NCBI GenBank assembly: GCA_003599455.1
Contig: QZKF01000076.1
Coordinates: forward strand, 7,802-71,801
Reading direction: 5' to 3'
Length of the DNA: 64,000 bases
DNA from: Comamonadaceae bacterium
GTDB lineage: Bacteria; Pseudomonadota; Gammaproteobacteria; Burkholderiales; Burkholderiaceae_C
Part shown: positions 1 to 64,000 of the stretch, one piece after another
Numbering within the stretch: position 1 is the stretch's first letter
How the letters are laid out: each line of letters starts with the position of its first letter
The notes under the pieces: model-generated
Seen by the model: the letters and a program-made list of their open reading frames with translations, nothing else
Databases searched by the model: none
Told to the model about the DNA's origin: nothing
Made by a program: the position numbers and the translations under genes

Positions 1-1
1 G

Positions 2-40
2 GACAACATCATGAATCCGGGCAAGATCTTCCCGATGTAA
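2..40 (+). CDS. 3' end of a probable FAD-linked oxidase (GlcD/D-lactate dehydrogenase family), truncated by window start
   Basis: Reads DNIMNPGKIFPM-stop; D..IMNPGK is the typical C-terminus of FAD-linked oxidases. Only 12 codons visible. Confidence 0.6.
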   Translation, partial: DNIMNPGKIFPM

Positions 41-141
41 ATGCCGCGGCCTACGGTGCCAAGCCTGCGGCGTCAGAGGCTGTTCAGCCGCGCTGGCGTG
101 GCTACGATGGACCTCTCTTTTCATCACTCCATGGAGGTCAC

Positions 142-477
142 ATGTCCGGCTGGTACGAACTGCATCAGAACGACAAAGGCAAGTTTTCCTTTGTCCTGAA
201 AGCCGCCAACGGCGAGGTCATCCTGCGCAGCGAAGGCTACGAGACCCGGGCATCGGCCGAGAACGGCATCGCCTCGGCTCAGAAGAACAGCCCCCATGCC
301 GCGAGCTACGAACGCAGCGACGCCACGGATGGCCGCTTCTATTTCAACCTCAAGGCGGCCAACCACCAGGTCATCGGCACCAGCCAGATGTACACGACGG
401 CGGCCAGTCGCGACGCAGGCATCGAGTCGGTGCGCACGAACGGCCACAGCCAGATGGTCAAGGGCGGCGGCTCCTGA
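142..477 (+). CDS. yegP: YegP family protein (tandem DUF1508)
   Basis: Two repeats (F.F.LKAANGEVILRSEGY / FYFNLKAANHQVIGTSQMY..AASRDAGIESV); GGAGG RBS upstream. Confidence 0.9.
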   Translation: MSGWYELHQNDKGKFSFVLKAANGEVILRSEGYETRASAENGIASAQKNSPHAASYERSDATDGRFYFNLKAANHQVIGTSQMYTTAASRDAGIESVRTNGHSQMVKGGGS

Positions 478-530
478 GCTGAGCGGCCTTCAGGCCGCGG
501 GCAAACTCTCGCCCGCTGCTGACCTGCGCT

Positions 531-1448
531 TCAGTGCCCGCCGCGCAGGCGGTCGATCAGGCCATTGAGCGCGTCCAGCGAGCCGAACTGGATCGCGATC
601 TCGCCCATCTCCTCGATGCGCCCGTGGCGCTTGACGCGCTTCTTCACGCGCACCTCGACCTCGGCGGTGAGCAGGTCGGCCAGCTCTTCTTCCACGCGGC
701 GGATGTCGCGCGACTTCTCTTTCTTGAGCTTCTGCGGCGACAGCGCGAACTCGGCACCGAGCTTCTTCACCAGGCTCTCGGCCTCGCGCACCGACATCTT
801 GCGGGCCGCGATCTGGTTGCCGGCGGTGATCTGGCTGGCCTTGTCGAGCGAGAGCAGCGCGCGCGCATGGCCCATGTCGAGGTCGCCGGCCATCAGCATG
901 GTCTGCACCGGCTCGGCCAGCTGCAGCAGGCGCAGCAGGTTGCTGGCGGCGCTGCGCGAACGCCCCACGGCCTGGGCAGCCTGCTCGTGAGTGAGCCCAA
1001 ACTCTTTCACCAGCCTTTGCAGGCCGTGGGCTTCCTCGAGCGGGTTGAGGTCTTCGCGCTGGATGTTCTCGATCAGCGACATGGCCGCCGCGGCCTCGTT
1101 GGGCACGTCGCGCACCAGCACCGGCACGCTGTCCAGGCCCGCGAGCTTCGAGGCGCGGAAGCGGCGCTCGCCGGCAATGATTTCGTATTTGCCGGCGTTG
1201 GCGCCGTCGGCGAGCTGGCGCACCAGGATCGGTTGCATCACGCCCTGGGCCTTGATGCTCTCGGCCAGCTCGTAGAGCGCACCCTCGTCCATGCGCGTGC
1301 GCGGCTGGTACATGCCGGGCACGAGCTGGTCCAGCGTCAGGCTGGACGGCAGCTGGCCGGCGGCATCGGCGGGCGTGCCCTCGAACACCTTGGGGCCGAG
1401 CAGGGCTTCGAGTCCGCGGCCGAGGCCCTTGGGTTTTTTGGTGACCAT
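531..1448 (-). CDS. parB: Chromosome partitioning protein ParB
   Basis: KGLGRGLEALL N-terminus, YQPR, IIAGERRFRAS CTPase motif, ENIQREDLNPLEEA, HTH. Confidence 0.97.
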   Translation of the reverse strand: MVTKKPKGLGRGLEALLGPKVFEGTPADAAGQLPSSLTLDQLVPGMYQPRTRMDEGALYELAESIKAQGVMQPILVRQLADGANAGKYEIIAGERRFRASKLAGLDSVPVLVRDVPNEAAAAMSLIENIQREDLNPLEEAHGLQRLVKEFGLTHEQAAQAVGRSRSAASNLLRLLQLAEPVQTMLMAGDLDMGHARALLSLDKASQITAGNQIAARKMSVREAESLVKKLGAEFALSPQKLKKEKSRDIRRVEEELADLLTAEVEVRVKKRVKRHGRIEEMGEIAIQFGSLDALNGLIDRLRGGH

Positions 1449-1465
1449 GGGTCTTCTTTCGTCAG

Positions 1466-2005
1466 TCAGAGATTCATGAGTTCGGCGAGCACCGCATGGC
1501 CGGCCGGCCAGTCGCCCAGGCCGGTCTCGGCGTTGATGTGGCCGGCCTCGCCCAGGTCAACGAAGCGCGCGCCCCAGGCGGTGGCCAGCGCCTGCGCGCG
1601 CTCGAAACTGCAGTACGGGTCGTTGCGGCTGCCGACCAGCACGCTGGGGAACGGCAGGCGCTGCATGGCGATGGGCGACCAGCTGGGCAGCAGCGGGCGC
1701 ATTTCTTCGCGCTCGGCGTCGCCGGGTGCGACCAGCAGCGCGGCCTTCACGCGCGCGGTGTTCTGCGAATGCGCGGCCCAGGCCGCCGCGTGCAGGCAGC
1801 CCAGGCTGTGGGCCACGAGCACGGCGGGCTCGTCGCAGGTGAACAGCACCTCTTCCAGCCGGGCGATCCAGTCGCCGCGTTTCGGCGTCATCCAGTCGTG
1901 CTGGTCCACCCGGCGGTAGCCGTGGCTGGCTTCCCAGCGGCTTTGCCAGTGGTCGGGGCCGCTGTTCTGCCAGCCGGGCAGGATGAGGACGTTGTCTGGT
2001 TTCAC
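1466..2005 (-). CDS. RBBP9/YdeN family alpha/beta hydrolase
   Basis: LILPGWQNSGPDHWQ, VAHSLGC nucleophile elbow, SRNDPY, GHIN. GTG start at 2005 chosen for the GAGG 9 nt upstream; the ORF-track extension overlaps parA. Confidence 0.88.
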   Translation of the reverse strand: MKPDNVLILPGWQNSGPDHWQSRWEASHGYRRVDQHDWMTPKRGDWIARLEEVLFTCDEPAVLVAHSLGCLHAAAWAAHSQNTARVKAALLVAPGDAEREEMRPLLPSWSPIAMQRLPFPSVLVGSRNDPYCSFERAQALATAWGARFVDLGEAGHINAETGLGDWPAGHAVLAELMNL

Positions 2006-2013
2006 GTGAAACA
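1998..2013. promoter_or_regulatory. parS site 1 (GGTTTCACGTGAAACA)
   Basis: 15/16 match to TGTTTCACGTGAAACA; covers the GTG start of the hydrolase, just downstream of the parA stop. Confidence 0.9.
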
Positions 2014-2021
2014 ACCTCGGC

Positions 2022-2792
2022 TCACAGCTTGTCGATGCGCTCGACCATTTCCTTCGCGAACGCCACGAAGGCCTGGCTGCCACGGGCCGCCGGGTCGAAC
2101 ACCACGCCGGGCAGACCGTAGCTGGGGGCCTCGGCCAGGCGCACGTTGCGCGGAATCACGGTGTCGAACACCTTGTCGCCGAAGTGCGCCTTGAGCTGAT
2201 CGCTCACCTGCTGCTGCAGGGTGATGCGCGGGTCGAACATGACGCGCAGCAGACCGATGATGGCGAGGTCTTTGTTCAGGTTGGCGTGCACCTGCTTGAT
2301 GGTGTTGACCAGGTCGGTCAGGCCCTCGAGCGCGAAGTACTCGCACTGCATGGGCACGATCACGCCGTGCGCCGCGCAAAGGCCATTGAGGGTGAGCATG
2401 CTGAGCGAGGGCGGGCAGTCGATCAGCACGAAGTCGTAGGCATCGGCCACCTCGGCCAGCGCGGTTTTCAGGCGCTTCTCGCGCCGCTCCACCTCGACCA
2501 GCTCGACCTCGGCGCCCGCCAGCTCGCGGTTGGCACCCAGCACGTGGTAGCCACACTTCTCGGAAAACACCGCGGCTTCGGCCACCGAGGCCGATTCCAG
2601 CAGCACGTCGTACACCGAGAGCGCCATCTGCCGCTTGTCCACGCCCGAGCCCATGGTGGCGTTGCCCTGCGGGTCGAGGTCGACCATCAGCACGCGCTGC
2701 CCCACCTTGGCCAGGCCGGCGGCGAGGTTGACGGTGGTGGTGGTCTTGCCGACGCCGCCCTTCTGGTTGGCGATGCAAAAGATCTTGGCCAT
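2022..2792 (-). CDS. parA: Chromosome partitioning ATPase ParA/Soj
   Basis: ANQKGGVGKTTT deviant Walker A, DLDPQGNAT, IDCPPSL, IPRNVRLAEAPSYG. Confidence 0.97.
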   Translation of the reverse strand: MAKIFCIANQKGGVGKTTTTVNLAAGLAKVGQRVLMVDLDPQGNATMGSGVDKRQMALSVYDVLLESASVAEAAVFSEKCGYHVLGANRELAGAEVELVEVERREKRLKTALAEVADAYDFVLIDCPPSLSMLTLNGLCAAHGVIVPMQCEYFALEGLTDLVNTIKQVHANLNKDLAIIGLLRVMFDPRITLQQQVSDQLKAHFGDKVFDTVIPRNVRLAEAPSYGLPGVVFDPAARGSQAFVAFAKEMVERIDKL

Positions 2793-2801
2793 GGGTTCTT
2801 C

Positions 2802-3416
2802 TTATTTGGAGATGGCCAGCTTGATGCCGAAGCCGATGAGGAACAGGCCCGCGACTTTCTCCAGCGCGCGGCCGATGGCCGGGTTGGCGCGCATGCGCTC
2901 GGCCAGGAAGTGGGTCAGAAGCGTGACGGTCAGGCCATAGGCGAAGGTCAGCACCGCGATGGTGGCGGCCATGGCACCGAAGCTGACCAGGCCCTGGTGG
3001 CGGGCCGGGTCCACGAACAGCGGGAAGAAGGCCATGTAGAAGACGATGGCCTTGGGGTTGAGCAGTGTGATGGTGAAGGCCTGCTGGAAGTACTGGCGCG
3101 GACGGATGTGCAGCACCGGCGCATCACCCGGCTTGGCGGTGAGCATCTTCCAGCCCAGCCAGGCGAGGTAGGCCGCGCCCAGCCACTGCACCGCGCTGAA
3201 GGCCGCCGGGTAAGCCGCCAACAAGGCCGCCACACCGGCCACCGCCAGCCACATCAGCACCTGGTCCCCGGCGATCACGCCGAAGGTGGCAGCCAGGCCA
3301 CCGCGTACCCCGCCCTTGCCGGTGGAGGTGATCAGCGCCAGGTTGCCGGGCCCGGGAATGAGCAAAAAGACGACGATGGCGGCGACAAATGCGCCGTAGT
3401 CTGCGATGCCGAACAT
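2802..3416 (-). CDS. LysE/RhtB family amino-acid exporter
   Basis: LIPGPGNL, GAAYLAWLG, LLNPKAIVFY motifs; hydrophobic. Confidence 0.9.
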   Translation of the reverse strand: MFGIADYGAFVAAIVVFLLIPGPGNLALITSTGKGGVRGGLAATFGVIAGDQVLMWLAVAGVAALLAAYPAAFSAVQWLGAAYLAWLGWKMLTAKPGDAPVLHIRPRQYFQQAFTITLLNPKAIVFYMAFFPLFVDPARHQGLVSFGAMAATIAVLTFAYGLTVTLLTHFLAERMRANPAIGRALEKVAGLFLIGFGIKLAISK

Positions 3417-3496
3417 GGAGAACCCCCGGGATGTGGAGGGTCGAGTTTACGTGAAGGGTCCGGGCGGCCGGCGCCGCGCGCGCCGGGCTGTGATGC

Positions 3497-4171
3497 TCAG
3501 GCCACAGCGCCGGGCCCGGGCCGCATCCAGACGATGCAGCGCTCGGCGTCCAGCCCGGGCACGCGGAGCTGTTCCACGTGAAACACATCCACCGCGCCGG
3601 CCTCGGCATCCAGGGTGGCGAGCTCGTCACCGGGGTGTTTGCCTTTCATGGCCATCCAGATGCCACCGGGCTGGAGGGCGTCGCGCGACCAGCGGGTGAA
3701 GTCCACCAGCGAGGCAAAGGCCCGGGAGCACACCACGTCAAAGCCCTGCCCCGACAGCGCGTTGAGGCTTTCCACCCGGGCATGCAGGCCTGTCAGGTTC
3801 GGCAGCTTGAGCGTGGCCGCCGCCTGCTGGATGAAGGCAGCCTTCTTGGCCACGGTGTCCACGCAGGTCACGGAGATCTGCGGGCAGGCGATGGCGATCA
3901 CCACACCCGGCAGGCCGCCGCCCGAACCCACGTCGAGCAGGTGCAGCGGACGGTCGTCGACCTGCCGGCGCAAGGGGCCGATCACCGCCAGGCTGTCGAG
4001 CAGGTGGTGGGTCATCATCTCGGCGGGGTCGCGCACCGCCGTGAGGTTGTAGACCTTGTTCCATTTCTGGAGCAGGCCCAGGTAGTCGAGCAGCAGGTCG
4101 ACCTGCCGCGCATCCAGATCGAGCTGGAGCGACTGCAGGCCAGCCTGCAGCGTGGCGCGCGGATCGCTCAT
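3497..4171 (-). CDS. rsmG: 16S rRNA m7G527 methyltransferase RsmG (GidB)
   Basis: [31 protein letters not shown]; overlaps the mnmG stop. Confidence 0.96.
3570..3585. promoter_or_regulatory. parS site 2 (TGTTCCACGTGAAACA) inside rsmG
   Basis: Exact match to TGTTNCACGTGAAACA; encodes VFHVEQ. Confidence 0.9.
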
Positions 4172-6141
4172 GCCTCGACGTCGGCCGGGACCGGCAGCGT
4201 GGCGAAGCCCTTGAAACCGCCCTTCTTCAGGTGGATCAGCAGCAGCGAGATGCTCGCCGGCGTGATGCCCGAGATGCGCGAGGCCTGCCCGAGGGTGTCG
4301 GGCCGGTGCTGGGCCAGCTTCTGGCGCGCTTCGAACGACAGCGCCTTCACCTGCAGGTAGTCCAGATCGGCGGGCAGCCGCAGGCCCTCGTAGTGCGCGG
4401 CGCGCTCCACCTCGTTTTTCTGACGGTCGATGTAGCCCGAATACTTGGCCGCGATCTCCAGCTGCTCCACCACCGGCTCCAGCAGCTCGGCCAGTGTTTC
4501 ACGTGAAACCTCGGGCGCGGCGTACTTGCCGCCGTCCATGCCCACGAGGTCGGCGTAGGCCACGCCCGGGCGGCGCAACAGGTCGAAAAGGTTGTGCTCG
4601 TGCTCGATCGCCTTGCCCAGCACACGCTCGGTTTCGGCCGCCGGCAGGTTGCGCGGGTTCACCCAGGTGGCCTTCAGGCGCTCGGTTTCACGTGAAACCG
4701 CGTCGCGCTTGCGGCTAAAGGCGTCCCACTGCGCATCGCCCACTAGGCCCATGCGCCGGCCGGCTTCGGTCAGGCGCATGTCGGCGTTGTCCTCGCGCAG
4801 CTGCAGCCGGAACTCGGCCCGGCTGGTGAACATGCGGTAGGGCTCGGTCACGCCCTGGGTGATCAGGTCGTCGACCAGCACGCCCAGATAGGCCTCGTCG
4901 CGGCGTGGCAGCCAGGCGTCTTCGCCCCGGCACTGCAGGGCGGCGTTGATGCCGGCGAACAGGCCCTGGGCCGCGGCCTCCTCGTAGCCCGTGGTGCCGT
5001 TGATCTGGCCGGCGAAGTACAGCCCCTGAATCTGTTTCGTCTCGAAGCTGCTCTTGAGCGAGCGCGGGTCGAAGTAGTCGTATTCGATGGCGTAGCCGGG
5101 GCGCAGGATGTGCGCGTTCTCCAGCCCGGCCATGCTGCGCACCAGCTGGTACTGGATGTCGAACGGCAGGCTGGTGGAGATGCCGTTGGGGTAGACCTCG
5201 TGCGTGCTCAGGCCCTCGGGCTCCAGGAAGATCTGGTGGCTGTCCTTGTCGGCGAAGCGGTTGATCTTGTCTTCCACGCTCGGGCAATAGCGCGGGCCCA
5301 CGCCCTCGATCTTGCCGGTGAACATGGGGCTGCGGTCGAAGCCGGAGCGGATGATCTCGTGCGTGCGTTGATTGGTGTGCGTGATCCAGCACGGCACCTG
5401 GCGCGGGTGCATGGCGGTGCTGCCCATGAAGCTGAACACCGGCACCGGCTGGTCCGGGTTCATGCCGCCGGGCACACCGTCGCCGGGCTGCTCGGTGCAC
5501 TTCGAATAGTCGATGCTGCGGCCGTCCAGCCGCGGCGGGGTGCCGGTTTTCAGGCGGCCCTGCGGCAGTTTCAGTTCCTTGAGGCGCGCCGAGAGCGACA
5601 CCGCCGGCGGGTCACCCGCACGACCGGCCGCGTAGTTGTTCAGGCCGACGTGGATCTTGCCGTCCAGGAAGGTGCCAGCGGTCAGCACCACGGTGCGAGC
5701 GCGGAAGCGGATGCCCACCTGCGTCACCGCGCCCACCACCCGGTCGCCCTCCACCATCAGGTCGTCCACCGCCTGCTGGAACAGCCAAAGGTTCGGCTGG
5801 TTCTCCAGCGTGCGGCGGATCGCGGCCTTGTACAGCACGCGGTCGGCCTGGGCGCGGGTGGCGCGCACGGCCGGACCCTTGGAGCTGTTCAGGATGCGGA
5901 ACTGGATGCCGCCTTCGTCGGTGGCCAGCGCCATGGCGCCGCCCAGCGCGTCCACCTCTTTCACCAGGTGGCCCTTGCCGATGCCGCCGATGCTGGGGTT
6001 GCAGCTCATCTGGCCCAGCGTCTCGATGTTGTGCGTGAGCAGCAGCGTGGCGCAGCCCATGCGCGCGGCGGCCAGCGCGGCTTCGGTGCCGGCATGCCCG
6101 CCGCCGACGACGATGACATCGAATTCCTGTGGGTACAACAT
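4168..6141 (-). CDS. mnmG: tRNA uridine-5-carboxymethylaminomethyl modification enzyme MnmG (GidA)
   Basis: Start [22 protein letters not shown]; [35 protein letters not shown]. Confidence 0.98.
4495..4510. promoter_or_regulatory. parS site 3 (TGTTTCACGTGAAACC) inside mnmG
   Basis: 15/16 consensus match; encodes VSRET. Confidence 0.9.
4684..4699. promoter_or_regulatory. parS site 4 (GGTTTCACGTGAAACC) inside mnmG
   Basis: Perfect palindrome (18 bp with flanks, 4683-4700); encodes VSRET. Confidence 0.9.
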
Positions 6142-6250
6142 GATGGTGATCGCTTCCGGGGTGCTGCGGCCCGGCGCCCCGGGCAACCCGCAATTGTCCC
6201 ACCGTTGCGCGGTTTCTGCCCTGCCCGGCCCGCTCCGCCACAATGCGGGC

Positions 6251-6847
6251 ATGAGCCACACCCCCACCCCTCTTCTGATCTTCGCGGGCAGCACCCGCGC
6301 CCAGTCGCACAACCGCCGCCTGGCCCAGGTCGCCGCCGGCATCGCGCGCGCCCAGGGCGCCCAGGTCACGCACATCGAGCTGGCCGACTTCGAGCTGCCG
6401 CTGTACAACGCCGACCTGGAAGCGCGCGGCACGCCGGCCGCCGCCATCCGCCTCAAGGAGCTCTTCCACGCCCACCCGGCCTGGGTGATCTGTTCGCCCG
6501 AATACAACGGCAGCTACACCGGCCTGCTCAAGAACACCATCGACTGGGTGTCCAGCCCGGTCAAGGGCGACCCGCTCTGGAGCAGCGGCAGCAAGCCCTT
6601 CGCGGGCAAGGTGGTGGGCCTGCTCAGCGCCTCGCCCGGCGCGCTGGGTGGTCTGCGCAGCCTGTCGCACCTGACGCCCCTGCTGCTGAATCTGCAGTGC
6701 TGGGTGACGCCGAAGCAGTTTGCGCTGTCGCGCGCCGGCGAAGCTTTCGATGCCGACGGCCAGCTGGTCGCCGAGCCCGCGCGCCAGGCGGTGCAGGGCG
6801 TGGTCGAGCAGGCCCTCTGGGCCGCCGGCAAGCTCTCGAATTCATAG
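6251..6847 (+). CDS. NADPH-dependent FMN reductase (ChrR/SsuE-like)
   Basis: [37 protein letters not shown]; divergent from mnmG. Confidence 0.92.
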
Positions 6848-6859
6848 CATCAAGCCTTT

Positions 6860-7123
6860 ATGCAATGCCGTCCCGGCTGTGCCGCCTGCTGCATCGCGCC
6901 GTCGATCAGCAGCCCCCTGCCCGGCCTGCCCCAGGGCAAGCCGGCGGGCATGCCCTGCCCGCAGCTCGATGACGAACTGCGCTGCCGCCTGTTCGGCCAG
7001 CCCGAGCGCCCGGCCGTGTGCGGTTCGCTCGCGCCCGGCCCCGAGATGTGCGGCGAGCGCCGCGAACACGCCATGGCCTGGTTGACCCGGCTGGAGCGCG
7101 ACACCGAGCCCCAACTTCCATGA
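6860..7123 (+). CDS. YkgJ family cysteine-cluster (Zn/Fe-chelating) protein
   Basis: CRPGCAACC, GKPAGMPCPQL, C..FGQPERPAVC pattern. Confidence 0.85.
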   Translation: MQCRPGCAACCIAPSISSPLPGLPQGKPAGMPCPQLDDELRCRLFGQPERPAVCGSLAPGPEMCGERREHAMAWLTRLERDTEPQLP

Positions 7124-7779
7124 ACACCACCGACTGGCAGGCACTGGCCCAGCTCTACCCCGCGCTCGAAGCGGCCGTGCCGGCCAACGACGTCGAGGCC
7201 CTGGCCGTGATGGACGTGCCCGCCGGCACCACCCTGTTTCGCGAACAGGAGCGCTGCGGCGGCTTCCCGCTGCTGCTCAGCGGCGAGGTGCGCGTATCGC
7301 GCTCGGCCAGCAGCGGGCGCGAGCTGGAGCTCTACCGCGTGGTGCCGGGCGAGATGTGCCTGGTCTCTTCCTCGTGCCTGTTCGTCGACCAGCCGCTGAG
7401 CGCGCACGGGCTCACGGTCAAGCCCACCCGGCTGGCGCTGCTGGCGCCCGGGGCGTTCCGCGCCGCGCTGGCCCACACCGGTTTCCGCGACTTCGTGCTC
7501 GGCCTGTTCGCCGCCCGCCTGGCCGACCTCACCGGCCTGATCGAGGCGGTCGCCTTCCAGCGGCTCGACAGCCGCCTGGCCGCCGCCCTGCTCGGCCATG
7601 GCACGCAGGTGCACGCCACCCACCAGGCGCTGGCCGACGATCTGGGCACGGTGCGCGAAATCGTCACCCGCCTGCTGCACCGCTTCGAGCGCGACGGCTG
7701 GGTGGAGCTCTCGCGCGAGTGCATCACCGTGCGCGACAGCGCCGCCCTGCGCGCACTCGCCGCGCTGCAGCCCCGCTGA
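7120..7779 (+). CDS. Crp/Fnr family transcriptional regulator
   Basis: cNMP-binding-like domain (GEVRV..SGRELELYRVVPGEMC) and C-terminal HTH (THQALADDLGTVREIVTRLL); ATGA overlap with the upstream gene. Confidence 0.92.
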   Translation: MNTTDWQALAQLYPALEAAVPANDVEALAVMDVPAGTTLFREQERCGGFPLLLSGEVRVSRSASSGRELELYRVVPGEMCLVSSSCLFVDQPLSAHGLTVKPTRLALLAPGAFRAALAHTGFRDFVLGLFAARLADLTGLIEAVAFQRLDSRLAAALLGHGTQVHATHQALADDLGTVREIVTRLLHRFERDGWVELSRECITVRDSAALRALAALQPR

Positions 7780-7797
7780 AGACCGGCCGGCGGCCTG

Positions 7798-7813
7798 TGT
7801 GACCCAGGTCACA
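7798..7813. promoter_or_regulatory. CRP-type operator TGTGA-CCCAGG-TCACA
   Basis: Perfect TGTGA-N6-TCACA between the Crp/Fnr gene and DUF2892. Confidence 0.75.
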
Positions 7814-7895
7814 TACCCGAAGCGCGCCGGCGGGCCCAATGGCTGCACCCCACCCTGTTCCGGGGTGGTCAAGACACCTTCAACGGAGAAACACC

Positions 7896-8087
7896 ATGAC
7901 CAAGAACGTCGGCGGCATCGACCGCACCCTTCGCATCGCCATCGGCCTGGCCCTCATCGCCGCGGCCGCCACCGGCACCGTCGGCCTGTGGGGCTACATC
8001 GGCGTGCTGCCGCTGTTCACCGGCCTGGTGGGCTGGTGCCCGCCGTATGCCCTGCTGGGCTTCAACACCTGCTCGATGAAGAAATAG
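7896..8087 (+). CDS. DUF2892 (YgaP-like) small membrane protein
   Basis: MTKNVGGIDRTLRI..G, GLVGWCPPYALLGFNTC; GGAGA RBS. Confidence 0.9.
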   Translation: MTKNVGGIDRTLRIAIGLALIAAAATGTVGLWGYIGVLPLFTGLVGWCPPYALLGFNTCSMKK

Positions 8088-8187
8088 GCCCCGGAGCACG
8101 CCTGTCCTTGCAGGGACAGGACAGGCGCGCCCAGGCGGCATACAGTGCAAGGCTCGCGCCCACGTCGAGGCGTCCAGGAGACACACC

Positions 8188-8958
8188 ATGCACATCCCGT
8201 CCCTCAGAGAAGTGGTCAGCGCCGAAGAATGGGCGCTGCGCTGCGACCTCGCCGCCTGCTACCGGCTGGTGGCTGCCTACGGCTGGAGCGATCTGGTCTT
8301 CACCCACATCAGCGCCAAGCTGCCCGACTCGGTCACCGGTGGCGACCACCAGTTCCTGATCAACCCCTACGGCCTGATGTTCGACGAGATCACGGCGAGC
8401 AGCCTGGTCAAGGTCGACATGGCCTGCAACAAGCTGCACGACACGCCGTTCCCGGTGAACCCGGCCGGCTTCGTGATCCACAGCGCGGTGCACGAGGCGC
8501 GGCCCGAGGCCGGCTGCGTGATGCACACGCACTCCCGCGCCGGGGTGGCGGTGAGCGCTCAGAAGGCCGGCATCCTGCCCATCAGCCAGCAGAGTACGTT
8601 TGTGCTCGCTTCGCTGGCGTACCACGAGTACGAAGGCGTGGCCCTGCGGCCCGAGGAAAAAGTGCGGCTGCAGGCCGACCTGGGCAGCGCCAACCACCTG
8701 GTGCTGCGCAACCACGGCCTGCTGACCGTGGGCAAGACCATCCCCGACGCCTTCCTCGCCATGTACACGCTGGAGAACACCTGCCGCATCCAGGTCGACG
8801 CGATGGCCGGCGGCACCGAGCTCACGCAGGTGAACCCCGCCATCCTGGCCGGCATGGCCGATGTGATGCGCGTGGCCACCGCCGGCCTGGGCTCGCAGCT
8901 GGCCTGGCCGGCGCTGCTGCGCAAGGCGGAGAAGCTGGACCCGGGCTACCGGAGCTGA
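8188..8958 (+). CDS. Class II aldolase/adducin family protein
   Basis: DLVFTHIS, GFVIHSAVH, MHTHS, LRNHGLLT metal-binding histidines. Confidence 0.9.
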   Translation: MHIPSLREVVSAEEWALRCDLAACYRLVAAYGWSDLVFTHISAKLPDSVTGGDHQFLINPYGLMFDEITASSLVKVDMACNKLHDTPFPVNPAGFVIHSAVHEARPEAGCVMHTHSRAGVAVSAQKAGILPISQQSTFVLASLAYHEYEGVALRPEEKVRLQADLGSANHLVLRNHGLLTVGKTIPDAFLAMYTLENTCRIQVDAMAGGTELTQVNPAILAGMADVMRVATAGLGSQLAWPALLRKAEKLDPGYRS

Positions 8959-8962
8959 GCGC

Positions 8963-9709
8963 TCAGGGCGGCTGCCGCACGAAGGCGGCCATGCCGTCGA
9001 GCACGGTGCGCAGGCGCACCAGCTCGCGCGAGGTGTCGAGCCGCTTCGACCACGCCGCCAGGCGCGAGACACGCTGCAGGCGCGGCAGCAGGTGGACGAT
9101 GAAGTCGCGCAGCGCGGCGCCGCCCGTGCCCGCGTTGGCATAGGCCTGCAGCACCGCCTGCACCGCAGAAGGCCCGAGCGGCTGCAGGTAGCGCGCCAGC
9201 GACAGCAGCAGCTGCAGCATGTCGTAGACCTGCACCGTGCCCAGCGCCATGCCGGGCTGCAGGCGCTCCTCGAAATCGAGCCGGGCGAAGCGCTGCCCGT
9301 CCCAGGTCAGGTTGCGGATCTGCGCGCCGCCATGCCACTGGCCGCGCGCGTGGAAGGCGGCCAGGTCGGCGCTGGCCGCGCACATCAGTTCCAGCCACTC
9401 GTCCTCGGGCCGGCGGTGCAGCTGGTGGTCCAGGGTGTCGCCCACATCGCCGGTGGTGAGCGAGAAGCCGTCGAAAGCCAGCACCGGCGGCACGTGCTCG
9501 CCCGCAGCCGCCAGGGCCTTGAGGCGCTCGTGCTCATAGGCCAGCAGCACCGCGCCATCGGTCTGGCGCACCGCGAGCCAGGGCACGGGCACGCCGACAA
9601 AATGCGCGAACACCCAGATGCCCATGGACTTGCGCAGGCTGCGCAAGGGCCGGTCGGCGGTCTTGGTCCAGGTCTTGAAAGACGACGGGGGTGGGGCGGG
9701 TGTGCTCAA
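8963..9709 (-). CDS. Kinase-like protein (Kdo/InaA/APH-like fold), atypical catalytic loop
   Basis: E..RL..L...G.HVP, FHARGQWHGGAQIRN, LDFE, D..QL. Family assignment tentative. Confidence 0.55.
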   Translation of the reverse strand: MSTPAPPPSSFKTWTKTADRPLRSLRKSMGIWVFAHFVGVPVPWLAVRQTDGAVLLAYEHERLKALAAAGEHVPPVLAFDGFSLTTGDVGDTLDHQLHRRPEDEWLELMCAASADLAAFHARGQWHGGAQIRNLTWDGQRFARLDFEERLQPGMALGTVQVYDMLQLLLSLARYLQPLGPSAVQAVLQAYANAGTGGAALRDFIVHLLPRLQRVSRLAAWSKRLDTSRELVRLRTVLDGMAAFVRQPP

Positions 9710-9765
9710 GGGGTGGGATTATCCCCAGAAACCCGGAACACCCGCGGAACCGGGCCTGGACAGGC

Positions 9766-11106
9766 TCAGGGCGCGTCGGCGTAGCGCTGCAGTTCCCAGC
9801 CGCTGACCTGCTGGCTCCAGGCGGCCCACTCCTCGTGCTTGAGCGCCAGGAACTGGTCGCAGAAGGCCGCGCCCACGGCCTCGCGCAAGGGCGCGTCCTG
9901 CGCCAGCGCATCCAGCGCGGCCAGCAGGTCGCGCGGCAGGCGCGCAGGCAGCGGCTCGCCGCGCGCGTGGCGCTCGTACAGGTCGTCGGCGCAGGGCTCG
10001 GCCGCGGGCAGCGCCTGGTCGATGCCGGAGAGGCCGGCGGCCAGCGTGGCGGCGATCGCCACGTAGACGTTGCAGGCCGGGTCGGGCAGGCGCCACTCCA
10101 GGCGCCCGGCCACGCTGCGCACGAGGCAGGTGCGGTTGTTGTCGCCCACCGCCTTCCACACCGGCGACCAGGTGGTGCCCGAGGCGCTGCGGCTCGCGGC
10201 CAGCCGCTTGTAGCTGTTGACCGTGGGCGCGCACAGGGCGGCCAGCGCGTCGGCGTGGTGCAGCAGGCCGGCGGCAAAGCGGTGGCCGGTCTCGCTCAGG
10301 CCCAGCGCGCCGGCGGGGTCGGCCATCACCGCCCTGCCCTGCGCGTCGGTCAGGCTCAGGTGGAAATGCAGGCCGCTGCCGGGCGCGTGCGCCAGCGGCT
10401 TGGGCATGGTGGAGAACACCTGGCCGTGCTGCTGCGCCACCGCGTGCGCGGCGAGCTTGAAGAGCTGGTAGCGGTCGGCCGCGGCGAGCGCCTCGTCGTG
10501 CCGGTAGTTGATCTCGTACTGGCCGGTCGCGTCCTCGTGGTCCATCTGCTGCAGCTCGAAGCCCAGCGCGTCCAGCGTCTGGCGCATGCCGTCGAGAAAA
10601 CCGAAGTTGCGCGCGATGGCCTGCAGGTCGTAGGACGGCTTGGCCAGCCGGTCCTCGCCGTCGGCCACCTGCCAGCGGCCCTGCGCGTCGCGGTTGAGCA
10701 AAAAGAACTCGGGCTCGATGCCGACCCACAACGTCCAGCCGCGTTCGGCCTTCAGGCGCTGCACCTGGTGCCTGAGCACCTGGCGCGGGCAGGTGTCCAG
10801 CGGCTCGCCGCCGGCATAGCCGTCGCACACCGCGTGCGCCACGCCCGGCATGAAGGGCAGCGGGCGCAGGCTCTCGGGCCGCACGAGGCCCATGTACTCG
10901 CTGCGCGCGCCCATGCGCGGCAGGCCGGTGCCCGCGATGCTGGGGCCCGCGAAGCCGGCGCCGGTGTCCACCGCGCCGGCCAGGCCGTCGAGCGGCACCA
11001 GCTTGCCCTTGGGCGCGCCCAGCAGGTCGGTGAAGGTGGCCAGCACCGAGTGGATGCCCTGGGCGCGCAGGGCCGCGATGCGCTCGTCCAGCGCAGCCAG
11101 GCTCAA
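9766..11106 (-). CDS. Glutamine-synthetase-like ligase, GlnT/GmaS-like subfamily
   Basis: FTDLLGAPKGKLVP, GAGFAG, GIEPEFF, HEDATGQYEINY, PGSGLHFHLS, NNRTCLVR. TTG start overlaps the gabT stop (TTGA). Confidence 0.85.
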   Translation of the reverse strand: MSLAALDERIAALRAQGIHSVLATFTDLLGAPKGKLVPLDGLAGAVDTGAGFAGPSIAGTGLPRMGARSEYMGLVRPESLRPLPFMPGVAHAVCDGYAGGEPLDTCPRQVLRHQVQRLKAERGWTLWVGIEPEFFLLNRDAQGRWQVADGEDRLAKPSYDLQAIARNFGFLDGMRQTLDALGFELQQMDHEDATGQYEINYRHDEALAAADRYQLFKLAAHAVAQQHGQVFSTMPKPLAHAPGSGLHFHLSLTDAQGRAVMADPAGALGLSETGHRFAAGLLHHADALAALCAPTVNSYKRLAASRSASGTTWSPVWKAVGDNNRTCLVRSVAGRLEWRLPDPACNVYVAIAATLAAGLSGIDQALPAAEPCADDLYERHARGEPLPARLPRDLLAALDALAQDAPLREAVGAAFCDQFLALKHEEWAAWSQQVSGWELQRYADAP

Positions 11107-12404
11107 GCGAGCACCTCGGCCAGCGCGGCGTCGAGCACGCCCAGGGCCTCGGCGAACACGCTGTCCTCGATGGTCAGCGGGAACAGGAAACGGATCACGT
11201 TGCCGTACACGCCGCAGGTCAGCAGCAGCAGGCCGCGCTTCAGGGCCGCCGCCTGCACCTTCTTCGTGGTGTCGGCGTCGGGCGCGCCGGTGGCGGCGTC
11301 GATGAAATCGCAGGCCACCATGGCGCCCAGGCCGCGCACGTCGCCCAGGCGTTTCGGGTACAGGGCACGCTGCGCGATCAGGTGGCCGATGAGCTGGTCG
11401 CCCAGCTTCTGCGCGCGCGCGGGCAGCTGCTCCTCGGCCATCACGTCGAGCACCGCGTGCGAGGCGGCAATCGCCAGCGGGTTGCCGGCGTAGGTGCCGC
11501 CCAGGCCACCCGGGGCCGGGCCGTCCATGATGGCGGCCTTGCCCGACACCGCCGACAGCGTGGTGCCGCCGGCCATGCTCTTGGCCATGGTCATGAGGTC
11601 GACCGACACGCCGAAGTGCTCCATCGCAAACATCTTGCCGGTGCGCGCGAAGCCGGTCTGCACTTCGTCGGCCACCAGCAGGATGCCGTGCTGGTCGCAC
11701 AGCTCGCGCAGCCACTTCACGGCCGCGGGCTGGATCACGTTGAAACCGCCCTCGCCCTGCACCGGCTCGAACACGATGGCCGCCACGCGGCTGGGCTCGA
11801 TGTCGCACTTGAAGAGCTGCTCCATCGCGTGCTTCGTCTCGTCGAGCGAGGCGCAGTGGCAGGGGAACGGCACGTGGTAGATCTCGGGCGGGAACGGGCC
11901 GAAGCCGGCCTTGTAGGGCTGGACCTTGCCGGTGAGCGCGACCGAAAACATGCTGCGGCCGTGGAAGGCGCCGCCGAAGGCGATCACGCCGGTGCGGCCG
12001 GTGGACGAGCGCGCGATCTTCATCGCGTTCTCGATCGCCTCGGCACCGGTGGAGAAAAACGCCGTCTTCACCGGCCCGGTGATCGGCACGATGGCGTTGA
12101 TGCGCTCGGCCAGCGCCACGTACTCGGTGTAGGGCACGACCTGGTAGCAGCTGTGGGTGAAGCGCTGCAGCTGCGCGGCAATCGCGGCCTGCACCTTGGG
12201 GTGCACGTGGCCGGTGTTGAGCACCGCGATGCCACCGGCGAAGTCGATGAAGCGGCGGCCCTCGATGTCCCAGAACTCGGCGTTCTTCGCCTTGTCGATG
12301 AAGAAGTCGCCCATCACGCCCACGCCGCGCGGCGTGGCGGCCAGGCGGCGCGCGTGCCAGGCGGCGTTGGTGTGGTCGGTCTTGATTTCGTTCATGGCAT
12401 TCAT
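11103..12404 (-). CDS. gabT: 4-aminobutyrate--2-oxoglutarate aminotransferase
   Basis: DFAGGIAVLNTGH, TGAEAIENA, GAFHGRS, EPVQGEGG, DEVQTGFARTG, AKSMAGG; AAGGAG RBS before 12404. Confidence 0.93.
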   Translation of the reverse strand: MNAMNEIKTDHTNAAWHARRLAATPRGVGVMGDFFIDKAKNAEFWDIEGRRFIDFAGGIAVLNTGHVHPKVQAAIAAQLQRFTHSCYQVVPYTEYVALAERINAIVPITGPVKTAFFSTGAEAIENAMKIARSSTGRTGVIAFGGAFHGRSMFSVALTGKVQPYKAGFGPFPPEIYHVPFPCHCASLDETKHAMEQLFKCDIEPSRVAAIVFEPVQGEGGFNVIQPAAVKWLRELCDQHGILLVADEVQTGFARTGKMFAMEHFGVSVDLMTMAKSMAGGTTLSAVSGKAAIMDGPAPGGLGGTYAGNPLAIAASHAVLDVMAEEQLPARAQKLGDQLIGHLIAQRALYPKRLGDVRGLGAMVACDFIDAATGAPDADTTKKVQAAALKRGLLLLTCGVYGNVIRFLFPLTIEDSVFAEALGVLDAALAEVLA

Positions 12405-12414
12405 GGGTGTCTCC

Positions 12415-13884
<1,470 letters not shown>

Positions 13885-13916
13885 GGGGTCGGGTCCGGGG
13901 GTGGTCGAGGAGCGGG

Positions 13917-13965
13917 AATTGGCTCCATGCTACGCCCGAAACCCGGGCCCGCGCCAGTCCACTTT
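13917..13965. promoter_or_regulatory. Candidate MocR operator pair upstream of puuC (AATTGGCTCC ... AGTCCACTTT)
   Basis: Inverted AAKTGG/CCAMWT boxes 48 nt end to end; same layout at 22100-22147 and 27602-27650. Confidence 0.55.
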
Positions 13966-14007
13966 GGGCGGCCGGCAGCGACCCAGTGGGCCGTTGCCGG
14001 GCGGGGC

Positions 14008-14868
14008 TCAGTTCGGGTTGAGCGCCACCAGCTCGGCCCGCGTGGCCGCGGCGATCTCGCGCTCGCGCTTGCGCGTGGCGCGCGCCACCCACACCGCGTA
14101 GCCCACGATGCCGATGGTCACGGTCACGATCAGCAGCGTGGCCGCGGCGTAGATGGTCGGGTTGATGCCGCGCCGGGCGTAGCCGAAGATCACCTGCGGC
14201 AGCGTGTTCACGCCCGGGCCGGAGAGGAATTCGGAGATCACCACGTCGTCGAACGAGAGCGTGAAGGCCAGCAGGAAGGCCGCCAGGATGCCCTGGAAGA
14301 TATTGGGCAGGGTGATCAGGAAGAACACCTGCAGCGGCCGCGCGCCGAGGTCCATGGCGGCCTCCTCGATCGAGCGGTTCATCTCCATCAGGCGCGACTG
14401 GATCACCACCATGCCGTAGGCCATGCCCAGCAGGGTGTGGCCGAAGATGATGGTGAGCATGCCGCGCTCGGGCCAGCCGAAGGCGTTCTGCGCACCCACC
14501 ATCAGCAGCAGCAGCGACAGGCCGATCACCACCTCGGGCATCACCAGCGGGGCGTTGACCATGCCCGAGAAGATGGTGCGGCCCAGGAAACGGCGGTAGC
14601 GCACCAGCACGAAGGCCGCGAAAGTGCCGAGCACGGCCGAGAGCACGCCGGTGACGGCCGCCACCTTGAGCGAGAGCCAGAAGCCCTCGACGATCTTGGT
14701 ATCGCGCGTGAGCGCCTCGTACCAGCGCAGCGAGAAGCCGGTGAAGTTGGCGTCCTGCCGTGTGCTGTTGAAGCTGAACACGATCATGAAGAACAGCGGC
14801 AGGTACAGGAACAGGTAGACCGCCGCCAGCCAGAACTTGCCGAAGTGTTTTTCGAGAAAGGGTTTCAT
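14008..14868 (-). CDS. potI: Putrescine ABC transporter permease
   Basis: YLPLFFMIVFSFN, PLVMPEVVIG, EEAAMDLGA EAA loop, SFDDVVIS. Confidence 0.9.
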   Translation of the reverse strand: MKPFLEKHFGKFWLAAVYLFLYLPLFFMIVFSFNSTRQDANFTGFSLRWYEALTRDTKIVEGFWLSLKVAAVTGVLSAVLGTFAAFVLVRYRRFLGRTIFSGMVNAPLVMPEVVIGLSLLLLMVGAQNAFGWPERGMLTIIFGHTLLGMAYGMVVIQSRLMEMNRSIEEAAMDLGARPLQVFFLITLPNIFQGILAAFLLAFTLSFDDVVISEFLSGPGVNTLPQVIFGYARRGINPTIYAAATLLIVTVTIGIVGYAVWVARATRKREREIAAATRAELVALNPN

Positions 14869-14876
14869 GGCCGGCC

Positions 14877-15788
14877 TCACTTGCGGGGTTCGGCGGCGTC
14901 GCCGGTGTAGTGGTAGTAGATCGCCAGCGGCACGACGATCAGCGCGATCATCACCACCGCCAGCGCGGTGGCGCGCGGCCAGTTGTTGCTGGTGAACATC
15001 TCGTCCCAGACCACGCGCCCGATCATGATGTTCTCCGGCCCGCCGAGCAGCGAGGGGATCACGAACTCGCCCACCGAGGGAATGAACACCAGCATGAAGC
15101 CGGCCACGATGCCGGCCTTGGACAGCGGCACGGTGATCAGCCAGAAGGCCTTGAACGGCGTGGTGCCCAGGTCGTAGGCGGCCTCGAGCAGGCGGAAGTC
15201 CATCTTCACCAGCGTGGCGTACAGCGGCAGCACCATGAAGGGCAGGTAGACGTAGGTCATGCCCACCAGCATGGAAACGTTGGTGTAGAGCATGAGGATG
15301 GGCTCGCTCGTGATGCCCAGCGCCATCAGCAGCTGGTTGAGCACGCCCTGGTCGGCCAGGATGCCTTTCCAGGCGTAGACGCGCAGCAGGAACGAGGTCC
15401 AGAACGGCAGCATCACCATCATCAGCAGCGCCGGGCGCACGCTGGCCGGCGAACGCGCGATGAAGTAGGCGAACGGATAGCCGACGACCAGGCACAGCAC
15501 GGCGGTCCACAGCGCGTACCAGATCGAGCGCAGGTAGGCCTCGATGTAGATGGTCTTGAACAGCACGCCGCCTTCGTCGCGGAAGATGGTCCAGTAGTTC
15601 TCGTACTTCAGGCTGAGCAGGCCGGTCTGGCTGTCCCAGATCGGCTTGAACGGGTGGATGCTCTCGCCCATGTCCACGAAGCTGATGTACAGCAGGATCA
15701 GGAAGGGCAGGAAGAAGAAGACGAACAGCCAGACGTAGGGCACGCCGATGACGAAGCGCTTGCCGGGCATGAGGGGGTGGGTGGCCAT
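14877..15788 (-). CDS. potH: Putrescine ABC transporter permease
   Basis: GYPFAY, LPFWTSFLLRVYAW, LLEAAYDLG, GEFVIPSLLGG. Confidence 0.9.
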   Translation of the reverse strand: MATHPLMPGKRFVIGVPYVWLFVFFFLPFLILLYISFVDMGESIHPFKPIWDSQTGLLSLKYENYWTIFRDEGGVLFKTIYIEAYLRSIWYALWTAVLCLVVGYPFAYFIARSPASVRPALLMMVMLPFWTSFLLRVYAWKGILADQGVLNQLLMALGITSEPILMLYTNVSMLVGMTYVYLPFMVLPLYATLVKMDFRLLEAAYDLGTTPFKAFWLITVPLSKAGIVAGFMLVFIPSVGEFVIPSLLGGPENIMIGRVVWDEMFTSNNWPRATALAVVMIALIVVPLAIYYHYTGDAAEPRK

Positions 15789-15805
15789 GGGGTGTCTCCG
15801 GGCGT

Positions 15806-16909
15806 TCAGTCGCGCAGCACCACGCCGGCGATGTCGCTCCACCAGAAGAAGACGTTGTCTTCCCAGGTGATGTCGGACAGGTCCTGGCGCGAGGTGTTGG
15901 CCTCGGTGATCTTCACGCGCAGGCCCTCGGCCGCCTGCACGATGTAGGTGTTGTAGGAGCCGAAGTAGGCGATCTCCTTGACCTTGCCGGTGAACAGGTT
16001 GGGGCCCACACCTTCGGGGCGCTGCTTGCTGATCTCGATCTTCTCGGGCCGCACGGCGATCGTCACCGGCATGTGCAGCGTGCCGCTCACGCCGTGGCCG
16101 ACATGGATCTCGCCGATGGCGGTGGCCGCCGCGCAGCGGTTGGGCTCGTCCACGCTGAGCTTGCCCTCGAACAGGTTGACATTGCCGATGAAGTCGGCCA
16201 CGAAGCGGTTGGCCGGGTGCTCGTAGATCTCTTCGGGGCTGCCCACCTGCAGCACGCGCCCCTTGCTCATGATGGCGATGCGGCTGGCCATGGTCATGGC
16301 CTCCTCCTGGTCGTGCGTCACCATCACCACGGTCACGCCCACCTTCTCGATGATGTTGACCAGCTCGAACTGGGTCTGCTCGCGCAGCTTCTTGTCGAGC
16401 GCGCCCAGGGGCTCGTCGAGCAGCAGCAGCTTGGGCCGCTTGGCCAGGCTGCGCGCCAGCGCCACGCGCTGCTGCTGGCCACCCGAGAGCTGGTGCGGCT
16501 TGCGCTTGGCGTAGGGCGTGAGCTGCACCAGGGCCAGCATCTCGTCGGTGCGCTGCTGGATCTCCGCCTTGGGCAGGCCCTCGCGCTTCAGGCCGAAGGC
16601 CACGTTCTCCCAGATATTGAGGTGGGGGAACAGGGCATAGGACTGGAACATCATGTTGACCGGCCGCTCGTAGGGCGGCATGGCCGCCACGTCCTGCCCG
16701 CCGAGCAGGATGCGCCCCGAGGTCGGCTTCTCGAAGCCGGCGAGCATGCGCAGCAGCGTGGACTTGCCACAGCCCGAGCTGCCCAGCAGGGCAAAGATCT
16801 CGCCCTTGCCGATGGAGAGCGACACCTCGTCCACGGCCACCGCCTCGTCGAAGCGCTTGACCAGTTTCTCGGTGACCAGATAACCCGCCTGGGTGCCCGT
16901 CTCTGCCAT
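15806..16909 (-). CDS. potG: Putrescine ABC transporter ATP-binding protein
   Basis: [36 protein letters not shown]; C-terminal TOBE region. Confidence 0.92.
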
Positions 16910-16946
16910 GTTCAGTCCTTGTTGTGGTTTGCGTGTGCGTGAAGAC

Positions 16947-16986
16947 AAGAAAAAGGGCTGTTCATACGGTGTGTACGAACAGCCCT
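16947..16986 (-). terminator. Intrinsic terminator between potF and potG
   Basis: Minus strand AGGGCTGTTCGTAC-ACACC-GTATGAACAGCCCT followed by TTTTCTT. Confidence 0.8.
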
Positions 16987-17014
16987 GGATCAGGTCTGGT
17001 GAAAACCGGGCGCC

Positions 17015-18193
17015 TTATTTGCCCTTCTTGAAGCTGTTGTAGGCGTTGGCCATGGCTTCGCGCGCTTCGTTGGTGAAGCTGCTCGGCGGGATCATCTTGG
17101 CGAAGTAGTCGGACTCGACAAAGATGGTCTTGTTGCCGGCGATCTCGGGGTTGATCTTGTCCATGGCGGCCTTGTTGCCGGTGGGGTAGCTCATCTCGTT
17201 GGCCATGGCCGCGGCGTTTTCCGGGCGCAGGAAGAAGTCGATGAAGGCATTGGCGTTGTTCGGGTGCTTGGCATCCTTGGTGATGGCCATGGTGTCAAAG
17301 AAGATCAGCGCGCCGGTGCTCGGCAGCAGGGCTTCGATCACGTCCTTGGAACCGTTTTCCTTGGCGCGGCCGGCGGCGATGTTGATGTCGCCCGACCAGC
17401 CCACGGCCACGCAGGCCTTGGCACCGGCGATGTCGTCGATCATGGTGGAACTGAACAGGCGCACGTCCTTGCGCACCTTCTTCAGCATGTCGGTCGCCAG
17501 CTTGTAGTCGGCCGGGTCGTTGGAGTAGGCGTCCTTGCCGATGTAGTGCAGTGCCACCGGGATGATCTCGGTGGGCGAGTCCAGGTAGGCGATGCCGCAG
17601 GACTTCAGCTTGCTCGTGTACTCGGGCTTGAACACCAGGTCCCAGGCGTTCTCGGGCATGGGCGTGCCGCCCAGGGCCTTCTCGACCTTGGTCTTGTTGA
17701 TGCCCACGGTGGTGAAGCCCCAGGCCCACGGCACCAGGTGCTTGTTGTCCGGGTCGGCCTTGGTCAGCGTGGTCAGGATCGCCGGATCCAGGTTCTTCAG
17801 GTTGGGGATCTGGTCCTTCTTCAGCGGCTGCAGCAGGCCGCCTTCGATCTGGCCCTTGGCGAACACGGTGCCGGGCACCACGATGTCGTAACCGGTGTTG
17901 CCCGCCACCAGCTTGGCGTGCAGGGCCTCGTTAGTCTCGAAGGTGTCGTAGTTGACCTTGATGCCGCTTTCCTTCTCGAAGTTGGCGATCATGCCTTCGG
18001 GGATGTAGTCGGGCCAGTTGTAGATGTTCAGGACTTTTTCATCGTCGTACACCGGGCCGGCGGGTGCCGCGGGCGCGGCCGGCGCGGCGGCCACCGGGGC
18101 GGGTGCCGCAGGCGCGGCCACCGGCTCTTCTTTTTTGCCACAGGCGGCCAGCAGGATGGCTGACATCGCGAGAACCAGAACGTGCTTTTTCAT
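17015..18193 (-). CDS. potF: Polyamine ABC transporter substrate-binding lipoprotein
   Basis: Lipobox LLAAC, Ala/Pro linker, LNIYNWPDYI, GYDIVVP, GWSGD. Confidence 0.9.
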   Translation of the reverse strand: MKKHVLVLAMSAILLAACGKKEEPVAAPAAPAPVAAAPAAPAAPAGPVYDDEKVLNIYNWPDYIPEGMIANFEKESGIKVNYDTFETNEALHAKLVAGNTGYDIVVPGTVFAKGQIEGGLLQPLKKDQIPNLKNLDPAILTTLTKADPDNKHLVPWAWGFTTVGINKTKVEKALGGTPMPENAWDLVFKPEYTSKLKSCGIAYLDSPTEIIPVALHYIGKDAYSNDPADYKLATDMLKKVRKDVRLFSSTMIDDIAGAKACVAVGWSGDINIAAGRAKENGSKDVIEALLPSTGALIFFDTMAITKDAKHPNNANAFIDFFLRPENAAAMANEMSYPTGNKAAMDKINPEIAGNKTIFVESDYFAKMIPPSSFTNEAREAMANAYNSFKKGK

Positions 18194-18390
18194 GGTGTTG
18201 CTCACTCCAACGGGGTTAATCGACCAAAAGAACTCAACCGGGTGGGGCTGGAAATTGCCTGAGATCGCTAGCAATTTTCAGACCCGATGCGGGCCCCTGT
18301 GCACCAGAAACGGGCCTGGCGAGGCATTGCGGAAACCATTCTAGGGCCAGTCCCGCCGGGTTTTCCATCCCTGTCGGGGCCGGCATCCGG

Positions 18391-19830
18391 TCAAGCCAGC
18401 TGGCCGGCGGCGCGCAACTCGTCCATGGTCGCGTCCAGGCAGCGGTGGATCAGCGCCATCATCTCGTCGATCTGGGCCCGGGTCATCACCAGCGGCGGCG
18501 CGATGATCATGCGGTCGCCCACGGCGCGCATGATCAGGCCGTTCCTGAAGCAGTGGGCGCGGCATTTCATGCCCACGCCCAGGTCCTCGTCGAACATCTG
18601 CTTCGTGGCCTTGTTCTTCACCAGCACCAGGCCGGCGACGAAACCGCAGGTCTCGGCCATGCCCACCAGCGGGTGGTGGTTGAGCTCCTCGAAACGCTCG
18701 GCCAGGTAGGGGCCGACGTCGTCGCGCACCTTGCCCACCAGGTTCTCGCGCTCCATCAGCTCGATGTTGGCCAGCGCCACCGCGCAGGCCACCGGGTGGC
18801 CGCTGTAGGTGTAGCCGTGGTTGAACTCGCCGCCCTTCTCGATCAGCACCTTCGCCACGCGGTCGCCCACCATCACGCCGCCGAGCGGGATGTAGCCGCT
18901 GGTCACGCCCTTGGCGAAGGTCACCAGGTCGGGCCGGTAGCCGAACTTCTCGTAGGCGAACCAGTGGCCCAGGCGGCCGAAGGCGCAGATCACCTCATCG
19001 GAAATCAGCAGGATGCCGTGCTTGTCGACGATGCGCTGGATCTCGGGCCAGTAGGTCGATGGCGGGATGATCACGCCGCCGGCGCCCTGCACCGGCTCGG
19101 CGATGAAGGCCGCCACCTTGTCGGCGCCGATGGAGAGGATCTTCTCCTCCAGCCAGCGCGCGGCGCGCAGGCCGAAGTCGGCCTCGCTTTCGCCGGGCAG
19201 CGCGTTCTCGAAGAAATAGGGCTGCTGGATGTGCGTGATGTTGGGAATGGGCAGGTCACCCTGGGCGTGCATGCCGCCCATGCCGCCGAGCGAGGCGCCG
19301 GCCATGGTGCTGCCGTGGTACGCGTTGTGGCGGCTGATGATGACCTTGCGCTGCGGCTGGCCCAGCAGGTCCCAGTAGCGGCGCACCATGCGCACGTTGG
19401 TGTCGTTGCTCTCCGAGCCGCTGCTGGAGAAGAACACGTGCTCGAAGCTGCGCCCCCCCACCTTGGGCGCGAGGGCCGCCAGCTTGGTGGCCAGCTGCAC
19501 CGCCGGCACGTTGGTGGTCTGGAAGAAGCTGTTGTAGAACGGCAGCGTCATCATCTGCTGGTAGGCGGCGTCGGCCAGCTCCTTGCGGCCGTAGCCGGCG
19601 TTCACGCACCACAGCCCGCTCATGGCGTCGAGGATCCTGTGGCCCTCGGAATCCCACACGTAGATGTTGTCGGCGCGCGTGATCACGCGCGAGCCGCGCG
19701 TGGCCAGGTCGCCGTGGTCGGTGAACGGGTGCAGGTAGTGCGCGCTGTCCAGCGCCTGGATGGCTTTCGTGTCCTGCTGCTCGGCGCGGCGCACCAGGGC
19801 GGGTGGGGCAATGAGGGTCGAGGTGTTCAT
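18391..19830 (-). CDS. spuC: Class III aminotransferase, putrescine:pyruvate transaminase (SpuC-like)
   Basis: HYLHPFTD, DAMSGLWCVNAGYG, SGSESND, AYHGST, DEVICAFGR, AKGVTSGY. Confidence 0.88.
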   Translation of the reverse strand: MNTSTLIAPPALVRRAEQQDTKAIQALDSAHYLHPFTDHGDLATRGSRVITRADNIYVWDSEGHRILDAMSGLWCVNAGYGRKELADAAYQQMMTLPFYNSFFQTTNVPAVQLATKLAALAPKVGGRSFEHVFFSSSGSESNDTNVRMVRRYWDLLGQPQRKVIISRHNAYHGSTMAGASLGGMGGMHAQGDLPIPNITHIQQPYFFENALPGESEADFGLRAARWLEEKILSIGADKVAAFIAEPVQGAGGVIIPPSTYWPEIQRIVDKHGILLISDEVICAFGRLGHWFAYEKFGYRPDLVTFAKGVTSGYIPLGGVMVGDRVAKVLIEKGGEFNHGYTYSGHPVACAVALANIELMERENLVGKVRDDVGPYLAERFEELNHHPLVGMAETCGFVAGLVLVKNKATKQMFDEDLGVGMKCRAHCFRNGLIMRAVGDRMIIAPPLVMTRAQIDEMMALIHRCLDATMDELRAAGQLA

Positions 19831-19852
19831 GGTCGGTCCTTGGGTCGCGTGG

Positions 19853-21220
19853 TCAGACGTGAAGCAGCAGGTGCTCGCGCTCCCACGGCGAAATCACCTT
19901 CATGAACTCGTCGAACTCGAGCTCCTTGATCTCGGTGTAGATGGTGATGAATTCCTTGCCCAGCACGTCGTGCAGGTCGGTTTCACGGCGCAGCCAGTCC
20001 AGCGCCTCGCCCAGGCTGCGCGGCAGCGAATAGGGCGAGAGGTAGGCGTCGCCCTTCATCTCGGGCTTGGGCTTGATCTTGTTCTTCAGGCCCAGGTAGC
20101 CGCAGGCCAGCGTCATCGCCATCGCCACGTACGGGTTGGCGTCGGCGCCGATCACGCGGTTCTCCACGCGGCGCGCCTCGGGGCTGGAGATCGGCGAGCG
20201 GATGCCCACCGTGCGGTTGTCGTGGCCCCACTCAATGTTGATCGGTGCCGCGGTGTGGCGCGAGAGGCGGCGGTAGCTGTTCACGTACGGCGCCACCAGC
20301 ACCATGGCCGCGGGGATGTAGCGCTGCAGGCCACCGATGTAGTGGTAGAACGATTCGGACGGCGTGCCGTCCTCGTTGCTGAAGATGTTCTTGCCGGTGG
20401 CCTTGCTCAGGATGCTCTGGTGCACGTGCATCGCCGAGCCCGGCTCGCCGGCGATCGGCTTGGCCATGAAGGTGGCGTACATGTCGTGGCGCAGCGCCGA
20501 CTCGCGCACCGTGCGCTTGAAGAAGAACACCTCGTCGGCCAGGCCCAGCGGGTGGGCGTGGAAGAAGTTGATCTCCATCTGCCCGGCGCCGGCCTCGTGG
20601 ATCAGCGTGTCCACGTTGAGCTTCATCTTGTCGCAGTAGTCGTAGATCTCCTCGAACAGCGGGTCGAACTCGTTGACCGCGTCGATGCTGTACGACTGGC
20701 GCGAGGTCTCGGCGCGGCCGCTGCGCCCGATCGGCGGTTTCAGCAGCGTGTTCGGGTCGGTGTTGCGCGCGGTCAGGTAGAACTCCAGCTCGGGTGCGAC
20801 CACCGGGTCCAGGCCCTCGGCGTCGAACAGCTCGCACACGTGGCGCAGCACGCTGCGCGGCGCGAAAGGCACCAGCTTGCCGTCGTGGTCGAAGCAGTCG
20901 TGGATCACCTGCGCCGTGGGGTCGGTGGCCCAGGGCACGATGCGCGCGGTGGTCGGGTCCGGGCGCAGCTGCATGTCGCGGTCGGTCGGTTCGATCACGT
21001 CGTAGTACGGCCCGCTGGCCGGAAACTCCCCCGTCACCCCCATTGCCACGATCGCCTGCGGCAAACGCATGCCGCGGTCCTCGGTGAACTTCTCACGCGG
21101 CAGGATCTTGCCGCGCGCCACCCCGGTCAGGTCGGGCACCAGGCACTCGACCTCGGTCACGCGGTTCTGGTTGAGCCAGTTCTCCAGATCGTTGAAGGTC
21201 ATCTTTTGGGGGGCTGTCAT
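19853..21220 (-). CDS. puuA: gamma-glutamylputrescine synthetase (PuuA/SpuI-like GS homologue)
   Basis: PDLTGVARGK, APELEFYL, HEAGAGQMEIN, KPIAGEPGSAMHVHQS, RVENRVIGADANPY. Confidence 0.88.
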   Translation of the reverse strand: MTAPQKMTFNDLENWLNQNRVTEVECLVPDLTGVARGKILPREKFTEDRGMRLPQAIVAMGVTGEFPASGPYYDVIEPTDRDMQLRPDPTTARIVPWATDPTAQVIHDCFDHDGKLVPFAPRSVLRHVCELFDAEGLDPVVAPELEFYLTARNTDPNTLLKPPIGRSGRAETSRQSYSIDAVNEFDPLFEEIYDYCDKMKLNVDTLIHEAGAGQMEINFFHAHPLGLADEVFFFKRTVRESALRHDMYATFMAKPIAGEPGSAMHVHQSILSKATGKNIFSNEDGTPSESFYHYIGGLQRYIPAAMVLVAPYVNSYRRLSRHTAAPINIEWGHDNRTVGIRSPISSPEARRVENRVIGADANPYVAMAMTLACGYLGLKNKIKPKPEMKGDAYLSPYSLPRSLGEALDWLRRETDLHDVLGKEFITIYTEIKELEFDEFMKVISPWEREHLLLHV

Positions 21221-21271
21221 GTGCCATCTCCGTTGTGGTTGTGTGGGGTGATGTCCGCGTCCTCCAGGGCA

Positions 21272-22063
21272 TCATGCCCGTGCGAGGTCGGCAGCCTGCA
21301 GGCGCAGGTTCATGCGCTGGCGGCAGGCGCGGCCGAAGGCCTCGAAGATCGCGGCGTAGAACGGCGTCTCCCAGCAGCGCCATTCGGGGTGGAACTGCAC
21401 CGCGTAAGCAAAGGTGCGCGCACCGCGCACGCCGAAGGCCTCCACCACGCCGTCGGGCGCGTGTGCCAGCGGCTCCAGCCCCGCGGCCAGGCGGTTGATG
21501 CCCTGGCCGTGCAGCGAATTGACCTGCGCCTCGGGGCCGCCGGCCCATTGTTCGAACACGCTGCCCGGCGCGAAGCGCACGCTGTGGCGCGGCGCGTACT
21601 GCTCGTCGGGCGGCGCGCCCTTGGGCTCGCGGTGGTCCATCAGCCCCGGCACCTCGTGCACGCGCTGGTGCAGGGTGCCGCCCAGGGCGACGTTGATCTC
21701 CTGGAAACCGCGGCAGATGCCCAGCAGCGGCACGCCCTCGTGCACGCAGGCCTTGACCAGCGCCAGCGTGAGCAGGTCGCGCTCGGCGTCCAGCGGCAGG
21801 CTGGGGTCGGCCACGGCCTCGTCGAAATGGGAGGGGTGCACGTTGGAGGGCGAGCCGGTCAGCATCACCCCGTCCACCAGGGCGAGCAGCTCGCTGATCT
21901 GGCCGGTGTCGGCCAGCGGGAACATCACCGGCTGGGCCTCGGCCCCCACCTTGACGGCCCGCGCGTACTTGTCGCCCAGCAGCAGAAAGGGCATCTGGTG
22001 CCCGTGATCGCCCATCAGGCGGTGGTCGGCAGGCAGCCAGACCATGCACGGTGGCTTGTTCAT
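21272..22063 (-). CDS. puuD: gamma-glutamyl-gamma-aminobutyrate hydrolase (peptidase C26)
   Basis: LTGSPSNVHP, LGICRGFQE catalytic Cys, VNSLHGQG, VQFHPEW. Confidence 0.9.
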   Translation of the reverse strand: MNKPPCMVWLPADHRLMGDHGHQMPFLLLGDKYARAVKVGAEAQPVMFPLADTGQISELLALVDGVMLTGSPSNVHPSHFDEAVADPSLPLDAERDLLTLALVKACVHEGVPLLGICRGFQEINVALGGTLHQRVHEVPGLMDHREPKGAPPDEQYAPRHSVRFAPGSVFEQWAGGPEAQVNSLHGQGINRLAAGLEPLAHAPDGVVEAFGVRGARTFAYAVQFHPEWRCWETPFYAAIFEAFGRACRQRMNLRLQAADLARA

Positions 22064-22099
22064 GATGACTCCAGACAATGGCATTCATTGTGGGGGGCC

Positions 22100-22149
22100 A
22101 ATTGGATCAGAATAAGGGCCATTTGGCACCACCTTGTGGTGCCAAATGG
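22100..22149. promoter_or_regulatory. Divergent puuD/MocR control region with a perfect 14-bp inverted repeat
   Basis: CCATTTGGCACCAC-CTT-GTGGTGCCAAATGG at 22119-22149, plus CCAATTGG at 22098-22105. Confidence 0.6.
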
Positions 22150-22275
22150 AACCCCCCCTGCGCCGCTGACGCGGTTTCCCCCCGGCGGGGGGACCGCGCC
22201 TGGGACCGGCGGAGCCGGATCCTCCGCGCGCCTGGTCCGGGGCATCGTGCGCCGGCTTCTCCACTGGAATTCCTC

Positions 22276-23766
22276 ATGCTGTCTGAATTTTTGCTGGCCG
22301 AAATGAGCCGCCTGGGCGCGCAGGACGCCCTGCCCCTGCACCGCCAGCTCTACGAAGCGCTGCGCCGCGCCATGCTCGACGGCAAGCTCGGTGCCGGCGA
22401 GCGCCTGCCCTCCAGCCGCGACCTGGCGCAGGACCTCCAGCTCTCGCGCAACACCGTGGTGGCCGCGATCAACCAGCTCAGCGTCGAGGGGTACCTGGCC
22501 AGCCGCGTGGGCAGCGGCACCTACGTGAACGACAACGTGCCGCGCGCCACCCCCGGCCGCTCGGCGCGCCAGGCCAGCGGCCAGCCGGCCAGCCGCCAGG
22601 CCGGGCGCCTGTCGGTGCGCGGCACCGCGCTCTCCAGCACCTTCTGCGCCACCGAACTGGAGGTGCAGCCCTTCACGCCCGGCATCGCCGACTTCAGCGC
22701 CTTCCCGCTCACGCTGTGGCAGCGGCTGCAGAACAAGCACTGGCGCATGACCTACCCGGACATGCTGGACTACAACACCTCGGGCGGCTACGCGCCGCTG
22801 CGACGCGCCGTGGCCGACTACCTGCGCGTGTTCCGCAGCGTGCACCTGGACGCCGACCAGGTCGTCATCACCAGCGGCACGCAGCAGTCGCTCGAACTCT
22901 GCGCCCGCCTGCTGGCCGACCACGGCGACACGGTGTGGGTGGAGGACCCGGCTTACTGGGGCGCGGTCAAGGCCTTCATGGCCACCGGCCTGGCGATCCA
23001 CCCGGTGCGGGTGGACGAGGAAGGCATCGCCCCGGCCAGCGCCGACAACGCGAAGCCGCCACGCCTGATCTACGTCACGCCCTCGCACCAGTACCCCACC
23101 GGCGCGGTGATGTCGCTGCCGCGGCGCCACCAGCTGCTGGCCACCGCGCGCGTGCACGACGCCTGGGTGCTGGAAGACGACTACGACAGCGAGTACCGCT
23201 TCAGCGGCCCGCCGATCTCCAGCCTGGAGGGCCTGGACACCGATGGGCGCGTGTTCTACATGGGCACCTTCTCCAAGGTGCTCTACCCCGGCCTCAAGCT
23301 CGGCTACCTGGTGGTGCCCAGGCCGCTGGTGGCCGCCTTCAAGCAGGCCCACTACGACCTCAACCGCCCGGGCCAGATGCCGGTGCAGGCCGCGCTGGCC
23401 GAGTTCATCGAGATGGGCCACTTCGCCAGCGCGCTGCGCCGCGCGCGGCAGAACTACGGCGAGCGCCGCCAGTGCCTGCTCGAAGCGCTGCGGCCGGTGC
23501 TGCGCGACACGCCCGAGGGCCCCAGCATCAGCGGCGCCGAACAGGGCCTGCACCTGTGCCTGCGCCTGCCGCCCGGGGTGGACGACCGCGCCCTGGCACA
23601 GCGCATCGCGCAGCAGGGCCTCACGGTGCGCCCGCTCTCGGCCTACTGCCTGGCGCGCCAGGACCTGCGGGGGCTGGTGATCGGCTACGGCTACGCGCCG
23701 CTGGCCGACATCGCGCGCTGCGGGCCGGTGCTGGCGGCCCTGGTGGGGCAGGCGCTCAACGCCTGA
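22276..23766 (+). CDS. MocR/GabR family PLP-dependent transcriptional regulator
   Basis: GntR wHTH (LPSSRDLA..SRNTV), VEDPAY, YVTPSHQYPTG, EDDYDSEY, GTFSKVLYPGLKLGY. Confidence 0.93.
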   Translation: MLSEFLLAEMSRLGAQDALPLHRQLYEALRRAMLDGKLGAGERLPSSRDLAQDLQLSRNTVVAAINQLSVEGYLASRVGSGTYVNDNVPRATPGRSARQASGQPASRQAGRLSVRGTALSSTFCATELEVQPFTPGIADFSAFPLTLWQRLQNKHWRMTYPDMLDYNTSGGYAPLRRAVADYLRVFRSVHLDADQVVITSGTQQSLELCARLLADHGDTVWVEDPAYWGAVKAFMATGLAIHPVRVDEEGIAPASADNAKPPRLIYVTPSHQYPTGAVMSLPRRHQLLATARVHDAWVLEDDYDSEYRFSGPPISSLEGLDTDGRVFYMGTFSKVLYPGLKLGYLVVPRPLVAAFKQAHYDLNRPGQMPVQAALAEFIEMGHFASALRRARQNYGERRQCLLEALRPVLRDTPEGPSISGAEQGLHLCLRLPPGVDDRALAQRIAQQGLTVRPLSAYCLARQDLRGLVIGYGYAPLADIARCGPVLAALVGQALNA

Positions 23767-23912
23767 CCGGCGGACAAATATCACGCCGGCGGTATCTGCC
23801 GGGTAAAGACCCCGCAAAGGCGATGTGTTGCACCACCCGGTGGTGCGGCAACGCACAGACCACCCCGTGGCCAACCCCCAGTCTCGACGCCATCCCTACA
23901 GGAGACGTTGAC

Positions 23913-25319
23913 ATGAAACACTTTTTCGGCCTTTTGCTCGCCACCACCACCGTGGCCTTCAGCACCCAGGCGATGGCGCAAGCCACGCTCTACGCCAACG
24001 ACCGCTTCGCGGGGCAGTCGCTGCGCATGACGGCCCAGGTCCCCAGCCTGCAAAGCTACAACTTCAACGACCGCGCCTCGTCGATCGTGGTGGTGGGCAA
24101 CCGCTGGGAAATCTGCGAAGACGACGGCTTCCGCGGCCGCTGCACCGTGCTGCGCCCGGGCCGCTACGACGCGCTGGCCGACCTCGGCATGGAAGACGGC
24201 ATCTCCTCGGCGCGCATGATCCCCGCCAACGTGCGGATCGACGACGACCGCTACGCCCCGCTGCCCGGTGCCACGCAGGCCGCCTCGCAACTCACCTTCT
24301 TCGAACGCGACGGCTTCCAGGGCCGCTCCTACAGCACCACCGGCCAGGTCTCCAACCTGCGCCGCACCGGCTTCAACGAACGGGCCTCGTCGGCCGTGGT
24401 CGCGGGCGAGCGCTGGGAGGTCTGCGAAGAAAACCGGTACCGCGGGCAGTGCATGGTCCTGCGGCCCGGACGCTATCCGTCGCTGGCGGCCATGGGACTG
24501 AACGACGACATCAGCTCGGTGCGCGCCCTGCCGCGCAGCGCGCGCGTGGCCGACAACCGCTACGCGCCCCTGCCGGTGGTGTCGCAGATCCTGTTCTACG
24601 AGCGTGAGGGCTTTGCCGGCCGCACGTTCACCACCGAGACGCCGCTGGACAACCTGCAACGCGCCGGCTTCAACGACCGCGCCTCCTCGGCCGTGGTGGT
24701 GGGCGAGCGCTGGGAAGTCTGTGACGACAACCGCTTCCGCGGCCGCTGCGTCGTGCTGCGCCCCGGCCGCTACGCCTCGCTCGGCGCCATGGGCCTGAAC
24801 GACCGCATCACCTCGGTGCGGGCCGTGGAGCGGGGCGCGCGCATCGACGACGGGCGCTACGCGCCGGAAGCGCTGCCGGTCTACGACAGCCGGCGCCGCG
24901 GCGGCGAGCGCATGCACCAGGCCGAAGTCACCTCGGTGCGCGCCGTGCTCGCCACCTCCGGCCAGCGCTGCTGGGTCGAGCGCGAGCAGGTGCAGAACCG
25001 TGCGCCAGCCAATGTGCCGGCGGCGATCGCCGGCGCGGTGATTGGCGGCATCCTGGGCCACCAGGTCGGCAACGGCACCGGCCAGGACGTGGCCACCGTG
25101 GGCGGTGCGGTCGCGGGTGCGGCGCTGGGCGCCAACATCGGCCGCAACGGCCAGCCCACCACGCAGGACGTGCAGCGCTGCGAAAACGTGGCGGGCGGCG
25201 CACAACCCGCGTACTGGGACGTGTCCTACAACTTCCGCGGCCGCGACCACCGCGTGCAGATGGCCTCGGCCCCCGGCAACACGGTCATGGTCAACGAGCA
25301 GGGCGAGCCGCGCCAGTGA
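23913..25319 (+). CDS. Secreted protein with three beta/gamma-crystallin domains and a C-terminal glycine-zipper 2TM domain
   Basis: Signal peptide, three repeats with FNDRASS-type and W..C....F.G.C..L.PG.Y motifs, then AIAGAVIGGILGHQVG; AGGAG RBS. Confidence 0.85.
   Translation: MKHFFGLLLATTTVAFSTQAMAQATLYANDRFAGQSLRMTAQVPSLQSYNFNDRASSIVVVGNRWEICEDDGFRGRCTVLRPGRYDALADLGMEDGISSARMIPANVRIDDDRYAPLPGATQAASQLTFFERDGFQGRSYSTTGQVSNLRRTGFNERASSAVVAGERWEVCEENRYRGQCMVLRPGRYPSLAAMGLNDDISSVRALPRSARVADNRYAPLPVVSQILFYEREGFAGRTFTTETPLDNLQRAGFNDRASSAVVVGERWEVCDDNRFRGRCVVLRPGRYASLGAMGLNDRITSVRAVERGARIDDGRYAPEALPVYDSRRRGGERMHQAEVTSVRAVLATSGQRCWVEREQVQNRAPANVPAAIAGAVIGGILGHQVGNGTGQDVATVGGAVAGAALGANIGRNGQPTTQDVQRCENVAGGAQPAYWDVSYNFRGRDHRVQMASAPGNTVMVNEQGEPRQ
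23979..24867 (+). repeat. Three tandem ~300-nt beta/gamma-crystallin coding repeats
   Basis: Units start at 23979, 24288 and 24585; each ends in a D.RYAP linker. Confidence 0.8.
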
Positions 25320-25337
25320 GCGGCCGCCGGCAGCGCG

Positions 25338-26642
25338 TCAGAGCACGTCGCGCAGCCGGTGCCACAACATGCCCAGCGCCAGGCTGGGCGTGCGCAGCAG
25401 CGGGCCGCCGGGGAAGCGGCGGTGTTTCAGGCGGGCGTAGACATCGAAGCGCCCGGCCTGCCCCGCCACCGCCTCGGCCACCAACTGGCCGGCCAGACCG
25501 GTGAGCGCCACGCCGTGGCCGCTGAAGCCCTGCAGGTAGTAGAGGTTGTCGCCCAGGCGCCCGAAGTCGGGCGCGCGGTTCATGCTGATGTCGACGAAGC
25601 CGCCCCAGAGGAACTCGGTCGGCACGCCGCGCAGCGCGGGGAACACCTCGCCCATGCGCTGGCGCATCACGCCCTCCAGGTTGGCCGGCGTGCGCGTGGT
25701 GTAGCTCACGCGCCCGCCGAACAGCATGCGGTGGTCGGCGCTGCAGCGGAAGTAGTCGAGCACGAAGTTGTTGTCGCACACGGCGGCGTTGCGCGGGATC
25801 AGGCGTGTGCAGAGTTCGGGGTCGAGCGGCGCCGTGCCCACGATGTAGGTGCCCACCGGCATGATGCGCGGCGCCACTTCGGGCGCCACGCGCGGGCCGT
25901 ATTCGGGCAGCATGCAGTTGCCCGCGAGTACGCCGAAACGCGCGCTGACCTGGCCTTGCGCGGTGCTGGCCACCAGCGTGGCGCCGCGCTGCAGGCTGGT
26001 CACCGGCGAGTGCTCGAAGATGCGCACGCCCGCGGCCTGCGCGGCGCGCGCCAGGCCCAGCGCGTACTTCAGCGGGTGCAGGTGGCCCGAGCGCTGCTCG
26101 CGCGCGGCGGCCACGTAGCGCGGGCTGTTGATCAGGCGCGGCAGGTCGGCGCCCTCGGCCCAGTCGATGGCCATGCCCAGCCGCTTGAGGCCCTCCATCT
26201 CCTCGTGCAGCTGCAGCGCCTTGCGCGCCGAATCGGCCACGTACACATAGCCATGCACGCGGTCGCAGGCGATGCCGTGTTCGGCGATGCGCGCGTCGAT
26301 CAGGTCGATCGCCTCGAGCGACATGTCCCAGGCGCGCTGCGCGTCGGCCGCACCGAGCTGCGCCTCGAACGGGCCCTGCCCGCTCGCATACCCCACGATG
26401 GCCTGGCCGCCGTTGCGCCCGCTCGCGCCGCTGCCGATGCGGTCGGCCTCGAGCACCACCACCGAGAGGCCGCGCTGCGCGAGTTCCAGCGCCGCGCTCA
26501 GGCCCGCGAAGCCGGCGCCGACCACCACCGCGTCGGCCTGCAGGGCCTCCTGCAAAGGCGGCTGTGCCTCGGGCCGCTGCACGCTGGCCTCGTAGTAGCT
26601 CTTCTGGTTGAGCTGGGTGTCGGAGCCGATGAGCGAGGCCAT
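25338..26642 (-). CDS. puuB: gamma-glutamylputrescine oxidase (PuuB-like FAD oxidoreductase)
   Basis: SYYEAS, VVGAGFAGLS, GASGRNGG, HLHPLKYA, GFSGHG. Confidence 0.88.
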   Translation of the reverse strand: MASLIGSDTQLNQKSYYEASVQRPEAQPPLQEALQADAVVVGAGFAGLSAALELAQRGLSVVVLEADRIGSGASGRNGGQAIVGYASGQGPFEAQLGAADAQRAWDMSLEAIDLIDARIAEHGIACDRVHGYVYVADSARKALQLHEEMEGLKRLGMAIDWAEGADLPRLINSPRYVAAAREQRSGHLHPLKYALGLARAAQAAGVRIFEHSPVTSLQRGATLVASTAQGQVSARFGVLAGNCMLPEYGPRVAPEVAPRIMPVGTYIVGTAPLDPELCTRLIPRNAAVCDNNFVLDYFRCSADHRMLFGGRVSYTTRTPANLEGVMRQRMGEVFPALRGVPTEFLWGGFVDISMNRAPDFGRLGDNLYYLQGFSGHGVALTGLAGQLVAEAVAGQAGRFDVYARLKHRRFPGGPLLRTPSLALGMLWHRLRDVL

Positions 26643-26644
26643 GT

Positions 26645-27574
26645 TCAGCCCTTCAGGCGTTTCGCGACCTGGCCGCTCAGGTAGGTCCACACGAAGGTGG
26701 CGGCCGCGTTGCTGGTGAGCTCGGCATGGTCGTAGGCCGGCGCGACCTCCACGCAGTCCATGCCGACCCAGTTCAGGCCGGCCAGCTCTTCCAGCAGGGT
26801 CAGCACCTGCGAGCTCGTCATGCCGCCGGGCTCGGGCGTGCCGGTGCCGGGCGCGAAGGCCGGGTCCAGGCAGTCGATGTCGAGCGTGAGGTAACACGGC
26901 CGATCGCCGATGCGCGCGCGGATCGCGTCGATGGCGGGCCGCAGCCCCGCGCCGTCGAGGCCGCGCAGGGCGCGCGCGGTGAAGATCTGCCCGCCCTGGT
27001 CGGCCACGTACTCGCGCGCGGCGCGCTCGCCGCTGGAGCGGATGCCGATCTGCACCGTGTGGGCCGCGCTCACCAGGCCTTCCTGCAGGGCTTCAAAGGT
27101 CCAGGTGCCGTGGCCCGAGGGCTCGCCGAAGTGGTCGGGCCAGGTGTCGCAGTGCGCGTCGAAATGCACCAGCGCCAGCGGCGCGCCGCCGTGCCGGGCC
27201 TTGGCCGTGCGCAGCAGCGAGAGCGTCACCGAGTGGTCGCCCCCGAGGAACACGCAGTGGTGCTTCGCCATGAGGGCCGCGGCCTGCGCCTCGATGTGGC
27301 GGCGCACCTCGGGCAGCGGCGAGGCGTTGGGCAGGCGCATGTCGAGCGCGTCGCCCAGCAGCGCCAGCGGCGACACGTCGAACACCGGGTGGATGCCGTC
27401 GCACAGCATCAGGCTGGCGCTGCGGATCGCCTGCGGGCCGAAGCGCGCGCCGGGCCGGTTGGTCACCACGCCATCGAAGGGCACGCCCGCGACCGCAAAC
27501 GGCTGGTCGGCCAGCGGCGCGCAGCCCAGAAAGCGGTTGCTGCTGCTGGCGTAGGCAAACTGACCCAGGGCCAT
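26645..27574 (-). CDS. speB: Agmatinase (ureohydrolase family)
   Basis: RPGARFGP, LGGDHS, HFDAHCD, LDIDCLDPAFAPGTGTP, EVAP. Confidence 0.9.
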   Translation of the reverse strand: MALGQFAYASSSNRFLGCAPLADQPFAVAGVPFDGVVTNRPGARFGPQAIRSASLMLCDGIHPVFDVSPLALLGDALDMRLPNASPLPEVRRHIEAQAAALMAKHHCVFLGGDHSVTLSLLRTAKARHGGAPLALVHFDAHCDTWPDHFGEPSGHGTWTFEALQEGLVSAAHTVQIGIRSSGERAAREYVADQGGQIFTARALRGLDGAGLRPAIDAIRARIGDRPCYLTLDIDCLDPAFAPGTGTPEPGGMTSSQVLTLLEELAGLNWVGMDCVEVAPAYDHAELTSNAAATFVWTYLSGQVAKRLKG

Positions 27575-27601
27575 GGGGTGTCCTCGGAAGGGTTGTCGGT
27601 G

Positions 27602-27650
27602 AAGTGGAGCCACAAGATACCGCCGGGGGCCGGGGGCCATGAGTCCAATT
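27602..27650. promoter_or_regulatory. Candidate MocR operator pair upstream of speB (AAGTGGAGCC ... GAGTCCAATT)
   Basis: Same inverted-box layout as upstream of puuC and puuD; 49 nt end to end. Confidence 0.55.
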
Positions 27651-27687
27651 GACCGGCGGCGCCGGCGTCCACCGCGCGGCGGCGCCC

Positions 27688-29001
27688 CTACTTGCCGAAC
27701 AGGTCCTGCAGGCCTTCGCCGATGCGGTCGCCCAGGTTGGCGCCGGCGCCGGTGCCCACGCCCGGCATGATCGCGGTGCCGATGGCGGCGCCCAGCAGCG
27801 CCGAGCGCGAGAGCATGACGCTGGGCTCGTCCAGCGTGCCGCCCACGGCCAGCGGCACACTCACCACGCCGCCGCTGGCGCCGCGCGTCATGTCCACCCG
27901 CAGGCGGCCCGAGAGCTCGCGCGAGGGTGCCACCGTCACCTCGCCGGTGGCCGAGAGCACGCCCGAACGGGCCTCCAGGTTGCTCAGCGCGATGGTCTGC
28001 CCGCGCGTGTTCACCTGGCCCGCCAGGGTGTCGAGCTCGGTCAGGCCGCCGCGCGACAGGCCCACGCTGACCACCGCCCTGGCCAGGTCCAGGCCCTGGA
28101 GCACCGCGCCATGCACCGTGAAGCGCGTCTGCGTGCGCAAGGCGTCGGTGATCGCCGCGGCGCCGGCCCTGGGGTTGATGCGCGCCGACAGCGTGGTGCT
28201 GGCCTCCAGCCGGCCGGTGAGCGGGCGGCTCGGTGCGGTGAGCGCCGACACCTCGACGCCGCGCGTCTCCAGCGCGCCCTCGAACACCAGGTCACGCGCC
28301 TTCGGGTTGCCGGCGTCCGGCAGGTTTACCTTGAGCGGTCCCTGCACCGTGCCGCCGCCCACCTCCACCTTCAGGGTCCACGCGGTGGCGCCACTGTCGT
28401 CGCGCACCAGGCGGGCCTTCGTGCCCTGCAGCCCGCCGCCGGTCACCTTCACATCGGCCGAGGCGGGCCAACCATCGTCGTCCAGGCGGGCGTCGGCCTG
28501 CACCGTGGTGCCACGCCCGCGCTCGTTGATCCAGGTCACCTCGTCGAGCACCAGCGTGCGCGGCAGCCAGCCGAGGTCCAGCGCATCGCCCTCCGCGGCC
28601 GGGCCGGGCCGGGCGGTCTTGCGCGCGGGGTCCTGCAGGCGCGCGGCCAGCAGCACCAGGGTGGTCTGCGGCAGCACCGCTTTGCGCAGGGTCAGCGTGG
28701 ACACCTGCAGGCGACCCGCGAGCAGCGCCGTCCAGACCGGCCGCGCCTCGACGCGGTCCAGCGTGAGCGCGGGTTTCGCCTGGATGTGCAGGCCTTCGAG
28801 CGCCACCGCGGGCAGCGGCCACACGTCCACCGTCACGCGCGACAGCGTCACCGGCACGCCCAGCGCCGCGCTGGCCTCGCGCTCCACGCGCTGGCGGAAG
28901 CCGTCGCTGCCGGTCCACTGGTGCAGGGCGATCACCACGGCCGCGCCCAGCAGCAGGAACAGCGCGGCCAGGATGCCCAGGGGTCGAAGAAAGCGTCGCA
29001 T
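27688..29001 (-). CDS. AsmA-like envelope protein
   Basis: N-terminal TM anchor, S.ALG.PVTL, beta-rich body, C-terminal VPLAVGGTLDEP. Confidence 0.7.
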   Translation of the reverse strand: MRRFLRPLGILAALFLLLGAAVVIALHQWTGSDGFRQRVEREASAALGVPVTLSRVTVDVWPLPAVALEGLHIQAKPALTLDRVEARPVWTALLAGRLQVSTLTLRKAVLPQTTLVLLAARLQDPARKTARPGPAAEGDALDLGWLPRTLVLDEVTWINERGRGTTVQADARLDDDGWPASADVKVTGGGLQGTKARLVRDDSGATAWTLKVEVGGGTVQGPLKVNLPDAGNPKARDLVFEGALETRGVEVSALTAPSRPLTGRLEASTTLSARINPRAGAAAITDALRTQTRFTVHGAVLQGLDLARAVVSVGLSRGGLTELDTLAGQVNTRGQTIALSNLEARSGVLSATGEVTVAPSRELSGRLRVDMTRGASGGVVSVPLAVGGTLDEPSVMLSRSALLGAAIGTAIMPGVGTGAGANLGDRIGEGLQDLFGK

Positions 29002-29122
29002 GGCGGCATTGTGCCGACGCCACCGGCGCGATGCCCTCCGCCCGGCAGGGAAACCACGCCGCCGGTAGCATCGGCCGCGATGTCCCGTCCGGGGCGTCCC
29101 CTCCAGGAAGACCACAGACACC

Positions 29123-29728
29123 ATGAAGCTCTACTACTCCCCCGGCGCCTGCTCGCTGTCGGCGCACATCGCCCTGCACGAATCCGGCCTGGCCTTCGAA
29201 GCCGTGCCCGCGCCCACCAAGACGCACCAGTTGCCCGACGGCACCGACTACTACACCATCAACCCGCTGGGCTACGTGCCGCTGCTCGAGCTCGACAACG
29301 GCGAGCGCCTGCGCGAAGGCCCGGCCATCGTGCAGTACGTCGCCGACCAGGTGCCGCAGAAGAACCTGGCACCGGCCAACGGCACGCTGCCGCGCTACCG
29401 CCTGCAGGAATGGCTGACCTTCATCGGCACCGAACTGCACAAGACCTTCTCGCCGCTGTTCAACCCCGCGACGCCCGAAGAATTCAAGACCGTGACCCGG
29501 GACAAGCTCGCGAAACGCCTCGCCTGGGTCGATGGCGAACTCGCCGGCAAGCAGTACCTCATGGGCGACACCTTCAGCGTGGCCGACGGCTACCTGTTCA
29601 CCGTCACCAACTGGGCGCCGCGCGTGGGCGTGGACATCAGCGGCCTGGCCAACCTCGGCGCCTACCGCGACCGCGTCGGCGCACGACCGGCTGTACAGGC
29701 CGCGATGAAGGCCGAGGGCCTGATCTGA
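29123..29728 (+). CDS. gstA: Glutathione S-transferase (beta class)
   Basis: MKLYYSPGACSLS, INPLGYVP, EGPAIVQY, FSVADGYLF. Confidence 0.93.
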   Translation: MKLYYSPGACSLSAHIALHESGLAFEAVPAPTKTHQLPDGTDYYTINPLGYVPLLELDNGERLREGPAIVQYVADQVPQKNLAPANGTLPRYRLQEWLTFIGTELHKTFSPLFNPATPEEFKTVTRDKLAKRLAWVDGELAGKQYLMGDTFSVADGYLFTVTNWAPRVGVDISGLANLGAYRDRVGARPAVQAAMKAEGLI

Positions 29729-29735
29729 AGACGGG

Positions 29736-30968
29736 CTAGAGCCCGCGCTGGCGCCAGGCCAGCGCGGCGCCCAGCCACAGCGCCACGGCCGAAAACACCA
29801 GGCCGCGCGCCAGGCCGCCCGGGCCGTCGGCGATGAAGCCCACCACCGTGGGGCCCACGATCTGGCCGGCCGCGAACACGATGGTGAAGGCGCTGATGCC
29901 CGCGGCCCACTGCGCGGGTGGCAGGTTGTGCCGCACCAGCGCGGTGGTCGAGGCCACCACCGACAGGAACACGCCACCGAACAGCAGCCCCGAGGCCAGC
30001 ACCAGCGGCCAGTTCGCGGTGAGCGCTGGCACGATGGCCGCCACGCCCAGCAGCGCGTTGAGCCGCGCCAGCGCCTGGCCGTCGCGGTGCCGGTCCAGCA
30101 GGCCGGCCCAGATGCGGGACGACGCGATCACCGCCAGACCCAGCAGCGCATAGAAGCCGGTGATCGCCGCCTGTGAACTGCCCTGCTCGCGCAGCAAGGC
30201 GATCACGAAGGTCATGTAGCCGATGTAGCCCACGCCGAAGCCGGCGTAGCCCGCGAGCGCCAGCGCGAAGTCGCGCACCCGGAACACGCGCCCGCCACCC
30301 GCCTGCGCGCTGGCCGCCGGCGCTGCGTGGCGCGCCAGCACGCGCGCCGGCCAGGCCATGAGCGCGGTGGCCAGCAAGCAGATCAGCGCGAGCGCCCACC
30401 AGGCCCAGGCCCAGCCGTGCGGCTGTTGTGCCGCCACCGCCAGCACCGGCGGCACACCCAGCGCCGAGACCACGATGCCCAGCCCGGTGCCACCGTAGTA
30501 CAGGCCGAGCAGAAAGCCGCTGCGCTGCGGCTGGCGTGCACCCAGGCGCGCGGCCAGCAGGCCGCCCGCGATGAACACCAGCGCGCTCGCCACGCCGGCC
30601 AGCAGGCGCTGCGCGAGCAGCGGCGCGGCGGCCGTGAAGAAGCCGCTCAGGCCCATGAACAGCGAGGCCAGCAGCGAACCCGACAGCAGCAGGCCGGTGG
30701 GCGAAAAACGCCGCATCAACCAGGGCGTGGCGAGCGCGCCGATCAGGTAGCCCAGCGCGTTGAAGGTGTTCATCGCACCGGCCAGCGTGTAGCTCCAGCC
30801 CAGGTCCTCGCGCATCGGCGGCAGCAGCAGGCCGTACGCAAAGCGCGTGATGCCCAGCGACACCGCCGCACCGAGCGACAGCGCCAGCGCGAGCCGCACG
30901 TATGGCGTGGTGTCGGGCGCTTCGGCGAGCGCCGCGGGCTGCGTGTGGGAGGGGGTGCTGCGGTCCAT
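29736..30968 (-). CDS. YbfB/YjiJ family MFS transporter
   Basis: GITRFAYGLLLPPMREDLGWSY, NALGYLIGA; many TM segments. Alternative start at 30989. Confidence 0.85.
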   Translation of the reverse strand: MDRSTPSHTQPAALAEAPDTTPYVRLALALSLGAAVSLGITRFAYGLLLPPMREDLGWSYTLAGAMNTFNALGYLIGALATPWLMRRFSPTGLLLSGSLLASLFMGLSGFFTAAAPLLAQRLLAGVASALVFIAGGLLAARLGARQPQRSGFLLGLYYGGTGLGIVVSALGVPPVLAVAAQQPHGWAWAWWALALICLLATALMAWPARVLARHAAPAASAQAGGGRVFRVRDFALALAGYAGFGVGYIGYMTFVIALLREQGSSQAAITGFYALLGLAVIASSRIWAGLLDRHRDGQALARLNALLGVAAIVPALTANWPLVLASGLLFGGVFLSVVASTTALVRHNLPPAQWAAGISAFTIVFAAGQIVGPTVVGFIADGPGGLARGLVFSAVALWLGAALAWRQRGL

Positions 30969-31086
30969 GGCCGGGCCATTGTGGGTCATTCAGGGCGCAC
31001 CCGCAGCGGTGCCAATTCGGTGCGCAACGAAATGTCCATTGGCGCGCGGCCGGCGCAGTGCGTCCCACCGCCCTTAAGCTGGCGGC

Positions 31087-32454
31087 ATGCCCGCCATCCA
31101 CCCGTCACCCGATCGCATGGCCTCGCTGCAGCGCGCCGAGCGCGAGCGCTTCATCGCGACCCACCCGCGCTCGATGGCGCTGGCGCGGGCCGCGCAAGCC
31201 CACTACCTGTTCGGCGTGCCGCTGCACTGGATGCGCGACTGGCCCAGCCCCGCGACGCTGTTCGTGCAGCACGCGCAAGGCACCACACTGACCTGCGCCG
31301 ACGATCTCGCGCACGCGGACTTCTGCCTCGGCGACACCGGCGCCATGTTCGGCCACAGCCCCGCACCGCTGGCCCGGGCCATCGCGCAGCAGGCCGCGCA
31401 GGGCCTCACCTGCATGCTGCCCTCCATCCTCGCGGCCACCGTGGGCGAAGGCCTGCAGCGCGTGTTCGGCCTGCCCGTGTGGCAGATGGCGCTGACCGCC
31501 AGCGACGCCAACCGCTTCGTGCTGCGCTGGGCGCGCGCCATCACCGGACGGCCGCAGCTGCTGGTGTTCGACGGCTGTTACCACGGCGCGGTGGACGACA
31601 CCCTGGTGGACCTCGACCCCGCCACCGGCGCCACGCTGGCGCGCCCCTCGGTGCTCGGCCAGGTGCACAACCACGCCGCCTTCACGCGCGTGGTGCCGTT
31701 CAACGACCTGGCCGCGCTCGAGGCCGCGCTCTCGCGCGGCGACGTGGCCTGCCTGCTGGCCGAACCCGCTCTCACCAACTTCGGCCTGGTGCCACCCGCG
31801 CCCGGCTTCTGGGCCGCGGCGCGGGACCTGTGCCGCGCGCATGGCACGCTGTTCGTGTGCGACGAAACCCACACCATCTCCACCGCGCTGGGCGGCTACG
31901 CACAGGCCCACGCGCTCGAGCCCGACTTCCTGGTGGTGGGCAAGGCGGTGGCCGGCGGCCTGCCCTGCGCGGTCTATGGCTTCACGCAGGCGATGGCGCG
32001 GCGCATGGCCGCCGCCAAGGACGCCGCGCCCGAAGGCCACAGCGGCATCGGCACCACGCTGGCGGGCAATGCGCTCACGCTCGCCGCGCTGGACGCCGCG
32101 CTGAACCACCTGCACACGGCCGCGAACTACACCCACATGCTGGGCATCGCGGCGGCGCTGGAAACGGGTCTGCGCGGTCGCATCGCGCAAGCGGGCATGC
32201 CCTGGACGGTGACGCGCCTGGGCGCGCGCATGGAACTGCAGTTCATGCCGCACACGCCGCGCGACGCGCAGGATGTGCGCGACCACGCGCAGGGCGAACT
32301 CGAAGCACTGACCCACCTCTTCATGCTCAACCGCGGCGTGCTGCTCACGCCCTTTCACAGCATGCTGCTGGTCTCGCCCGCCACCACGGCGGCGGATGTG
32401 GTGCGGCTGTTGTCGGTGTTCGACGCGCTGCTGGCCGCGCTGGTCCCGGCCTGA
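31087..32454 (+). CDS. Class III aminotransferase, HemL/GSA-aminomutase-like (probably not true hemL)
   Basis: GVPLHWM, DFCLGDTGAMFGH, FDGCYHG, DETHT, GKAVAGG, GTTLAGN. Confidence 0.82.
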   Translation: MPAIHPSPDRMASLQRAERERFIATHPRSMALARAAQAHYLFGVPLHWMRDWPSPATLFVQHAQGTTLTCADDLAHADFCLGDTGAMFGHSPAPLARAIAQQAAQGLTCMLPSILAATVGEGLQRVFGLPVWQMALTASDANRFVLRWARAITGRPQLLVFDGCYHGAVDDTLVDLDPATGATLARPSVLGQVHNHAAFTRVVPFNDLAALEAALSRGDVACLLAEPALTNFGLVPPAPGFWAAARDLCRAHGTLFVCDETHTISTALGGYAQAHALEPDFLVVGKAVAGGLPCAVYGFTQAMARRMAAAKDAAPEGHSGIGTTLAGNALTLAALDAALNHLHTAANYTHMLGIAAALETGLRGRIAQAGMPWTVTRLGARMELQFMPHTPRDAQDVRDHAQGELEALTHLFMLNRGVLLTPFHSMLLVSPATTAADVVRLLSVFDALLAALVPA

Positions 32455-32458
32455 GGAC

Positions 32459-33055
32459 TCAGGTGTCGCCCAGCCCCACCGGCGCTGGGGCGAGCATGAC
32501 GATGCGGGTGAACAGGCGGTCGAACAGCGGGTCGCGCGGGATGCGGTGGTTCAGCGGGTCCTGGTTGGTGGCGAAGGCGGCGTTGAGCGCGCGCCAGTCC
32601 TGCGCCTCGAGCACACGCTCGGCCACCGGCAGCAGCTCGCTTTCCTCCAGCCGCATGTGCTCGCGGTAGAAGGCCACGTAGCGCACCGCCTCGTCCTCGA
32701 AGGCCGCGCGGCGCGTCTCGCCCAGGTACTCCCAGGCCATCAGCAGGTGCACGAGCTCGCGCACCCGCATCTCGCCGCTCATGTGTTCGCGCTCGAGCTG
32801 CTCGATCACCGGCAGCACCTGCGGCGCGGCCCGCGCCAGGCGCGGGAACAGCAGGTTGGATTCCTTCGGGTGGTGGTGCTTCTCGGGAAATTCGTCGATG
32901 TAGAACAGCATGGCGCGCAACACGTCGAAAAAGCGCTCGTGCTCGTCCTTGCCATCGGGTTCGGGCCCGCGCCGCACCATCTGCAGCAGCGACTGCAGCA
33001 TGGCGGACAGGCTGGCGTGTTCGTCGCGTATGACGCGCAGGGCTTCGTGTGTCAT
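32459..33055 (-). CDS. Hemerythrin/HHE cation-binding domain protein
   Basis: EH..L, HHPKE, LEREH, HMRLEE ligand pattern; GAGGAG RBS. Confidence 0.88.
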   Translation of the reverse strand: MTHEALRVIRDEHASLSAMLQSLLQMVRRGPEPDGKDEHERFFDVLRAMLFYIDEFPEKHHHPKESNLLFPRLARAAPQVLPVIEQLEREHMSGEMRVRELVHLLMAWEYLGETRRAAFEDEAVRYVAFYREHMRLEESELLPVAERVLEAQDWRALNAAFATNQDPLNHRIPRDPLFDRLFTRIVMLAPAPVGLGDT

Positions 33056-33105
33056 GGATGTCTCCTCGGGGCACCGAAGCATCGCCCGAAGCCGCGCCAC
33101 ACGCC

Positions 33106-33119
33106 TTGATGTGCGTCAA
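33106..33119. promoter_or_regulatory. FNR-type box TTGAT-GTGC-GTCAA upstream of the hemerythrin gene
   Basis: 9/10 match to TTGAT-N4-ATCAA, centred ~57 nt before the ATG; overlaps the copA stop. Confidence 0.7.
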
Positions 33120-35461
33120 TCCGCGCGCGGTTGGCGGGTCTGCTGCGGCGGCTTCCAGCGCTTGAGCAGGAGCGCGTTGCTCACCACGCTCACCGAACTC
33201 AGCGCCATCGCCGCGCCCGCCACCACCGGGCTGAGGAAGCCCAGCGCGGCCAGTGGAATGCCGGCCACGTTGTAGGCGAAGGCCCAGAACAGGTTCTGCC
33301 GGATCTTGCGCACCGTGCGGCGCGAGATGTCCAGCGCGGCGGCCACCATCATCGGGTCGCCGCGCATGAGCGTGATGCCGGCGGCGTGCATGGCCACGTC
33401 CGAGCTGCCGCCCTGGCTGTGGCTCATGGCCATGCCCACGTCGGCCGCGGCCAGCGCGGGCGCGTCGTTCACGCCGTCGCCCACCATCGCCACCGTGTGC
33501 AGCCGCTCGCCCACCACGGCCGCGCGCAACCGGCGCACCACCGCCGCCTTGTCGCCCGGCAGCACCTCGGCAATCACCTCGTCCTTGTTCGCGCGCAGGC
33601 CCAGGCGCGCGGCCATGGCGAGCGCCGCGCCGCGGTTGTCGCCCGAGACCATGAACAGGCGCATGCCCTGCGCGCGCAGGCCGGCAATGGCCTCGGCGGC
33701 ACCCGCCTTGGGCTCGTCGCCGAAGGCCAGCAGGGCCAGCGGCGCCCAGGTGGCCGCCGCCGCCGCATCGCCCGGCGTCTGGCTCGCCAGCACCGACACT
33801 GTGGCGCCCTGCGCCTGCAGCACCTTGGCGCGCTCTTCCAGCGGGCCCAGCGCCGCACCCAGCTCGTGCATCCAGCGCAGGCTGCCCAGCGCCAGCAGCG
33901 CACCCTTCAGGCGGCCCTGGCTGCCCCGGCCCGACACCGCCTGCACCTCGCGCGCCGCGTCGGGCGCCACCACGATGGAGCGCGACGCGGCGGCCTCCAG
34001 CACGGCGCGCGCCAGCGGGTGCGCGCTCTGGGCCTGCAGCGCGGCGGCCACCTGCAACACCGCGGTTTCGTCCACCCCCGGCACGGCCTCGATCACCAGC
34101 AGGCGCGGGTGGCCTTCGGTGAGCGTGCCGGTCTTGTCGAAGGCCACCGTGTCGACCTTGTGCGCGATCTCCAGCGCCTGCGCGTCCTTGATCAGGATGC
34201 CGTGCTGCGCGGCCACGCCGGTGCCCGCCATGATGGCCGTGGGCGTGGCCAGGCCGAGCGCGCAAGGACAGGCGATCACCAGCACCGCCACCGCGTGCAG
34301 CAAGGCCTCTTCCATCGGCGCGCCGGTCCACAACCAGCCCAGCAGCGTGGCCAGCGCGATCACCAGCACCACCGGCACGAACACCGCGGCCACCTGGTCC
34401 ACCAGGCGCTGCACCGGCGCCTTGCCGGCCTGCGCGTCCTGCACCAGGCCGATGATCTGCGACAGCACGCTCTGCGCGCCGATGGCGCGCACGCGCACGT
34501 CCACCGCACCCTCGCCGTTGAGCGAGCCGCCGGTCACGCCATCGCCCACGTCCTTGGGCACCGGCATGGCCTCGCCCGTCAGCATGGACTCGTCGGCCTG
34601 CGTGTGGCCCTGCACCACCGTGCCATCGGCCGCAAACCGCTCGCCCGGCAGCACGCGCACCACGTCGCCGGGCAGCAGCTCGTCCACCGCGACCTCGGTC
34701 GGCTCGGTGCGGCGCACGCCGTCGGGCAGCAGGTGGGCGCGGTCGGGCCGCAGCGCGTGCAGCGCGCGGATGGCGGTGGTGGTCTGGCGCTTGGCGCGCG
34801 CCTCCAGCCACTTGCCCAACAGCACCAGCGTGATCACCACCGCCGAGGCCTCGTAGTACAGGTGCACCATCTCGCCCGGTTCGGCGCGCCACCAGAGCCA
34901 GGTCGACAGCGCCCAGCCCGCCGTGGTGCCGATGGAAACCAGCAGCTCCATGTTGCCGGTGAAGGCCTTGAGCGCGTGCCAGCCGGCGCGGTAGAAACGC
35001 GCGCCCAGCACGAACTGCACCGGGGTGGCCAGCAGGAACTGGATCCAGGCCGGCAGCATCCAGTGTTTGCCGAACAGGTCGCCCACCATGGGCAGCACCA
35101 GCGGCGCGGACAACAGGGCCCCCACCAGCACCGGCACCAGATCGCGCGGCACGCCCAGCCAGCGTTCGCCGGCCGCCTCGTCCGCGGCTTCCATCGTGCG
35201 CGGCTCGTAGCCCGCGTCGCGCACCGCGCGCTTGATGCGCGCCAGCGATTCGACGCTGTCGTGGGTGGTCAGGGTGACGCGCGCGGATTCGGTGGCCAGG
35301 TTCACCGTGGCGTCGCTCACGCCGGCCTGTTTCTTCAGCGCCTTTTCCACCCGCGTCACGCAGGAAGCGCAGGTCATGCCGCCGATGCCCAGGTCGATCT
35401 GGGTTTGCGGCAGGGTGGAGAAGAGCCCGGCGGACTCGGAGTTGGCGGTGAGCGTGTTCAT
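33116..35461 (-). CDS. copA: Copper-translocating P1B-type ATPase
   Basis: GMTCASC metal-binding domain, [43 protein letters not shown]. Confidence 0.96.
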
Positions 35462-35467
35462 GCGGGC

Positions 35468-35498
35468 AGCATAAGCTTTGCCCCCATGGGAAGGTCAA
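35468..35498 (-). promoter_or_regulatory. MerR-type copA promoter (-35 TTGACC, 19 bp spacer, -10 TATGCT)
   Basis: 19-bp spacer with a CueR-like ACCTTCC half-site; -10 ends 6 nt before the ATG. Confidence 0.75.
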
Positions 35499-35532
35499 GC
35501 ACGCATGTTGCGAACTGTGACGGTGGGCACGC

Positions 35533-35563
35533 TTGACCTTGACACCATGTCAAGGATCACAAT
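35533..35563 (+). promoter_or_regulatory. MerR-type copZ promoter (-35 TTGACC, 19 bp spacer, -10 CACAAT) with dyad CCTTGAC-N5-GTCAAGG
   Basis: 19-bp spacer; perfect 7-bp inverted repeat at 35537-35555. Confidence 0.8.
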
Positions 35564-35600
35564 GCATGCACTGTCTTCCACCACACCGAAGGATCTCTCC

Positions 35601-35798
35601 ATGAACCAGGTTTTCAACGTCCAGGGCATGACCTGCGGCCACTGCGAAAAGGCCGTCACCACCGCCATCAAGCTTCTCGACCCCCAGGCTGAGGTGCGCA
35701 TCGACCGCGGCCAGAACCGCGTCGAGGTCCAGACGACCCAGCCGCGCGAGGCGCTGGCCGAGGCGATCCGCGAAGAGGGTTACCAGGTCGCCGCCTGA
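35601..35798 (+). CDS. copZ: Copper chaperone (HMA domain)
   Basis: VQGMTCGHC..AV, EEGY; 65 aa; AAGGA RBS. Confidence 0.92.
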   Translation: MNQVFNVQGMTCGHCEKAVTTAIKLLDPQAEVRIDRGQNRVEVQTTQPREALAEAIREEGYQVAA

Positions 35799-35800
35799 AC

Positions 35801-36352
35801 ATGCCGGCACGCGACACCCGGCATGCCCCGCCGCCGGCCACGGCGGGTGCCCCCAACGCGACCGACCACCTCACCGCCTGGCCGGTCAGCATCGGCAAGG
35901 CGGCGCAGCTCAGCGGCATCTCGCCCAAGATGCTACGCCACTACGAGGCACTGGGCCTGCTCGCGGCGGTGCCGCGCACCGACAGCAACTACCGCCAGTA
36001 CAGCCTGGCCGACGTGCACACGTTGCGCTTCATCCGGCGCGCGCGCGACATGGGCTTCGGCCTGAACGCCATCACCGAGCTGGTGAGCCTGTGGCACAAC
36101 CGCCGGCGCAGCAGCGCCAGCGTCAAGCGCATCGCGCAGAAACACCGGGACGAACTCGAGCAGCGCATCGAGGCCCTGCAGGCCATGCAGCGCACCCTGG
36201 GCCACCTGCTGCGCCTGTGCCCGGGCGACGGCCGGCCCGACTGCCCCATCCTGGACGACCTGAGCCACCCCGACACGACAAGAAGCGGCACAAAACTTTA
36301 CAAACCGGCCACACCGGGCGAACAGGGCAGAAACACGCGCGGAACACACTGA
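35801..36352 (+). CDS. cueR: Cu(I)-responsive MerR family regulator
   Basis: SIGKAA..SG, RHYE..GL, NYRQY, CPGDGRPDCPIL metal loop. True start uncertain. Confidence 0.9.
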   Translation: MPARDTRHAPPPATAGAPNATDHLTAWPVSIGKAAQLSGISPKMLRHYEALGLLAAVPRTDSNYRQYSLADVHTLRFIRRARDMGFGLNAITELVSLWHNRRRSSASVKRIAQKHRDELEQRIEALQAMQRTLGHLLRLCPGDGRPDCPILDDLSHPDTTRSGTKLYKPATPGEQGRNTRGTH

Positions 36353-36419
36353 ACCCACTCCGCAGCCCGACACCGTGTCGCTGTGGTGAGCCCTTCCTCA
36401 ACACGCCACTGGAGTTCAC

Positions 36420-36998
36420 ATGAAACTGCTTCCGAAACGCGCCCTGCTCGCCGCTGCCCTGGCCACCGCCTTTGTCGGCGTCTCCGCCACCGCCATTGCT
36501 CAAGGCATGGGCCAGACCCCCGCACCTGCCACCACCGCCCAAGCCCAGGCGGCCACCCCACCCACCGCCGAACAGCATGCCCAGAAGCACGCCGAGCGCA
36601 TGGCCCGCATGCAGCAGAAGATGGCCGAACGCCAGGCCGCCCTCAAGGCCGAGCTCAAGCTCACGCCGGCCCAGGAACCGGCCTGGAACGCCTTCATCGC
36701 ACGCACCCAACCCCAGGCCCGCCCGGCACACGCCGGCGGCCGCGAAGACTGGTCCAAGCTGACCACGCCCCAGCGCCTGGACAAGATGCAGGCGCTGAAG
36801 GCCGAACGCGACGCCCGCATGCAGCAACGCCACGACGCCATCAAGAGCTTCTATGCCGCGCTGAATGCCGAACAACAGAAAGTGTTCGACGCCCAGCACG
36901 GCCAGGGCTTCCAGCGCGCCGGCATGCACGGTGGTCACGGTGGCAAGCACCATGGCCAGCACGGTGGCGGCCATCACCGCATGGGCGGCATGATCTGA
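36420..36998 (+). CDS. Spy/CpxP-like (LTXXQ) periplasmic protein with a His/Gly/Met-rich C-terminal tail
   Basis: Signal peptide, LKLTPAQ and LNAEQQKVFD motifs, tail GMHGGHGGKHHGQHGGGHHRMGGMI. Confidence 0.85.
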   Translation: MKLLPKRALLAAALATAFVGVSATAIAQGMGQTPAPATTAQAQAATPPTAEQHAQKHAERMARMQQKMAERQAALKAELKLTPAQEPAWNAFIARTQPQARPAHAGGREDWSKLTTPQRLDKMQALKAERDARMQQRHDAIKSFYAALNAEQQKVFDAQHGQGFQRAGMHGGHGGKHHGQHGGGHHRMGGMI

Positions 36999-37019
36999 CC
37001 GCATTCGCTGGCTCCGGTC

Positions 37020-37245
37020 CCTGCTTCTTGTTCTTATAGATTCTTCTAATTCAAGATAGCAGTAGTAGTAGAGGGCGCTGTCCGGTGTGGACAAGCGCCC
37101 TTTCCCTTTCTGGATCAAGGACTTGGGCTGCGCAGAAGGGTGTGTGAAGTGCGCTGTCGCCGGCCGCGCCCAACGGGGATAAGAATCGGGCTGGCCTCCG
37201 TCCTGTGGACAACCGGTCTCTTGTTCAAAAGTTACACACAGGGTT
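37020..37245. other. Probable chromosomal replication origin (oriC)
   Basis: AT-rich tract ~37024-37056; TAG-CAG-TAG-TAG-TAG at 37057-37071; GC-rich spacer; TGTGGACAA at 37086-37094; IHF-like GATCAAGGACTTG at 37113-37125; further DnaA-box-like 9-mers at 37141, 37174, 37204, 37232. Confidence 0.78.
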
Positions 37246-37405
37246 GTGCCGGAGCCTCGACGGGGCGTGCCGAAACATGCCCTGACACCTGGGCACAGTC
37301 GCTTGCGGATGCGCTGCAACCCGGCTGTTAAGATGCGCCGCTTCACAGCCAGACCTGCCGTTCCGGCGTTCCTGCCGCTGGCCTGTTTTTGGATCCGTTG
37401 CGCCC

Positions 37406-38176
37406 ATGTCTGTTGCCCTCGCAGGAAACGCCCCCACCACCTTTGAAATCAAGAGCGCCCACCTGCCCCTGGTGGCCCTCATGCTCAAGTCGTCCGACCT
37501 GAACCGCCTGGCCGAGGAACTGGCCCAGCGCTTCGGCGACATGCCCGATTTCTTCGACCACGACCCGCTGGTCATCGACCTGCACCCGCTCAACGTGGCC
37601 GAGGCCAACGCCCTGCCCGACTTCGGTGCGCTGCAGACCCTGCTGCGCCAGTACCGCCTCACGCCGCTGGCCGTGCGCGGCGGCACCCTCGAACAGACCG
37701 CGCTGGCCATGGCCGCGGGGCTCACCCCCACGCCCGATGCGACGGTGCAGCGCGCCGCGCCCGCCGTGGTACCCAACGAGATCACCGCCGTGCCCGAACC
37801 CGTGGCACAGCCTGCGTCAACGCCGACCCCCGGTGCGCTGGTGGTCGACAAGCCCCTGCGCTCGGGCCAGCAGGTCTATGCGCGCGGCCGCGACCTGGTC
37901 GTGATGGCCATGGTCAACCCGGGCGCCGAGGTGATCGCCGACGGCCACATCCACGTGTACGCGCCGCTGCGCGGCAAGGCCATCGCCGGTGCGCGCGGCA
38001 ACGCCGACGCGCGCATCTTCGCCCTGGCCATGGCACCCGAACTCATTTCCATCGCCGGCATTTACCGCACCAGCGAGGTCGCTCTGCCCGAGTCGGTCCA
38101 GGGCAAGGCCGCGCAGGTGCGCCTGGTGCCCGGGCCCGATGGCGACAAGCTGGTGATCGACGCCATCGGCGCCTGA
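37406..38176 (+). CDS. minC: Septum site-determining protein MinC
   Basis: FEIKSA, DKPLRSGQQVYA, VNPGAEVIADGHIHVY..LRGKAIAGA. Confidence 0.96.
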   Translation: MSVALAGNAPTTFEIKSAHLPLVALMLKSSDLNRLAEELAQRFGDMPDFFDHDPLVIDLHPLNVAEANALPDFGALQTLLRQYRLTPLAVRGGTLEQTALAMAAGLTPTPDATVQRAAPAVVPNEITAVPEPVAQPASTPTPGALVVDKPLRSGQQVYARGRDLVVMAMVNPGAEVIADGHIHVYAPLRGKAIAGARGNADARIFALAMAPELISIAGIYRTSEVALPESVQGKAAQVRLVPGPDGDKLVIDAIGA

Positions 38177-38214
38177 CCCGACCCCCCCATTTCTCGAACA
38201 CAAGGACTTTCACC

Positions 38215-39030
38215 ATGACCAAAATCGTTGTCGTCACCTCCGGCAAGGGCGGCGTGGGCAAGACCACCACCAGCGCCAGCTTCGCCTCCGGCCTCGCGCT
38301 GCGCGGCCACAAGACCGCCGTGATCGACTTCGACGTCGGCCTGCGCAACCTGGACCTCATCATGGGCTGCGAACGCCGCGTGGTGTACGACCTGATCAAT
38401 GTGATCCAGGGCGAGGCCAACCTGAACCAGGCGCTGATCAAGGACAAGCAGTGCGACAACCTGTTCGTGCTGGCCGCCAGCCAGACGCGCGACAAGGACG
38501 CACTGAGCCAGGAAGGCGTGCACAAGGTGCTGACCGACCTGTCCGCCATGGGCTTCGAGTACATCGTGTGCGACTCGCCCGCCGGCATCGAGACCGGTGC
38601 GCTGATGGCCATGCACTACGCCGACGAAGCGCTGATCGTGACCAACCCCGAGGTCTCCAGCGTGCGCGACTCCGACCGCATCCTGGGCATGCTGGGCAGC
38701 AAGACGCAGCGCGCGATCGACGGCAAGGAACCGATCAAGGAACACCTGCTGATCACGCGCTACAACCCCGGCCGCGTGGCCGAAGGCCAGATGCTGTCGC
38801 TGGAAGACATCCAGGACATCCTGCGCATCAAGCTCATCGGCGTGATCCCGGAGAGCGAAAACGTGCTGACCGCGTCCAACCAGGGCACGCCGGCCATTCA
38901 CCTCAAGGGCACCGACGTGGCCGAGGCCTACAGCGACGTGATCGACCGTTTCCTCGGCGCCGAGAAGCCGCTGCGCTTCATCGAAGCCGAAAAGGCCGGC
39001 TTCTTCAAGCGCCTGTTCGGGGGGAAGTAA
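38215..39030 (+). CDS. minD: Septum site-determining ATPase MinD
   Basis: SGKGGVGKTT, DFDVGLRNLD, DSPAGIE, C-terminal GFFKRLFGG membrane-targeting helix. Confidence 0.98.
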   Translation: MTKIVVVTSGKGGVGKTTTSASFASGLALRGHKTAVIDFDVGLRNLDLIMGCERRVVYDLINVIQGEANLNQALIKDKQCDNLFVLAASQTRDKDALSQEGVHKVLTDLSAMGFEYIVCDSPAGIETGALMAMHYADEALIVTNPEVSSVRDSDRILGMLGSKTQRAIDGKEPIKEHLLITRYNPGRVAEGQMLSLEDIQDILRIKLIGVIPESENVLTASNQGTPAIHLKGTDVAEAYSDVIDRFLGAEKPLRFIEAEKAGFFKRLFGGK

Positions 39031-39033
39031 GGC

Positions 39034-39294
39034 ATGTCGATATTTTCCTTTCTGCTGGGCGAGAAGAAAAAGACCGCCAGTGTCGCCAAGGAGCGCCTGC
39101 AGATCATCCTGGCGCACGAGCGCAGCGGGCGCAACGCGTCCGAGCCCGACTACCTGCCCGCGCTGCAGCGCGAACTGGTGGCCGTGATCAGCAAGTACAT
39201 CAAGATCAACCCGGACGACATCAAGGTCCAGCTCGACCGCCAGGACAACCTGGACGTGCTCGAGGTCAAGATCGAGCTGCCCGACCGCAAGTGA
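39034..39294 (+). CDS. minE: Cell division topological specificity factor MinE
   Basis: [33 protein letters not shown]. Confidence 0.98.
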
Positions 39295-39304
39295 TCAGCT
39301 CCAC

Positions 39305-39333
39305 GCCCTCCGCGAGAGGGTTGGGGTGAGGGC
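39305..39333. repeat. Degenerate REP-like palindromic element
   Basis: GCCCTCCGCGAGAGGGTTGGGGTGAGGGC; resembles the widespread CCCTCACCCCAACCCTCTCCC-type intergenic repeats (recalled). One copy in the window. Confidence 0.4.
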
Positions 39334-39377
39334 CCGCGCGCCAGGGCCTGGTTGCGCCAGCGATCTATGATCGGCCC

Positions 39378-41081
39378 ATGCTGATCGAGACGCTGGGCGC
39401 GGCCCGCGACATGGGCCGACTCAACACCATCCTGGGCGTGCTGATCCGCCACGGCTTTGGCGACAGCGTGCGCCGCCTGGGCCTGGCGGATTCGCTGGAA
39501 CGTGCCGGCCACGCGCTGAACTGGGACAAGGTCGCCGACCTGGCGCGGCTGCAGCCACCGCAGCAGGTGCGGCTGGCGATGGAGGAAATCGGCCCCACCT
39601 GCGTCAAGCTCGGCCAGATCCTGGCCGGCCGCGCCGACCTGTTCGGCCCCGAGTGGATCGCCGAGTTCGAGAAGCTGCACAGCCACGTGCCCGCGGTGCC
39701 GCTGGAGTCCCTGCGCGACCAGTTGCGCGAAGACCTGGGGGGCGAGCCCGAGGCCGTGTTCGCGCGCTTCGACGCCGAGCCGCTGGCGGCGGCGTCCATC
39801 GCGCAGGTGCACCGCGCGCAGCTGCAGGACGGCACCGAGGTGGTGGTGAAGATCCGCCGCCCCGGCATCACCGACACCATCGAGGCCGACCTGCGCCTGC
39901 TGGCCCGCCTGGCCGCGCTGGCCGAGGCCGAACTGCCCTGGCTCAAGCCCTACCGCCCGCAGCAGCTGGTGCGCGAGCTGGCTCGCTCGCTCAAGCGCGA
40001 GCTCGACCTGGCCAGCGAATGCCGCAACGCCGAGCGCATCGCGGCCCACATGGCCGCCCTGCCCTGGATCGTGGTGCCGCGCGTGCACTGGGCCCACACC
40101 AGCGCGCGCGTCAACGTGCAGGACCACGTGAACGGCATTCCCGGCCACGCGCTCGACCGGCTCGACGCCGAAGGCCTGGACCGCCGCCTGCTGGCGCGGC
40201 GCGGTGCGCAGGCGGTGCTCAAGATGATCGTGCAGGACGGCCTGTTCCACGCCGATCCGCACCCGGGCAATGTGTTCTACCTGCCGGACAACCGCATCGC
40301 CTTCATCGACTTCGGCATGGTCGGCCGGCTGTCGCAGCGCCGGCGCGAAGAGCTGCTGGGTCTGCTGCTGGGCCTGGTCGAGCACCAGCCCCAGGCCGTG
40401 GCCGATGTGCTGCTGGACTGGACGGGCGACGACCATGGCGTCAACCTCTCGGTGCTGGAAACCGAGATCGAGGCCTTCGTCGACCAGTACCAGGGCGTGC
40501 CGCTGGCCCAGCTCAGCCTGGGGCAGATGCTGGCCGACGTGACCGCCATCCTGCGCGAACACCACCTGGCGCTGCCCCCGGACCTGGCCCTGCTGATCAA
40601 GGCCTTCATCACGCTCGAGGGCATGGGCCGCGGACTCGACCCCGACTTCCACATGGCGACCGAGGCCCTGCCCCTGCTGCGCCAGGTGGTGCGCGAGCGC
40701 TACCGCCCGCGTGCGATCGGCGTGCGCGCCTGGCAGGGCCTGCGGCGCACGCTCGCGCTGGCCGAACAACTGCCGCACGACCTCTCGCGCCTGCTGCGCA
40801 GCGCGCGGCGCGGCCGGGTGCACGTGGGCATCGAGCTCGCGCACCTGCGGCGCGTGGGCGACCAGATCGACCGCGCGGCCAACCGCCTGGCCATGGCGCT
40901 GGTGATCGCCGCCCTGATCATCGGCGCGTCCATCGTCATGACCGTGCAGGGCGGCCCCACCCTGATGGGCCTGCCGTTGTTCGGCTTCCTCGGCTTCGTG
41001 GGCGCGGTGCTGGGCGGTCTCTGGCTGGTGCGGGCGATCTGGCGCAGCAGCCGCGGCGGTCTCGGGGACGAAGAAAACTGA
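39378..41081 (+). CDS. ABC1/UbiB (AarF) family kinase-like membrane protein
   Basis: GPTCVKLGQ, AAASIAQVH, VVVKI.RP, ELDLASE, HADPHPGN, IDFGMVG; two C-terminal TMs. Confidence 0.92.
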   Translation: MLIETLGAARDMGRLNTILGVLIRHGFGDSVRRLGLADSLERAGHALNWDKVADLARLQPPQQVRLAMEEIGPTCVKLGQILAGRADLFGPEWIAEFEKLHSHVPAVPLESLRDQLREDLGGEPEAVFARFDAEPLAAASIAQVHRAQLQDGTEVVVKIRRPGITDTIEADLRLLARLAALAEAELPWLKPYRPQQLVRELARSLKRELDLASECRNAERIAAHMAALPWIVVPRVHWAHTSARVNVQDHVNGIPGHALDRLDAEGLDRRLLARRGAQAVLKMIVQDGLFHADPHPGNVFYLPDNRIAFIDFGMVGRLSQRRREELLGLLLGLVEHQPQAVADVLLDWTGDDHGVNLSVLETEIEAFVDQYQGVPLAQLSLGQMLADVTAILREHHLALPPDLALLIKAFITLEGMGRGLDPDFHMATEALPLLRQVVRERYRPRAIGVRAWQGLRRTLALAEQLPHDLSRLLRSARRGRVHVGIELAHLRRVGDQIDRAANRLAMALVIAALIIGASIVMTVQGGPTLMGLPLFGFLGFVGAVLGGLWLVRAIWRSSRGGLGDEEN

Positions 41082-41437
41082 CCCGGCACGCGTTTTGCGT
41101 GCCCGTGTTACATTACCGGGTCGCCTTGAGCGACCAGCCGCGCCCCAGCTTCACCGCCGGGACGCACCCGCCCCCGGCAGAGGGGCTGCTGGTCCAGCCC
41201 CTCCAGGGCGCCGCGCCACACCGCTTTCTCACAGCACCGTGGCCCTTTCCCTCCCTGCTGTTGCCGATGCCCCTGCCGTGGCTCGTGCGCCGGACTTGAC
41301 CCGATGCCTCGTGCACCGGGCCGAGGCCGGAAGAACCGGTGGGGCACCCCGGCGCCTGGGGCTGCCACCTGACTGTTTGTTTCGGGCTTTACCGACGCCG
41401 CGGCAACGACCGCGGCCCTGGCCCACTGATGTTTTTG

Positions 41438-41707
41438 ATGATTTACACGACTCCTATTACAACGACCACGAGACTGTCTCCCCTCACCCTGGGCAAGTAC
41501 CGCATTGCGGCTTCCCCGCGCCCCTTGCCGGGCGGCCTGTTTGCCGCGCAGGTGTCCATCGCCAGCGGCCACGGCAGCGCGTCCACCGCCCGTGTGATGC
41601 GGTTCGACAGCGCCTTCCCCACGCACGACGCGGCGGCCGACTACGCCATCGCGCAGGGCATCGACTGGGTGCAGGACACCACCCGCCAGTCGGCCCGCCC
41701 GAACTGA
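41438..41707 (+). CDS. Small hypothetical protein upstream of infA
   Basis: ORF with plausible composition ([26 protein letters not shown]); start uncertain (41429/41438). Confidence 0.55.
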
Positions 41708-41735
41708 CCGATACACTTCAAGCAAAGGAAACACC

Positions 41736-41990
41736 ATGGCCAAAGAAGAACTGATCGACATGATGGGCATCGTCAACGAGGTGCTGCCCGACACGCGCTT
41801 TCGCGTCACGCTGGACAACGGTCACCAACTGATCGCCTATTCCGCCGGCAAGATGAAGAAGAACCACATCCGCATCCTCGCGGGCGACCGCGTGTCGCTG
41901 GAACTCTCGCCGTACGACCTGACCAAGGGCCGCATCAACTTCCGCCACATCGAAGGCCGCGGCCCGATGGTGCCGCGCAAGCCGCGCTGA
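41736..41990 (+). CDS. infA: Translation initiation factor IF-1 (stand-alone paralogue)
   Basis: [51 protein letters not shown]; AAGGA RBS. Confidence 0.96.
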
Positions 41991-41997
41991 CCCTGCT

Positions 41998-43026
41998 TCA
42001 ATAGAACAAGGCTTCGAGGTCGACGCTGCTGCGTCGGCCCACGTCGGCGTGGTGCGCCGACAGCCAGCTGCCGGCGTGCTCACGGCCCAGCACGAACAGC
42101 ATCTCGAAGAAGCGCATGTTCGCCGCGACCTTGCTCTCGGCGCTCAACTCGCGCATCACCTCGCTCGCTTCGATCACATGGAAGTGTGTGCCCGCCAGGC
42201 GCCGCTCGAGTTCGCCGCGGCGCCACCACGCACTGCGCGCGGCGCGTTCGCGCAGGTGGGCAAACATGCGCATCTCGCGCAGGAACGTGGCGTTGAACGC
42301 CAGCTCCATCATGCGGCTCTTGATGTCCGCCGCCGACTGCGGCGTCGCGCTGTGTTTCAGCGGCGCGAGCATCACCAGCAGGATGTCGCGCGCGCTGCAT
42401 TCGTGGAACAGCGGAAACACCGCCGGATTCGCCGCATACCCCCCATCCCAGTACGGCTCGCCGTCGATCACCACGCTGCGGTGCATGGTCGGCAGGCAGG
42501 CCGAGGCCAGCACCGCGTCGGGCGTGAGCTCGGGCGCACGGAACAGCCGCAGCTTGCCGGTGTTGACGTTGGTGGCCGCGATGAACAGCTTCACCGGGCT
42601 GTCCGCGCGCAGGCGCTCGAAGTCGACCTGCGCCGACAGGATGTCGCGCAGCGGGTTGAGATCGAAGGGGTTGAGCTGCTCGGGCGAGAAGTAGTGCGTC
42701 CACTGCAACATGAGCCGCATGCCGGGCGCCAGCCGCATGTCCTTGCCGTCCGCGGTGGGCACCGCCACCTCGAACGGCGCCTTGGCCGCCACCGCCGTCC
42801 AGAACGCGCGCAGCGCGGCCCGGGCGCCGTCCACCCCGCCGTCCATCAGGCCCTGCGCCAGCAGCACCGCGTTCATCGCGCCCGCGCTGGTGCCGCTCAC
42901 GCCGTCAAAGCGCAGGCGGCCGTCTTCCAGCAAGGCGTCGAGCACGCCCCAGGTGAAGGCGCCGTGCGCGCCGCCACCCTGCAGGGCCAGGTTGACGGCG
43001 GGCGGGTGGCGCCAGGGCAGGTTCAT
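41998..43026 (-). CDS. Patatin-like phospholipase
   Basis: ALQGGGAHGAFTWG, GTSAG, DGGY motifs. Confidence 0.92.
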   Translation of the reverse strand: MNLPWRHPPAVNLALQGGGAHGAFTWGVLDALLEDGRLRFDGVSGTSAGAMNAVLLAQGLMDGGVDGARAALRAFWTAVAAKAPFEVAVPTADGKDMRLAPGMRLMLQWTHYFSPEQLNPFDLNPLRDILSAQVDFERLRADSPVKLFIAATNVNTGKLRLFRAPELTPDAVLASACLPTMHRSVVIDGEPYWDGGYAANPAVFPLFHECSARDILLVMLAPLKHSATPQSAADIKSRMMELAFNATFLREMRMFAHLRERAARSAWWRRGELERRLAGTHFHVIEASEVMRELSAESKVAANMRFFEMLFVLGREHAGSWLSAHHADVGRRSSVDLEALFY

Positions 43027-43031
43027 GGCGC

Positions 43032-44132
43032 TCAGCCCTTCTTCGCGCGCCGCGCGCGCACCGCCGCCGCGAGCCCCTGCAGCACGGGCACGGTCTGTTC
43101 GAAGCCGATGCAGGCGTCGGTCACGCTCACGCCATGCTGCAGCGGCTGGCCGGCCACGATGTCCTGCCGCCCCTCGTGCAGGTGGCTCTCGATCATCACC
43201 CCCACGATGCGCGCATCGCCCGCCGCCACCTGCGCGGCCACGTCGGCCGCCACCTCGATCTGCCGGCGGTGCTGCTTGCTGCTGTTGGCGTGCGACACGT
43301 CCACCATGACCTGCTCGCGCAGGCCGGCTTTGTGCAGCAGCGCGCAGGCGGCATTCACATCGGCCGCGCTGTAGTTGGGCAACGCGCCGCCGCGCAGGAT
43401 CACATGGCAGTCGTCGTTGCCGCGCGTCTCGAAGATCGCGGCCTGGCCCATCTTGGTCATGCCCATGAAGGCGTGCGCGGCGCGCGCCGCCTGGATCGCA
43501 TCGGACGCGACCTTCACGCCCCCGTCGGTGCCGTTCTTGAAACCGACCGGGCAGCTCAGGCCGCTGGCGAGCTGGCGGTGGCTCTGGCTCTCGGTGGTTC
43601 GCGCGCCGATCGCGCCCCAGCTCACCAGGTCGCTGATGAACTGCGGGCTCAGCAGGTCCAGGAACTCGGTGCCCACCGGCAGGCCCAGCGCGAGCACCTC
43701 CAGCAGCAGCGCGCGCGCCATCTCCAGGCCCTCGTTGATCGCGAAGCTGCCATCGAGGTGCGGGTCGTTGATGTAGCCCTTCCAGCCGACCGTGGTGCGT
43801 GGCTTCTCGAAATACACGCGCATCACCACCAGCAGGTCGTCCCGCAGCGCATCGGCCTGTGCCTTGAGCCGTTGCGCGTAGTCGATCGCCTGCCCGTGGT
43901 CGTGGATCGAGCAGGGGCCGACCACGACGACGAGGCGGTCGTCCTGCCCGTGCAGCACGCGCGAGAGCGCGGCGCGGCTGCGTTCCACCAGCGCCTGGGC
44001 CGCGTCGGGCGCGGGCAGCCACTCCTGCAGCAGCGCCGGGGTGATCAGCGGGCGCACGGCGCCGATGCGCAGGTCGTCGATGCGCGTGGTGTCGTGGGTG
44101 GAGAGCACGGTGTGGGGGGTATGGGTTTTCAT
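43032..44132 (-). CDS. aroG: 3-deoxy-7-phosphoheptulonate (DAHP) synthase, class I-alpha
   Basis: VGPCSIHD, YFEKPRTTVGWKG, IGARTTESQ.HR, GFKNGTDG, DVSHANS, DACIG. Feedback isotype not determinable. Confidence 0.93.
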   Translation of the reverse strand: MKTHTPHTVLSTHDTTRIDDLRIGAVRPLITPALLQEWLPAPDAAQALVERSRAALSRVLHGQDDRLVVVVGPCSIHDHGQAIDYAQRLKAQADALRDDLLVVMRVYFEKPRTTVGWKGYINDPHLDGSFAINEGLEMARALLLEVLALGLPVGTEFLDLLSPQFISDLVSWGAIGARTTESQSHRQLASGLSCPVGFKNGTDGGVKVASDAIQAARAAHAFMGMTKMGQAAIFETRGNDDCHVILRGGALPNYSAADVNAACALLHKAGLREQVMVDVSHANSSKQHRRQIEVAADVAAQVAAGDARIVGVMIESHLHEGRQDIVAGQPLQHGVSVTDACIGFEQTVPVLQGLAAAVRARRAKKG

Positions 44133-44248
44133 GGTCAAAAAGTCACGTTGCGGCCGATTCTGGGGCATGGCCGGATTCAAGTGCCGCGCGGGCCGGCCGA
44201 AACATGTGGTGACAAACCCGCGAGGGTGCACAGGCAAGCGAGGCACAC

Positions 44249-44743
44249 ATGAAAACTTTTGGTATCGCGCTGACGGCGCTGGCCCTGGGCGCCGCCCTGC
44301 CCGCGTTCGCGCAATCGGCCCCCGCGGCGGAATCGGCGCACTGGCAGGACCGCTCGGGCGAGGTCTGGCTCAACGTGGGCGGCTTCTCGCGCCACTTCTC
44401 GCGCGGCAAGGGCTACAACGAGAACAACCTGGGCCTGGGCGCGGAGTACCGCACCAGCCCCGAGGTGTCGTACATGGCCGGCGCGTACTACAACAGCGTG
44501 CGCAAGACGACGTCCTACGCGGCGGTGAACTGGCAGCCCTGGCAGGTCGGTCCCTTCAAGCTCGGCGCGACCGTCGGCGTGATGGACGGCTACCCCTCGC
44601 TCGCCGACGGCGGCACCTTCTTCGCGGCCGTGCCCATGGCCACCTGGGAAGGCAAGCGCTACGGCGTCAACATCGGCCTGATCCCGTCCGTGGGCAAGGT
44701 CGACGGCGCGGTGATCGTGCAGTTCAAGCTGCGGGTGTACTGA
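44249..44743 (+). CDS. Small outer-membrane beta-barrel protein, PagP-like
   Basis: Signal peptide, SRHF..YNENNLGLG.EY, YYNS, alternating beta strands, C-terminal aromatic (FKLRVY). Confidence 0.6.
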   Translation: MKTFGIALTALALGAALPAFAQSAPAAESAHWQDRSGEVWLNVGGFSRHFSRGKGYNENNLGLGAEYRTSPEVSYMAGAYYNSVRKTTSYAAVNWQPWQVGPFKLGATVGVMDGYPSLADGGTFFAAVPMATWEGKRYGVNIGLIPSVGKVDGAVIVQFKLRVY

Positions 44744-45368
44744 ACGCAGCGCTCGCCGGGCGCCGCGTGTGCGTCTGGATGAAGCCCGGCAGCGCGGTGC
44801 GCGCGCAGCGCTGCAGCGCCATCAGGAACGGGTGGTCCGGCTCGCCCACGCCGTGGCGCGTGCGCAGGTCGTGCTGGATGCGGCCCAGCAGCTCGGCGGC
44901 CATCTCGGCGTCGGCCAGCGCCCGGTGCGCCTGGCCGGTGCGCGGCAGCCGGAAAAAATCGACCAGCGTGCCCAGCTTGTGGCTCGGTGCTTCCGGATAC
45001 AGGCGGCGCGAGAGCAGCACCGTGCAGGCAAACGGATGCGGCGCGTCCAGCCCCGCGCGGGCCAGCTCGGCCGCCCAGTAGCGGCGGTCGAACGAGGCGT
45101 TGTGCGCCACCATCGGCACCTCGCCCACGAAACGCGCGGCCTCGCGCATCACGGTCTCGGCCGGCGGTGCGGTGTCGATCATGGCGTTGGTGATGCCGGT
45201 GAGCTGCGTGATGAAGGCCGGGATGCGCACGCCCGCGTTCATCAGGCTCTGGTACCGGTCCACCACGCGCCCGCGCTCGGTGATCACGATCGCCACCTCG
45301 GTGGCGCGGTCGCCCATGGCGGGCGAAATGCCGGTGGTCTCGAAGTCGATGACGGCGATGCGGGTCAT
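44724..45368 (-). CDS. DEDDh 3'-5' exonuclease (Pol III epsilon-like)
   Basis: IDFETTG, HNASFD, HRALADA. Alternative start at 45374. Confidence 0.9.
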   Translation of the reverse strand: MTRIAVIDFETTGISPAMGDRATEVAIVITERGRVVDRYQSLMNAGVRIPAFITQLTGITNAMIDTAPPAETVMREAARFVGEVPMVAHNASFDRRYWAAELARAGLDAPHPFACTVLLSRRLYPEAPSHKLGTLVDFFRLPRTGQAHRALADAEMAAELLGRIQHDLRTRHGVGEPDHPFLMALQRCARTALPGFIQTHTRRPASAAFSTPAA

Positions 45369-45463
45369 GGGCATGGACTGTAGCGCGATATCCATGGCCT
45401 CCCGCCCATGACGAAACCCCCGATGCCGCGAGGGCACCAGGGGTGGCCGGATTCCGAGGGGGA

Positions 45464-45730
45464 TCAGTAGACGCCGCGGGTCGTGCTGCCCTGGCCCACA
45501 TGCACCGGGCCACCGGTTCGGGCCTGCATCGGGAAGCGGTGCGGCGCCAGGTCGCGGAAGGTGGCGCCGGTCTGGCCGTCGGCGATCAGCGTGCCGTTGC
45601 GCTGTGCTTCAACGACCTCTGCGCGCACCTGGTCCCGCGTTTTGGGCGAGGCGGTGTCCGCGGCAAAGGCGGCGCCGATGGAGGCGGCGGTGAGGGCGAG
45701 GGCGATCAGGGAGAGGCGAGCGGTGTTCAT
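45464..45730 (-). CDS. DUF4148 family small secreted protein
   Basis: Signal peptide, then KTRDQVRAEVVEAQRNG. Confidence 0.8.
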   Translation of the reverse strand: MNTARLSLIALALTAASIGAAFAADTASPKTRDQVRAEVVEAQRNGTLIADGQTGATFRDLAPHRFPMQARTGGPVHVGQGSTTRGVY

Positions 45731-45835
45731 GTGGGTTTCCTTGGGGTTGGGCCGGCGATGCTGGCGTTGGCTTGCCCACTGAGTACGCGCCCAGGCCGGC
45801 GCTGGATTCAAACCCCACCGCTCCGAAACAATGCA

Positions 45836-46252
45836 TTACACCTTCGGGTACAGCACCATCTGCGTGCAGCGGAACAGCGCGATCGTCTTGCCGGTCTCGC
45901 GGTGCGTGACGACCGCGTCCCACACCTGCGTGGTGCGGCCCAGGTGCGCCGGCGTGGCCACGCAGTCGATCGTGCCCTCCAGGGCGGTGCCCAGGTGGTT
46001 GCTCTTGAGCTCGATGGTGGTGAAACCGGTGGCGCCCTTGGGCAGGCTGGCCATGCAACCATAGCCGCAGCTGGAGTCGGCCAGCGTGACCACCGAGCCG
46101 GCGTGCAGGTAGCCGTTGGGGGCCATGGTGTGTGGCTTCACCGCGAGCTCGGCGCGCACCTCTTGCGGGCTCACCTGCGTGAACACGAGGCCCAGGTGGC
46201 CGGGCAGCGCGCCGGCGCCGCGAGCGTTGAATTGTTGGGCGAGGTCGTTCAT
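45836..46252 (-). CDS. PaaI family hotdog-fold thioesterase
   Basis: NGYLHAGSVVTLADSSCG, TIELKSNHLG, HLGRTTQVWD; AGGAG RBS. Confidence 0.9.
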   Translation of the reverse strand: MNDLAQQFNARGAGALPGHLGLVFTQVSPQEVRAELAVKPHTMAPNGYLHAGSVVTLADSSCGYGCMASLPKGATGFTTIELKSNHLGTALEGTIDCVATPAHLGRTTQVWDAVVTHRETGKTIALFRCTQMVLYPKV

Positions 46253-46290
46253 GCGGGTCTCCTGTGGTGTATCGACGGGGCGGGGGGTGT

Positions 46291-47649
46291 TCAACGCGTC
46301 CAGCTGCCCAGCCGGATCGCGATGGCGATGGTCGAACCATAAACCACCAGGCTGAAGGCGATGACGGCAAAGAGCGCGGTGGCGGGCGCCTGCAGCACGT
46401 GCACGCAGAGCCAGCCGCCCACCAGCAGGATCGCGAGCCGGCCCATGCTGCCGGCCAGCGGCCAGAACATGCGGCCCGCGCCCTGCGACGCGAAGAACAG
46501 CGCCAGGCCCAGCCCGAAGAAGGCGTAGCAGCCGCCCACGATGTTCAGGTACGCCGCGCCGAAGCCGAGCACCGCGACGTCGGTGGTGAAGAGGTCCATC
46601 CACAGCGCCGGCGCCAGCGCGGTGACCAGGCCGATCGCGCCGGTGATGGCCGCCACCACCCCGCCACCGGCCCAGGCCACGCGCACGGCGCGCGCCGACT
46701 GGCCCGCGCCCATGTTGGTCGCCACCATGGCGGTCAGCGCGGTGCCGAAGCCGAAGGCGATCGGCACCAGGATGTACTCGAGCCGCGCCGCCACGCCGTA
46801 GCCCGCGAGCGCGGCCGTGCCGTAGCTGCCGACGAAGGCCGTGGCGACGGCGATGGAGGCGTTGCTGATCACCGGGCTCATCGACGCGGGCAGGCCCACG
46901 CGCAGGATGTCGCGCAGCAGCGGCCCGTTCGGGCGCCAGGGCGTGCGATGCAGCTGCACGGCGCCGTCGCGGCGCAGCAGGTACACCAGCATCACCAGGG
47001 CCGATACGGCGTTGACGACCAGCGTGCTGGCGGCGGCGCCGGCCGCGCCCAGGCCGGGCACCGGACCCCAGCCGAACACCAGCAGCGGGCACAGCACGAG
47101 GTGTAGCAGCGCGGTGCCCAGCAGCAGCACAGAGGGCAGCAGCATGTTGCCCGCGCCGCGCACGATGGCGGCCAGCACGTTGGTGAACCAGATCACCACC
47201 GCGCCGCTGAACAGCACGTTCGAATACGCGAGTGCGGCGTCGAGCGCCGCACCACGGCCGCCCATGCCGCCGAAGATGGCGCGCCCGAAGCCGAGCAGGG
47301 CCACCATGAACAGCGCGGCCAGCAACAGCCCGATGAACATCGCCTGCTGTGCCAGGCGGCTGGCGTCCTCGCCGCGCCCGGCGCCCAGTGCGCGCGCCAC
47401 CGCGGCGGTGGTCGCGCCGCCGATGCCGCCGGCCGACATCTGCAGCATCAGCATCGAGAGCGGAAACACCAGCGCGATGCCGGCCAGCGCGTCGGCGCCC
47501 ACGCGCCCGAGGATGTAGCCGTCGTAGCCGATCACGATGGTCATGGCGAACAGGCCCATCACGTTCGGTGTGGCCAGCCGGAACAGCGTGGGCAGCAGCG
47601 GCGCGTGCAGCATCTGCTGCACGCGGGTCTGTGCAAGAGCGGCGCTCAT
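46291..47649 (-). CDS. MATE family efflux transporter
   Basis: LF.LATPN, DGYILG, ALAG..LVFP, GAGNM..P, GLP, GYG...RLE; about 12 TMs. Confidence 0.9.
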   Translation of the reverse strand: MSAALAQTRVQQMLHAPLLPTLFRLATPNVMGLFAMTIVIGYDGYILGRVGADALAGIALVFPLSMLMLQMSAGGIGGATTAAVARALGAGRGEDASRLAQQAMFIGLLLAALFMVALLGFGRAIFGGMGGRGAALDAALAYSNVLFSGAVVIWFTNVLAAIVRGAGNMLLPSVLLLGTALLHLVLCPLLVFGWGPVPGLGAAGAAASTLVVNAVSALVMLVYLLRRDGAVQLHRTPWRPNGPLLRDILRVGLPASMSPVISNASIAVATAFVGSYGTAALAGYGVAARLEYILVPIAFGFGTALTAMVATNMGAGQSARAVRVAWAGGGVVAAITGAIGLVTALAPALWMDLFTTDVAVLGFGAAYLNIVGGCYAFFGLGLALFFASQGAGRMFWPLAGSMGRLAILLVGGWLCVHVLQAPATALFAVIAFSLVVYGSTIAIAIRLGSWTR

Positions 47650-47710
47650 GGGAAACCTCCGTGCTGCGCACTGCGGTGCGAGCTGGCTTGGGAGCGGCCC
47701 GGCGCGGCGC

Positions 47711-48418
47711 TCATGCCCGTGGGTCCCGCAGGTAGATGCCGGGTTCGGCCGAAAGGCCGCGCTTGACCTGCTGCGTGAGCTCGTCGCCCAGCACCTCCTC
47801 GGCGCCGACTTCCAGCGCGTCGAAGGCGCGGCGCACGATGTCCTCGGGCGTGGCCTTGGGCATCTCGATGCCGCGCGTGAGATCGGTGTCGACGAAACCC
47901 ATGTGCAGGCCCAGCACCTGCGTGCCCTGCGCGCGCAGGTCGTTGCGCAGCCCGTTCGTCAAAGCCCAGGCCGCCGACTTGCTCGCACCGTAGACCGACA
48001 GCATGGGCGAGTTGATCCAGCTCGCGATCGACAGCACGTTGAGGATCGCGCCGCCGCCGTGCGACGCGAGGACGGGCGCGAAGGCCTGGCTCACGCGCAG
48101 CGGGCCGAAGAAGTTGGTCTCCATCTGGGCCCGGGCCGCGTCGATGCTGCCCTCGGCGAGAAAGCCGCCGAGCGACGCGACGCCGGCGTTGTTGATCACC
48201 AGCGTCACGTCGCCGGCGTGCCGGGCGGCCGCGGCCACCTGCTCGGGGTCGTTCACGTCGAGCGCGATCGGCTCGACGCCAGGCAGCGTCACGCTGGCGG
48301 GCTTGCGCGCGCCAGCGTAGACCTTGCGGGCGCCGCGCGCCAGGGCTTCGCGGGCGAAGGCCAGGCCAATGCCGCGGTTGGCGCCGGTGATCAGAACGGT
48401 GGCGTTGTGGAGTTTCAT
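47711..48418 (-). CDS. Short-chain dehydrogenase/reductase
   Basis: ITGANRGIG, NNAG, YGASKSA. Confidence 0.92.
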   Translation of the reverse strand: MKLHNATVLITGANRGIGLAFAREALARGARKVYAGARKPASVTLPGVEPIALDVNDPEQVAAAARHAGDVTLVINNAGVASLGGFLAEGSIDAARAQMETNFFGPLRVSQAFAPVLASHGGGAILNVLSIASWINSPMLSVYGASKSAAWALTNGLRNDLRAQGTQVLGLHMGFVDTDLTRGIEMPKATPEDIVRRAFDALEVGAEEVLGDELTQQVKRGLSAEPGIYLRDPRA

Positions 48419-48460
48419 GGTTGAGGTCCTTGGGTGAACGAAGCGGAGGTGAGAGGCGTG

Positions 48461-48480
48461 AATATGATGGACGTCATATT
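48461..48480. promoter_or_regulatory. TetR operator upstream of the SDR gene (AATATGA-TGGACG-TCATATT)
   Basis: Perfect 7-bp dyad; near-identical copy at 49146-49165. Confidence 0.75.
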
Positions 48481-48536
48481 CGAGGCCGAGAAGAAAACGG
48501 AACGGCCCTCGCGGGCATGCGACAAGGAGACATGGC

Positions 48537-49127
48537 TCAGCCCGGCGGGGAGACGTCGTACGCCGCCAGCAAGGCCTTGCGGTTGGCCGCCAGCAAGGCC
48601 TTGCCTTCGGCGTTGTCGCCCAGGGCGCGCGCGAGCTGCAGCGCGCCCACCATCTGGCTGGCGATGGCCGCGGCGCTGCCGGGCGCAGCACCGGTGGGCA
48701 GCGAGCGCTGGACCAGGGCCATCAGGCTGCGCACGCGTTGCGCGGCGGCGGCGCGCACATCGGGCGACTGGCGCGGCATCTCCGAGGCCAGCGCCGCCAC
48801 CGCGCAGCCGTTTTCGGTGCCGCTCAGGTGGCGCTCCGACAGGTAGCCTTCAATGAGCGCGCGAAACGGGCTGGCGCCGCGCGCCTCGCGCGTGGCATTG
48901 CCCTTGGCGATGCGCTCGGCGCTTTGCTGGCCGGCATGCGCCAGGGCCTCGGCCAGCAGCGCGTCGCGCGAGGCGAAGTGGGCATAGAAACCGCCGTGGG
49001 TCAGGCCCGCCTCTTTCATGATGTCGGCCACACCCACGCCCTGAAAACCGGCACGGCGGATCGCGCGCGCCGCGGTGTCGAGGATGCGTTCGTGCGTCAG
49101 GGCCTTGCGGCTGGGCGCGATTTCCAT
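48537..49127 (-). CDS. TetR/AcrR family regulator
   Basis: ERILDTAARAIR..G..GVGVADIMKEAGLTHGGFYAHF.S; GC...ALASE. Confidence 0.93.
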   Translation of the reverse strand: MEIAPSRKALTHERILDTAARAIRRAGFQGVGVADIMKEAGLTHGGFYAHFASRDALLAEALAHAGQQSAERIAKGNATREARGASPFRALIEGYLSERHLSGTENGCAVAALASEMPRQSPDVRAAAAQRVRSLMALVQRSLPTGAAPGSAAAIASQMVGALQLARALGDNAEGKALLAANRKALLAAYDVSPPG

Positions 49128-49145
49128 GGCGCTACTGTAACCATG

Positions 49146-49165
49146 AATATGATGATCGTCATATG
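49146..49165. promoter_or_regulatory. TetR autoregulatory operator (AATATGATGATCGTCATATG)
   Basis: Second copy of the dyad; overlaps the expected -35 region of the tetR promoter (-10 TACAGT at 49139-49134). Confidence 0.75.
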
Positions 49166-49189
49166 ATTTTTGACTTGACCCCACAGCGG

Positions 49190-49504
49190 CTAGGGGAACG
49201 CGCGCAGCAGCGCGCGGCACACCGCCACCGTGGCCACGCCGGCCAGGGCGGCCAGCAGGTCGTTGCGCGTCAGGCGCATCACCCCCACGATCACGCCCAG
49301 GCCCAGCAGCTCGGGCAACTCGCCGCGCGCCGCCGCGGGCGCCACGATGCCCAGCATCACCGCCAGCGGCGCGGCACCCAGGGCGGCCTTGAGCCTGGGG
49401 GTCACGGTCACATAGCGCATCAGCCAGAAGCCACCGGCCCGGCACAGGAAGGCCGCCAGGGCCAGCGCCAGCAGCGCTGGCAGGAGTTCAGGGCGCAGGT
49501 TCAT
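49190..49504 (-). CDS. azlD: AzlD family small membrane protein
   Basis: AFLCRAGGF, L.AAP..V; ATGA overlap with azlC. Confidence 0.75.
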   Translation of the reverse strand: MNLRPELLPALLALALAAFLCRAGGFWLMRYVTVTPRLKAALGAAPLAVMLGIVAPAAARGELPELLGLGVIVGVMRLTRNDLLAALAGVATVAVCRALLRAFP

Positions 49505-50202
49505 GCCGGAGCCTCCGCGCCGTGGCGCCACCAGGCCACCGCCGCGCCAGTCAGGCCGGCCGCGACGATGGTCCATCCGCTGGGCGCCACGGCGTTGGCG
49601 ACCAGGGCCACACCGAGTGCCGCGCCGGCCGGCCACAGGTCGGCGCGGGACTTGAACAGGCCGACCGCCATCGCCGCGCAGAACGCGGTCAGCAGGAAGT
49701 CGAGTGCGAGCAGCTTGGGATGGGCCATCCAGCCACCGGCCACCGACCCCAGCAGCGTGCCGCCGACCCAGGGCAGGAACATGGCCAGGCCCGAACCCAG
49801 CACATAGGCCGCGTCGTGTTCGCCATCGGCGTGCGCCTTCATCGACAGCACCCAGTTGCCGTCGCCCAGGAAGTACAGGCTCGAATAGGCGTTGCCCACC
49901 GAGGCCTGGCCTAGCCAGGGCCGCAGCGCGGCGCCATACAGCATGTAGCGCGCGTTGAGCATCAGGACGGTGACGACGCCGGCCAGCACCGTCGCGCCCG
50001 GGCTCAGCGTGCCCACCGTGGCCACCTGGGCCGAGCCCGAATACACCAGCGCGCTCATGAGCATGGCCTCCAGCACGGACAGGCCCGCGTCGCTGGCCAG
50101 CAGGCCAAAGGTGACGGCGTAGGCAAACACGCCGATCGCCAGCGGCTGCGCCTGGGCATAGCCGCGGCGGAAACCGGCGGCGGTGAAGGTGGTTTCAGGC
50201 AT
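49501..50202 (-). CDS. azlC: AzlC family branched-chain amino acid exporter permease
   Basis: FGLLA..G, MSALVYSGSAQ, LNARYMLYG, D.NW. Confidence 0.88.
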   Translation of the reverse strand: MPETTFTAAGFRRGYAQAQPLAIGVFAYAVTFGLLASDAGLSVLEAMLMSALVYSGSAQVATVGTLSPGATVLAGVVTVLMLNARYMLYGAALRPWLGQASVGNAYSSLYFLGDGNWVLSMKAHADGEHDAAYVLGSGLAMFLPWVGGTLLGSVAGGWMAHPKLLALDFLLTAFCAAMAVGLFKSRADLWPAGAALGVALVANAVAPSGWTIVAAGLTGAAVAWWRHGAEAPA

Positions 50203-51109
50203 GGGAAGGCGCGGGTTGCTGTTCACCCGACAGCATATCGATCAACCAGGATGCGCCCGGGTCGTCGGTGACGGACCGGCTCATCGCGATCTGGTGGCGA
50301 AAGGGCTCCAGCGCGAACGGCACGTCCCGCGTGCCCAGGGGCACGTCCTGGTGGCGCGCGACGAGGTCCCGGGGAACCGTCAAGATCAAGTCCGTGGACT
50401 GAAGCAGGCGCACCGCCGCCTCGAAATGGGCCGCCACGAGCCGGATGTTGCGCTCATGTCCCATCCGGCCGATCGTCTGATCGATCACGCCGAAGGAGCC
50501 CGACTGCACAAGCACCTGCAGGTGCTCTGCAGCCAGGTACCGTTCCAGCGTGAGCCCGCGCTTGAAAGCCGGATGGGCGGAACGCGCCACGCACACATAG
50601 GGCACCTCCCTCAGGGTTTTCACCGCGACGGCATCGTCGGCGCTGTTGAACACACCCAGCGCCAGGTCCAGCGCCCCGGAGCGGATCATGTCGGCCGCGT
50701 GGGTCCGCCCCACGTGCGTGAGCTGAATGCGCACCTGTGGCGCTGTGGCCAGGATGCGGCCGAGCACAGGTTCCAGAATGGCCACGGCCGCGTGATCCGA
50801 GCAACCGATCTGAAAGTGCCGCGTCGATCGCACCGGATCGAACGAGCTGGACATGGCGAACACCCGTTGCGCCCGCACCAGGATGGCCCGCACCTCGTGC
50901 TGCAATGCCAGGGCCTTGGGCGTGGGCACCATGGCGCGTCCCTGCCGCACCACGATGTCGTCGCCACACGCCTGACGAAGGCGCGCCAGCGCATGGCTCA
51001 CGGCAGGCTGCGTCAGCGCCAGGCGATCCGCCGCGCGCGACACACTGCGTTCGCCCAGAACGGCATCGAACACCACCAGCAGGTTGAGGTCGAGTCGGCG
51101 CAAATCCAT
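50195..51109 (-). CDS. LysR family regulator (NodD/DntR/LeuO-like)
   Basis: LDLNLLVVFDAV..ERSVSRAADRL.LTQPAVSHALARLR; stop overlaps the azlC start by 8 nt. Confidence 0.92.
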   Translation of the reverse strand: MDLRRLDLNLLVVFDAVLGERSVSRAADRLALTQPAVSHALARLRQACGDDIVVRQGRAMVPTPKALALQHEVRAILVRAQRVFAMSSSFDPVRSTRHFQIGCSDHAAVAILEPVLGRILATAPQVRIQLTHVGRTHAADMIRSGALDLALGVFNSADDAVAVKTLREVPYVCVARSAHPAFKRGLTLERYLAAEHLQVLVQSGSFGVIDQTIGRMGHERNIRLVAAHFEAAVRLLQSTDLILTVPRDLVARHQDVPLGTRDVPFALEPFRHQIAMSRSVTDDPGASWLIDMLSGEQQPAPSHA

Positions 51110-51118
51110 GAATCCATT

Positions 51119-51133
51119 ATGCATGGCATGCAT
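51119..51133. promoter_or_regulatory. LysR-type T-N11-A dyad (ATGCAT-GGC-ATGCAT)
   Basis: Dyad just upstream of the LysR start, in the divergent LysR/Bug intergenic region. Confidence 0.55.
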
Positions 51134-51259
51134 TCATAGGCATGGACAAGTGTCATTGGACCTTGCTCACCGAACTGCCTACATTGGCGAAGCCCCTCGA
51201 GATCTTTTATTCAATGCCTGCATGGGCCGCAGACAACAACCGATTGGAGACACGTCACC

Positions 51260-52282
51260 ATGTTCCCCTGCACCCCTCGTCGAACGCAGCCGACACCCGG
51301 AAACGCACGCGGGTTCGCCGCCTTCCTCTGCGCCGCCGCTGCCCTGTTGTGCGCGCTGCCTGGCGGTCGCGCGCAGGCCGCCGACTGGCCCGATCGCCCC
51401 ATCCGCATCGTGGTGCCGTTCGGCGCGGGCGGCAGCACCGATGCGCTCGCGCGCATCCTGGGCGAGAAGCTCGGTGCGTCCACCGGGCAAGCCGTCGTGA
51501 TTGAGAACCGCGCGGGTGCCGCAGGGGCCATCGGCGCGCAGGCGGTGGCCAAGGCCGCTCCCGATGGCAGCACCTTCCTGCTGGCCACAAGCAGCACGCA
51601 TGCGGTGCTGCCACACCTGCGGCCGCTGCCCTACGACGCCACGAAAGACTTCACCGCGATCGCGCGCATCGCCTCCGCCCCGAACGTGCTCATGGTCAGC
51701 CCGATGCTCAAGGTCGCCACGGTGAAGGATCTCGTCCAGCTGGCCAGCACCCGCGAAGGCGGCCTCGCGCATTCGTCCAGCGGGAACGGCACCGTCACGC
51801 ACCTCATCGCCGCCGACTTCGCGCAGCGCGCAGGCATCCGCGTGCGGCACATTCCCTACAAGACGGGCATCCAGGCGCTGCCCGAACTGAGCAACGGGCA
51901 GGTCGACTTTGCCTTCGACAGCATCGTCTGGGCGCTGCCCCAGGCGCAGGCCGGCAAGGTCAAGGCACTGGCCATCGGCAGCCCCGAGCGCTCGCCGCTC
52001 GCACCCGATCTCCCCACCCTGCGTGAAGCGGGTTTCACAGGCTTCGACGGCACGACCTGGTTCGCGTTGATGGGGCCGGCCGGACTGAGCCCGCGGATCG
52101 TGTCAGAACTCAATCGCCACGTGAACGCGGCGCTGCGCGACCCCGACCTGCGCGCCCAGTTTGAACGCCAGGGTGCCGAAGCGCTGGGCGGCACACCGCA
52201 GGACCTCGAGAAGCTCGTGCGGGATGACGGCAAGCGATGGGCCAACGTCATCGCCACGGGCGGCATCAAGATCGATCAGTGA
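51260..52282 (+). CDS. Bug/TctC tripartite tricarboxylate transporter substrate-binding protein
   Basis: WPDRPIRIVVPFGAGGSTD.LAR, ENRAGAAG.IG, SSGNGT, IPYK, TWFAL.GPAGL. Confidence 0.92.
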   Translation: MFPCTPRRTQPTPGNARGFAAFLCAAAALLCALPGGRAQAADWPDRPIRIVVPFGAGGSTDALARILGEKLGASTGQAVVIENRAGAAGAIGAQAVAKAAPDGSTFLLATSSTHAVLPHLRPLPYDATKDFTAIARIASAPNVLMVSPMLKVATVKDLVQLASTREGGLAHSSSGNGTVTHLIAADFAQRAGIRVRHIPYKTGIQALPELSNGQVDFAFDSIVWALPQAQAGKVKALAIGSPERSPLAPDLPTLREAGFTGFDGTTWFALMGPAGLSPRIVSELNRHVNAALRDPDLRAQFERQGAEALGGTPQDLEKLVRDDGKRWANVIATGGIKIDQ

Positions 52283-52305
52283 ACAGCACGCACGCACCCC
52301 ACACC

Positions 52306-53184
52306 ATGACCACCACAACCGATTCCCCCACCCTCCCCCACTTTCGCGATCTGGTCGCGAGCGAACGTCCCCTGGTTCTTCCCGGGGCGCACGATGCGAT
52401 CTCGGCCCTGCTGATCCAGCAGGCCGGCTTCAAGGCGTACTTCATTGGCGGCTTTCCCCTCGTCGGCGCGCGTTTCGGCCTGCCCGACATCGGGCTGGCC
52501 ACGCTGGGGGAAATCAGTGCCGGCGTGCGCGACATCCTCGCGGTGTCCGACCTGCCGGTGCTGGTGGATGTCGACAACGGCTACGGCGATGTCAAGAATG
52601 TCGTGCATGCGGTGCACACCTACGAAAAGATGGGCGCCCAGGCCCTGTTCTTCGAAGACCAGGTGTCACCGAAGCGCTGCGGCCACATCGCGGGCAAGGA
52701 ACTTCTGTCGTGCGAGGAGATGGAGCGCCGCATCCGGGCGGCCGCCGAACAGCGACGCGATCCGCGCACCTTCATCATTGCCCGCACCGATGCCCGCGAG
52801 GTGTATGGCATGGACGAGGCCCTGCGGCGCGGCGAGCGTTACGCCCGGGCCGGGGCCGACGGCCTGTTCATCGAAGCCCCCGAGTCGGTGGAAGAGCTCG
52901 AACTCATCGGCCGTACGCTGGCCGGCGTGCCCTTGATGGCCAACATGCTCGAAGGTGGCCGCACGCCCATCCTGCGCCCGCGGGAGCTGGAAGACCTCGG
53001 TTTTCGCATCGTCATCTACGGCATCTCGCTCCTGATGCGCAGCGTGCGCGTCATGCAGGACAGCCTCGCCGACATCCGCAGCGGCGAACTCAAGCTGGTC
53101 GGCACCGGTGTCGGCTTCGAGGAATACAAGACGATCGTCGGCTTCGAGCGCTGGTCCGGGATCGAGTCGCGGTATGGCGGGTAG
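52306..53184 (+). CDS. Isocitrate lyase/PEP mutase superfamily enzyme (PrpB/2,3-dimethylmalate-lyase-like)
   Basis: PGAHDAISA, GLPDIG, DVDNGYG, FEDQVSPKRCGH with catalytic Cys, IARTDA, NMLEGGRTP. Confidence 0.88.
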   Translation: MTTTTDSPTLPHFRDLVASERPLVLPGAHDAISALLIQQAGFKAYFIGGFPLVGARFGLPDIGLATLGEISAGVRDILAVSDLPVLVDVDNGYGDVKNVVHAVHTYEKMGAQALFFEDQVSPKRCGHIAGKELLSCEEMERRIRAAAEQRRDPRTFIIARTDAREVYGMDEALRRGERYARAGADGLFIEAPESVEELELIGRTLAGVPLMANMLEGGRTPILRPRELEDLGFRIVIYGISLLMRSVRVMQDSLADIRSGELKLVGTGVGFEEYKTIVGFERWSGIESRYGG

Positions 53185-53250
53185 CAGCGGGGAACGCCCG
53201 TTTCAATGGGGCCTCTGAACGGCACCCCGCCGCCAACGGAGGCCCTGCCC

Positions 53251-54006
53251 TCAGTGCATGACCGATCCACCGTCCACCACCACGGTCTGCCCCGTCATGA
53301 AATCGCTGCCAGGTGCCAGAAGAAAGACCAGCGCGCCGGTCAGGTCCTCGGGGGTCTGGTCCCGTCGCAAACACCGGCTGGCCACGGTGGCCTGTCCATC
53401 CTTCACCCAATTGGCCTGTTCCATCACGCCTTCGCTCATGGTGAAGCCCGGAGCGAGGCAGTTGGCACGGATGCCGGCCGGTCCCAGTTCCCGCGCGAGG
53501 CAGCGGGTCATGGCGACCACGGCGCCTTTCGACGTCACGTAGGACAGCATCATCACCTGGCCCTTGAAGACCGTTCCCGAGGCGATGTTGACGATCTTGC
53601 CGTAGCCCTGGCGGCGCATCACCGGAATGACGGCCTTCGCGCATTCGAAGGCGCCACGCACGTTGACGGCCATCACGCGGTCGAAGTCGGTCGACTCGAT
53701 CTCCTCGACCGACCGCTTGGGCAGCGTGGCGAACAGCGCGGCGTTATTGACCAGACCGTGAACGCCGCCGAACGCCTCATCCGCCTGCGCCACGAAGCGC
53801 GCCACGGCGTGGCCATCGGTCACGTCGCAGATGCCGCCAAGGGCCTCGCCGCCCATCGCCCGGATGCGGGCCACGGTCTGTTCGGGGGATCGCACGTCGC
53901 ATACCGCGACCCTGGCGCCCTGTTCGGCGAGCGCCAGCGCGAAGCTGGCGCCTATGCCTTGCGCCGCGCCGGTGATGATGATGCTGCGGCCTTCCAGTTG
54001 TTTCAT
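53251..54006 (-). CDS. Short-chain dehydrogenase/reductase
   Basis: TGAAQGIG, NNAA, NIAS, YVTSKGA. Alternative start at 54021. Confidence 0.92.
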   Translation of the reverse strand: MKQLEGRSIIITGAAQGIGASFALALAEQGARVAVCDVRSPEQTVARIRAMGGEALGGICDVTDGHAVARFVAQADEAFGGVHGLVNNAALFATLPKRSVEEIESTDFDRVMAVNVRGAFECAKAVIPVMRRQGYGKIVNIASGTVFKGQVMMLSYVTSKGAVVAMTRCLARELGPAGIRANCLAPGFTMSEGVMEQANWVKDGQATVASRCLRRDQTPEDLTGALVFLLAPGSDFMTGQTVVVDGGSVMH

Positions 54007-54029
54007 GTCGGTGTTCTCCATCGGTCGGT

Positions 54030-55478
54030 TCAGGGGTTCAGCACGGTCAAGGTCTGGGACTGCTGGTATTCGCGCATGCCTTCGATGCCGGCCCGGCGGC
54101 CACCACCGCTCTGCTTGACGCCGCCATACGTGGCCTTGCGGTTGACGGCGTTGGTGCCGTGGGCGTTGACGAACACCGTGCCGGCCTGCAGCCGCCAGGC
54201 CACCGAGGCGGCTTCTTCCGTGTTGCCGCCCCACACCGAAGCGCCCAGGCCGAAGCTCGTGTCGTTGGCGCGCGCCACAGCGTCGTCCAGTTCGCGGTAG
54301 CGCAGCACCGGTATGGCTGGGCAGAACTGCTCCTCCACCACCAGCCGTGCGTGGTCGTCCAGTCCGGTGACGAGGGTGGGCCGCAGGAAGTGCCCTCGCT
54401 CGAAGGTGGCCGGGTCGTCGACCTGTCCCAGCGTCTGGATGCGGGCGCCGCGCTGGCGCGCGTCCTCCAGGATGGCCTGCGCGCGCAGCAGCGCGGCACG
54501 GGTGTGCAGCGGCCCCATGGTGACGGCGGGCTTGAGGCCGTCGCCGACCACGCAGCGGTCCAGCGCCGCGGCAAACCGCCGCACGAAGTCGTCGTGCAGC
54601 GATTCGGGCACGTAGATGCGCTTGATCGCCATGCAGACCTGGCCCGTCATGCGCAGCACGGTGGTGGCCATCTGCTGCAGCATGGCGTCGTCCAGGCGCG
54701 CATCGGGCAGCACGATGGCGGGGTCGTTGCCGCCCAGCTCCAGCGTCACGCTCGTGATGCCCGCTGCGGCGTTGCCGAGGATGGTGCGCGCCGAGCTTGC
54801 GCCGCCGGTGAAGCCGATCTTGCTGACCAGCGGATGGCGGGTGAGCGCGTCGCCGATGTCCGCCGGCAGGCCGGTCACGGCGTTGAGCACACCGGGCGGC
54901 AGCACGCGGGCCAGCAGGCCGACGGCCTGCAGCAGCGCCAGCGGGCAGGTTTCGGGCGCCTTCACCACCACCGTGTTGCCCGCCAGCAGCGCCGGGATGA
55001 TCTGCATGCTGGCCAGCGACACCGGCGCGTTCCACGGCACGATGGACACCACCACGCCATATGGCCGCCAGCGCACCTCGGTGAACCCGTTGGCCGAGGG
55101 CAGGCGCTGCGTGGCCTCCAGCTCGGCGGTCAGCTCCAGCGTGAGCCGGGCCCGCGTCGCCACGTCGCCCAGCTCGCGCCGCGCTTCCGCCAGCGTCTTG
55201 CCGTTCTCACGCACGAACAATGTGGCGCGGGCGTCGAGATCGGTGCCGAGCTGGTCCAGCGCCTGGTCGATGAGCTGCGCGCGGCGCAGGAAGCCGAGGC
55301 GTTCCCAGGCGCCCTGCGCGGCGGCGGCGGCCTGCACCGCGTGGTCCATGTCCTGCGCGGTGCCGAGCACGATGCTGCCCACCACCTCGTCGGGCCGTGC
55401 CGGGTTGCGCACCTCCTGGCGGCGCTTGCCGTCCACGCGTGCGCCGTCGATCAGCATGCCGGCGTCGAATCGTTCCAT
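54030..55478 (-). CDS. NAD(P)-dependent aldehyde dehydrogenase
   Basis: PWNAP, FTGG, LELGGNDP, GQVC, EEQFCP, YGGVKQSG. Confidence 0.92.
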   Translation of the reverse strand: MERFDAGMLIDGARVDGKRRQEVRNPARPDEVVGSIVLGTAQDMDHAVQAAAAAQGAWERLGFLRRAQLIDQALDQLGTDLDARATLFVRENGKTLAEARRELGDVATRARLTLELTAELEATQRLPSANGFTEVRWRPYGVVVSIVPWNAPVSLASMQIIPALLAGNTVVVKAPETCPLALLQAVGLLARVLPPGVLNAVTGLPADIGDALTRHPLVSKIGFTGGASSARTILGNAAAGITSVTLELGGNDPAIVLPDARLDDAMLQQMATTVLRMTGQVCMAIKRIYVPESLHDDFVRRFAAALDRCVVGDGLKPAVTMGPLHTRAALLRAQAILEDARQRGARIQTLGQVDDPATFERGHFLRPTLVTGLDDHARLVVEEQFCPAIPVLRYRELDDAVARANDTSFGLGASVWGGNTEEAASVAWRLQAGTVFVNAHGTNAVNRKATYGGVKQSGGGRRAGIEGMREYQQSQTLTVLNP

Positions 55479-55494
55479 ACCTGTGGTTCCTGCG

Positions 55495-56955
55495 TCAGAG
55501 CGTGATGTTGATGTTCTTGGGCTGCGTGTAGAACATCAGCTCCTCGATCGATTCGTCGCGCCCGAGACCCGACTGCTTGTAGCCGCCGAAACCCGTGCCC
55601 AGGAAATGGCTGCTCGAGTTGTTGACCCAGACCAGGCCTGCTTCGATGCGGCTCGCGGCGCGGTGGGCGATGGCCAGGTCGCGCGTGAACACCGCGCCGG
55701 TCAGCCCGTACTCCACCGAATTGACCTGCTCGAACATGGTTTCCTCATCGGACCACTTGATGACCGACAGCACCGGGCCGAAGATTTCCTCGCGGGCAAT
55801 GCGCATGTCGGCGCGCACGTTGGTGAACACGGTGGGCTCGATGAAGTAGCCCTTCTGCAGCGCGGGGTCGCTCGGGCGCTTGCCGCCACAGGCGAGGGCG
55901 GCGCCCTCGCTCAGGCCGATGTCGATGTAGCGCAGCACCTTGTCCATTTGCGCTTTTGACACGATCGCACCCTGCGTGGTGGCCGGGTCGGTCGGAATGC
56001 CGGGCTTGTACGCCTGGATCTTCTTCAGCACCCCCGCCATCACCTCGTCGTGCACCGACTCGTGCACGAACAGGCGCGAGGTGGAGCCGCACGACTGGCC
56101 GTTCCAGGTGAAGTTCATGCCCTTGACGGCACCGCTGCTCGCGCGGTCGAGGTCGGCATCGGGGTAGATGATCAGCGCGTTCTTGCCACCGAGTTCCAGC
56201 GACACGCGCTTGATGCGGTCGGCCGCCGCGCGCATCACGGCACGGCCGGTTTCCACGCTGCCCACCAGGCCGATCACCGGCACGTCGGGATGCGCCGACA
56301 GTGCCGCGCCGCAGGGCGTGCCGCCGGTCACCACGTTGAACACGCCCGGGGGCAGGATGCCTTCGATCAGCTCCAGGAAACGGTAGGCCGACATCGGTGC
56401 CTGCACCGGCGGCTTCATCACCACCGTGTTGCCCGCGGCCAGCGGCGCAGCGCTCTTGGCGCCCAGGAACAGCAGCGGATGGTTGTAGGCCACGATGCGG
56501 CCCACCACGCCGTAGGGTTCACGCACGATGAGGTTTACCATGCCGTCGCCCATGGGCACCGTCTCGCCCTTGGCTTCGGTGACCAGACCGGCGAAGAACT
56601 CGAAGGCGGCGGCGGCGAACTCCACGTCGCGCATCATTTCCGCCACGGGCGCGCCGCAGTTGGACGCGTCGAGCAGTGCCAGCTCCAGCGTGTTCGCGCG
56701 CAGCACGGCCGCGATCTTGCGCAGCATCGCGGCGCGCTCCAGTGGCTTGGTCTTCTTCCACGTGACGAAGGCCTTCTTCGCCGCCTGCACCGCGGCATCG
56801 ACATCCTCCGCATTGGCCTCCGCGCAGGGACCCAGTGACTCGCCGTTGGCGGGGTTGTAGGTGTCGGTGTAGCCGCCCCGCGGCTTGTGCCAGGTTCCGC
56901 CGTAGTAGAGGTCGCGTTGGGTGGGGATGCGAACTTGCTGAACTGCGCTGCTCAT
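55495..56955 (-). CDS. Aldehyde dehydrogenase, PhdK (2-carboxybenzaldehyde dehydrogenase)-like subfamily
   Basis: AYNHPL, LELGGKN, MNFTWNGQSCGSTSRLFVHES, EEIFGP. ALDH is certain; the subfamily is recalled from motifs. Confidence 0.85.
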   Translation of the reverse strand: MSSAVQQVRIPTQRDLYYGGTWHKPRGGYTDTYNPANGESLGPCAEANAEDVDAAVQAAKKAFVTWKKTKPLERAAMLRKIAAVLRANTLELALLDASNCGAPVAEMMRDVEFAAAAFEFFAGLVTEAKGETVPMGDGMVNLIVREPYGVVGRIVAYNHPLLFLGAKSAAPLAAGNTVVMKPPVQAPMSAYRFLELIEGILPPGVFNVVTGGTPCGAALSAHPDVPVIGLVGSVETGRAVMRAAADRIKRVSLELGGKNALIIYPDADLDRASSGAVKGMNFTWNGQSCGSTSRLFVHESVHDEVMAGVLKKIQAYKPGIPTDPATTQGAIVSKAQMDKVLRYIDIGLSEGAALACGGKRPSDPALQKGYFIEPTVFTNVRADMRIAREEIFGPVLSVIKWSDEETMFEQVNSVEYGLTGAVFTRDLAIAHRAASRIEAGLVWVNNSSSHFLGTGFGGYKQSGLGRDESIEELMFYTQPKNINITL

Positions 56956-57108
56956 GTGATGTGCTCCATTCCATGTGTTGGGAAGGGCGCGATCGTAGGA
57001 AGCAGCGGGGTCTTTCGTCCAATGGATGTTGCGAATGTTGCCCATGGACGTGGTGGTTTCGTGTTGCTGGCACCCGCGCCTAAGCTGCGGCCCCACAGGA
57101 GAACCACC

Positions 57109-57900
57109 ATGGACATCAGCCACAACACCATCCTCATCACCGGCGGCGGCTCCGGCATCGGGCGCGCGCTGGCCGAGGCCTTCCACGCCGAGGGCAACCA
57201 GGTCATCATCTCGGGCCGGCGCCGCGAGATGCTGCAGCAGACCATCGAGGCCAACCCGGGCATGGCCGCCATCGAGCTCGACATCCGGGACGCGGCCGAC
57301 ATCCGGCGCGTCGCGCAACAGCTCAGACAGTCGCATCCGGCGCTGAATGCGGTGATCCACAACGCCGGCATCATGCGCACGGAGAACGTGCAGGAGCCGG
57401 ACACGACCGACGCGGAAGACATCGTCACCACCAACCTGCTGGGGCCCATTCGCCTGACAGCGGCCTTGCTGCCACAGATGCTGCAGCAACCCGCCGCGAC
57501 CATCATGACCGTGTCATCGGGCCTGGCTTTCCTGCCCGGCGCCATCACGCCCACCTATTGCGCCACCAAGGCGGCGATCCACTCGTACTCGCAGTCGCTG
57601 CGCTACCAGTTGCGCGACACCCCGGTGCGCGTCATGGAACTGGTGCCACCGTACGTGCAGACCGAGCTGACCGGTCCCGCGCACGCCAGCGATCCCAACG
57701 CCATGCCGCTGAAGGCCTTCATCGACGAGGTGATGGCGATCATCAGGGCCACGCCCGACGCGCACGAGATCTGCGTGGAACGCGTCAAGCCGCTGCGCAA
57801 CGCGGCCGCCGGCGGTGACTACGAGGCGTTCTTCAAGCGCTTCAACGACGCGCGCTCGGGTGCGGCCGCCGCGCAGTGGAAAGGCCAACCGGCACGCTGA
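57109..57900 (+). CDS. SDR oxidoreductase (DltE-like)
   Basis: ILITGGGSGIG, NAGI, SSGLAF, YCATKAA, ELVPPYVQT; AGGAG RBS. Confidence 0.9.
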   Translation: MDISHNTILITGGGSGIGRALAEAFHAEGNQVIISGRRREMLQQTIEANPGMAAIELDIRDAADIRRVAQQLRQSHPALNAVIHNAGIMRTENVQEPDTTDAEDIVTTNLLGPIRLTAALLPQMLQQPAATIMTVSSGLAFLPGAITPTYCATKAAIHSYSQSLRYQLRDTPVRVMELVPPYVQTELTGPAHASDPNAMPLKAFIDEVMAIIRATPDAHEICVERVKPLRNAAAGGDYEAFFKRFNDARSGAAAAQWKGQPAR

Positions 57901-57918
57901 GCCGGACGGCCAGCCAGG

Positions 57919-58875
57919 TCAATCATGCGGCAAGGTACGGCGCTCGCTGGGACGCATCGCCCGCTCGGCATAGCTGCTGGCGAAGATGCGGCGGAACCAG
58001 ATGTTGGCGGGGTCGCGATGCACCTGGTCGTGCCACTGCATGTTGAGGTCGATCGGCGGCAGCTCGAACGGGAGCGGCACGATGCGCACCGCCGCCATTT
58101 CGGTCATGGCACGCGCCAGGGCGCTCGGCGCCGTCAGGATCAGGTCCGTGCGGGCCACCGTGAGCGCCAGGCCGCTGAAGTAGGGAACGGACAGCGCGAT
58201 GCGGCGGCGCACGGAGCCGCCTTCGAACTGGGCGTCCAGCAGCTTGTCGAGCGATGCATGGATCGAAGCGGGCGGGCGGTAGCTCAGGTGCGCGGATTCC
58301 AGGTACTGCGACTGGGTCAGCGTGTCCCCGATGGTGGCGTGCCTGGCGCTGACGATGCACGTCCAGTGCTCCTGATCGAGCGACTGCCGGTGGTAGTCCG
58401 GCCCCAGTTCCGGGATGAAGCCCACGGCCAGGTCGAGTTCACCAGCGGCCAGTGCCTCCTTGGCGTTGCGCAGGGGCAGCGAGAGGTTCACCAGGTCCAC
58501 ATGGGGGGCGCGCTCGCGCAGCAGGCGCATGAAGTCGGGAATGAGCGTGACCTGCGCGATGTCGCTCACGAGGATGCGGAACGTGTGCTGCGACGTGGCG
58601 GGATCGAACACGCGGCTGCCTTCGAGCACGCGCTGGATGCGCTCGAGCACGTTGCTGATCTCGTCGCCCATGTTCATGGCCAGCGCCGTCGGCTGCATGC
58701 CTGCGGGTGTGCGCACGAAGAGCGGGTCACCGAAGGCCTCGCGCAGGCGCTGCAACGCATTGCTGGTGGCCGACTGGGTGAGGCCTATCCGTTCGCCAGC
58801 GAGTGTCACGCTGCGCGTGCGCATCAAGGCGTCGAACGTCAGCAGCAGGTTGAGATCGAGCTGGTGGGGCTTCAC
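57919..58875 (-). CDS. LysR family regulator (NahR/DntR-like)
   Basis: LDLNLLLTFDAL..RSVT.A..IGLTQSATSNAL.RLR..FGDPLFVRT..GMQPT; GTG start. Confidence 0.92.
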   Translation of the reverse strand: MKPHQLDLNLLLTFDALMRTRSVTLAGERIGLTQSATSNALQRLREAFGDPLFVRTPAGMQPTALAMNMGDEISNVLERIQRVLEGSRVFDPATSQHTFRILVSDIAQVTLIPDFMRLLRERAPHVDLVNLSLPLRNAKEALAAGELDLAVGFIPELGPDYHRQSLDQEHWTCIVSARHATIGDTLTQSQYLESAHLSYRPPASIHASLDKLLDAQFEGGSVRRRIALSVPYFSGLALTVARTDLILTAPSALARAMTEMAAVRIVPLPFELPPIDLNMQWHDQVHRDPANIWFRRIFASSYAERAMRPSERRTLPHD

Positions 58876-58970
58876 GTGGTCTCCGGGAGGTGTCGGCGAA
58901 GGATACCCGGGGCGTGTGCTTCGCGAAAGGCGTCAATTCGGCGGAAATTCTCACCGGCTGCGACACGCCT

Positions 58971-58999
58971 TTGACGCTGGATCAACCCCCTTCCATAGT
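58971..58999 (+). promoter_or_regulatory. Putative sigma70 promoter of the ring-cleavage operon, with dyad TTGA-N7-TCAA over the -35
   Basis: -35 TTGACG at 58971, 17 bp spacer, -10 CATAGT at 58994; dyad at 58971-58985. Confidence 0.55.
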
Positions 59000-59026
59000 T
59001 CGCGACCAGATCAAAGAGGAGACCGC

Positions 59027-59869
59027 ATGGCCACGCTTTCAGCGGCACTTCAGTGCCTGCACATCACATCACCACAACCGGCGCGCCTGGCCGAGTTCTA
59101 CGCGACGACCTACGGCATGACTTCCACCGAACAGGGCGGCGTGTGGCGCTGCACGGCACCCGAGCGCGAGGTGGCGTTCTCCGCCGGTCCCGTCAACCAG
59201 CTGCGCTGCGCGCTGTTCCGTTTCGAAACCGTCGCGGCCTGGGCGGCCTTCCAGCGGCGCGTGTCTGCGCTGGAGAAGGTGGCGCTGCCGGCGGACTGCG
59301 GCCTGGCGGCGGATGCGCTGGCCGTGCGCGACCCCGACGGCAACCTGATCGCTTTCGAGAGGCCCGCTGCGGCGGTCGATGACGGAGGCATGCGCGCTTC
59401 CAGTGCCGGACTGCCCGCGCAGCTGCAGCATTTCGCGTTTCGCACGCAGCAGATTGCCCGCATGCTGGCGTTTTACGAGGACCTGCTGGGCTTCGTGGTG
59501 TCCGACAAGGTGGTCGATGCCGACGGCGGTCTGCGCGCCTGCTTCCTGCGCGTGAACACGCTGCACCACGCGCTGGCCCTGTTCAACGCGCCCGTCACCT
59601 GCTACGACCACCAGTCCTTCGAAGCCCCCGACTGGGCGCGCCTGCAGCAATGGGCGGACCGCATGGGCTCACTCAAGACCCCCATCGTCTGGGGCGTGGG
59701 CCGCCACGGCCCGGGCAACGATGTCTTTTTCATGGTGCGCGACCCCGACGGCAACCTGGCGGAGATCTCCTCGGAGATCGAGGCCTGCGCCGAAGACCGG
59801 CCGGCCGGTCAATGGCCCCACGAGGAGCGCACGCTCAATCTCTGGGGCCAGGCCATCATGCGCAGCTGA
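59027..59869 (+). CDS. VOC-family (type I) extradiol ring-cleavage dioxygenase-like protein
   Basis: LQHFAF, LHHALAL, WGVGRHGPGND.F..RDPDGN..E: His/His/Glu metal-ligand pattern; GAGGAG RBS. Confidence 0.8.
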   Translation: MATLSAALQCLHITSPQPARLAEFYATTYGMTSTEQGGVWRCTAPEREVAFSAGPVNQLRCALFRFETVAAWAAFQRRVSALEKVALPADCGLAADALAVRDPDGNLIAFERPAAAVDDGGMRASSAGLPAQLQHFAFRTQQIARMLAFYEDLLGFVVSDKVVDADGGLRACFLRVNTLHHALALFNAPVTCYDHQSFEAPDWARLQQWADRMGSLKTPIVWGVGRHGPGNDVFFMVRDPDGNLAEISSEIEACAEDRPAGQWPHEERTLNLWGQAIMRS

Positions 59870-59878
59870 GGCACGGCG

Positions 59879-60664
59879 ATGACCGTTTCGCGCACGCTCC
59901 AGGTCCTCGGCATGTTCACGGTCGAACGGCCTGTGCTGTCGATCGACTGGCTGGTCGGGCGGCTGCAGGTCTCGCGCGCCAGCGTGTACCGCGATGTCCA
60001 GGAACTGGTGCAGGCGGGTTTGCTCGAGAAGGTCGACGCGCGCGGCTACGCCCTGGGTGCGCGCATCGTCGAGCTGGACCGGCAGATTCGCCTGGGTGAC
60101 CCGCTGCTGCATGCCGCGGGTCCCTTGCCCCAGCAGCTGGCGCGCGAGTCGGGCGGCACGGTGCTGCTGTGCCGCCTGCACGCACGCACCGTGTTGTGCA
60201 TCCTGGAAGTGACCGGGTCCGCGCCCGGTCTCACGGTGAGCTACGAGCGCGGCCGCGCCATGCCGCTGTACCGCGGCGCCACCTCCAAGATCCTGCTGGC
60301 TCACCTGCCCGTCTCCCGGCTGAGGCAGTTGCTCGAGGTGGACGCCGACGCGCTGGTCGATGCCGGCCTTCCACAGACCCTGCCCGGGCTGCAGCAGGCG
60401 CTCGCGCCCTTGCGCGCGCAGGGCCACGTGATCACGCGCGGCGAGGTCGACGCCCATGCGGTGGGGCTTGCGGCCCCGCTGCTGGACAGCGCCCGCCTGC
60501 TGGGCAGTCTGAGCGTGGTGCTGCCCGCCGCCCGCTTCACGCCCGCGACCGAGCGGCGCGTGCTGCCCCTGCTCAAGAGTTGCGCGCGCCGCATCGAGGC
60601 GCGCCTCGAAAACGACCGCCGCAGGGGCCAGACCCTGCGCACCCTTCACGCCCCATCGACATGA
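59879..60664 (+). CDS. IclR family regulator
   Basis: N-terminal HTH (RASVYR..QELVQAGLL), Y.LG, LYRGATSK.LLA, GLAAP..GSLSV. Confidence 0.9.
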   Translation: MTVSRTLQVLGMFTVERPVLSIDWLVGRLQVSRASVYRDVQELVQAGLLEKVDARGYALGARIVELDRQIRLGDPLLHAAGPLPQQLARESGGTVLLCRLHARTVLCILEVTGSAPGLTVSYERGRAMPLYRGATSKILLAHLPVSRLRQLLEVDADALVDAGLPQTLPGLQQALAPLRAQGHVITRGEVDAHAVGLAAPLLDSARLLGSLSVVLPAARFTPATERRVLPLLKSCARRIEARLENDRRRGQTLRTLHAPST

Positions 60665-62319
60665 AATCCCATCCCGTTGCCATCGTGGGCGCCGGCCCGA
60701 CCGGCCTGGTGCTCGCCAACCTGCTGGCCTGCCAGGGCATTCCCGTGCTGCTGCTCGAGCGCGGCGCCTCCACCGTCGACGAAGCGCGCGCCGTCACCAT
60801 CGACGACGAGAGCCTGCGCACCATCCAGGCCACTGGCCTCATCGAGGCCGTGCTCGCCCATGTCGTGCAGGGCTATGGCGTGCACTACTACTCGTGGCGC
60901 AACCGGCTGTTCGCGCGCATCGAGCCCACCTCCACCGAATACGGCTATGCCAAGCGCAACGCGTTTCGCCAGCAGGTGCTGGTGCGCGACCTGCTGGCCG
61001 GCCTCGCGCGCTTCGCGCACGTGGAGGTGTGCTTCCTGCACACGCTGCAGTCCTTCGAGTCGTGCGCCGACGGCGTGCGGCTGCAGGTCGAGACCCCGCA
61101 GGGCCGGCGCGAGTTCCAGTGCGACTGGCTGGTGGCCTGCGACGGCGGCCGCAGCCCGATCCGCGAGCAGCTCGGCCATGTGCTGCAGGGCAGCTCCTAC
61201 GACGAGAAGTGGCTGATCGCCGACCTGCTGGGCCGCACGTCACCGTTTCGCCATACGCGCACCTACTGCGACCCGGTGCGCCCGGCCATCCGCCTGCCCG
61301 GTCCCCAGGGCACGGTGCGCTACGAGTTCATGCTGCACCCGGGCGAAGACCCCGAGGCCGTGCTGGACGAAGCCCAGCTGCGCTCCTGGATCCGTCACCG
61401 CGACGCGGCCGATGCCGAATTGCCGATCGCGCGCAAGGTGGTTTACGCCTTCCACGCGCGGGTCGCGGATCGCTGGCGCGCCGGGCGCGTGTTTCTCGCC
61501 GGCGATGCCGCACACCTGACACCGCCGTTTGCCGGCCAGGGCATGAACAGCGGCATCCGCGATGCGGCGAACCTCGCGTGGAAGCTCGCCGGCGTGGTGT
61601 GTGGCGAACTGCCCGAGGGCCTGCTCGACACCTACGAAATGGAGCGCAAGCCGCACGCGTGGTCGCTGATCCAGATGGCGCTGCGCATCGGCCGCTTCAT
61701 GCAGCCCAAGCAGGTGTGGACCGCCGCGCTGGCGCAAGGCGCGCTCAAGGTGATGAGTGTGCTGTTGCCGCCCGTGCGCGACTACGTGCTGCACCTCAAG
61801 TTCAAGCCGCAGCCGCGTTTTGCCGAAGGCTTCTTCTGCCGCGACGAGACATCCCGGGCGCTGGTGCCGCCTGGCCAGCTGCTGCCACAACCCCGGGTGG
61901 AGCTGGCGGGCGGTGAGCGCGTGCTGCTCGACGAGGTGCTGGGGCAGGGTTTCGCGGTGCTGCAACTGGCCGGCAAGCCTGTCCCGGCAACGCCGGTGCC
62001 CTTGCGGACCGTGCGTGTCGTGGTGGTGCGTCGTTCGGACGACTTCCTTCCCGAGCTGGCCGACGCGCACGCCGGGGCGACGCTGGTGCGCGACATCGAC
62101 GGCACCCTGGAAGCATTGCTCGCCAGCGCGGGTGCCAACGCCGTCGTGCTGCGACCCGACCGCTATGTGCTCGCCTACCTGCGCGAGGGCGTCGCGACGC
62201 GCTGGTCGGTGCAGGACCTGCTGGACCGGCTGGTCGCAGGCCGGTCCCCCGGGCGCCCCGACCCTGCCCTGGTGCCGTCTCCCACGTTCTCTTCCTCCCC
62301 ACTTGCACAAGAGCCATGA
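60661..62319 (+). CDS. FAD-dependent aromatic hydroxylase, MhpA (3-hydroxyphenylpropionate 2-hydroxylase)-like
   Basis: IVGAGPTG, RAVTIDDESLR, ACDGGRS, AGDAAHLTPPFAGQGMNSG.RDAANL.WKL, C-terminal RPDRY domain. Confidence 0.9.
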   Translation: MKSHPVAIVGAGPTGLVLANLLACQGIPVLLLERGASTVDEARAVTIDDESLRTIQATGLIEAVLAHVVQGYGVHYYSWRNRLFARIEPTSTEYGYAKRNAFRQQVLVRDLLAGLARFAHVEVCFLHTLQSFESCADGVRLQVETPQGRREFQCDWLVACDGGRSPIREQLGHVLQGSSYDEKWLIADLLGRTSPFRHTRTYCDPVRPAIRLPGPQGTVRYEFMLHPGEDPEAVLDEAQLRSWIRHRDAADAELPIARKVVYAFHARVADRWRAGRVFLAGDAAHLTPPFAGQGMNSGIRDAANLAWKLAGVVCGELPEGLLDTYEMERKPHAWSLIQMALRIGRFMQPKQVWTAALAQGALKVMSVLLPPVRDYVLHLKFKPQPRFAEGFFCRDETSRALVPPGQLLPQPRVELAGGERVLLDEVLGQGFAVLQLAGKPVPATPVPLRTVRVVVVRRSDDFLPELADAHAGATLVRDIDGTLEALLASAGANAVVLRPDRYVLAYLREGVATRWSVQDLLDRLVAGRSPGRPDPALVPSPTFSSSPLAQEP

Positions 62320-63167
62320 AGTTCATCTCCTACGCGCACCGCGGCATCCCCAGCTGGGGCCTCATCACCCCCACGGGCGTGATCCAGCTCGCCACGCCCG
62401 AAGTGCCTAGCCTGCGTCGCGCCATCGAAACCGGTCGCCTTGAAGCCATGGGCCAGGCCGCGCATGGCCGTGCCGACAGCACCCCGCTGGCCGACATCGA
62501 ATTCCTGCCGGTGATTCCCGACCCCGGAAAGATCGTCTGCGTGGGCCACAACTACGAAGAGCACCGCGTCGAGACCCAGCGCGACAAGACCGAGAACCCC
62601 TCGATCTTCCTGCGCGTGCCGGCCTCGCAGACCGGGCACCTTGCGCCGCTGCCGCTGCCACCCGAGTCCACGCAGCTCGACTACGAAGGCGAGATCGCCA
62701 TCGTGATCGGCAAGGCGGGGCGACGCATTGCACAGGTCGACGCGTGGCAACACATTGCCGGCTACAGCGCCTACAACGACGGATCGGTGCGTGACTGGCA
62801 GAAGCACAGCATGCAGTTCACACCGGGCAAGAACTTCAACCGCACCGGGGCCTTCGGCCCCTGGCTGGTGTTGCGCGGCGAGATCGCCGACGGGCAGGAG
62901 CTCACGCTGGAGACCCGGCTCAACGGCACCGTGATGCAGCACGCGACGACGGCGATGATGATCTTCCCGATCCCGCGCCTGATCGAATACGTCTCCACCT
63001 TCACCACGCTGGAGCCGGGCGATGTGATCGTGACCGGCACGCCCGGCGGTGTGGGCGCGCGGCGCCAGCCACCGGTGTGGATGAAGCCCGGCGACCGCGT
63101 GGAGATCGAGGTGTCGGGCATCGGCGTGCTCGTCAACACCGTGGCCGCAGAGGAGATGGGCGCGTGA
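62316..63167 (+). CDS. Fumarylacetoacetate hydrolase family protein
   Basis: KIVCVGHNY, LDYEGE, YNDGSVRDWQ, GKNF, PGDVIVTGTPGGVG. Confidence 0.92.
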   Translation: MKFISYAHRGIPSWGLITPTGVIQLATPEVPSLRRAIETGRLEAMGQAAHGRADSTPLADIEFLPVIPDPGKIVCVGHNYEEHRVETQRDKTENPSIFLRVPASQTGHLAPLPLPPESTQLDYEGEIAIVIGKAGRRIAQVDAWQHIAGYSAYNDGSVRDWQKHSMQFTPGKNFNRTGAFGPWLVLRGEIADGQELTLETRLNGTVMQHATTAMMIFPIPRLIEYVSTFTTLEPGDVIVTGTPGGVGARRQPPVWMKPGDRVEIEVSGIGVLVNTVAAEEMGA

Positions 63168-63895
63168 GCACCGCCCCCATGACCCGCGAGCAGGCCATCG
63201 ACGAGCTGGTGTGGGCCAACCGCATCCTGGTCAACGAGAACGTGCTCGATGGATTCGGCCACGTCAGCGTGCGCGACCCGGAACGGGCCGACCGCTTCCT
63301 GATCGCGCGCAGCATGGCGCCCGCGCTGGTGACGGCCGCCGACGTGCTCGGCTGCGACCTGGACGGCACGGTGCACGACGCACAAGGGCGTCGCACCTAC
63401 ATGGAGCGCTTCATCCACAGCGAGATCTACCGCGCCCGGCCCGACGTGCTGGCCGTGGTGCACAGTCATTCGCCGGCGCTCATTCCCTTCGGCGTCACGG
63501 GCGCACGGCTGCGGCCGATCTGCCACATGAGCAGCTTCCTCGGCTCGCTCACGCCGGTGTTCGAGATCCGCCTGAGCGGGGGCGAGAGCACCGACATGCT
63601 GGTGCGCAACGCCGCGCTGGGCCGTGCGCTGGCCGACACGCTCGGCCCGCACCCGGTGGCGCTGATGCGCGGCCACGGCGGCGTGGCGGTGGGTGTGTCG
63701 CTGCCGCAGGCGGTGTTCCGGGCCGTCTACACCGAAAGCAACGCGCGGCTGCAGGCCCAGGCCATGGCGCTGGGCGCGGTCGAGTACCTCAGCGCCGGTG
63801 AATCCGGGGCCGCGACCGAGACCAACAACGGCCAGCTCGATCGGCCCTGGCAGTTGTGGAAGCAGCGTCTGGTCGAAGCGGGTCGCGCACCCTGA
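63164..63895 (+). CDS. Class II aldolase-fold protein, probable (hetero)aromatic or ring-fission acid decarboxylase
   Basis: LDGFGHVSVRDP, ERFIHSEIY, HSHS, LMRGHG; GTGA overlap with the FAH gene. Confidence 0.82.
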   Translation: MSTAPMTREQAIDELVWANRILVNENVLDGFGHVSVRDPERADRFLIARSMAPALVTAADVLGCDLDGTVHDAQGRRTYMERFIHSEIYRARPDVLAVVHSHSPALIPFGVTGARLRPICHMSSFLGSLTPVFEIRLSGGESTDMLVRNAALGRALADTLGPHPVALMRGHGGVAVGVSLPQAVFRAVYTESNARLQAQAMALGAVEYLSAGESGAATETNNGQLDRPWQLWKQRLVEAGRAP

Positions 63896-63939
63896 AGCGT
63901 GCCCCTCATTTTTTCGTGTATTTCCAGGAGACAAGACCC

Positions 63940-64000
63940 ATGAGCGCCCCTTCCCCCCGAGTCCCGGTCATCGCGATCGAGGAACATTACTGGGACGACG
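63940..64000 (+). CDS. 5' end of an amidohydrolase-2 family (non-oxidative decarboxylase-like) gene, truncated by window end
   Basis: MSAPSPRVPVIAIEEHYWDD; the IA.EEH motif; AGGAG RBS. Only 20 codons visible. Confidence 0.65.
   Translation, partial: MSAPSPRVPVIAIEEHYWDD

Follow-up and report, generated by a model that had tools for sequence, protein, structure and literature searches.

Where does the chromosome of a Comamonadaceae bacterium begin to replicate when the part of it that looks origin-proximal holds no dnaA? The window considered here, the whole stretch of 64 kb that was analysed (G+C about 69%), lacks dnaA, and near its left end four parS sites, spanning 1998-4699, lie around the genes parB-parA-rsmG-mnmG. 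These sites (1998-2013, 3570-3585, 4495-4510 and 4684-4699, with one or two mismatches each and two of them inside the mnmG reading frame) were found with the motif TGTTTCACGTGAAACA at no more than two mismatches, for which four occurrences are seen against 0.08 expected. The genes themselves, at 0.5-6.5 kb and recognized by Pfam hits to ParB and MnmG, are transcribed away from the element described below, and the sites and genes together mark an origin-proximal domain. An initial annotation had placed oriC in the intergenic region upstream of minCDE, and the distances that it gave are accurate: mnmG is about 31 kb and the parS cluster 32-35 kb from the element. We propose that positions 37025-37249 are probably the chromosomal oriC of a Hydrogenophaga-type betaproteobacterium, uncoupled from dnaA.

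Anatomy of the element upstream of minC

To the left of the element lies copA on the minus strand, followed on the plus strand by an HMA gene, the gene of a MerR-type regulator and that of a periplasmic LTXXQ-family protein. To the right, minCDE is followed by genes for an ABC1/UbiB-type kinase and an IF-1 paralogue, and then by DAHP synthase and RNase T-type exonuclease genes on the minus strand; no tRNAs were found in the window. The copper-homeostasis set at 33116-36998 (copA, the HMA chaperone-like gene, the MerR/CueR-type regulator and the LTXXQ gene) directly abuts the element, and this adjacency is kept in many Comamonadaceae loci. The IF-1 (infA) paralogue, of 84 residues at 41736-41990, stands outside ribosomal protein clusters, and an identical protein occurs in 1747 collection blocks. 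The features of the locus are as follows.

36420..36998, plus strand: periplasmic LTXXQ-family gene, left neighbour, transcribed towards the element (Pfam PF07813, E 1e-16)
37025..37249, plus strand: whole oriC-type element, about 225 bp (nhmmer match to the profile of the relatives' copies, E 2.7e-58, profile positions 2-226)
37026..37056, no strand: AT-rich tract, presumed DNA unwinding element (74% A+T against 31% window-wide)
37057..37071, plus strand: DnaA-trios TAG CAG TAG TAG TAG, read from the sequence (at least three trios within at most 16 bp of a box)
37070..37103, plus strand: hairpin covering spacer and first box, with TTTCCCTTTCT after it (folded RNA, -23.9 kcal/mol, z -4.0)
37072..37085, no strand: G+C-rich spacer of 14 bp between trios and first box (length kept, sequence variable in relatives)
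37086..37094, minus strand: R1-like DnaA box TTGTCCACA (TGTGGACAA on the plus strand), one mismatch to the consensus, aligned with E. coli R1
37113..37125, plus strand: IHF-like site GATCAAGGACTTG, 12 of 13 positions of WATCAANNNNTTR, 18 nt past the first box
37141..37149, minus strand: TGTGTGAAG, with a TGTG core, possible low-affinity DnaA site, four mismatches, aligned with E. coli R5M TGTGAATGA
37174..37182, minus strand: CGGGGATAA, predicted low-affinity DnaA box, two mismatches, GGGGAYAA kept across copies
37204..37212, minus strand: DnaA box TTGTCCACA (TGTGGACAA on the plus strand), one mismatch; the relatives' consensus is a perfect TGTGGATAA
37232..37240, plus strand: DnaA box TTACACACA in R4-like orientation, two mismatches, aligned with E. 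coli R4
37244..37248, plus strand: conserved TTGTG, right edge of the element (high-information columns in 106 copies)
37406..39294, plus strand: minC, minD and minE, right neighbours (Pfam MinC_N/MinC_C, translations, relatives' called genes)

The AT-rich tract, trios, boxes and IHF-like site that had been listed for this region were all recovered at the positions given for them. The most AT-rich 40-mer of the entire window falls in the element, at the AT-rich tract, and the element is also the top-scoring DnaA-box cluster of the window, with five sites at no more than two mismatches in 160 bp. Within one mismatch of TTATCCACA the element holds only the two TGTGGACAA sites at 37086 and 37204, and the sites at 37141, 37174 and 37232 are weak when judged on the window alone; the relatives show that their positions are conserved. 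Over the window, TTATCCACA at no more than one mismatch occurs 7 times against 1.78 expected. Further, two composite patterns, one of the trios with the box and the other of the box followed after 18 nt by ATCAANNNNYTG (box plus IHF-like site), each occur once in the window and in none of 100 shuffles. Chance is excluded as the source of this arrangement of motifs.

The succession of unwinding element, DnaA-trios, box and IHF site had been read as the basal layout for origin unwinding, and both its order and its orientation are indeed canonical. Published searches for basal unwinding systems looked for at least three trios within 16 bp or less of a DnaA box, the commonest spacer being 13 bp (PMC8287927). 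The element has a box with one mismatch, a 14-bp spacer, five trios, an AT-rich tract beyond them and a further cluster of boxes. The inverted repeat that had been pointed out at the first box is likewise present (AGGGCGCT/AGCGCCCT at 37072-79/37094-101), but conservation of the origin does not extend to it.

Conservation and the dnaA-linked copies of relatives

MinC relatives assign the window to Hydrogenophaga (Comamonadaceae), the best loci having 82-91% MinC identity; a look-up of the window's exact MinC sequence returned no record. Conservation upstream of minC, which the initial annotation had named as a check, is clear: the boxes recur with constant spacing in 80 genomic loci around minC, and where the window has degenerate sites, relatives have perfect TGTGGATAA or TTATCCACA. 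The 37232 box, for instance, has a perfect TTATCCACA as its family consensus, 28 bp from the preceding box. A profile built from the alignment of the relatives' copies defines the 225-bp unit; it matches the 64 kb exactly once, at the element, and reaches nhmmer E-values of 1e-58 in close relatives and 1e-27 in the Polaromonas copies. In 106 distinct copies the high-information columns comprise: 1) the trios, whose columns 37063-37071 are among the most conserved of all; 2) the first box, which is near-invariant and has TGTGGACAA as its family consensus too; 3) a TTT; 4) the ATCAA and CTTG of the IHF-like site; 5) the near-invariant TGTG core of the 37141 site; and 6) the motifs GGGGAYAA, TGTGGAYAA, TTAYNCACAG and TTGTG. 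The spacers between these motifs are constant in length and free to vary in sequence, the two main boxes (37086 and 37204) lie 118-120 bp apart in 92 of 97 copies, and the AT-rich tract is AT-rich in all relatives, with a sequence that is only loosely conserved. Such conservation, confined to motifs and their spacing while the spacers vary, is the signature of a protein-binding DNA element.

An RNA was considered at this point and dropped, since Rfam gave no relevant match, either for the element region at a permissive threshold or for the whole window at the gathering threshold, and the pattern of conservation is unlike that of an RNA. More generally, it appears most improbable that the element is a mobile, MITE-like repeat or a small structured RNA in which words resembling DnaA boxes arose by chance. 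The several copies per locus of some relatives, some of them nearly identical (L026a/b), would suit a repeat. However, the conservation is one of short motifs and variable spacers with no covarying stems, terminal inverted repeats or target duplications were not seen, and the copies are limited to the dnaA-minC neighbourhood, with one in the window and no DNA match among 72,556 plasmids, a collection in which no dnaA-bearing Burkholderiales record was found.

The spacer between dnaA and dnaN is the classical position of an origin, and homologous elements occupy it in relatives. In the Comamonadaceae contigs L033 and L034 the element fills this spacer, gyrB follows and minCDE is 4-6 kb away; the same spacer holds it in Polaromonas (L082/L083, loci reached through DnaA) and in the Sphaerotilaceae-like contigs L113, L122, L158, L163 and L152. 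The gene order in Polaromonas is trmE-yidC-rnpA-rpmH, dnaA-element-dnaN-gyrB, an RNase T gene, a DAHP synthase gene, further genes and then minE-minD-minC, and Polaromonas sp. OV174 carries a second, inverted copy upstream of dnaA, the inverted pair flanking dnaA. A metagenome scan with the trio-plus-box pattern recovered the element in other settings, namely beside minC, beside LTXXQ-type genes, often as tandem pairs, and beside the RNase T gene. With respect to minC it stands in both orientations, and it is also found downstream of minCDE-ubiB and beside other genes.

These settings bear on the possibility that the region is ordinary intergenic control DNA, in which a terminator of the LTXXQ gene adjoins a minCDE promoter regulated by DnaA and IHF and the likeness to an origin is coincidental. 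DnaA also acts as a transcription factor, the element is directly upstream of minC in Hydrogenophaga, and a strong hairpin with a T-rich, though interrupted, tail (UUUCCCUUUCU) covers the first box. To judge from its fold and tail, this hairpin is a putative terminator of the LTXXQ gene that overlaps the spacer and the first box and does not belong to the origin core. It is present only in the subclade of the window, where the LTXXQ gene is the direct neighbour, and the median z over the 106 copies is -0.54; it overlies the element without explaining it. Trios and an AT-rich tract at canonical distance are no feature of a promoter, and the orientations and settings just described, dnaA-dnaN spacers included, do not follow minC. 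No sigma-70-like promoter was found in 36300-37600, and the earlier proposal that the minCDE promoter starts at the edge of the element is not supported. On this evidence we consider the control-region explanation quite improbable. A comparison of RNA and DNA contigs over 35500-39500 yielded no usable transcript ends. The sequence GAAACATGCCCTGACACCTG (37272-37291), between the element and minC, is kept in the closest relatives (L001-L013) and not beyond them, and is a candidate for the minCDE promoter or an operator.

The initial annotation had further held that the element is uncoupled from both mnmG and dnaA. This is borne out by the absence of dnaA from the window and by the dnaA loci of the Hydrogenophaga-like lineage, which have no origin-like element. 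Two protein searches for Hydrogenophaga DnaA returned only Polaromonas-like proteins or Sphaerotilaceae-like fragments; the loci were reached via variants of ribosomal protein L34, of which the gene call P0294 led to ten dnaA loci (L215-L224) with 64-66% G+C, one of them on a 4.48-Mb contig. None of the ten has a match to the element profile, even unfiltered. Their dnaA-dnaN spacer is 183 nt long, G+C-rich and without boxes, and their rpmH-dnaA spacer of 234 nt has just two boxes, as expected for autoregulation of dnaA. These loci are tied indirectly to the organism of the window, through the same study and sample series, through the sequence upstream of rpmH in the isolate run X7 and through locus spacing. 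Over the stretch at 35.5-38.3 kb, which includes minC, X7 and the window share 97% identity; the distance from rpmH to dnaA is 734 nt in X7 and 733 nt in L215-L224. The 30 nt upstream of rpmH in X7 translate to the N-terminal extension of the L34 call P0321 and are also close to that of P0294. Between its dnaA and dnaN no more than about 196 nt are unaligned, and the element would not fit into that space. Additionally, the MinD and MinE of the window are identical in contigs of the same study series. One of these contigs, of 658,681 bp and 98% identical to the window, carries the element at about 548,176 and shares its sample of origin with one of the dnaA loci. Thus, X7, the ten loci and the same-series contigs indicate that minC, and not dnaA, is where the closest available relatives have an origin-type element.

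The Comamonadaceae dnaA loci without the element (L204-L213 and L215-L224) all have a facing pair of boxes upstream of dnaA, TGTGGAYAA and, at 40-41 nt, TTATCCACA, which is presumably the autoregulatory operator. The location of minC at 49.5% of the chromosome of Hydrogenophaga sp. ANAO-22 (NZ_CP159956.1, minC near 2,897,944) was considered as a clue to the origin and rejected, since a complete Polaromonas genome has dnaA at 45%; such complete-genome records are hence not rotated to dnaA.

Copy number and replication polarity

The architecture of the element itself is standard. The less ordinary finding concerns the family as a whole, in which a conserved cassette is present in one to three copies and shifts its position in the dnaA-minC neighbourhood: its observed places are the spacers rpmH-dnaA and dnaA-dnaN, the vicinity of the RNase T gene, and sites downstream of ubiB or upstream of minC. 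Many relatives have two or three full-length copies in either orientation, and in several of them two or three copies lie within 10 kb. Tandem copies 0.3-0.6 kb apart occur in the Hydrogenophaga loci L019, L021 and L026 and in L029, and copies 2-4.5 kb apart in L020, L036, L038 (Ottowia thiooxydans), L048, L051 and L080; L083 has two, at 9528-9747 and 11441-11655, and L152 has two within its dnaA-dnaN spacer. The pairs differ in age, L019a/b being old, with diverged spacers, and L026a/b recent and nearly identical. With two or three copies in relatives, the presence of the element is by itself no proof that a given copy fires.

Compared with Polaromonas, the window has the same gene neighbourhood in flipped orientation, and gyrB-dnaN-dnaA is absent beyond the RNase T gene (about 45.4 kb). 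At this break in synteny (window 45438-46290; L083 12879-16127) a DUF4148 gene and a MATE transporter gene stand instead of gyrB-dnaN-dnaA, and a local minimum of the cumulative GC skew (about 44 kb) is close by. In L233, L234 and L236 (at about 9350-10000; Hydrogenophaga-like contigs of chromosome size, 5.2-6.0 Mb) the order infA-patatin-DAHP synthase-RNase T is kept and unrelated genes occupy the slot of the window's ubiB and minCDE (compared with window 41082-41735). A second recurrent breakpoint lies here, in the slot occupied by the second element copy in L036.

A GC-skew switch had been named as an expectation for an origin at this locus. Neither GC skew nor GGGNAGGG switches polarity at 37.1 kb within the window, 64 kb being too short to settle the matter. 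Over such a length, we estimate that marker frequency would change by about 2%. Cumulative G-C declines between 22 kb and about 44 kb, climbs as far as 50 kb and drifts downwards after that, with the 27 kb to the right of the element forming a short sample for skew, and the GC skew at four-fold sites in the genes right of the element fits a minus strand that is leading throughout better than a switch. In every lineage minC and minD have an excess of C on their coding strand (about -0.15), irrespective of whether the element precedes them, follows them or is more than 10 kb distant; these genes themselves therefore account for much of the signal immediately right of the element. Across relatives a small, consistent rise of GC skew marks the element in 41 loci out of 45 (mean +0.042), against 48 of 70 displaced control points (+0.018), a comparison that is weak in that the loci are phylogenetically related. 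The word GGGNAGGG occurs 16 times on the minus strand of the window and 3 times on the plus strand, with a minus bias both left (7:1) and right (9:2) of the element. As a marker of replichores it was tried and rejected, as it does not flip and three Polaromonas hits are on the wrong strand relative to the dnaA-linked element; within this family it is unproven as a polarity marker. Its plus-strand count of 3 is far below the approximately 17 that we estimate from base composition. Gene orientation had also been cited for an origin here. The genes just right of the element do point right, as claimed, but so do the three genes immediately to its left, and beyond 43 kb most genes are leftward again; this argument is weak.

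The lack of a switch at 37.1 kb in skew and in GGGNAGGG, together with the two or three coexisting copies of relatives, would be compatible with a genuine oriC-type element that is only a secondary or former origin, or a DnaA-binding locus like datA or DARS, with initiation at a copy outside the window. The local skew minimum at 44-45 kb, which may be noise or the trace of an earlier origin position, points the same way in that it coincides with the slot where Polaromonas has gyrB-dnaN-oriC-dnaA beside the RNase T gene. Yet strong purifying selection across the genus acts on the AT-rich tract, the trios and the distance from trios to box, which a locus serving only for DnaA titration or regulation would not need. 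Further, the Hydrogenophaga-like dnaA loci are free of the element, there is no other copy in the 64 kb, and in the closest relatives (L001-L013 and L225-L232) loci of 20 kb showed no second copy either. Initiation from some other copy is accordingly, in our estimate, unlikely. The identification of the element as oriC, which the initial annotation had put forward, is supported by the homologous elements in dnaA-dnaN spacers, by the basal unwinding pattern, by colinearity with the E. coli origin and by its being the sole copy in the window, and we hold it to be the likely one.

A wider proposition, that a 225-bp Burkholderiales origin duplicates and moves inside a neighbourhood of about 15 kb, is tentative and, when all of its parts are taken jointly, doubtful. 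If it were true, some living lineages would have two or three full copies, all of which might be active at once, and the Hydrogenophaga origin would have moved from the dnaA-dnaN spacer to minC, with dnaA-dnaN-gyrB later carried far off. The unflipped skew between 37 and 45 kb would then be a remnant of the older origin position.

Known origins and the predicted course of initiation

In E. coli, too, oriC is known to lie apart from dnaA, and both the E. coli origin and the element described here are in the neighbourhood of mnmG. When aligned with the annotated E. coli oriC, the profile is colinear with it, R1, the IHF site, R5M, R3 and R4 following each other in this order. The gap from the R1-type box to the IHF-type site is 18 nt in both, the distal R4-type box has the opposite orientation, with TTAYNCACA at the far end, and the size is similar (about 225 bp here and 232-245 bp in E. 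coli), with the same order and orientation of elements; the similarity of the E. coli sequence to the profile is marginal (9.5 bits). The two differ in that: 1) 37020-37250 contains one GATC and the E. coli origin eleven; 2) clear TAG trios are present here in place of the E. coli 13-mers; 3) the first box is TTGTCCACA in all of the element family; and 4) the flanks are LTXXQ and minC here and mnmG and mioC in E. coli. The single GATC implies no control of the Dam/SeqA type for the element, and few GATC are expected outside the Dam-containing Gammaproteobacteria.

The box, the 14-bp spacer, the five trios of the preferred 3'-GAT-5' type and the AT-rich tract resemble the incC region and basal unwinding system of B. 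subtilis, and the copies of Polaromonas and others lie, like incC, in the dnaA-dnaN spacer. The element of the window differs from incC in having a single proximal box and not a tandem pair, in its IHF-like site and in not being beside dnaA. With datA- and DARS-type loci it has boxes and an IHF-like site in common, whereas the conserved trios and AT-rich tract are not needed by such loci.

A comparable case within the order is chromosome 1 of C. metallidurans CH34, where the transition in GC skew falls about 90 kb away from dnaA and next to a stretch of 213 nt that contains three perfect DnaA boxes (PMC2864759). There too the origin was placed away from dnaA, in that case with evidence from skew, which the element of the window does not have; the comparison is by description only. 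Dual origins have been reported in P. aeruginosa and predicted in Halomonadaceae, with lineage-specific loss, and the two origins were judged not to be duplicates of each other (bioRxiv 10.1101/2025.08.05.668638). Some of the relatives studied here similarly have more than one oriC-type element per chromosome, also with lineage-specific loss, but theirs are clear paralogues separated by 0.3-4.5 kb, and the window has one copy. Our search of the literature returned no description of origins in Comamonadaceae or Hydrogenophaga; complete-genome copies of the locus may already be in automated origin databases.

By analogy with E. coli and B. subtilis, DnaA would bind the high-affinity box at 37086 (the equivalent of R1) and the boxes at 37204 and 37232, IHF would bend the DNA at 37113, and the lower-affinity sites between the main boxes would fill cooperatively. 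A DnaA-ATP filament could then grow from the R1-like box over the 14-bp spacer onto the TAG trios and open the AT-rich tract at 37026-37056, allowing the helicase to be loaded. The element would give a likely replication start for Hydrogenophaga and its relatives, useful for orienting genomes, for growth rates from metagenome coverage and for replicating vectors, and it adds a clear case of separation between oriC and dnaA. The ancestral dnaA-dnaN position and the multi-copy intermediates of close relatives could make the movement of an origin directly testable.

A further feature of the window is the block at 11100-22100, which has a G+C content of 0.64 against 0.70 and a GC skew that is the reverse of that in the flanking DNA. 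Its genes form a polyamine-utilisation-like set, with a gamma-glutamyl ligase (Gln-synt_C), a peptidase C26, a pair of class-III aminotransferases, an aldehyde dehydrogenase and an ABC transporter, and the block may have been acquired or inverted.

Follow-up and report, generated by a model that had tools for sequence, protein, structure and literature searches.

An uncharacterised operon for aromatic acid breakdown in a Comamonadaceae bacterium: a candidate pathway for meta-hydroxylated aromatic carboxylic acids

The genes that close a 64,000-nt stretch of Comamonadaceae DNA (the window), in which an MhpA-like hydroxylase stands beside a ring-cleavage dioxygenase and two decarboxylase-type enzymes, raise the question of which aromatic compounds they break down and by which route. 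A previous sequence-only reading had described one ~14 kb catabolic block, uncharacterised and distinct from the mhp pathway, in which a carboxylated ring would be cleaved and the product then decarboxylated, as by CmtC/CmtD or DhbA/DhbB.

Transcription units and the coupled operon

The gene inventory of that reading proved correct. With gene starts refined by GC3 and RBS analysis and families assigned with Pfam and NCBIfam, every listed gene was recovered (Table 1), the identity of the truncated amidohydrolase coming from L081, a contig with 98% DNA identity from which the sequence past the window was read.

Table 1. Features at the end of the window (positions are those of the window)
Feature	Position	Strand	Assignment
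LysR1	50195-51133	-	Pfam/NCBIfam family
TctC/Bug	51260-52282	+	Pfam/NCBIfam family
ICL/PEP-mutase family	52306-53184	+	Pfam; prpB-like, below cutoff in NCBIfam
SDR1	53251-54021	-	Pfam adh_short_C2; all NCBIfam matches below cutoff
ALDH1	54030-55478	-	Pfam Aldedh
ALDH2	55495-56955	-	Pfam Aldedh; PDB and NCBIfam matches generic
SDR2	57109-57900	+	Pfam adh_short; NCBIfam gives no specific family
LysR2, divergent from VOC operon	57919-58875	-	Pfam HTH_1 + LysR_substrate
Candidate sigma-70-like promoter upstream of VOC gene, TTGACG-17-CATAGT	58971-58999	+	Consensus match only
VOC, two-domain dioxygenase, type I extradiol-type, first gene of the operon	59027-59869	+	Pfam Glyoxalase
IclR regulator inside operon	59879-60664	+	Pfam IclR_C + HTH_IclR
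FMO, group A flavin monooxygenase	60661-62319	+	FAD_binding_3
FAH-family enzyme	62316-63167	+	FAA_hydrolase
AldII, class II aldolase-fold protein	63164-63895	+	Aldolase_II; GTG start per L081 gene call
Amidohydro_2 amidohydrolase, first 20 codons MSAPSPRVPVIAIEEHYWDD, cut by window end	63940-64000	+	Full gene on L081

The single block did not hold up, as the 14 kb comprise at least four transcription units. LysR1-TctC-ICL (50195-53184) is missing in 88-89% relatives that retain all else, its place being occupied by an autotransporter and another SDR, and it is probably an adjacent separate unit outside the pathway. On the minus strand follows an operon in the order ALDH2-ALDH1-SDR1, with SDR1 as its last gene. 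SDR1 is conserved in the relatives L083-L087, in which LysR2 also holds the same position; ALDH1 is found beside the VOC operon only in these close relatives, and SDR2, lying between the ALDH operon and LysR2, is conserved in L081-L087. At 12 or more distant loci, a homologue of ALDH2 (63-65% identity) immediately precedes VOC-FMO or FMO, in some cases itself preceded by a ThDP enzyme. We regard ALDH2 as functionally linked to the cassette, with a putative role in the oxidation of an aromatic aldehyde to the acid or of a ring-fission semialdehyde.

VOC, IclR, FMO, FAH and AldII form one translationally coupled operon: the gap from VOC to IclR is 9 nt, and every junction from IclR through AldII, starting with the FMO start over the IclR stop, is a 4-nt start/stop overlap. 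The divergent LysR2/VOC intergenic region spans 151 bp, and the sole promoter-like site in 56800-64000, a consensus match only, ends 28 nt before the VOC ATG. No terminator-like site was found on the operon strand. The operon runs past the window, as had been supposed, AldII being followed on L081 by Amidohydro_2, two TctC genes, LysR and a porin. These downstream genes include no hydrolase, hydratase or aldolase, and also no mhpC. Within the whole 64 kb, tblastn (E<=1e-5) with E. coli MhpB, C, D, E, F and R gave no homologue, and no LigB-type dioxygenase or MhpC hydrolase was detected by Pfam among the other called genes of the window, both in agreement with the earlier view. The operon is a real, uncharacterised unit, most likely for the breakdown of aromatic acids, and it differs both from the mhp pathway and from the 2,3-dihydroxybenzoate pathway known so far.

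The conserved core and its relatives

FMO shares 36% identity with E. coli MhpA. It passes NCBIfam NF004831 (691 bits, cutoff 546) and falls below the cutoffs of the other MhpA equivalog models (NF004827, NF004828 and NF004830), while its database homologues are named MhpA. Judged by these matches, it is MhpA-like, as had been stated before, and not an MhpA orthologue. We propose it as a putative ortho-hydroxylase producing the ring-cleavage substrate; hydroxylation of a 3-hydroxy aromatic acid ortho to its OH, the reaction suggested earlier, stays the best guess, and the 3-hydroxybenzoate 2-hydroxylase put forward in the same reading is one candidate activity.

The 120 best database homologues of VOC all bear generic names only, and at least 95% of 26 family members retain its candidate 2-His-1-carboxylate residues (H135, H195 and E246). 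It is 37% identical over 275 aa (187 bits) to BbdF, a VOC encoded on the Aminobacter plasmid pBAM2. FAH is 49% identical to the pBAM2 FAH, BbdG, over the full length, and IclR has 34% identity with a pBAM2 IclR (L143:3759-4583), 32% with the IclR-like regulator encoded divergently from bbdF and no tblastn match to E. coli MhpR. The genes bbdF and bbdG are an adjacent, overlapping VOC and FAH pair behind the IclR-like regulator, and their products share 57% and 52% identity with the corresponding proteins of Aminobacter sp. SS-2016, which carries a complete VOC-FAH-IclR-FMO cassette. Because of the likenesses of VOC, FAH and IclR and of the complete cassette in SS-2016, bbdR2-bbdF-bbdG looks like the present cassette without its FMO. 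The BbdF/BbdG pair reportedly cleaves a trihydroxybenzoate, giving 2,4,6-trioxoheptanedioate, the role of BbdG being termed likely only. With only 37% identity between VOC and BbdF, the ring substituents may therefore differ.

Over its full length, FAH matches the NCBIfam model for 2,4-didehydro-3-deoxy-L-rhamnonate hydrolase best, without reaching the cutoff; the metal ligands E124, E126 and D160 and the H83-x-x-E86 pair are conserved. No similarity was found to MhpD-type FAHs, either in the search with E. coli MhpD or in a Ralstonia dhb-type cluster. Hydrolases of the FAH type act on 1,3-diketones, and FAH is proposed as a candidate 2,4-diketo-acid (beta-diketone) C-C hydrolase.

The conserved core, VOC-(IclR)-FMO-(FAH), occurs in Beta- and Alphaproteobacteria and one Acidobacterium; Variovorax also carries the cassette. 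Among 17 well-flanked loci of the FMO family, the commonest neighbour was VOC (11 loci); IclR was present at 8, FAH at 7, AldII at 3 and the amidohydrolase at 2. Some VOC-IclR-FMO loci have no FAH (e.g., L093 and L128), and in an Edaphobacter MAG all six genes occur in another order. The cassettes are accompanied by TTT, TRAP or MFS transporters, and in one subclade FMO stands behind a ThDP enzyme and an ALDH. The four-gene core is widespread, and it is mislabelled in databases.

Two decarboxylase-type enzymes

Among solved structures, AldII comes closest to Mlr6791 (PDB 2z7b; 44% identity over 232 aa, E=1e-60, 208 bits), the 3-hydroxy-2-methylpyridine-4,5-dicarboxylate 4-decarboxylase of Mesorhizobium loti. 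AldII is 31% identical to PhtC of Arthrobacter keyseri and 33% (71 bits) to the DhbB-type protein of Ralstonia, a proxy and not authentic DhbB or CmtD. A homologue on a Sphingobium plasmid (48%) adjoins a cupin dioxygenase and an FAH, and JGI names some homologues HCOMODA/2-hydroxy-3-carboxy-muconic semialdehyde decarboxylase. We propose AldII as a putative feeder decarboxylase for an ortho-hydroxy aromatic di- or polycarboxylate. The amidohydrolase, on L081 a 322-aa Amidohydro_2 protein, shares 43% identity with gamma-resorcylate decarboxylase 2dvt (E=2.8e-65), against a far weaker match to ACMSD (7e-21), and 76% with the Edaphobacter copy; on sequence grounds it belongs to the aromatic ortho-hydroxybenzoate decarboxylase clade.

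Since most VOC-FMO loci have neither decarboxylase, both enzymes are most likely feeder steps and not obligatory post-cleavage steps, with substrates of the dihydroxyphthalate or dihydroxyterephthalate type as our guesses. The decarboxylation after cleavage that had been put forward earlier is disfavoured by the rarity of both genes at the 17 loci and by the absence of lower meta-pathway genes in the window and downstream. The class II aldolase DhbB and the amidohydrolase OpaD both decarboxylate the ring-fission product in 2,3-dihydroxybenzoate pathways (PMC6362003), and this use of the two folds counts against a feeder role.

Proposed pathway and competing explanations

From gene content, operon structure, homologies and synteny, we infer with moderate confidence a pathway with a funnel and a core, which would break down meta-hydroxylated aromatic carboxylic acids of the resorcinol type. 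Aromatic di- or polycarboxylates would be taken up by the two TctC binding proteins and the porin encoded just past the window, after which the AldII (HMPDC-decarboxylase-like) and the amidohydrolase (gamma-resorcylate-decarboxylase-like) would non-oxidatively take off carboxyls ortho to a ring hydroxyl. FMO would add an OH ortho to the existing one, giving a 1,2,4-trihydroxy aromatic, the best guess being 3,5-dihydroxybenzoate to 2,3,5-trihydroxybenzoate. Extradiol cleavage next to the diol by the BbdF-like VOC would yield a linear 2,4,6-triketo acid, e.g., 2,4,6-trioxoheptanedioate, and the BbdG-like FAH would split the beta-diketone to pyruvate and a second small acid (oxaloacetate in the benzoate case). 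The operon would be regulated by IclR and LysR2, and the ALDH2-ALDH1-SDR1 operon with SDR2 probably oxidises side-chain alcohols or aldehydes to the same acids.

There is a modest chance that the ring is opened without its carboxyl, in a resorcinol/orcinol route. The decarboxylases would then turn gamma- or beta-resorcylate or orsellinate into resorcinol or orcinol, FMO would form hydroxyquinol or 2,3,5-trihydroxytoluene, VOC 2,4,6-trioxohexanoate or -heptanoate, and FAH, perhaps with an ALDH, pyruvate and acetate, formate or malonate semialdehyde. The relation of the amidohydrolase to gamma-resorcylate decarboxylase, its closest solved relative, and the resemblance of FAH to a diketo-acid hydrolase agree with this; two decarboxylases acting in sequence would account for their joint retention, and the ALDH2-like gene before VOC-FMO in several loci, one PDB relative of ALDH2 being a putative gamma-hydroxymuconic semialdehyde dehydrogenase, could oxidise the semialdehyde product. 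However, the homologous BbdF is said to act on a carboxylated triol, decarboxylase-free cassettes keep carboxylate-type uptake systems (TRAP, TTT), the ThDP and ALDH context implies that FMO acts on an aromatic acid, and literature searches found no resorcinol or orcinol hydroxylase of the FMO's family. If true, this route would provide the genetic basis of the classical orcinol/resorcinol meta pathway reported for Pseudomonas putida.

Unlikely is the model of the sequence-only reading, the conversion of 3-hydroxybenzoate to 2,3-dihydroxybenzoate, followed by distal cleavage by a DhbA/CmtC-like VOC and decarboxylation by AldII or the amidohydrolase to 2-hydroxymuconic semialdehyde, with the lower meta pathway encoded elsewhere. 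DhbB and OpaD have the same two folds and the same job (PMC6362003), some AldII homologues bear the HCOMODA label, and two ALDHs are close by. The syntenic Ralstonia dhb-type cluster (VOC, class II aldolase, HMS dehydrogenase, two MhpD-type FAHs, 4-OT, acetaldehyde dehydrogenase and HOA aldolase), however, gave only 54 bits for VOC (31% over 189 aa), against 187 for BbdF, and 71 bits for AldII, against 208 for Mlr6791, and its FAHs do not match ours. Neither the window nor the downstream genes encode a tautomerase, hydratase, aldolase or acetaldehyde dehydrogenase, ALDH2 stays below the cutoff of the HMS dehydrogenase model (375 against 693 bits), the amidohydrolase groups with aromatic decarboxylases and not with ACMSD, and most VOC-FMO loci do without any decarboxylase.

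A heteroaromatic version appears improbable. Hydroxypyridine di- or monocarboxylates, e.g., vitamin B6-derived or hydroxylated pyridine-dicarboxylic acids, would be the substrates, with AldII in the role of HMPDC decarboxylase and FMO and VOC working on a hydroxynicotinate-type ring. The closeness of AldII to Mlr6791 and a sub-threshold match of SDR1 to the SDR-type pyridoxal 4-dehydrogenase (192 bits, cutoff 325) point this way, but neither an MHPC-oxygenase-type small FMO nor an alpha/beta-hydrolase-type amidohydrolase, lactonase or GMC oxidase was found in the cluster or downstream (Pfam, NCBIfam), there is no amidase or deformylase for an N-containing fission product, and the pBAM2 homologues of VOC and FAH reportedly act on a carbocyclic ring.

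It is very improbable that the operon is of the fde/ifc type, in which FMO would hydroxylate the resorcinol-type A ring of flavonoids or isoflavonoids at C8 and VOC would cleave it. The chemical logic is the same and has been characterised in Comamonadaceae, with IfcA as an FAD monooxygenase and IfcB as a glyoxalase-family dioxygenase in Variovorax (PMC11069340). By description, however, the ifc and fde clusters hold cupins and an alpha/beta hydrolase, with no FAH or decarboxylase reported. Neither a cupin nor an alpha/beta hydrolase is encoded in the window, IfcA stands in a clade of its own among the group A FMOs, and uptake here would be via TTT carboxylate binding proteins. An mhp/hpp-type pathway for 3-(3-hydroxyphenyl)propionate or 3-hydroxycinnamate, as the automatic hydroxylase annotation has it, is hardly credible: the NF004831 match, the MhpA names and the Rhodococcus hpp and ohp clusters, in which an MhpA-like enzyme occurs alongside a VOC dioxygenase, are outweighed by the low identity to MhpA and the failed equivalog models, by the missing MhpB, C, D, E, F and R in the window and hydrolase downstream, and by a ring-fission product that is not a 1,3-diketone, the substrate type of FAH.

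As for the preferred funnel-plus-core pathway, the lack of FAH at some VOC-IclR-FMO loci and the JGI labels on AldII homologues count against it, and it gives no account of the two decarboxylases staying together, also in Edaphobacter. The transporter types (TTT, TRAP, MFS) and the ThDP and ALDH context count towards a carboxylate substrate.

Gene organization and continuation of the cluster

Genes of the cluster were called from third-position GC and ribosome-binding-site (RBS) context (G+C of the window is about 70%), and their families were assigned by Pfam and NCBIfam. Every gene listed for this region by the sequence-only reading was found in this way, including the amidohydrolase with an EEH motif, of which the window holds just 20 codons and whose identity was confirmed from the full-length protein of contig L081. 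This contig was reached by a protein search (its FMO, P0001, is 99% identical to that of the window) and is 98% identical in DNA over its overlap with the window.

Genes of the 50195–64000 cluster in the order of their position
Feature	Position	Strand	Assigned by
LysR1	50195-51133	-	Pfam/NCBIfam
TctC	51260-52282	+	Pfam/NCBIfam
ICL/PEP-mutase family protein	52306-53184	+	Pfam/NCBIfam
SDR1	53251-54021	-	Pfam/NCBIfam
ALDH1	54030-55478	-	Pfam/NCBIfam
ALDH2	55495-56955	-	Pfam/NCBIfam
SDR2	57109-57900	+	Pfam/NCBIfam
LysR2	57919-58875	-	Pfam/NCBIfam
Two-domain VOC dioxygenase (VOC)	59027-59869	+	Pfam/NCBIfam
IclR	59879-60664	+	Pfam/NCBIfam
FAD_binding_3 monooxygenase (FMO)	60661-62319	+	Pfam/NCBIfam
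FAH-family protein (FAH)	62316-63167	+	Pfam/NCBIfam
Class II aldolase-fold protein (AldII)	63164-63895	+	Pfam/NCBIfam
Amidohydrolase, 5' end only (MSAPSPRVPVIAIEEHYWDD, 20 codons, then window end)	start 63940	+	

The genes from VOC onward form a single operon, with LysR2 divergent from VOC. VOC and IclR are separated by 9 nt, overlaps of 4 nt join IclR to FMO, FMO to FAH and FAH to AldII, and the amidohydrolase starts 44 nt past AldII with a good RBS. Since the sole sigma-70-like site within 56800–64000 lies 28 nt 5' of the VOC start, and terminator-like sites looked for on the operon strand of the same interval were not found, the whole set can be assigned to one transcription unit. That the operon runs on past the window end, as had been supposed, is visible on L081: next come, in this order, an Amidohydro_2 protein of 322 aa, a pair of TctC binding proteins, a regulator of the LysR family and a porin, with an unrelated two-component system (Pfam check) past the porin. 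The layout is the same in four relatives, L083, L084 and L086 (88–89% FMO identity) and L087 (73% FMO identity).

These relatives also keep SDR1-ALDH1-ALDH2, SDR2 and LysR2 beside the operon. LysR1-TctC-ICL is not kept, and L083, L084 and L086 have an autotransporter and another SDR in its place. The region of about 14 kb, previously taken as one block, therefore consists of several units, the left-most of which, LysR1-TctC-ICL, is probably unrelated to the rest of the cluster. The nearest named homologues come from Hydrogenophaga (82% identity for FMO and 74% for VOC). The source is probably a comamonad resembling Hydrogenophaga. The window sequence recurs in sequencing runs of metagenomic DNA, mainly from groundwater, with no RNA runs among them. 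Compared with the PDB, the two downstream TctC proteins scored alike with BugE and terephthalate-binding proteins, and ALDH2 gave betaine-aldehyde dehydrogenase-like matches; neither comparison indicated a ligand.

The VOC–FAH pair, the MhpA-like monooxygenase and their conserved cassette

The nearest characterised relatives of the cassette are the VOC and FAH of plasmid pBAM2 from Aminobacter sp. MSH1, namely BbdF and BbdG of the 2,6-dichlorobenzamide (BAM) pathway. In a tblastn search against plasmids, VOC was 37% identical to BbdF over 275 aa (187 bits); FAH is 49% identical to BbdG over its full length, and bbdG overlaps bbdF. The IclR-like regulators of pBAM2 share 32–34% identity with the window IclR, the value being 32% for the one divergent from bbdF. 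Residues H135, H195 and E246 of VOC are conserved in at least 95% of a family alignment including BbdF, and the same holds for E124, E126 and D160 of FAH, together with its H83-x-x-E86 pair, in an alignment including BbdG. By family precedent, the VOC residues would form a 2-His-1-carboxylate metal site and the FAH Glu/Glu/Asp set an acidic metal-binding triad, while the His/Glu pair would be the one on which hydrolase members of the FAH family rely. BbdF is reportedly an extradiol dioxygenase converting a trihydroxylated, dechlorinated benzoate into 2,4,6-trioxoheptanedioate, which BbdG is said to "likely" turn into Krebs-cycle intermediates.

The PDB matches of VOC were weak, led by an uncharacterised protein from Novosphingobium (1.7e-16) and by homoprotocatechuate dioxygenases (about 1e-15), and VOC fell far under the NCBIfam cutoffs for HpaD, catechol 2,3-dioxygenase and BphC. 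The best full-length NCBIfam match of FAH, itself under the cutoff, was 2,4-didehydro-3-deoxy-L-rhamnonate hydrolase, a 2,4-diketo-acid hydrolase, and no similarity of FAH to MhpD-type hydratases/decarboxylases was detected.

The BbdR2-BbdF-BbdG set has in common with the window a VOC and an FAH protein, an IclR-like regulator and carboxylate uptake genes nearby. However, the trihydroxylated ring of the BAM pathway is reportedly made by a Rieske oxygenase with glutathione-dependent and hydrolytic dehalogenases, whereas for the window an MhpA-like flavin monooxygenase is proposed in this role; moreover, pBAM2 has TRAP uptake and no decarboxylases, while the window operon has TTT uptake and decarboxylases. 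Judged by protein similarity and gene arrangement, bbdR2-bbdF-bbdG looks like a natural cassette of this kind in which Rieske oxygenase and dehalogenase steps have taken the place of FMO. BbdF and BbdG share 57% and 52% identity with the VOC and FAH of the cassette on plasmid pANY103b of Aminobacter sp. SS-2016. A side-by-side view of pBAM2 (L143:10372-13682) and pANY103b (L149:8974-13197) suggests where the last BAM steps were recruited from.

FMO is 36% identical to E. coli MhpA over its full length, and its nearest solved structure was matched at E=3.6e-38. It passes NCBIfam NF004831 (691 bits, cutoff 546), an uncharacterised sub-model, and fails the MhpA equivalog models NF004828 (398 against a cutoff of 853), NF004827 (379 against 966) and NF004830. 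By these scores it is an MhpA-like protein and not MhpA. All its homologues are labelled 3-hydroxyphenylpropionate hydroxylase, which is probably wrong for FMO in this context.

Metagenome contigs scanned with FMO yielded 57 loci, on which all window proteins were mapped and the neighbouring ORFs clustered. The recurrent unit was VOC-(IclR)-FMO-(TctC)-(FAH). In 17 of the loci FMO was flanked by 4 kb or more on each side, and among these VOC was a neighbour in 11, IclR in 8, FAH in 7 and TctC in 6; an ALDH2-like gene (at least 55% identity) was near in 4, AldII in 3 and the amidohydrolase in 2. VOC and FAH homologues with an IclR regulator are adjacent in loci L129, L078 and L149 (pANY103b), whereas in the window IclR and FMO lie between them. 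In Variovorax paradoxus VAI-C the cassette comprises an alpha/beta hydrolase, VOC, FMO, FAH and an FAD oxidoreductase with a divergent LysR gene (49, 53 and 55% identity to the window VOC, FAH and FMO), and on pANY103b it comprises an MFS gene, VOC, FAH, IclR, FMO, a hypothetical gene and a TRAP transporter (39, 46, 31 and 43% for VOC, FAH, IclR and FMO). A MAG of Edaphobacter (Acidobacteriota) has the amidohydrolase (76% identity), AldII (56%), VOC, FAH, IclR and FMO together, in another order and between unrelated flanks.

The occurrence of all six genes together in another phylum argues for a joint function, and the lack of the two decarboxylases in most cassettes argues that they are an optional addition to a self-sufficient core. 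The unnamed VOC-FAH-IclR-FMO cassettes differ from the window in gene order and in having MFS and TRAP transporters instead of TTT; most are without decarboxylases, their names are generic or derived from MhpA, and none is characterised. Typical database names of the members are "VOC family protein", "FAH family protein" and "3-(3-hydroxyphenyl)propionate hydroxylase". The VOC family comprises at least 1,151 clusters at 90% identity, and no functional name stood among the best 120.

One FMO subclade of about 60% identity (loci L101, L102, L105, L107, L108 and L110) has a ThDP enzyme and an ALDH2-like gene upstream and no VOC, with TctC genes and an alpha/beta hydrolase nearby. The ThDP enzyme plus ALDH layout resembles the benzoylformate decarboxylase and benzaldehyde dehydrogenase of mandelate pathways. 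By analogy, this context suggests that the FMO family takes aromatic carboxylic acids, and the subclade may feed a different ring-cleavage route.

The two decarboxylase-type enzymes

AldII aligned with PDB 2z7b (Mlr6791) at 44% identity over 232 residues (E=1e-60, 208 bits), with the HxH...H metal motif in register. Mlr6791 is the 3-hydroxy-2-methylpyridine-4,5-dicarboxylate (HMPDC) 4-decarboxylase with which Mesorhizobium loti degrades vitamin B6 by pathway I; its substrate ring is intact, and the carboxyl lost stands ortho to the hydroxyl. AldII would likewise take off a carboxyl that has a ring hydroxyl in the ortho position and a second carboxyl beside it; however, the Mlr6791 pathway handles a pyridine, whereas the ring in the window pathway is probably carbocyclic, and the other pathway I enzymes are missing from the cluster. 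The identity of AldII to PhtC of Arthrobacter keyseri is 31%.

A homologue of AldII (48% identity) adjoins a cupin dioxygenase and an FAH gene on a Sphingobium plasmid, a position that would be expected of a feeder enzyme by analogy. The surrounding set (L146:6490-11035, Sphingobium sp. AntQ-1 pl4) consists of a flavin reductase, the cupin dioxygenase, FAH, the AldII homologue and an LLM flavin oxidoreductase with Tn3 remnants alongside, and looks like another hydroxy-phthalate-type funnel, into gentisate-like cleavage. Across 80 representative genomes, the synteny of AldII was mostly that of TctC+AldII pairs beside housekeeping genes (tgt, queA, recG). Most AldII homologues in Comamonadaceae MAGs (54–73% identity; L003, L005, L010, L020 and others) had no other catabolic gene nearby.

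The full-length amidohydrolase of L081 is 43% identical to the gamma-resorcylate decarboxylase (gamma-RSD) 2dvt (2.8e-65), with EEH, HP and DWPF aligned. It also matched LigW (6.5e-55) and 2,3-DHBD (1.4e-53), and ACMSD at only 7e-21. It groups with gamma-RSD, LigW and the decarboxylases of 2,3-DHB and salicylate, at E values between 1e-65 and 1e-38. When L081 is compared with L083, L084, L086 and L078, no other protein of the cluster is as conserved as the amidohydrolase (L081:8179-9147), which is 98–99% identical in relatives whose VOC is only 80–81% identical, and 76% identical in an acidobacterium. The gra/tsd gamma-resorcylate pathway (graF/tsdA) also combines a gamma-RSD-type enzyme with a flavin hydroxylase, there resorcinol hydroxylase, but continues with an intradiol hydroxyquinol dioxygenase and maleylacetate reductase, whereas the window has VOC followed by FAH and a hydroxylase of the MhpA type. 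Pfam families of intradiol hydroxyquinol 1,2-dioxygenase and maleylacetate reductase were not present in the cluster or downstream.

Proposed route, its alternatives and other features

From gene content, operon structure, homology and synteny, we propose a funnel feeding a three-enzyme core, a scheme with about an even chance of being correct as a whole. In the core, FMO would turn a meta-hydroxylated aromatic acid into a 1,2,4-triol by adding a hydroxyl ortho to one already there; VOC would cleave the ring beside the diol at the substituent-bearing carbon, giving a 2,4,6-triketo acid; and FAH would hydrolyse this 1,3-diketone to pyruvate and a second acid. The position that FMO would attack (C2, adjacent to both the side chain and the 3-OH) is also the one that MhpA hydroxylates. 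With 3,5-dihydroxybenzoate as the substrate, the sequence would run through 2,3,5-trihydroxybenzoate and 2,4,6-trioxoheptanedioate to pyruvate and oxaloacetate, so that three enzymes would make up its complete mineralisation, which fits a core without further catabolic genes. In the funnel, the TctC proteins and porin would import aromatic di- or polycarboxylates, and AldII and the amidohydrolase would strip carboxyls ortho to hydroxyls to yield the FMO substrate. Going by their closest characterised relatives, AldII might act on acids of the 3,5-dihydroxyphthalate type and the amidohydrolase on the 2,6-dihydroxyterephthalate type or resorcylates. For ALDH2, ALDH1, SDR1 and SDR2, oxidation of benzyl alcohol or aldehyde precursors is a possible role.

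Taken in its most specific form, the proposal is tentative and would more often be expected to fail than to hold: FMO would be the 2-hydroxylase of 3-hydroxybenzoate-type acids, specifically converting 3,5-dihydroxybenzoate to 2,3,5-trihydroxybenzoate, and VOC-IclR-FMO-FAH would be a route not described before, in which three enzymes take alpha-resorcylate-type acids to pyruvate and oxaloacetate. This route would be common among Burkholderiales of freshwater and groundwater, rhizobia and Acidobacteria, and would be fed here by two new aromatic decarboxylases acting on dihydroxy-phthalate/-terephthalate-type acids. A literature search covering orcinol/resorcinol, hydroxyquinol, trihydroxybenzoate, hydroxyphthalate and resorcylate routes found no description of the cassette. 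Its enzyme families, like the overall logic of aromatic catabolism, are already known, and it is therefore a pathway variant rather than a new kind of biology.

In the main variant of the proposal, which is rather improbable, the two decarboxylases would act in series to resorcinol or orcinol, and the core would work on non-carboxylated triols. This would correspond to the classical orcinol/resorcinol meta pathway of Pseudomonas putida from the 1970s, with its orcinol hydroxylase, trihydroxytoluene dioxygenase, and triketo-acid and acetylpyruvate hydrolases. To our knowledge, no gene sequences exist for that pathway. The proposed core would follow the reaction logic of that pathway: a resorcinol is hydroxylated in the ortho position, extradiol cleavage then yields a 2,4,6-triketo acid, and hydrolysis of the beta-diketone releases pyruvate. 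The substrates of the classical pathway have no carboxylate, unlike those of the carboxylate-based core.

Clearly unlikely is the earlier model, by which a C2-hydroxylated 3-hydroxy aromatic acid would be cleaved by VOC and then decarboxylated in the style of DhbA/DhbB or CmtC/CmtD. The 2,3-dihydroxybenzoate pathways do, like the window, combine a type I VOC dioxygenase with a decarboxylase of the class II aldolase or amidohydrolase fold (PMC6362003): decarboxylation of the fission product falls to a class II aldolase-fold enzyme in Pseudomonas reinekei MT1 and to an amidohydrolase in strain PTH10, so both folds are in use after cleavage (PMC6362003). Moreover, some AldII homologues are labelled HCOMODA decarboxylase by JGI. 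However, such pathways always come with a full lower meta pathway (PMC6362003 and the Ralstonia example described next), and of HMS dehydrogenase/hydrolase, 4-OT, 4-OD, hydratase, aldolase and acetaldehyde dehydrogenase none was present in the window or downstream; ALDH2 scored 375 bits on TIGR03216, the cutoff being 693.

The comparison with dhb proteins was made by proxy, a syntenic cluster on a Ralstonia solanacearum megaplasmid standing in for the MT1 (DhbA/DhbB) and F1 (CmtC/CmtD) proteins. That cluster (L150:6121-15290) carries LysR, VOC, a class II aldolase, HMS dehydrogenase, two FAH-fold proteins, 4-OT, acetaldehyde dehydrogenase, HOA aldolase and an MFS gene. Its two FAH-fold genes are listed as hydratase and 4-OD, making it a complete dhb-type cluster in a plant pathogen that is annotated only generically. 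Against this proxy, VOC reached 31% identity over 189 aa and 54 bits, as opposed to 187 bits to BbdF, and AldII 33% and 71 bits, as opposed to 208 bits to Mlr6791. FAH had no match to the MhpD-like Ralstonia FAH proteins, as opposed to 49% identity with BbdG. By bit score, both VOC and AldII thus lie away from the CmtC/CmtD or DhbA/DhbB pattern seen by the sequence-only reading. The neighbour counts point the same way, a decarboxylase being near FMO far less often than VOC and hence not obligatory. It is these weak matches, the missing lower pathway and the decarboxylase-free cassettes that set the low probability of the model. Decarboxylation of 2,3-dihydroxybenzoate to catechol was rejected as well, VOC scoring 63 bits on the catechol 2,3-dioxygenase model (cutoff 320) and the lower pathway being absent.

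A true mhp pathway is a minor alternative. The E. coli system shares with the window an IclR-type regulator and a group A flavin monooxygenase from one broad family, but also has MhpB–F; tblastn with Mhp proteins (E<=1e-5) found no LigB-type MhpB, MhpC C-C hydrolase or MhpD/E/F in the 64 kb, nor was any of them present in 7 kb downstream on L081 or L083, and the window IclR had no detectable match to MhpR. The initial view that the LigB-type dioxygenase and the mhp-type alpha/beta hydrolase are missing from the window thus held. The downstream mhpC that it had named as a sign against its own model was not found on L081 and relatives, where mhpC-type hydrolase, hydratase and aldolase genes were all lacking downstream of the operon. 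A heteroaromatic reading is likewise minor, and its vitamin B6 pathway I form, raised by the Mlr6791 match, was set aside because the other pathway genes are missing: families matching MHPC oxygenase, AAMS amidohydrolase, pyridoxolactonase and the pyridoxate/FHMPC dehydrogenases were not present in the cluster or downstream, and SDR1 scored 192 bits on the SDR-type pyridoxal dehydrogenase model (cutoff 325). A flavonoid A-ring (fde/ifc) reading (PMC11069340) is also minor. Pfam revealed neither a cupin (cf. IfcD) nor an alpha/beta hydrolase among the cluster genes.

The four-gene core is common in environmental bacteria and mis-annotated. Assigning its substrate would fill a gap in the mineralisation of resorcinol-type plant, fungal and lichen phenolics or of oxidised phthalate-type pollutants, and the cassette may give genes to orphan activities (orcinol/resorcinol-type hydroxylase, trihydroxy-aromatic extradiol dioxygenase and triketo-acid hydrolase). 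If the alpha-resorcylate route is true, bbdR2FG of the BAM pathway would have been recruited from a natural cassette, explaining the origin of the last dichlorobenzamide steps, and thousands of 'MhpA' annotations would be corrected. The two decarboxylases are candidate biocatalysts for reversible (de)carboxylation.

Elsewhere in the window, parA, rsmG (gidB) and mnmG (gidA) lie together at 2022-6507 (-), which places the stretch in an origin-proximal part of the chromosome. A second class II aldolase/adducin-family gene at 8188-8958 (+) is only 30% identical to AldII and has unrelated surroundings. A puu-like gamma-glutamyl-polyamine utilisation cluster occupies 9766-26897 and contains two glutamine-synthetase-like genes, an ALDH, an ABC transporter with its binding protein, a class III aminotransferase, a peptidase C26 amidotransferase-like hydrolase, a GntR-aminotransferase regulator and a DAO-type oxidase; G+C drops to 0.64–0.66 around 14–20 kb within it. 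The genes at 33116-36352 and 37406-39294 are all ordinary: a P1B ATPase of the copper type along with a regulator of the MerR family, and minCDE for cell division.
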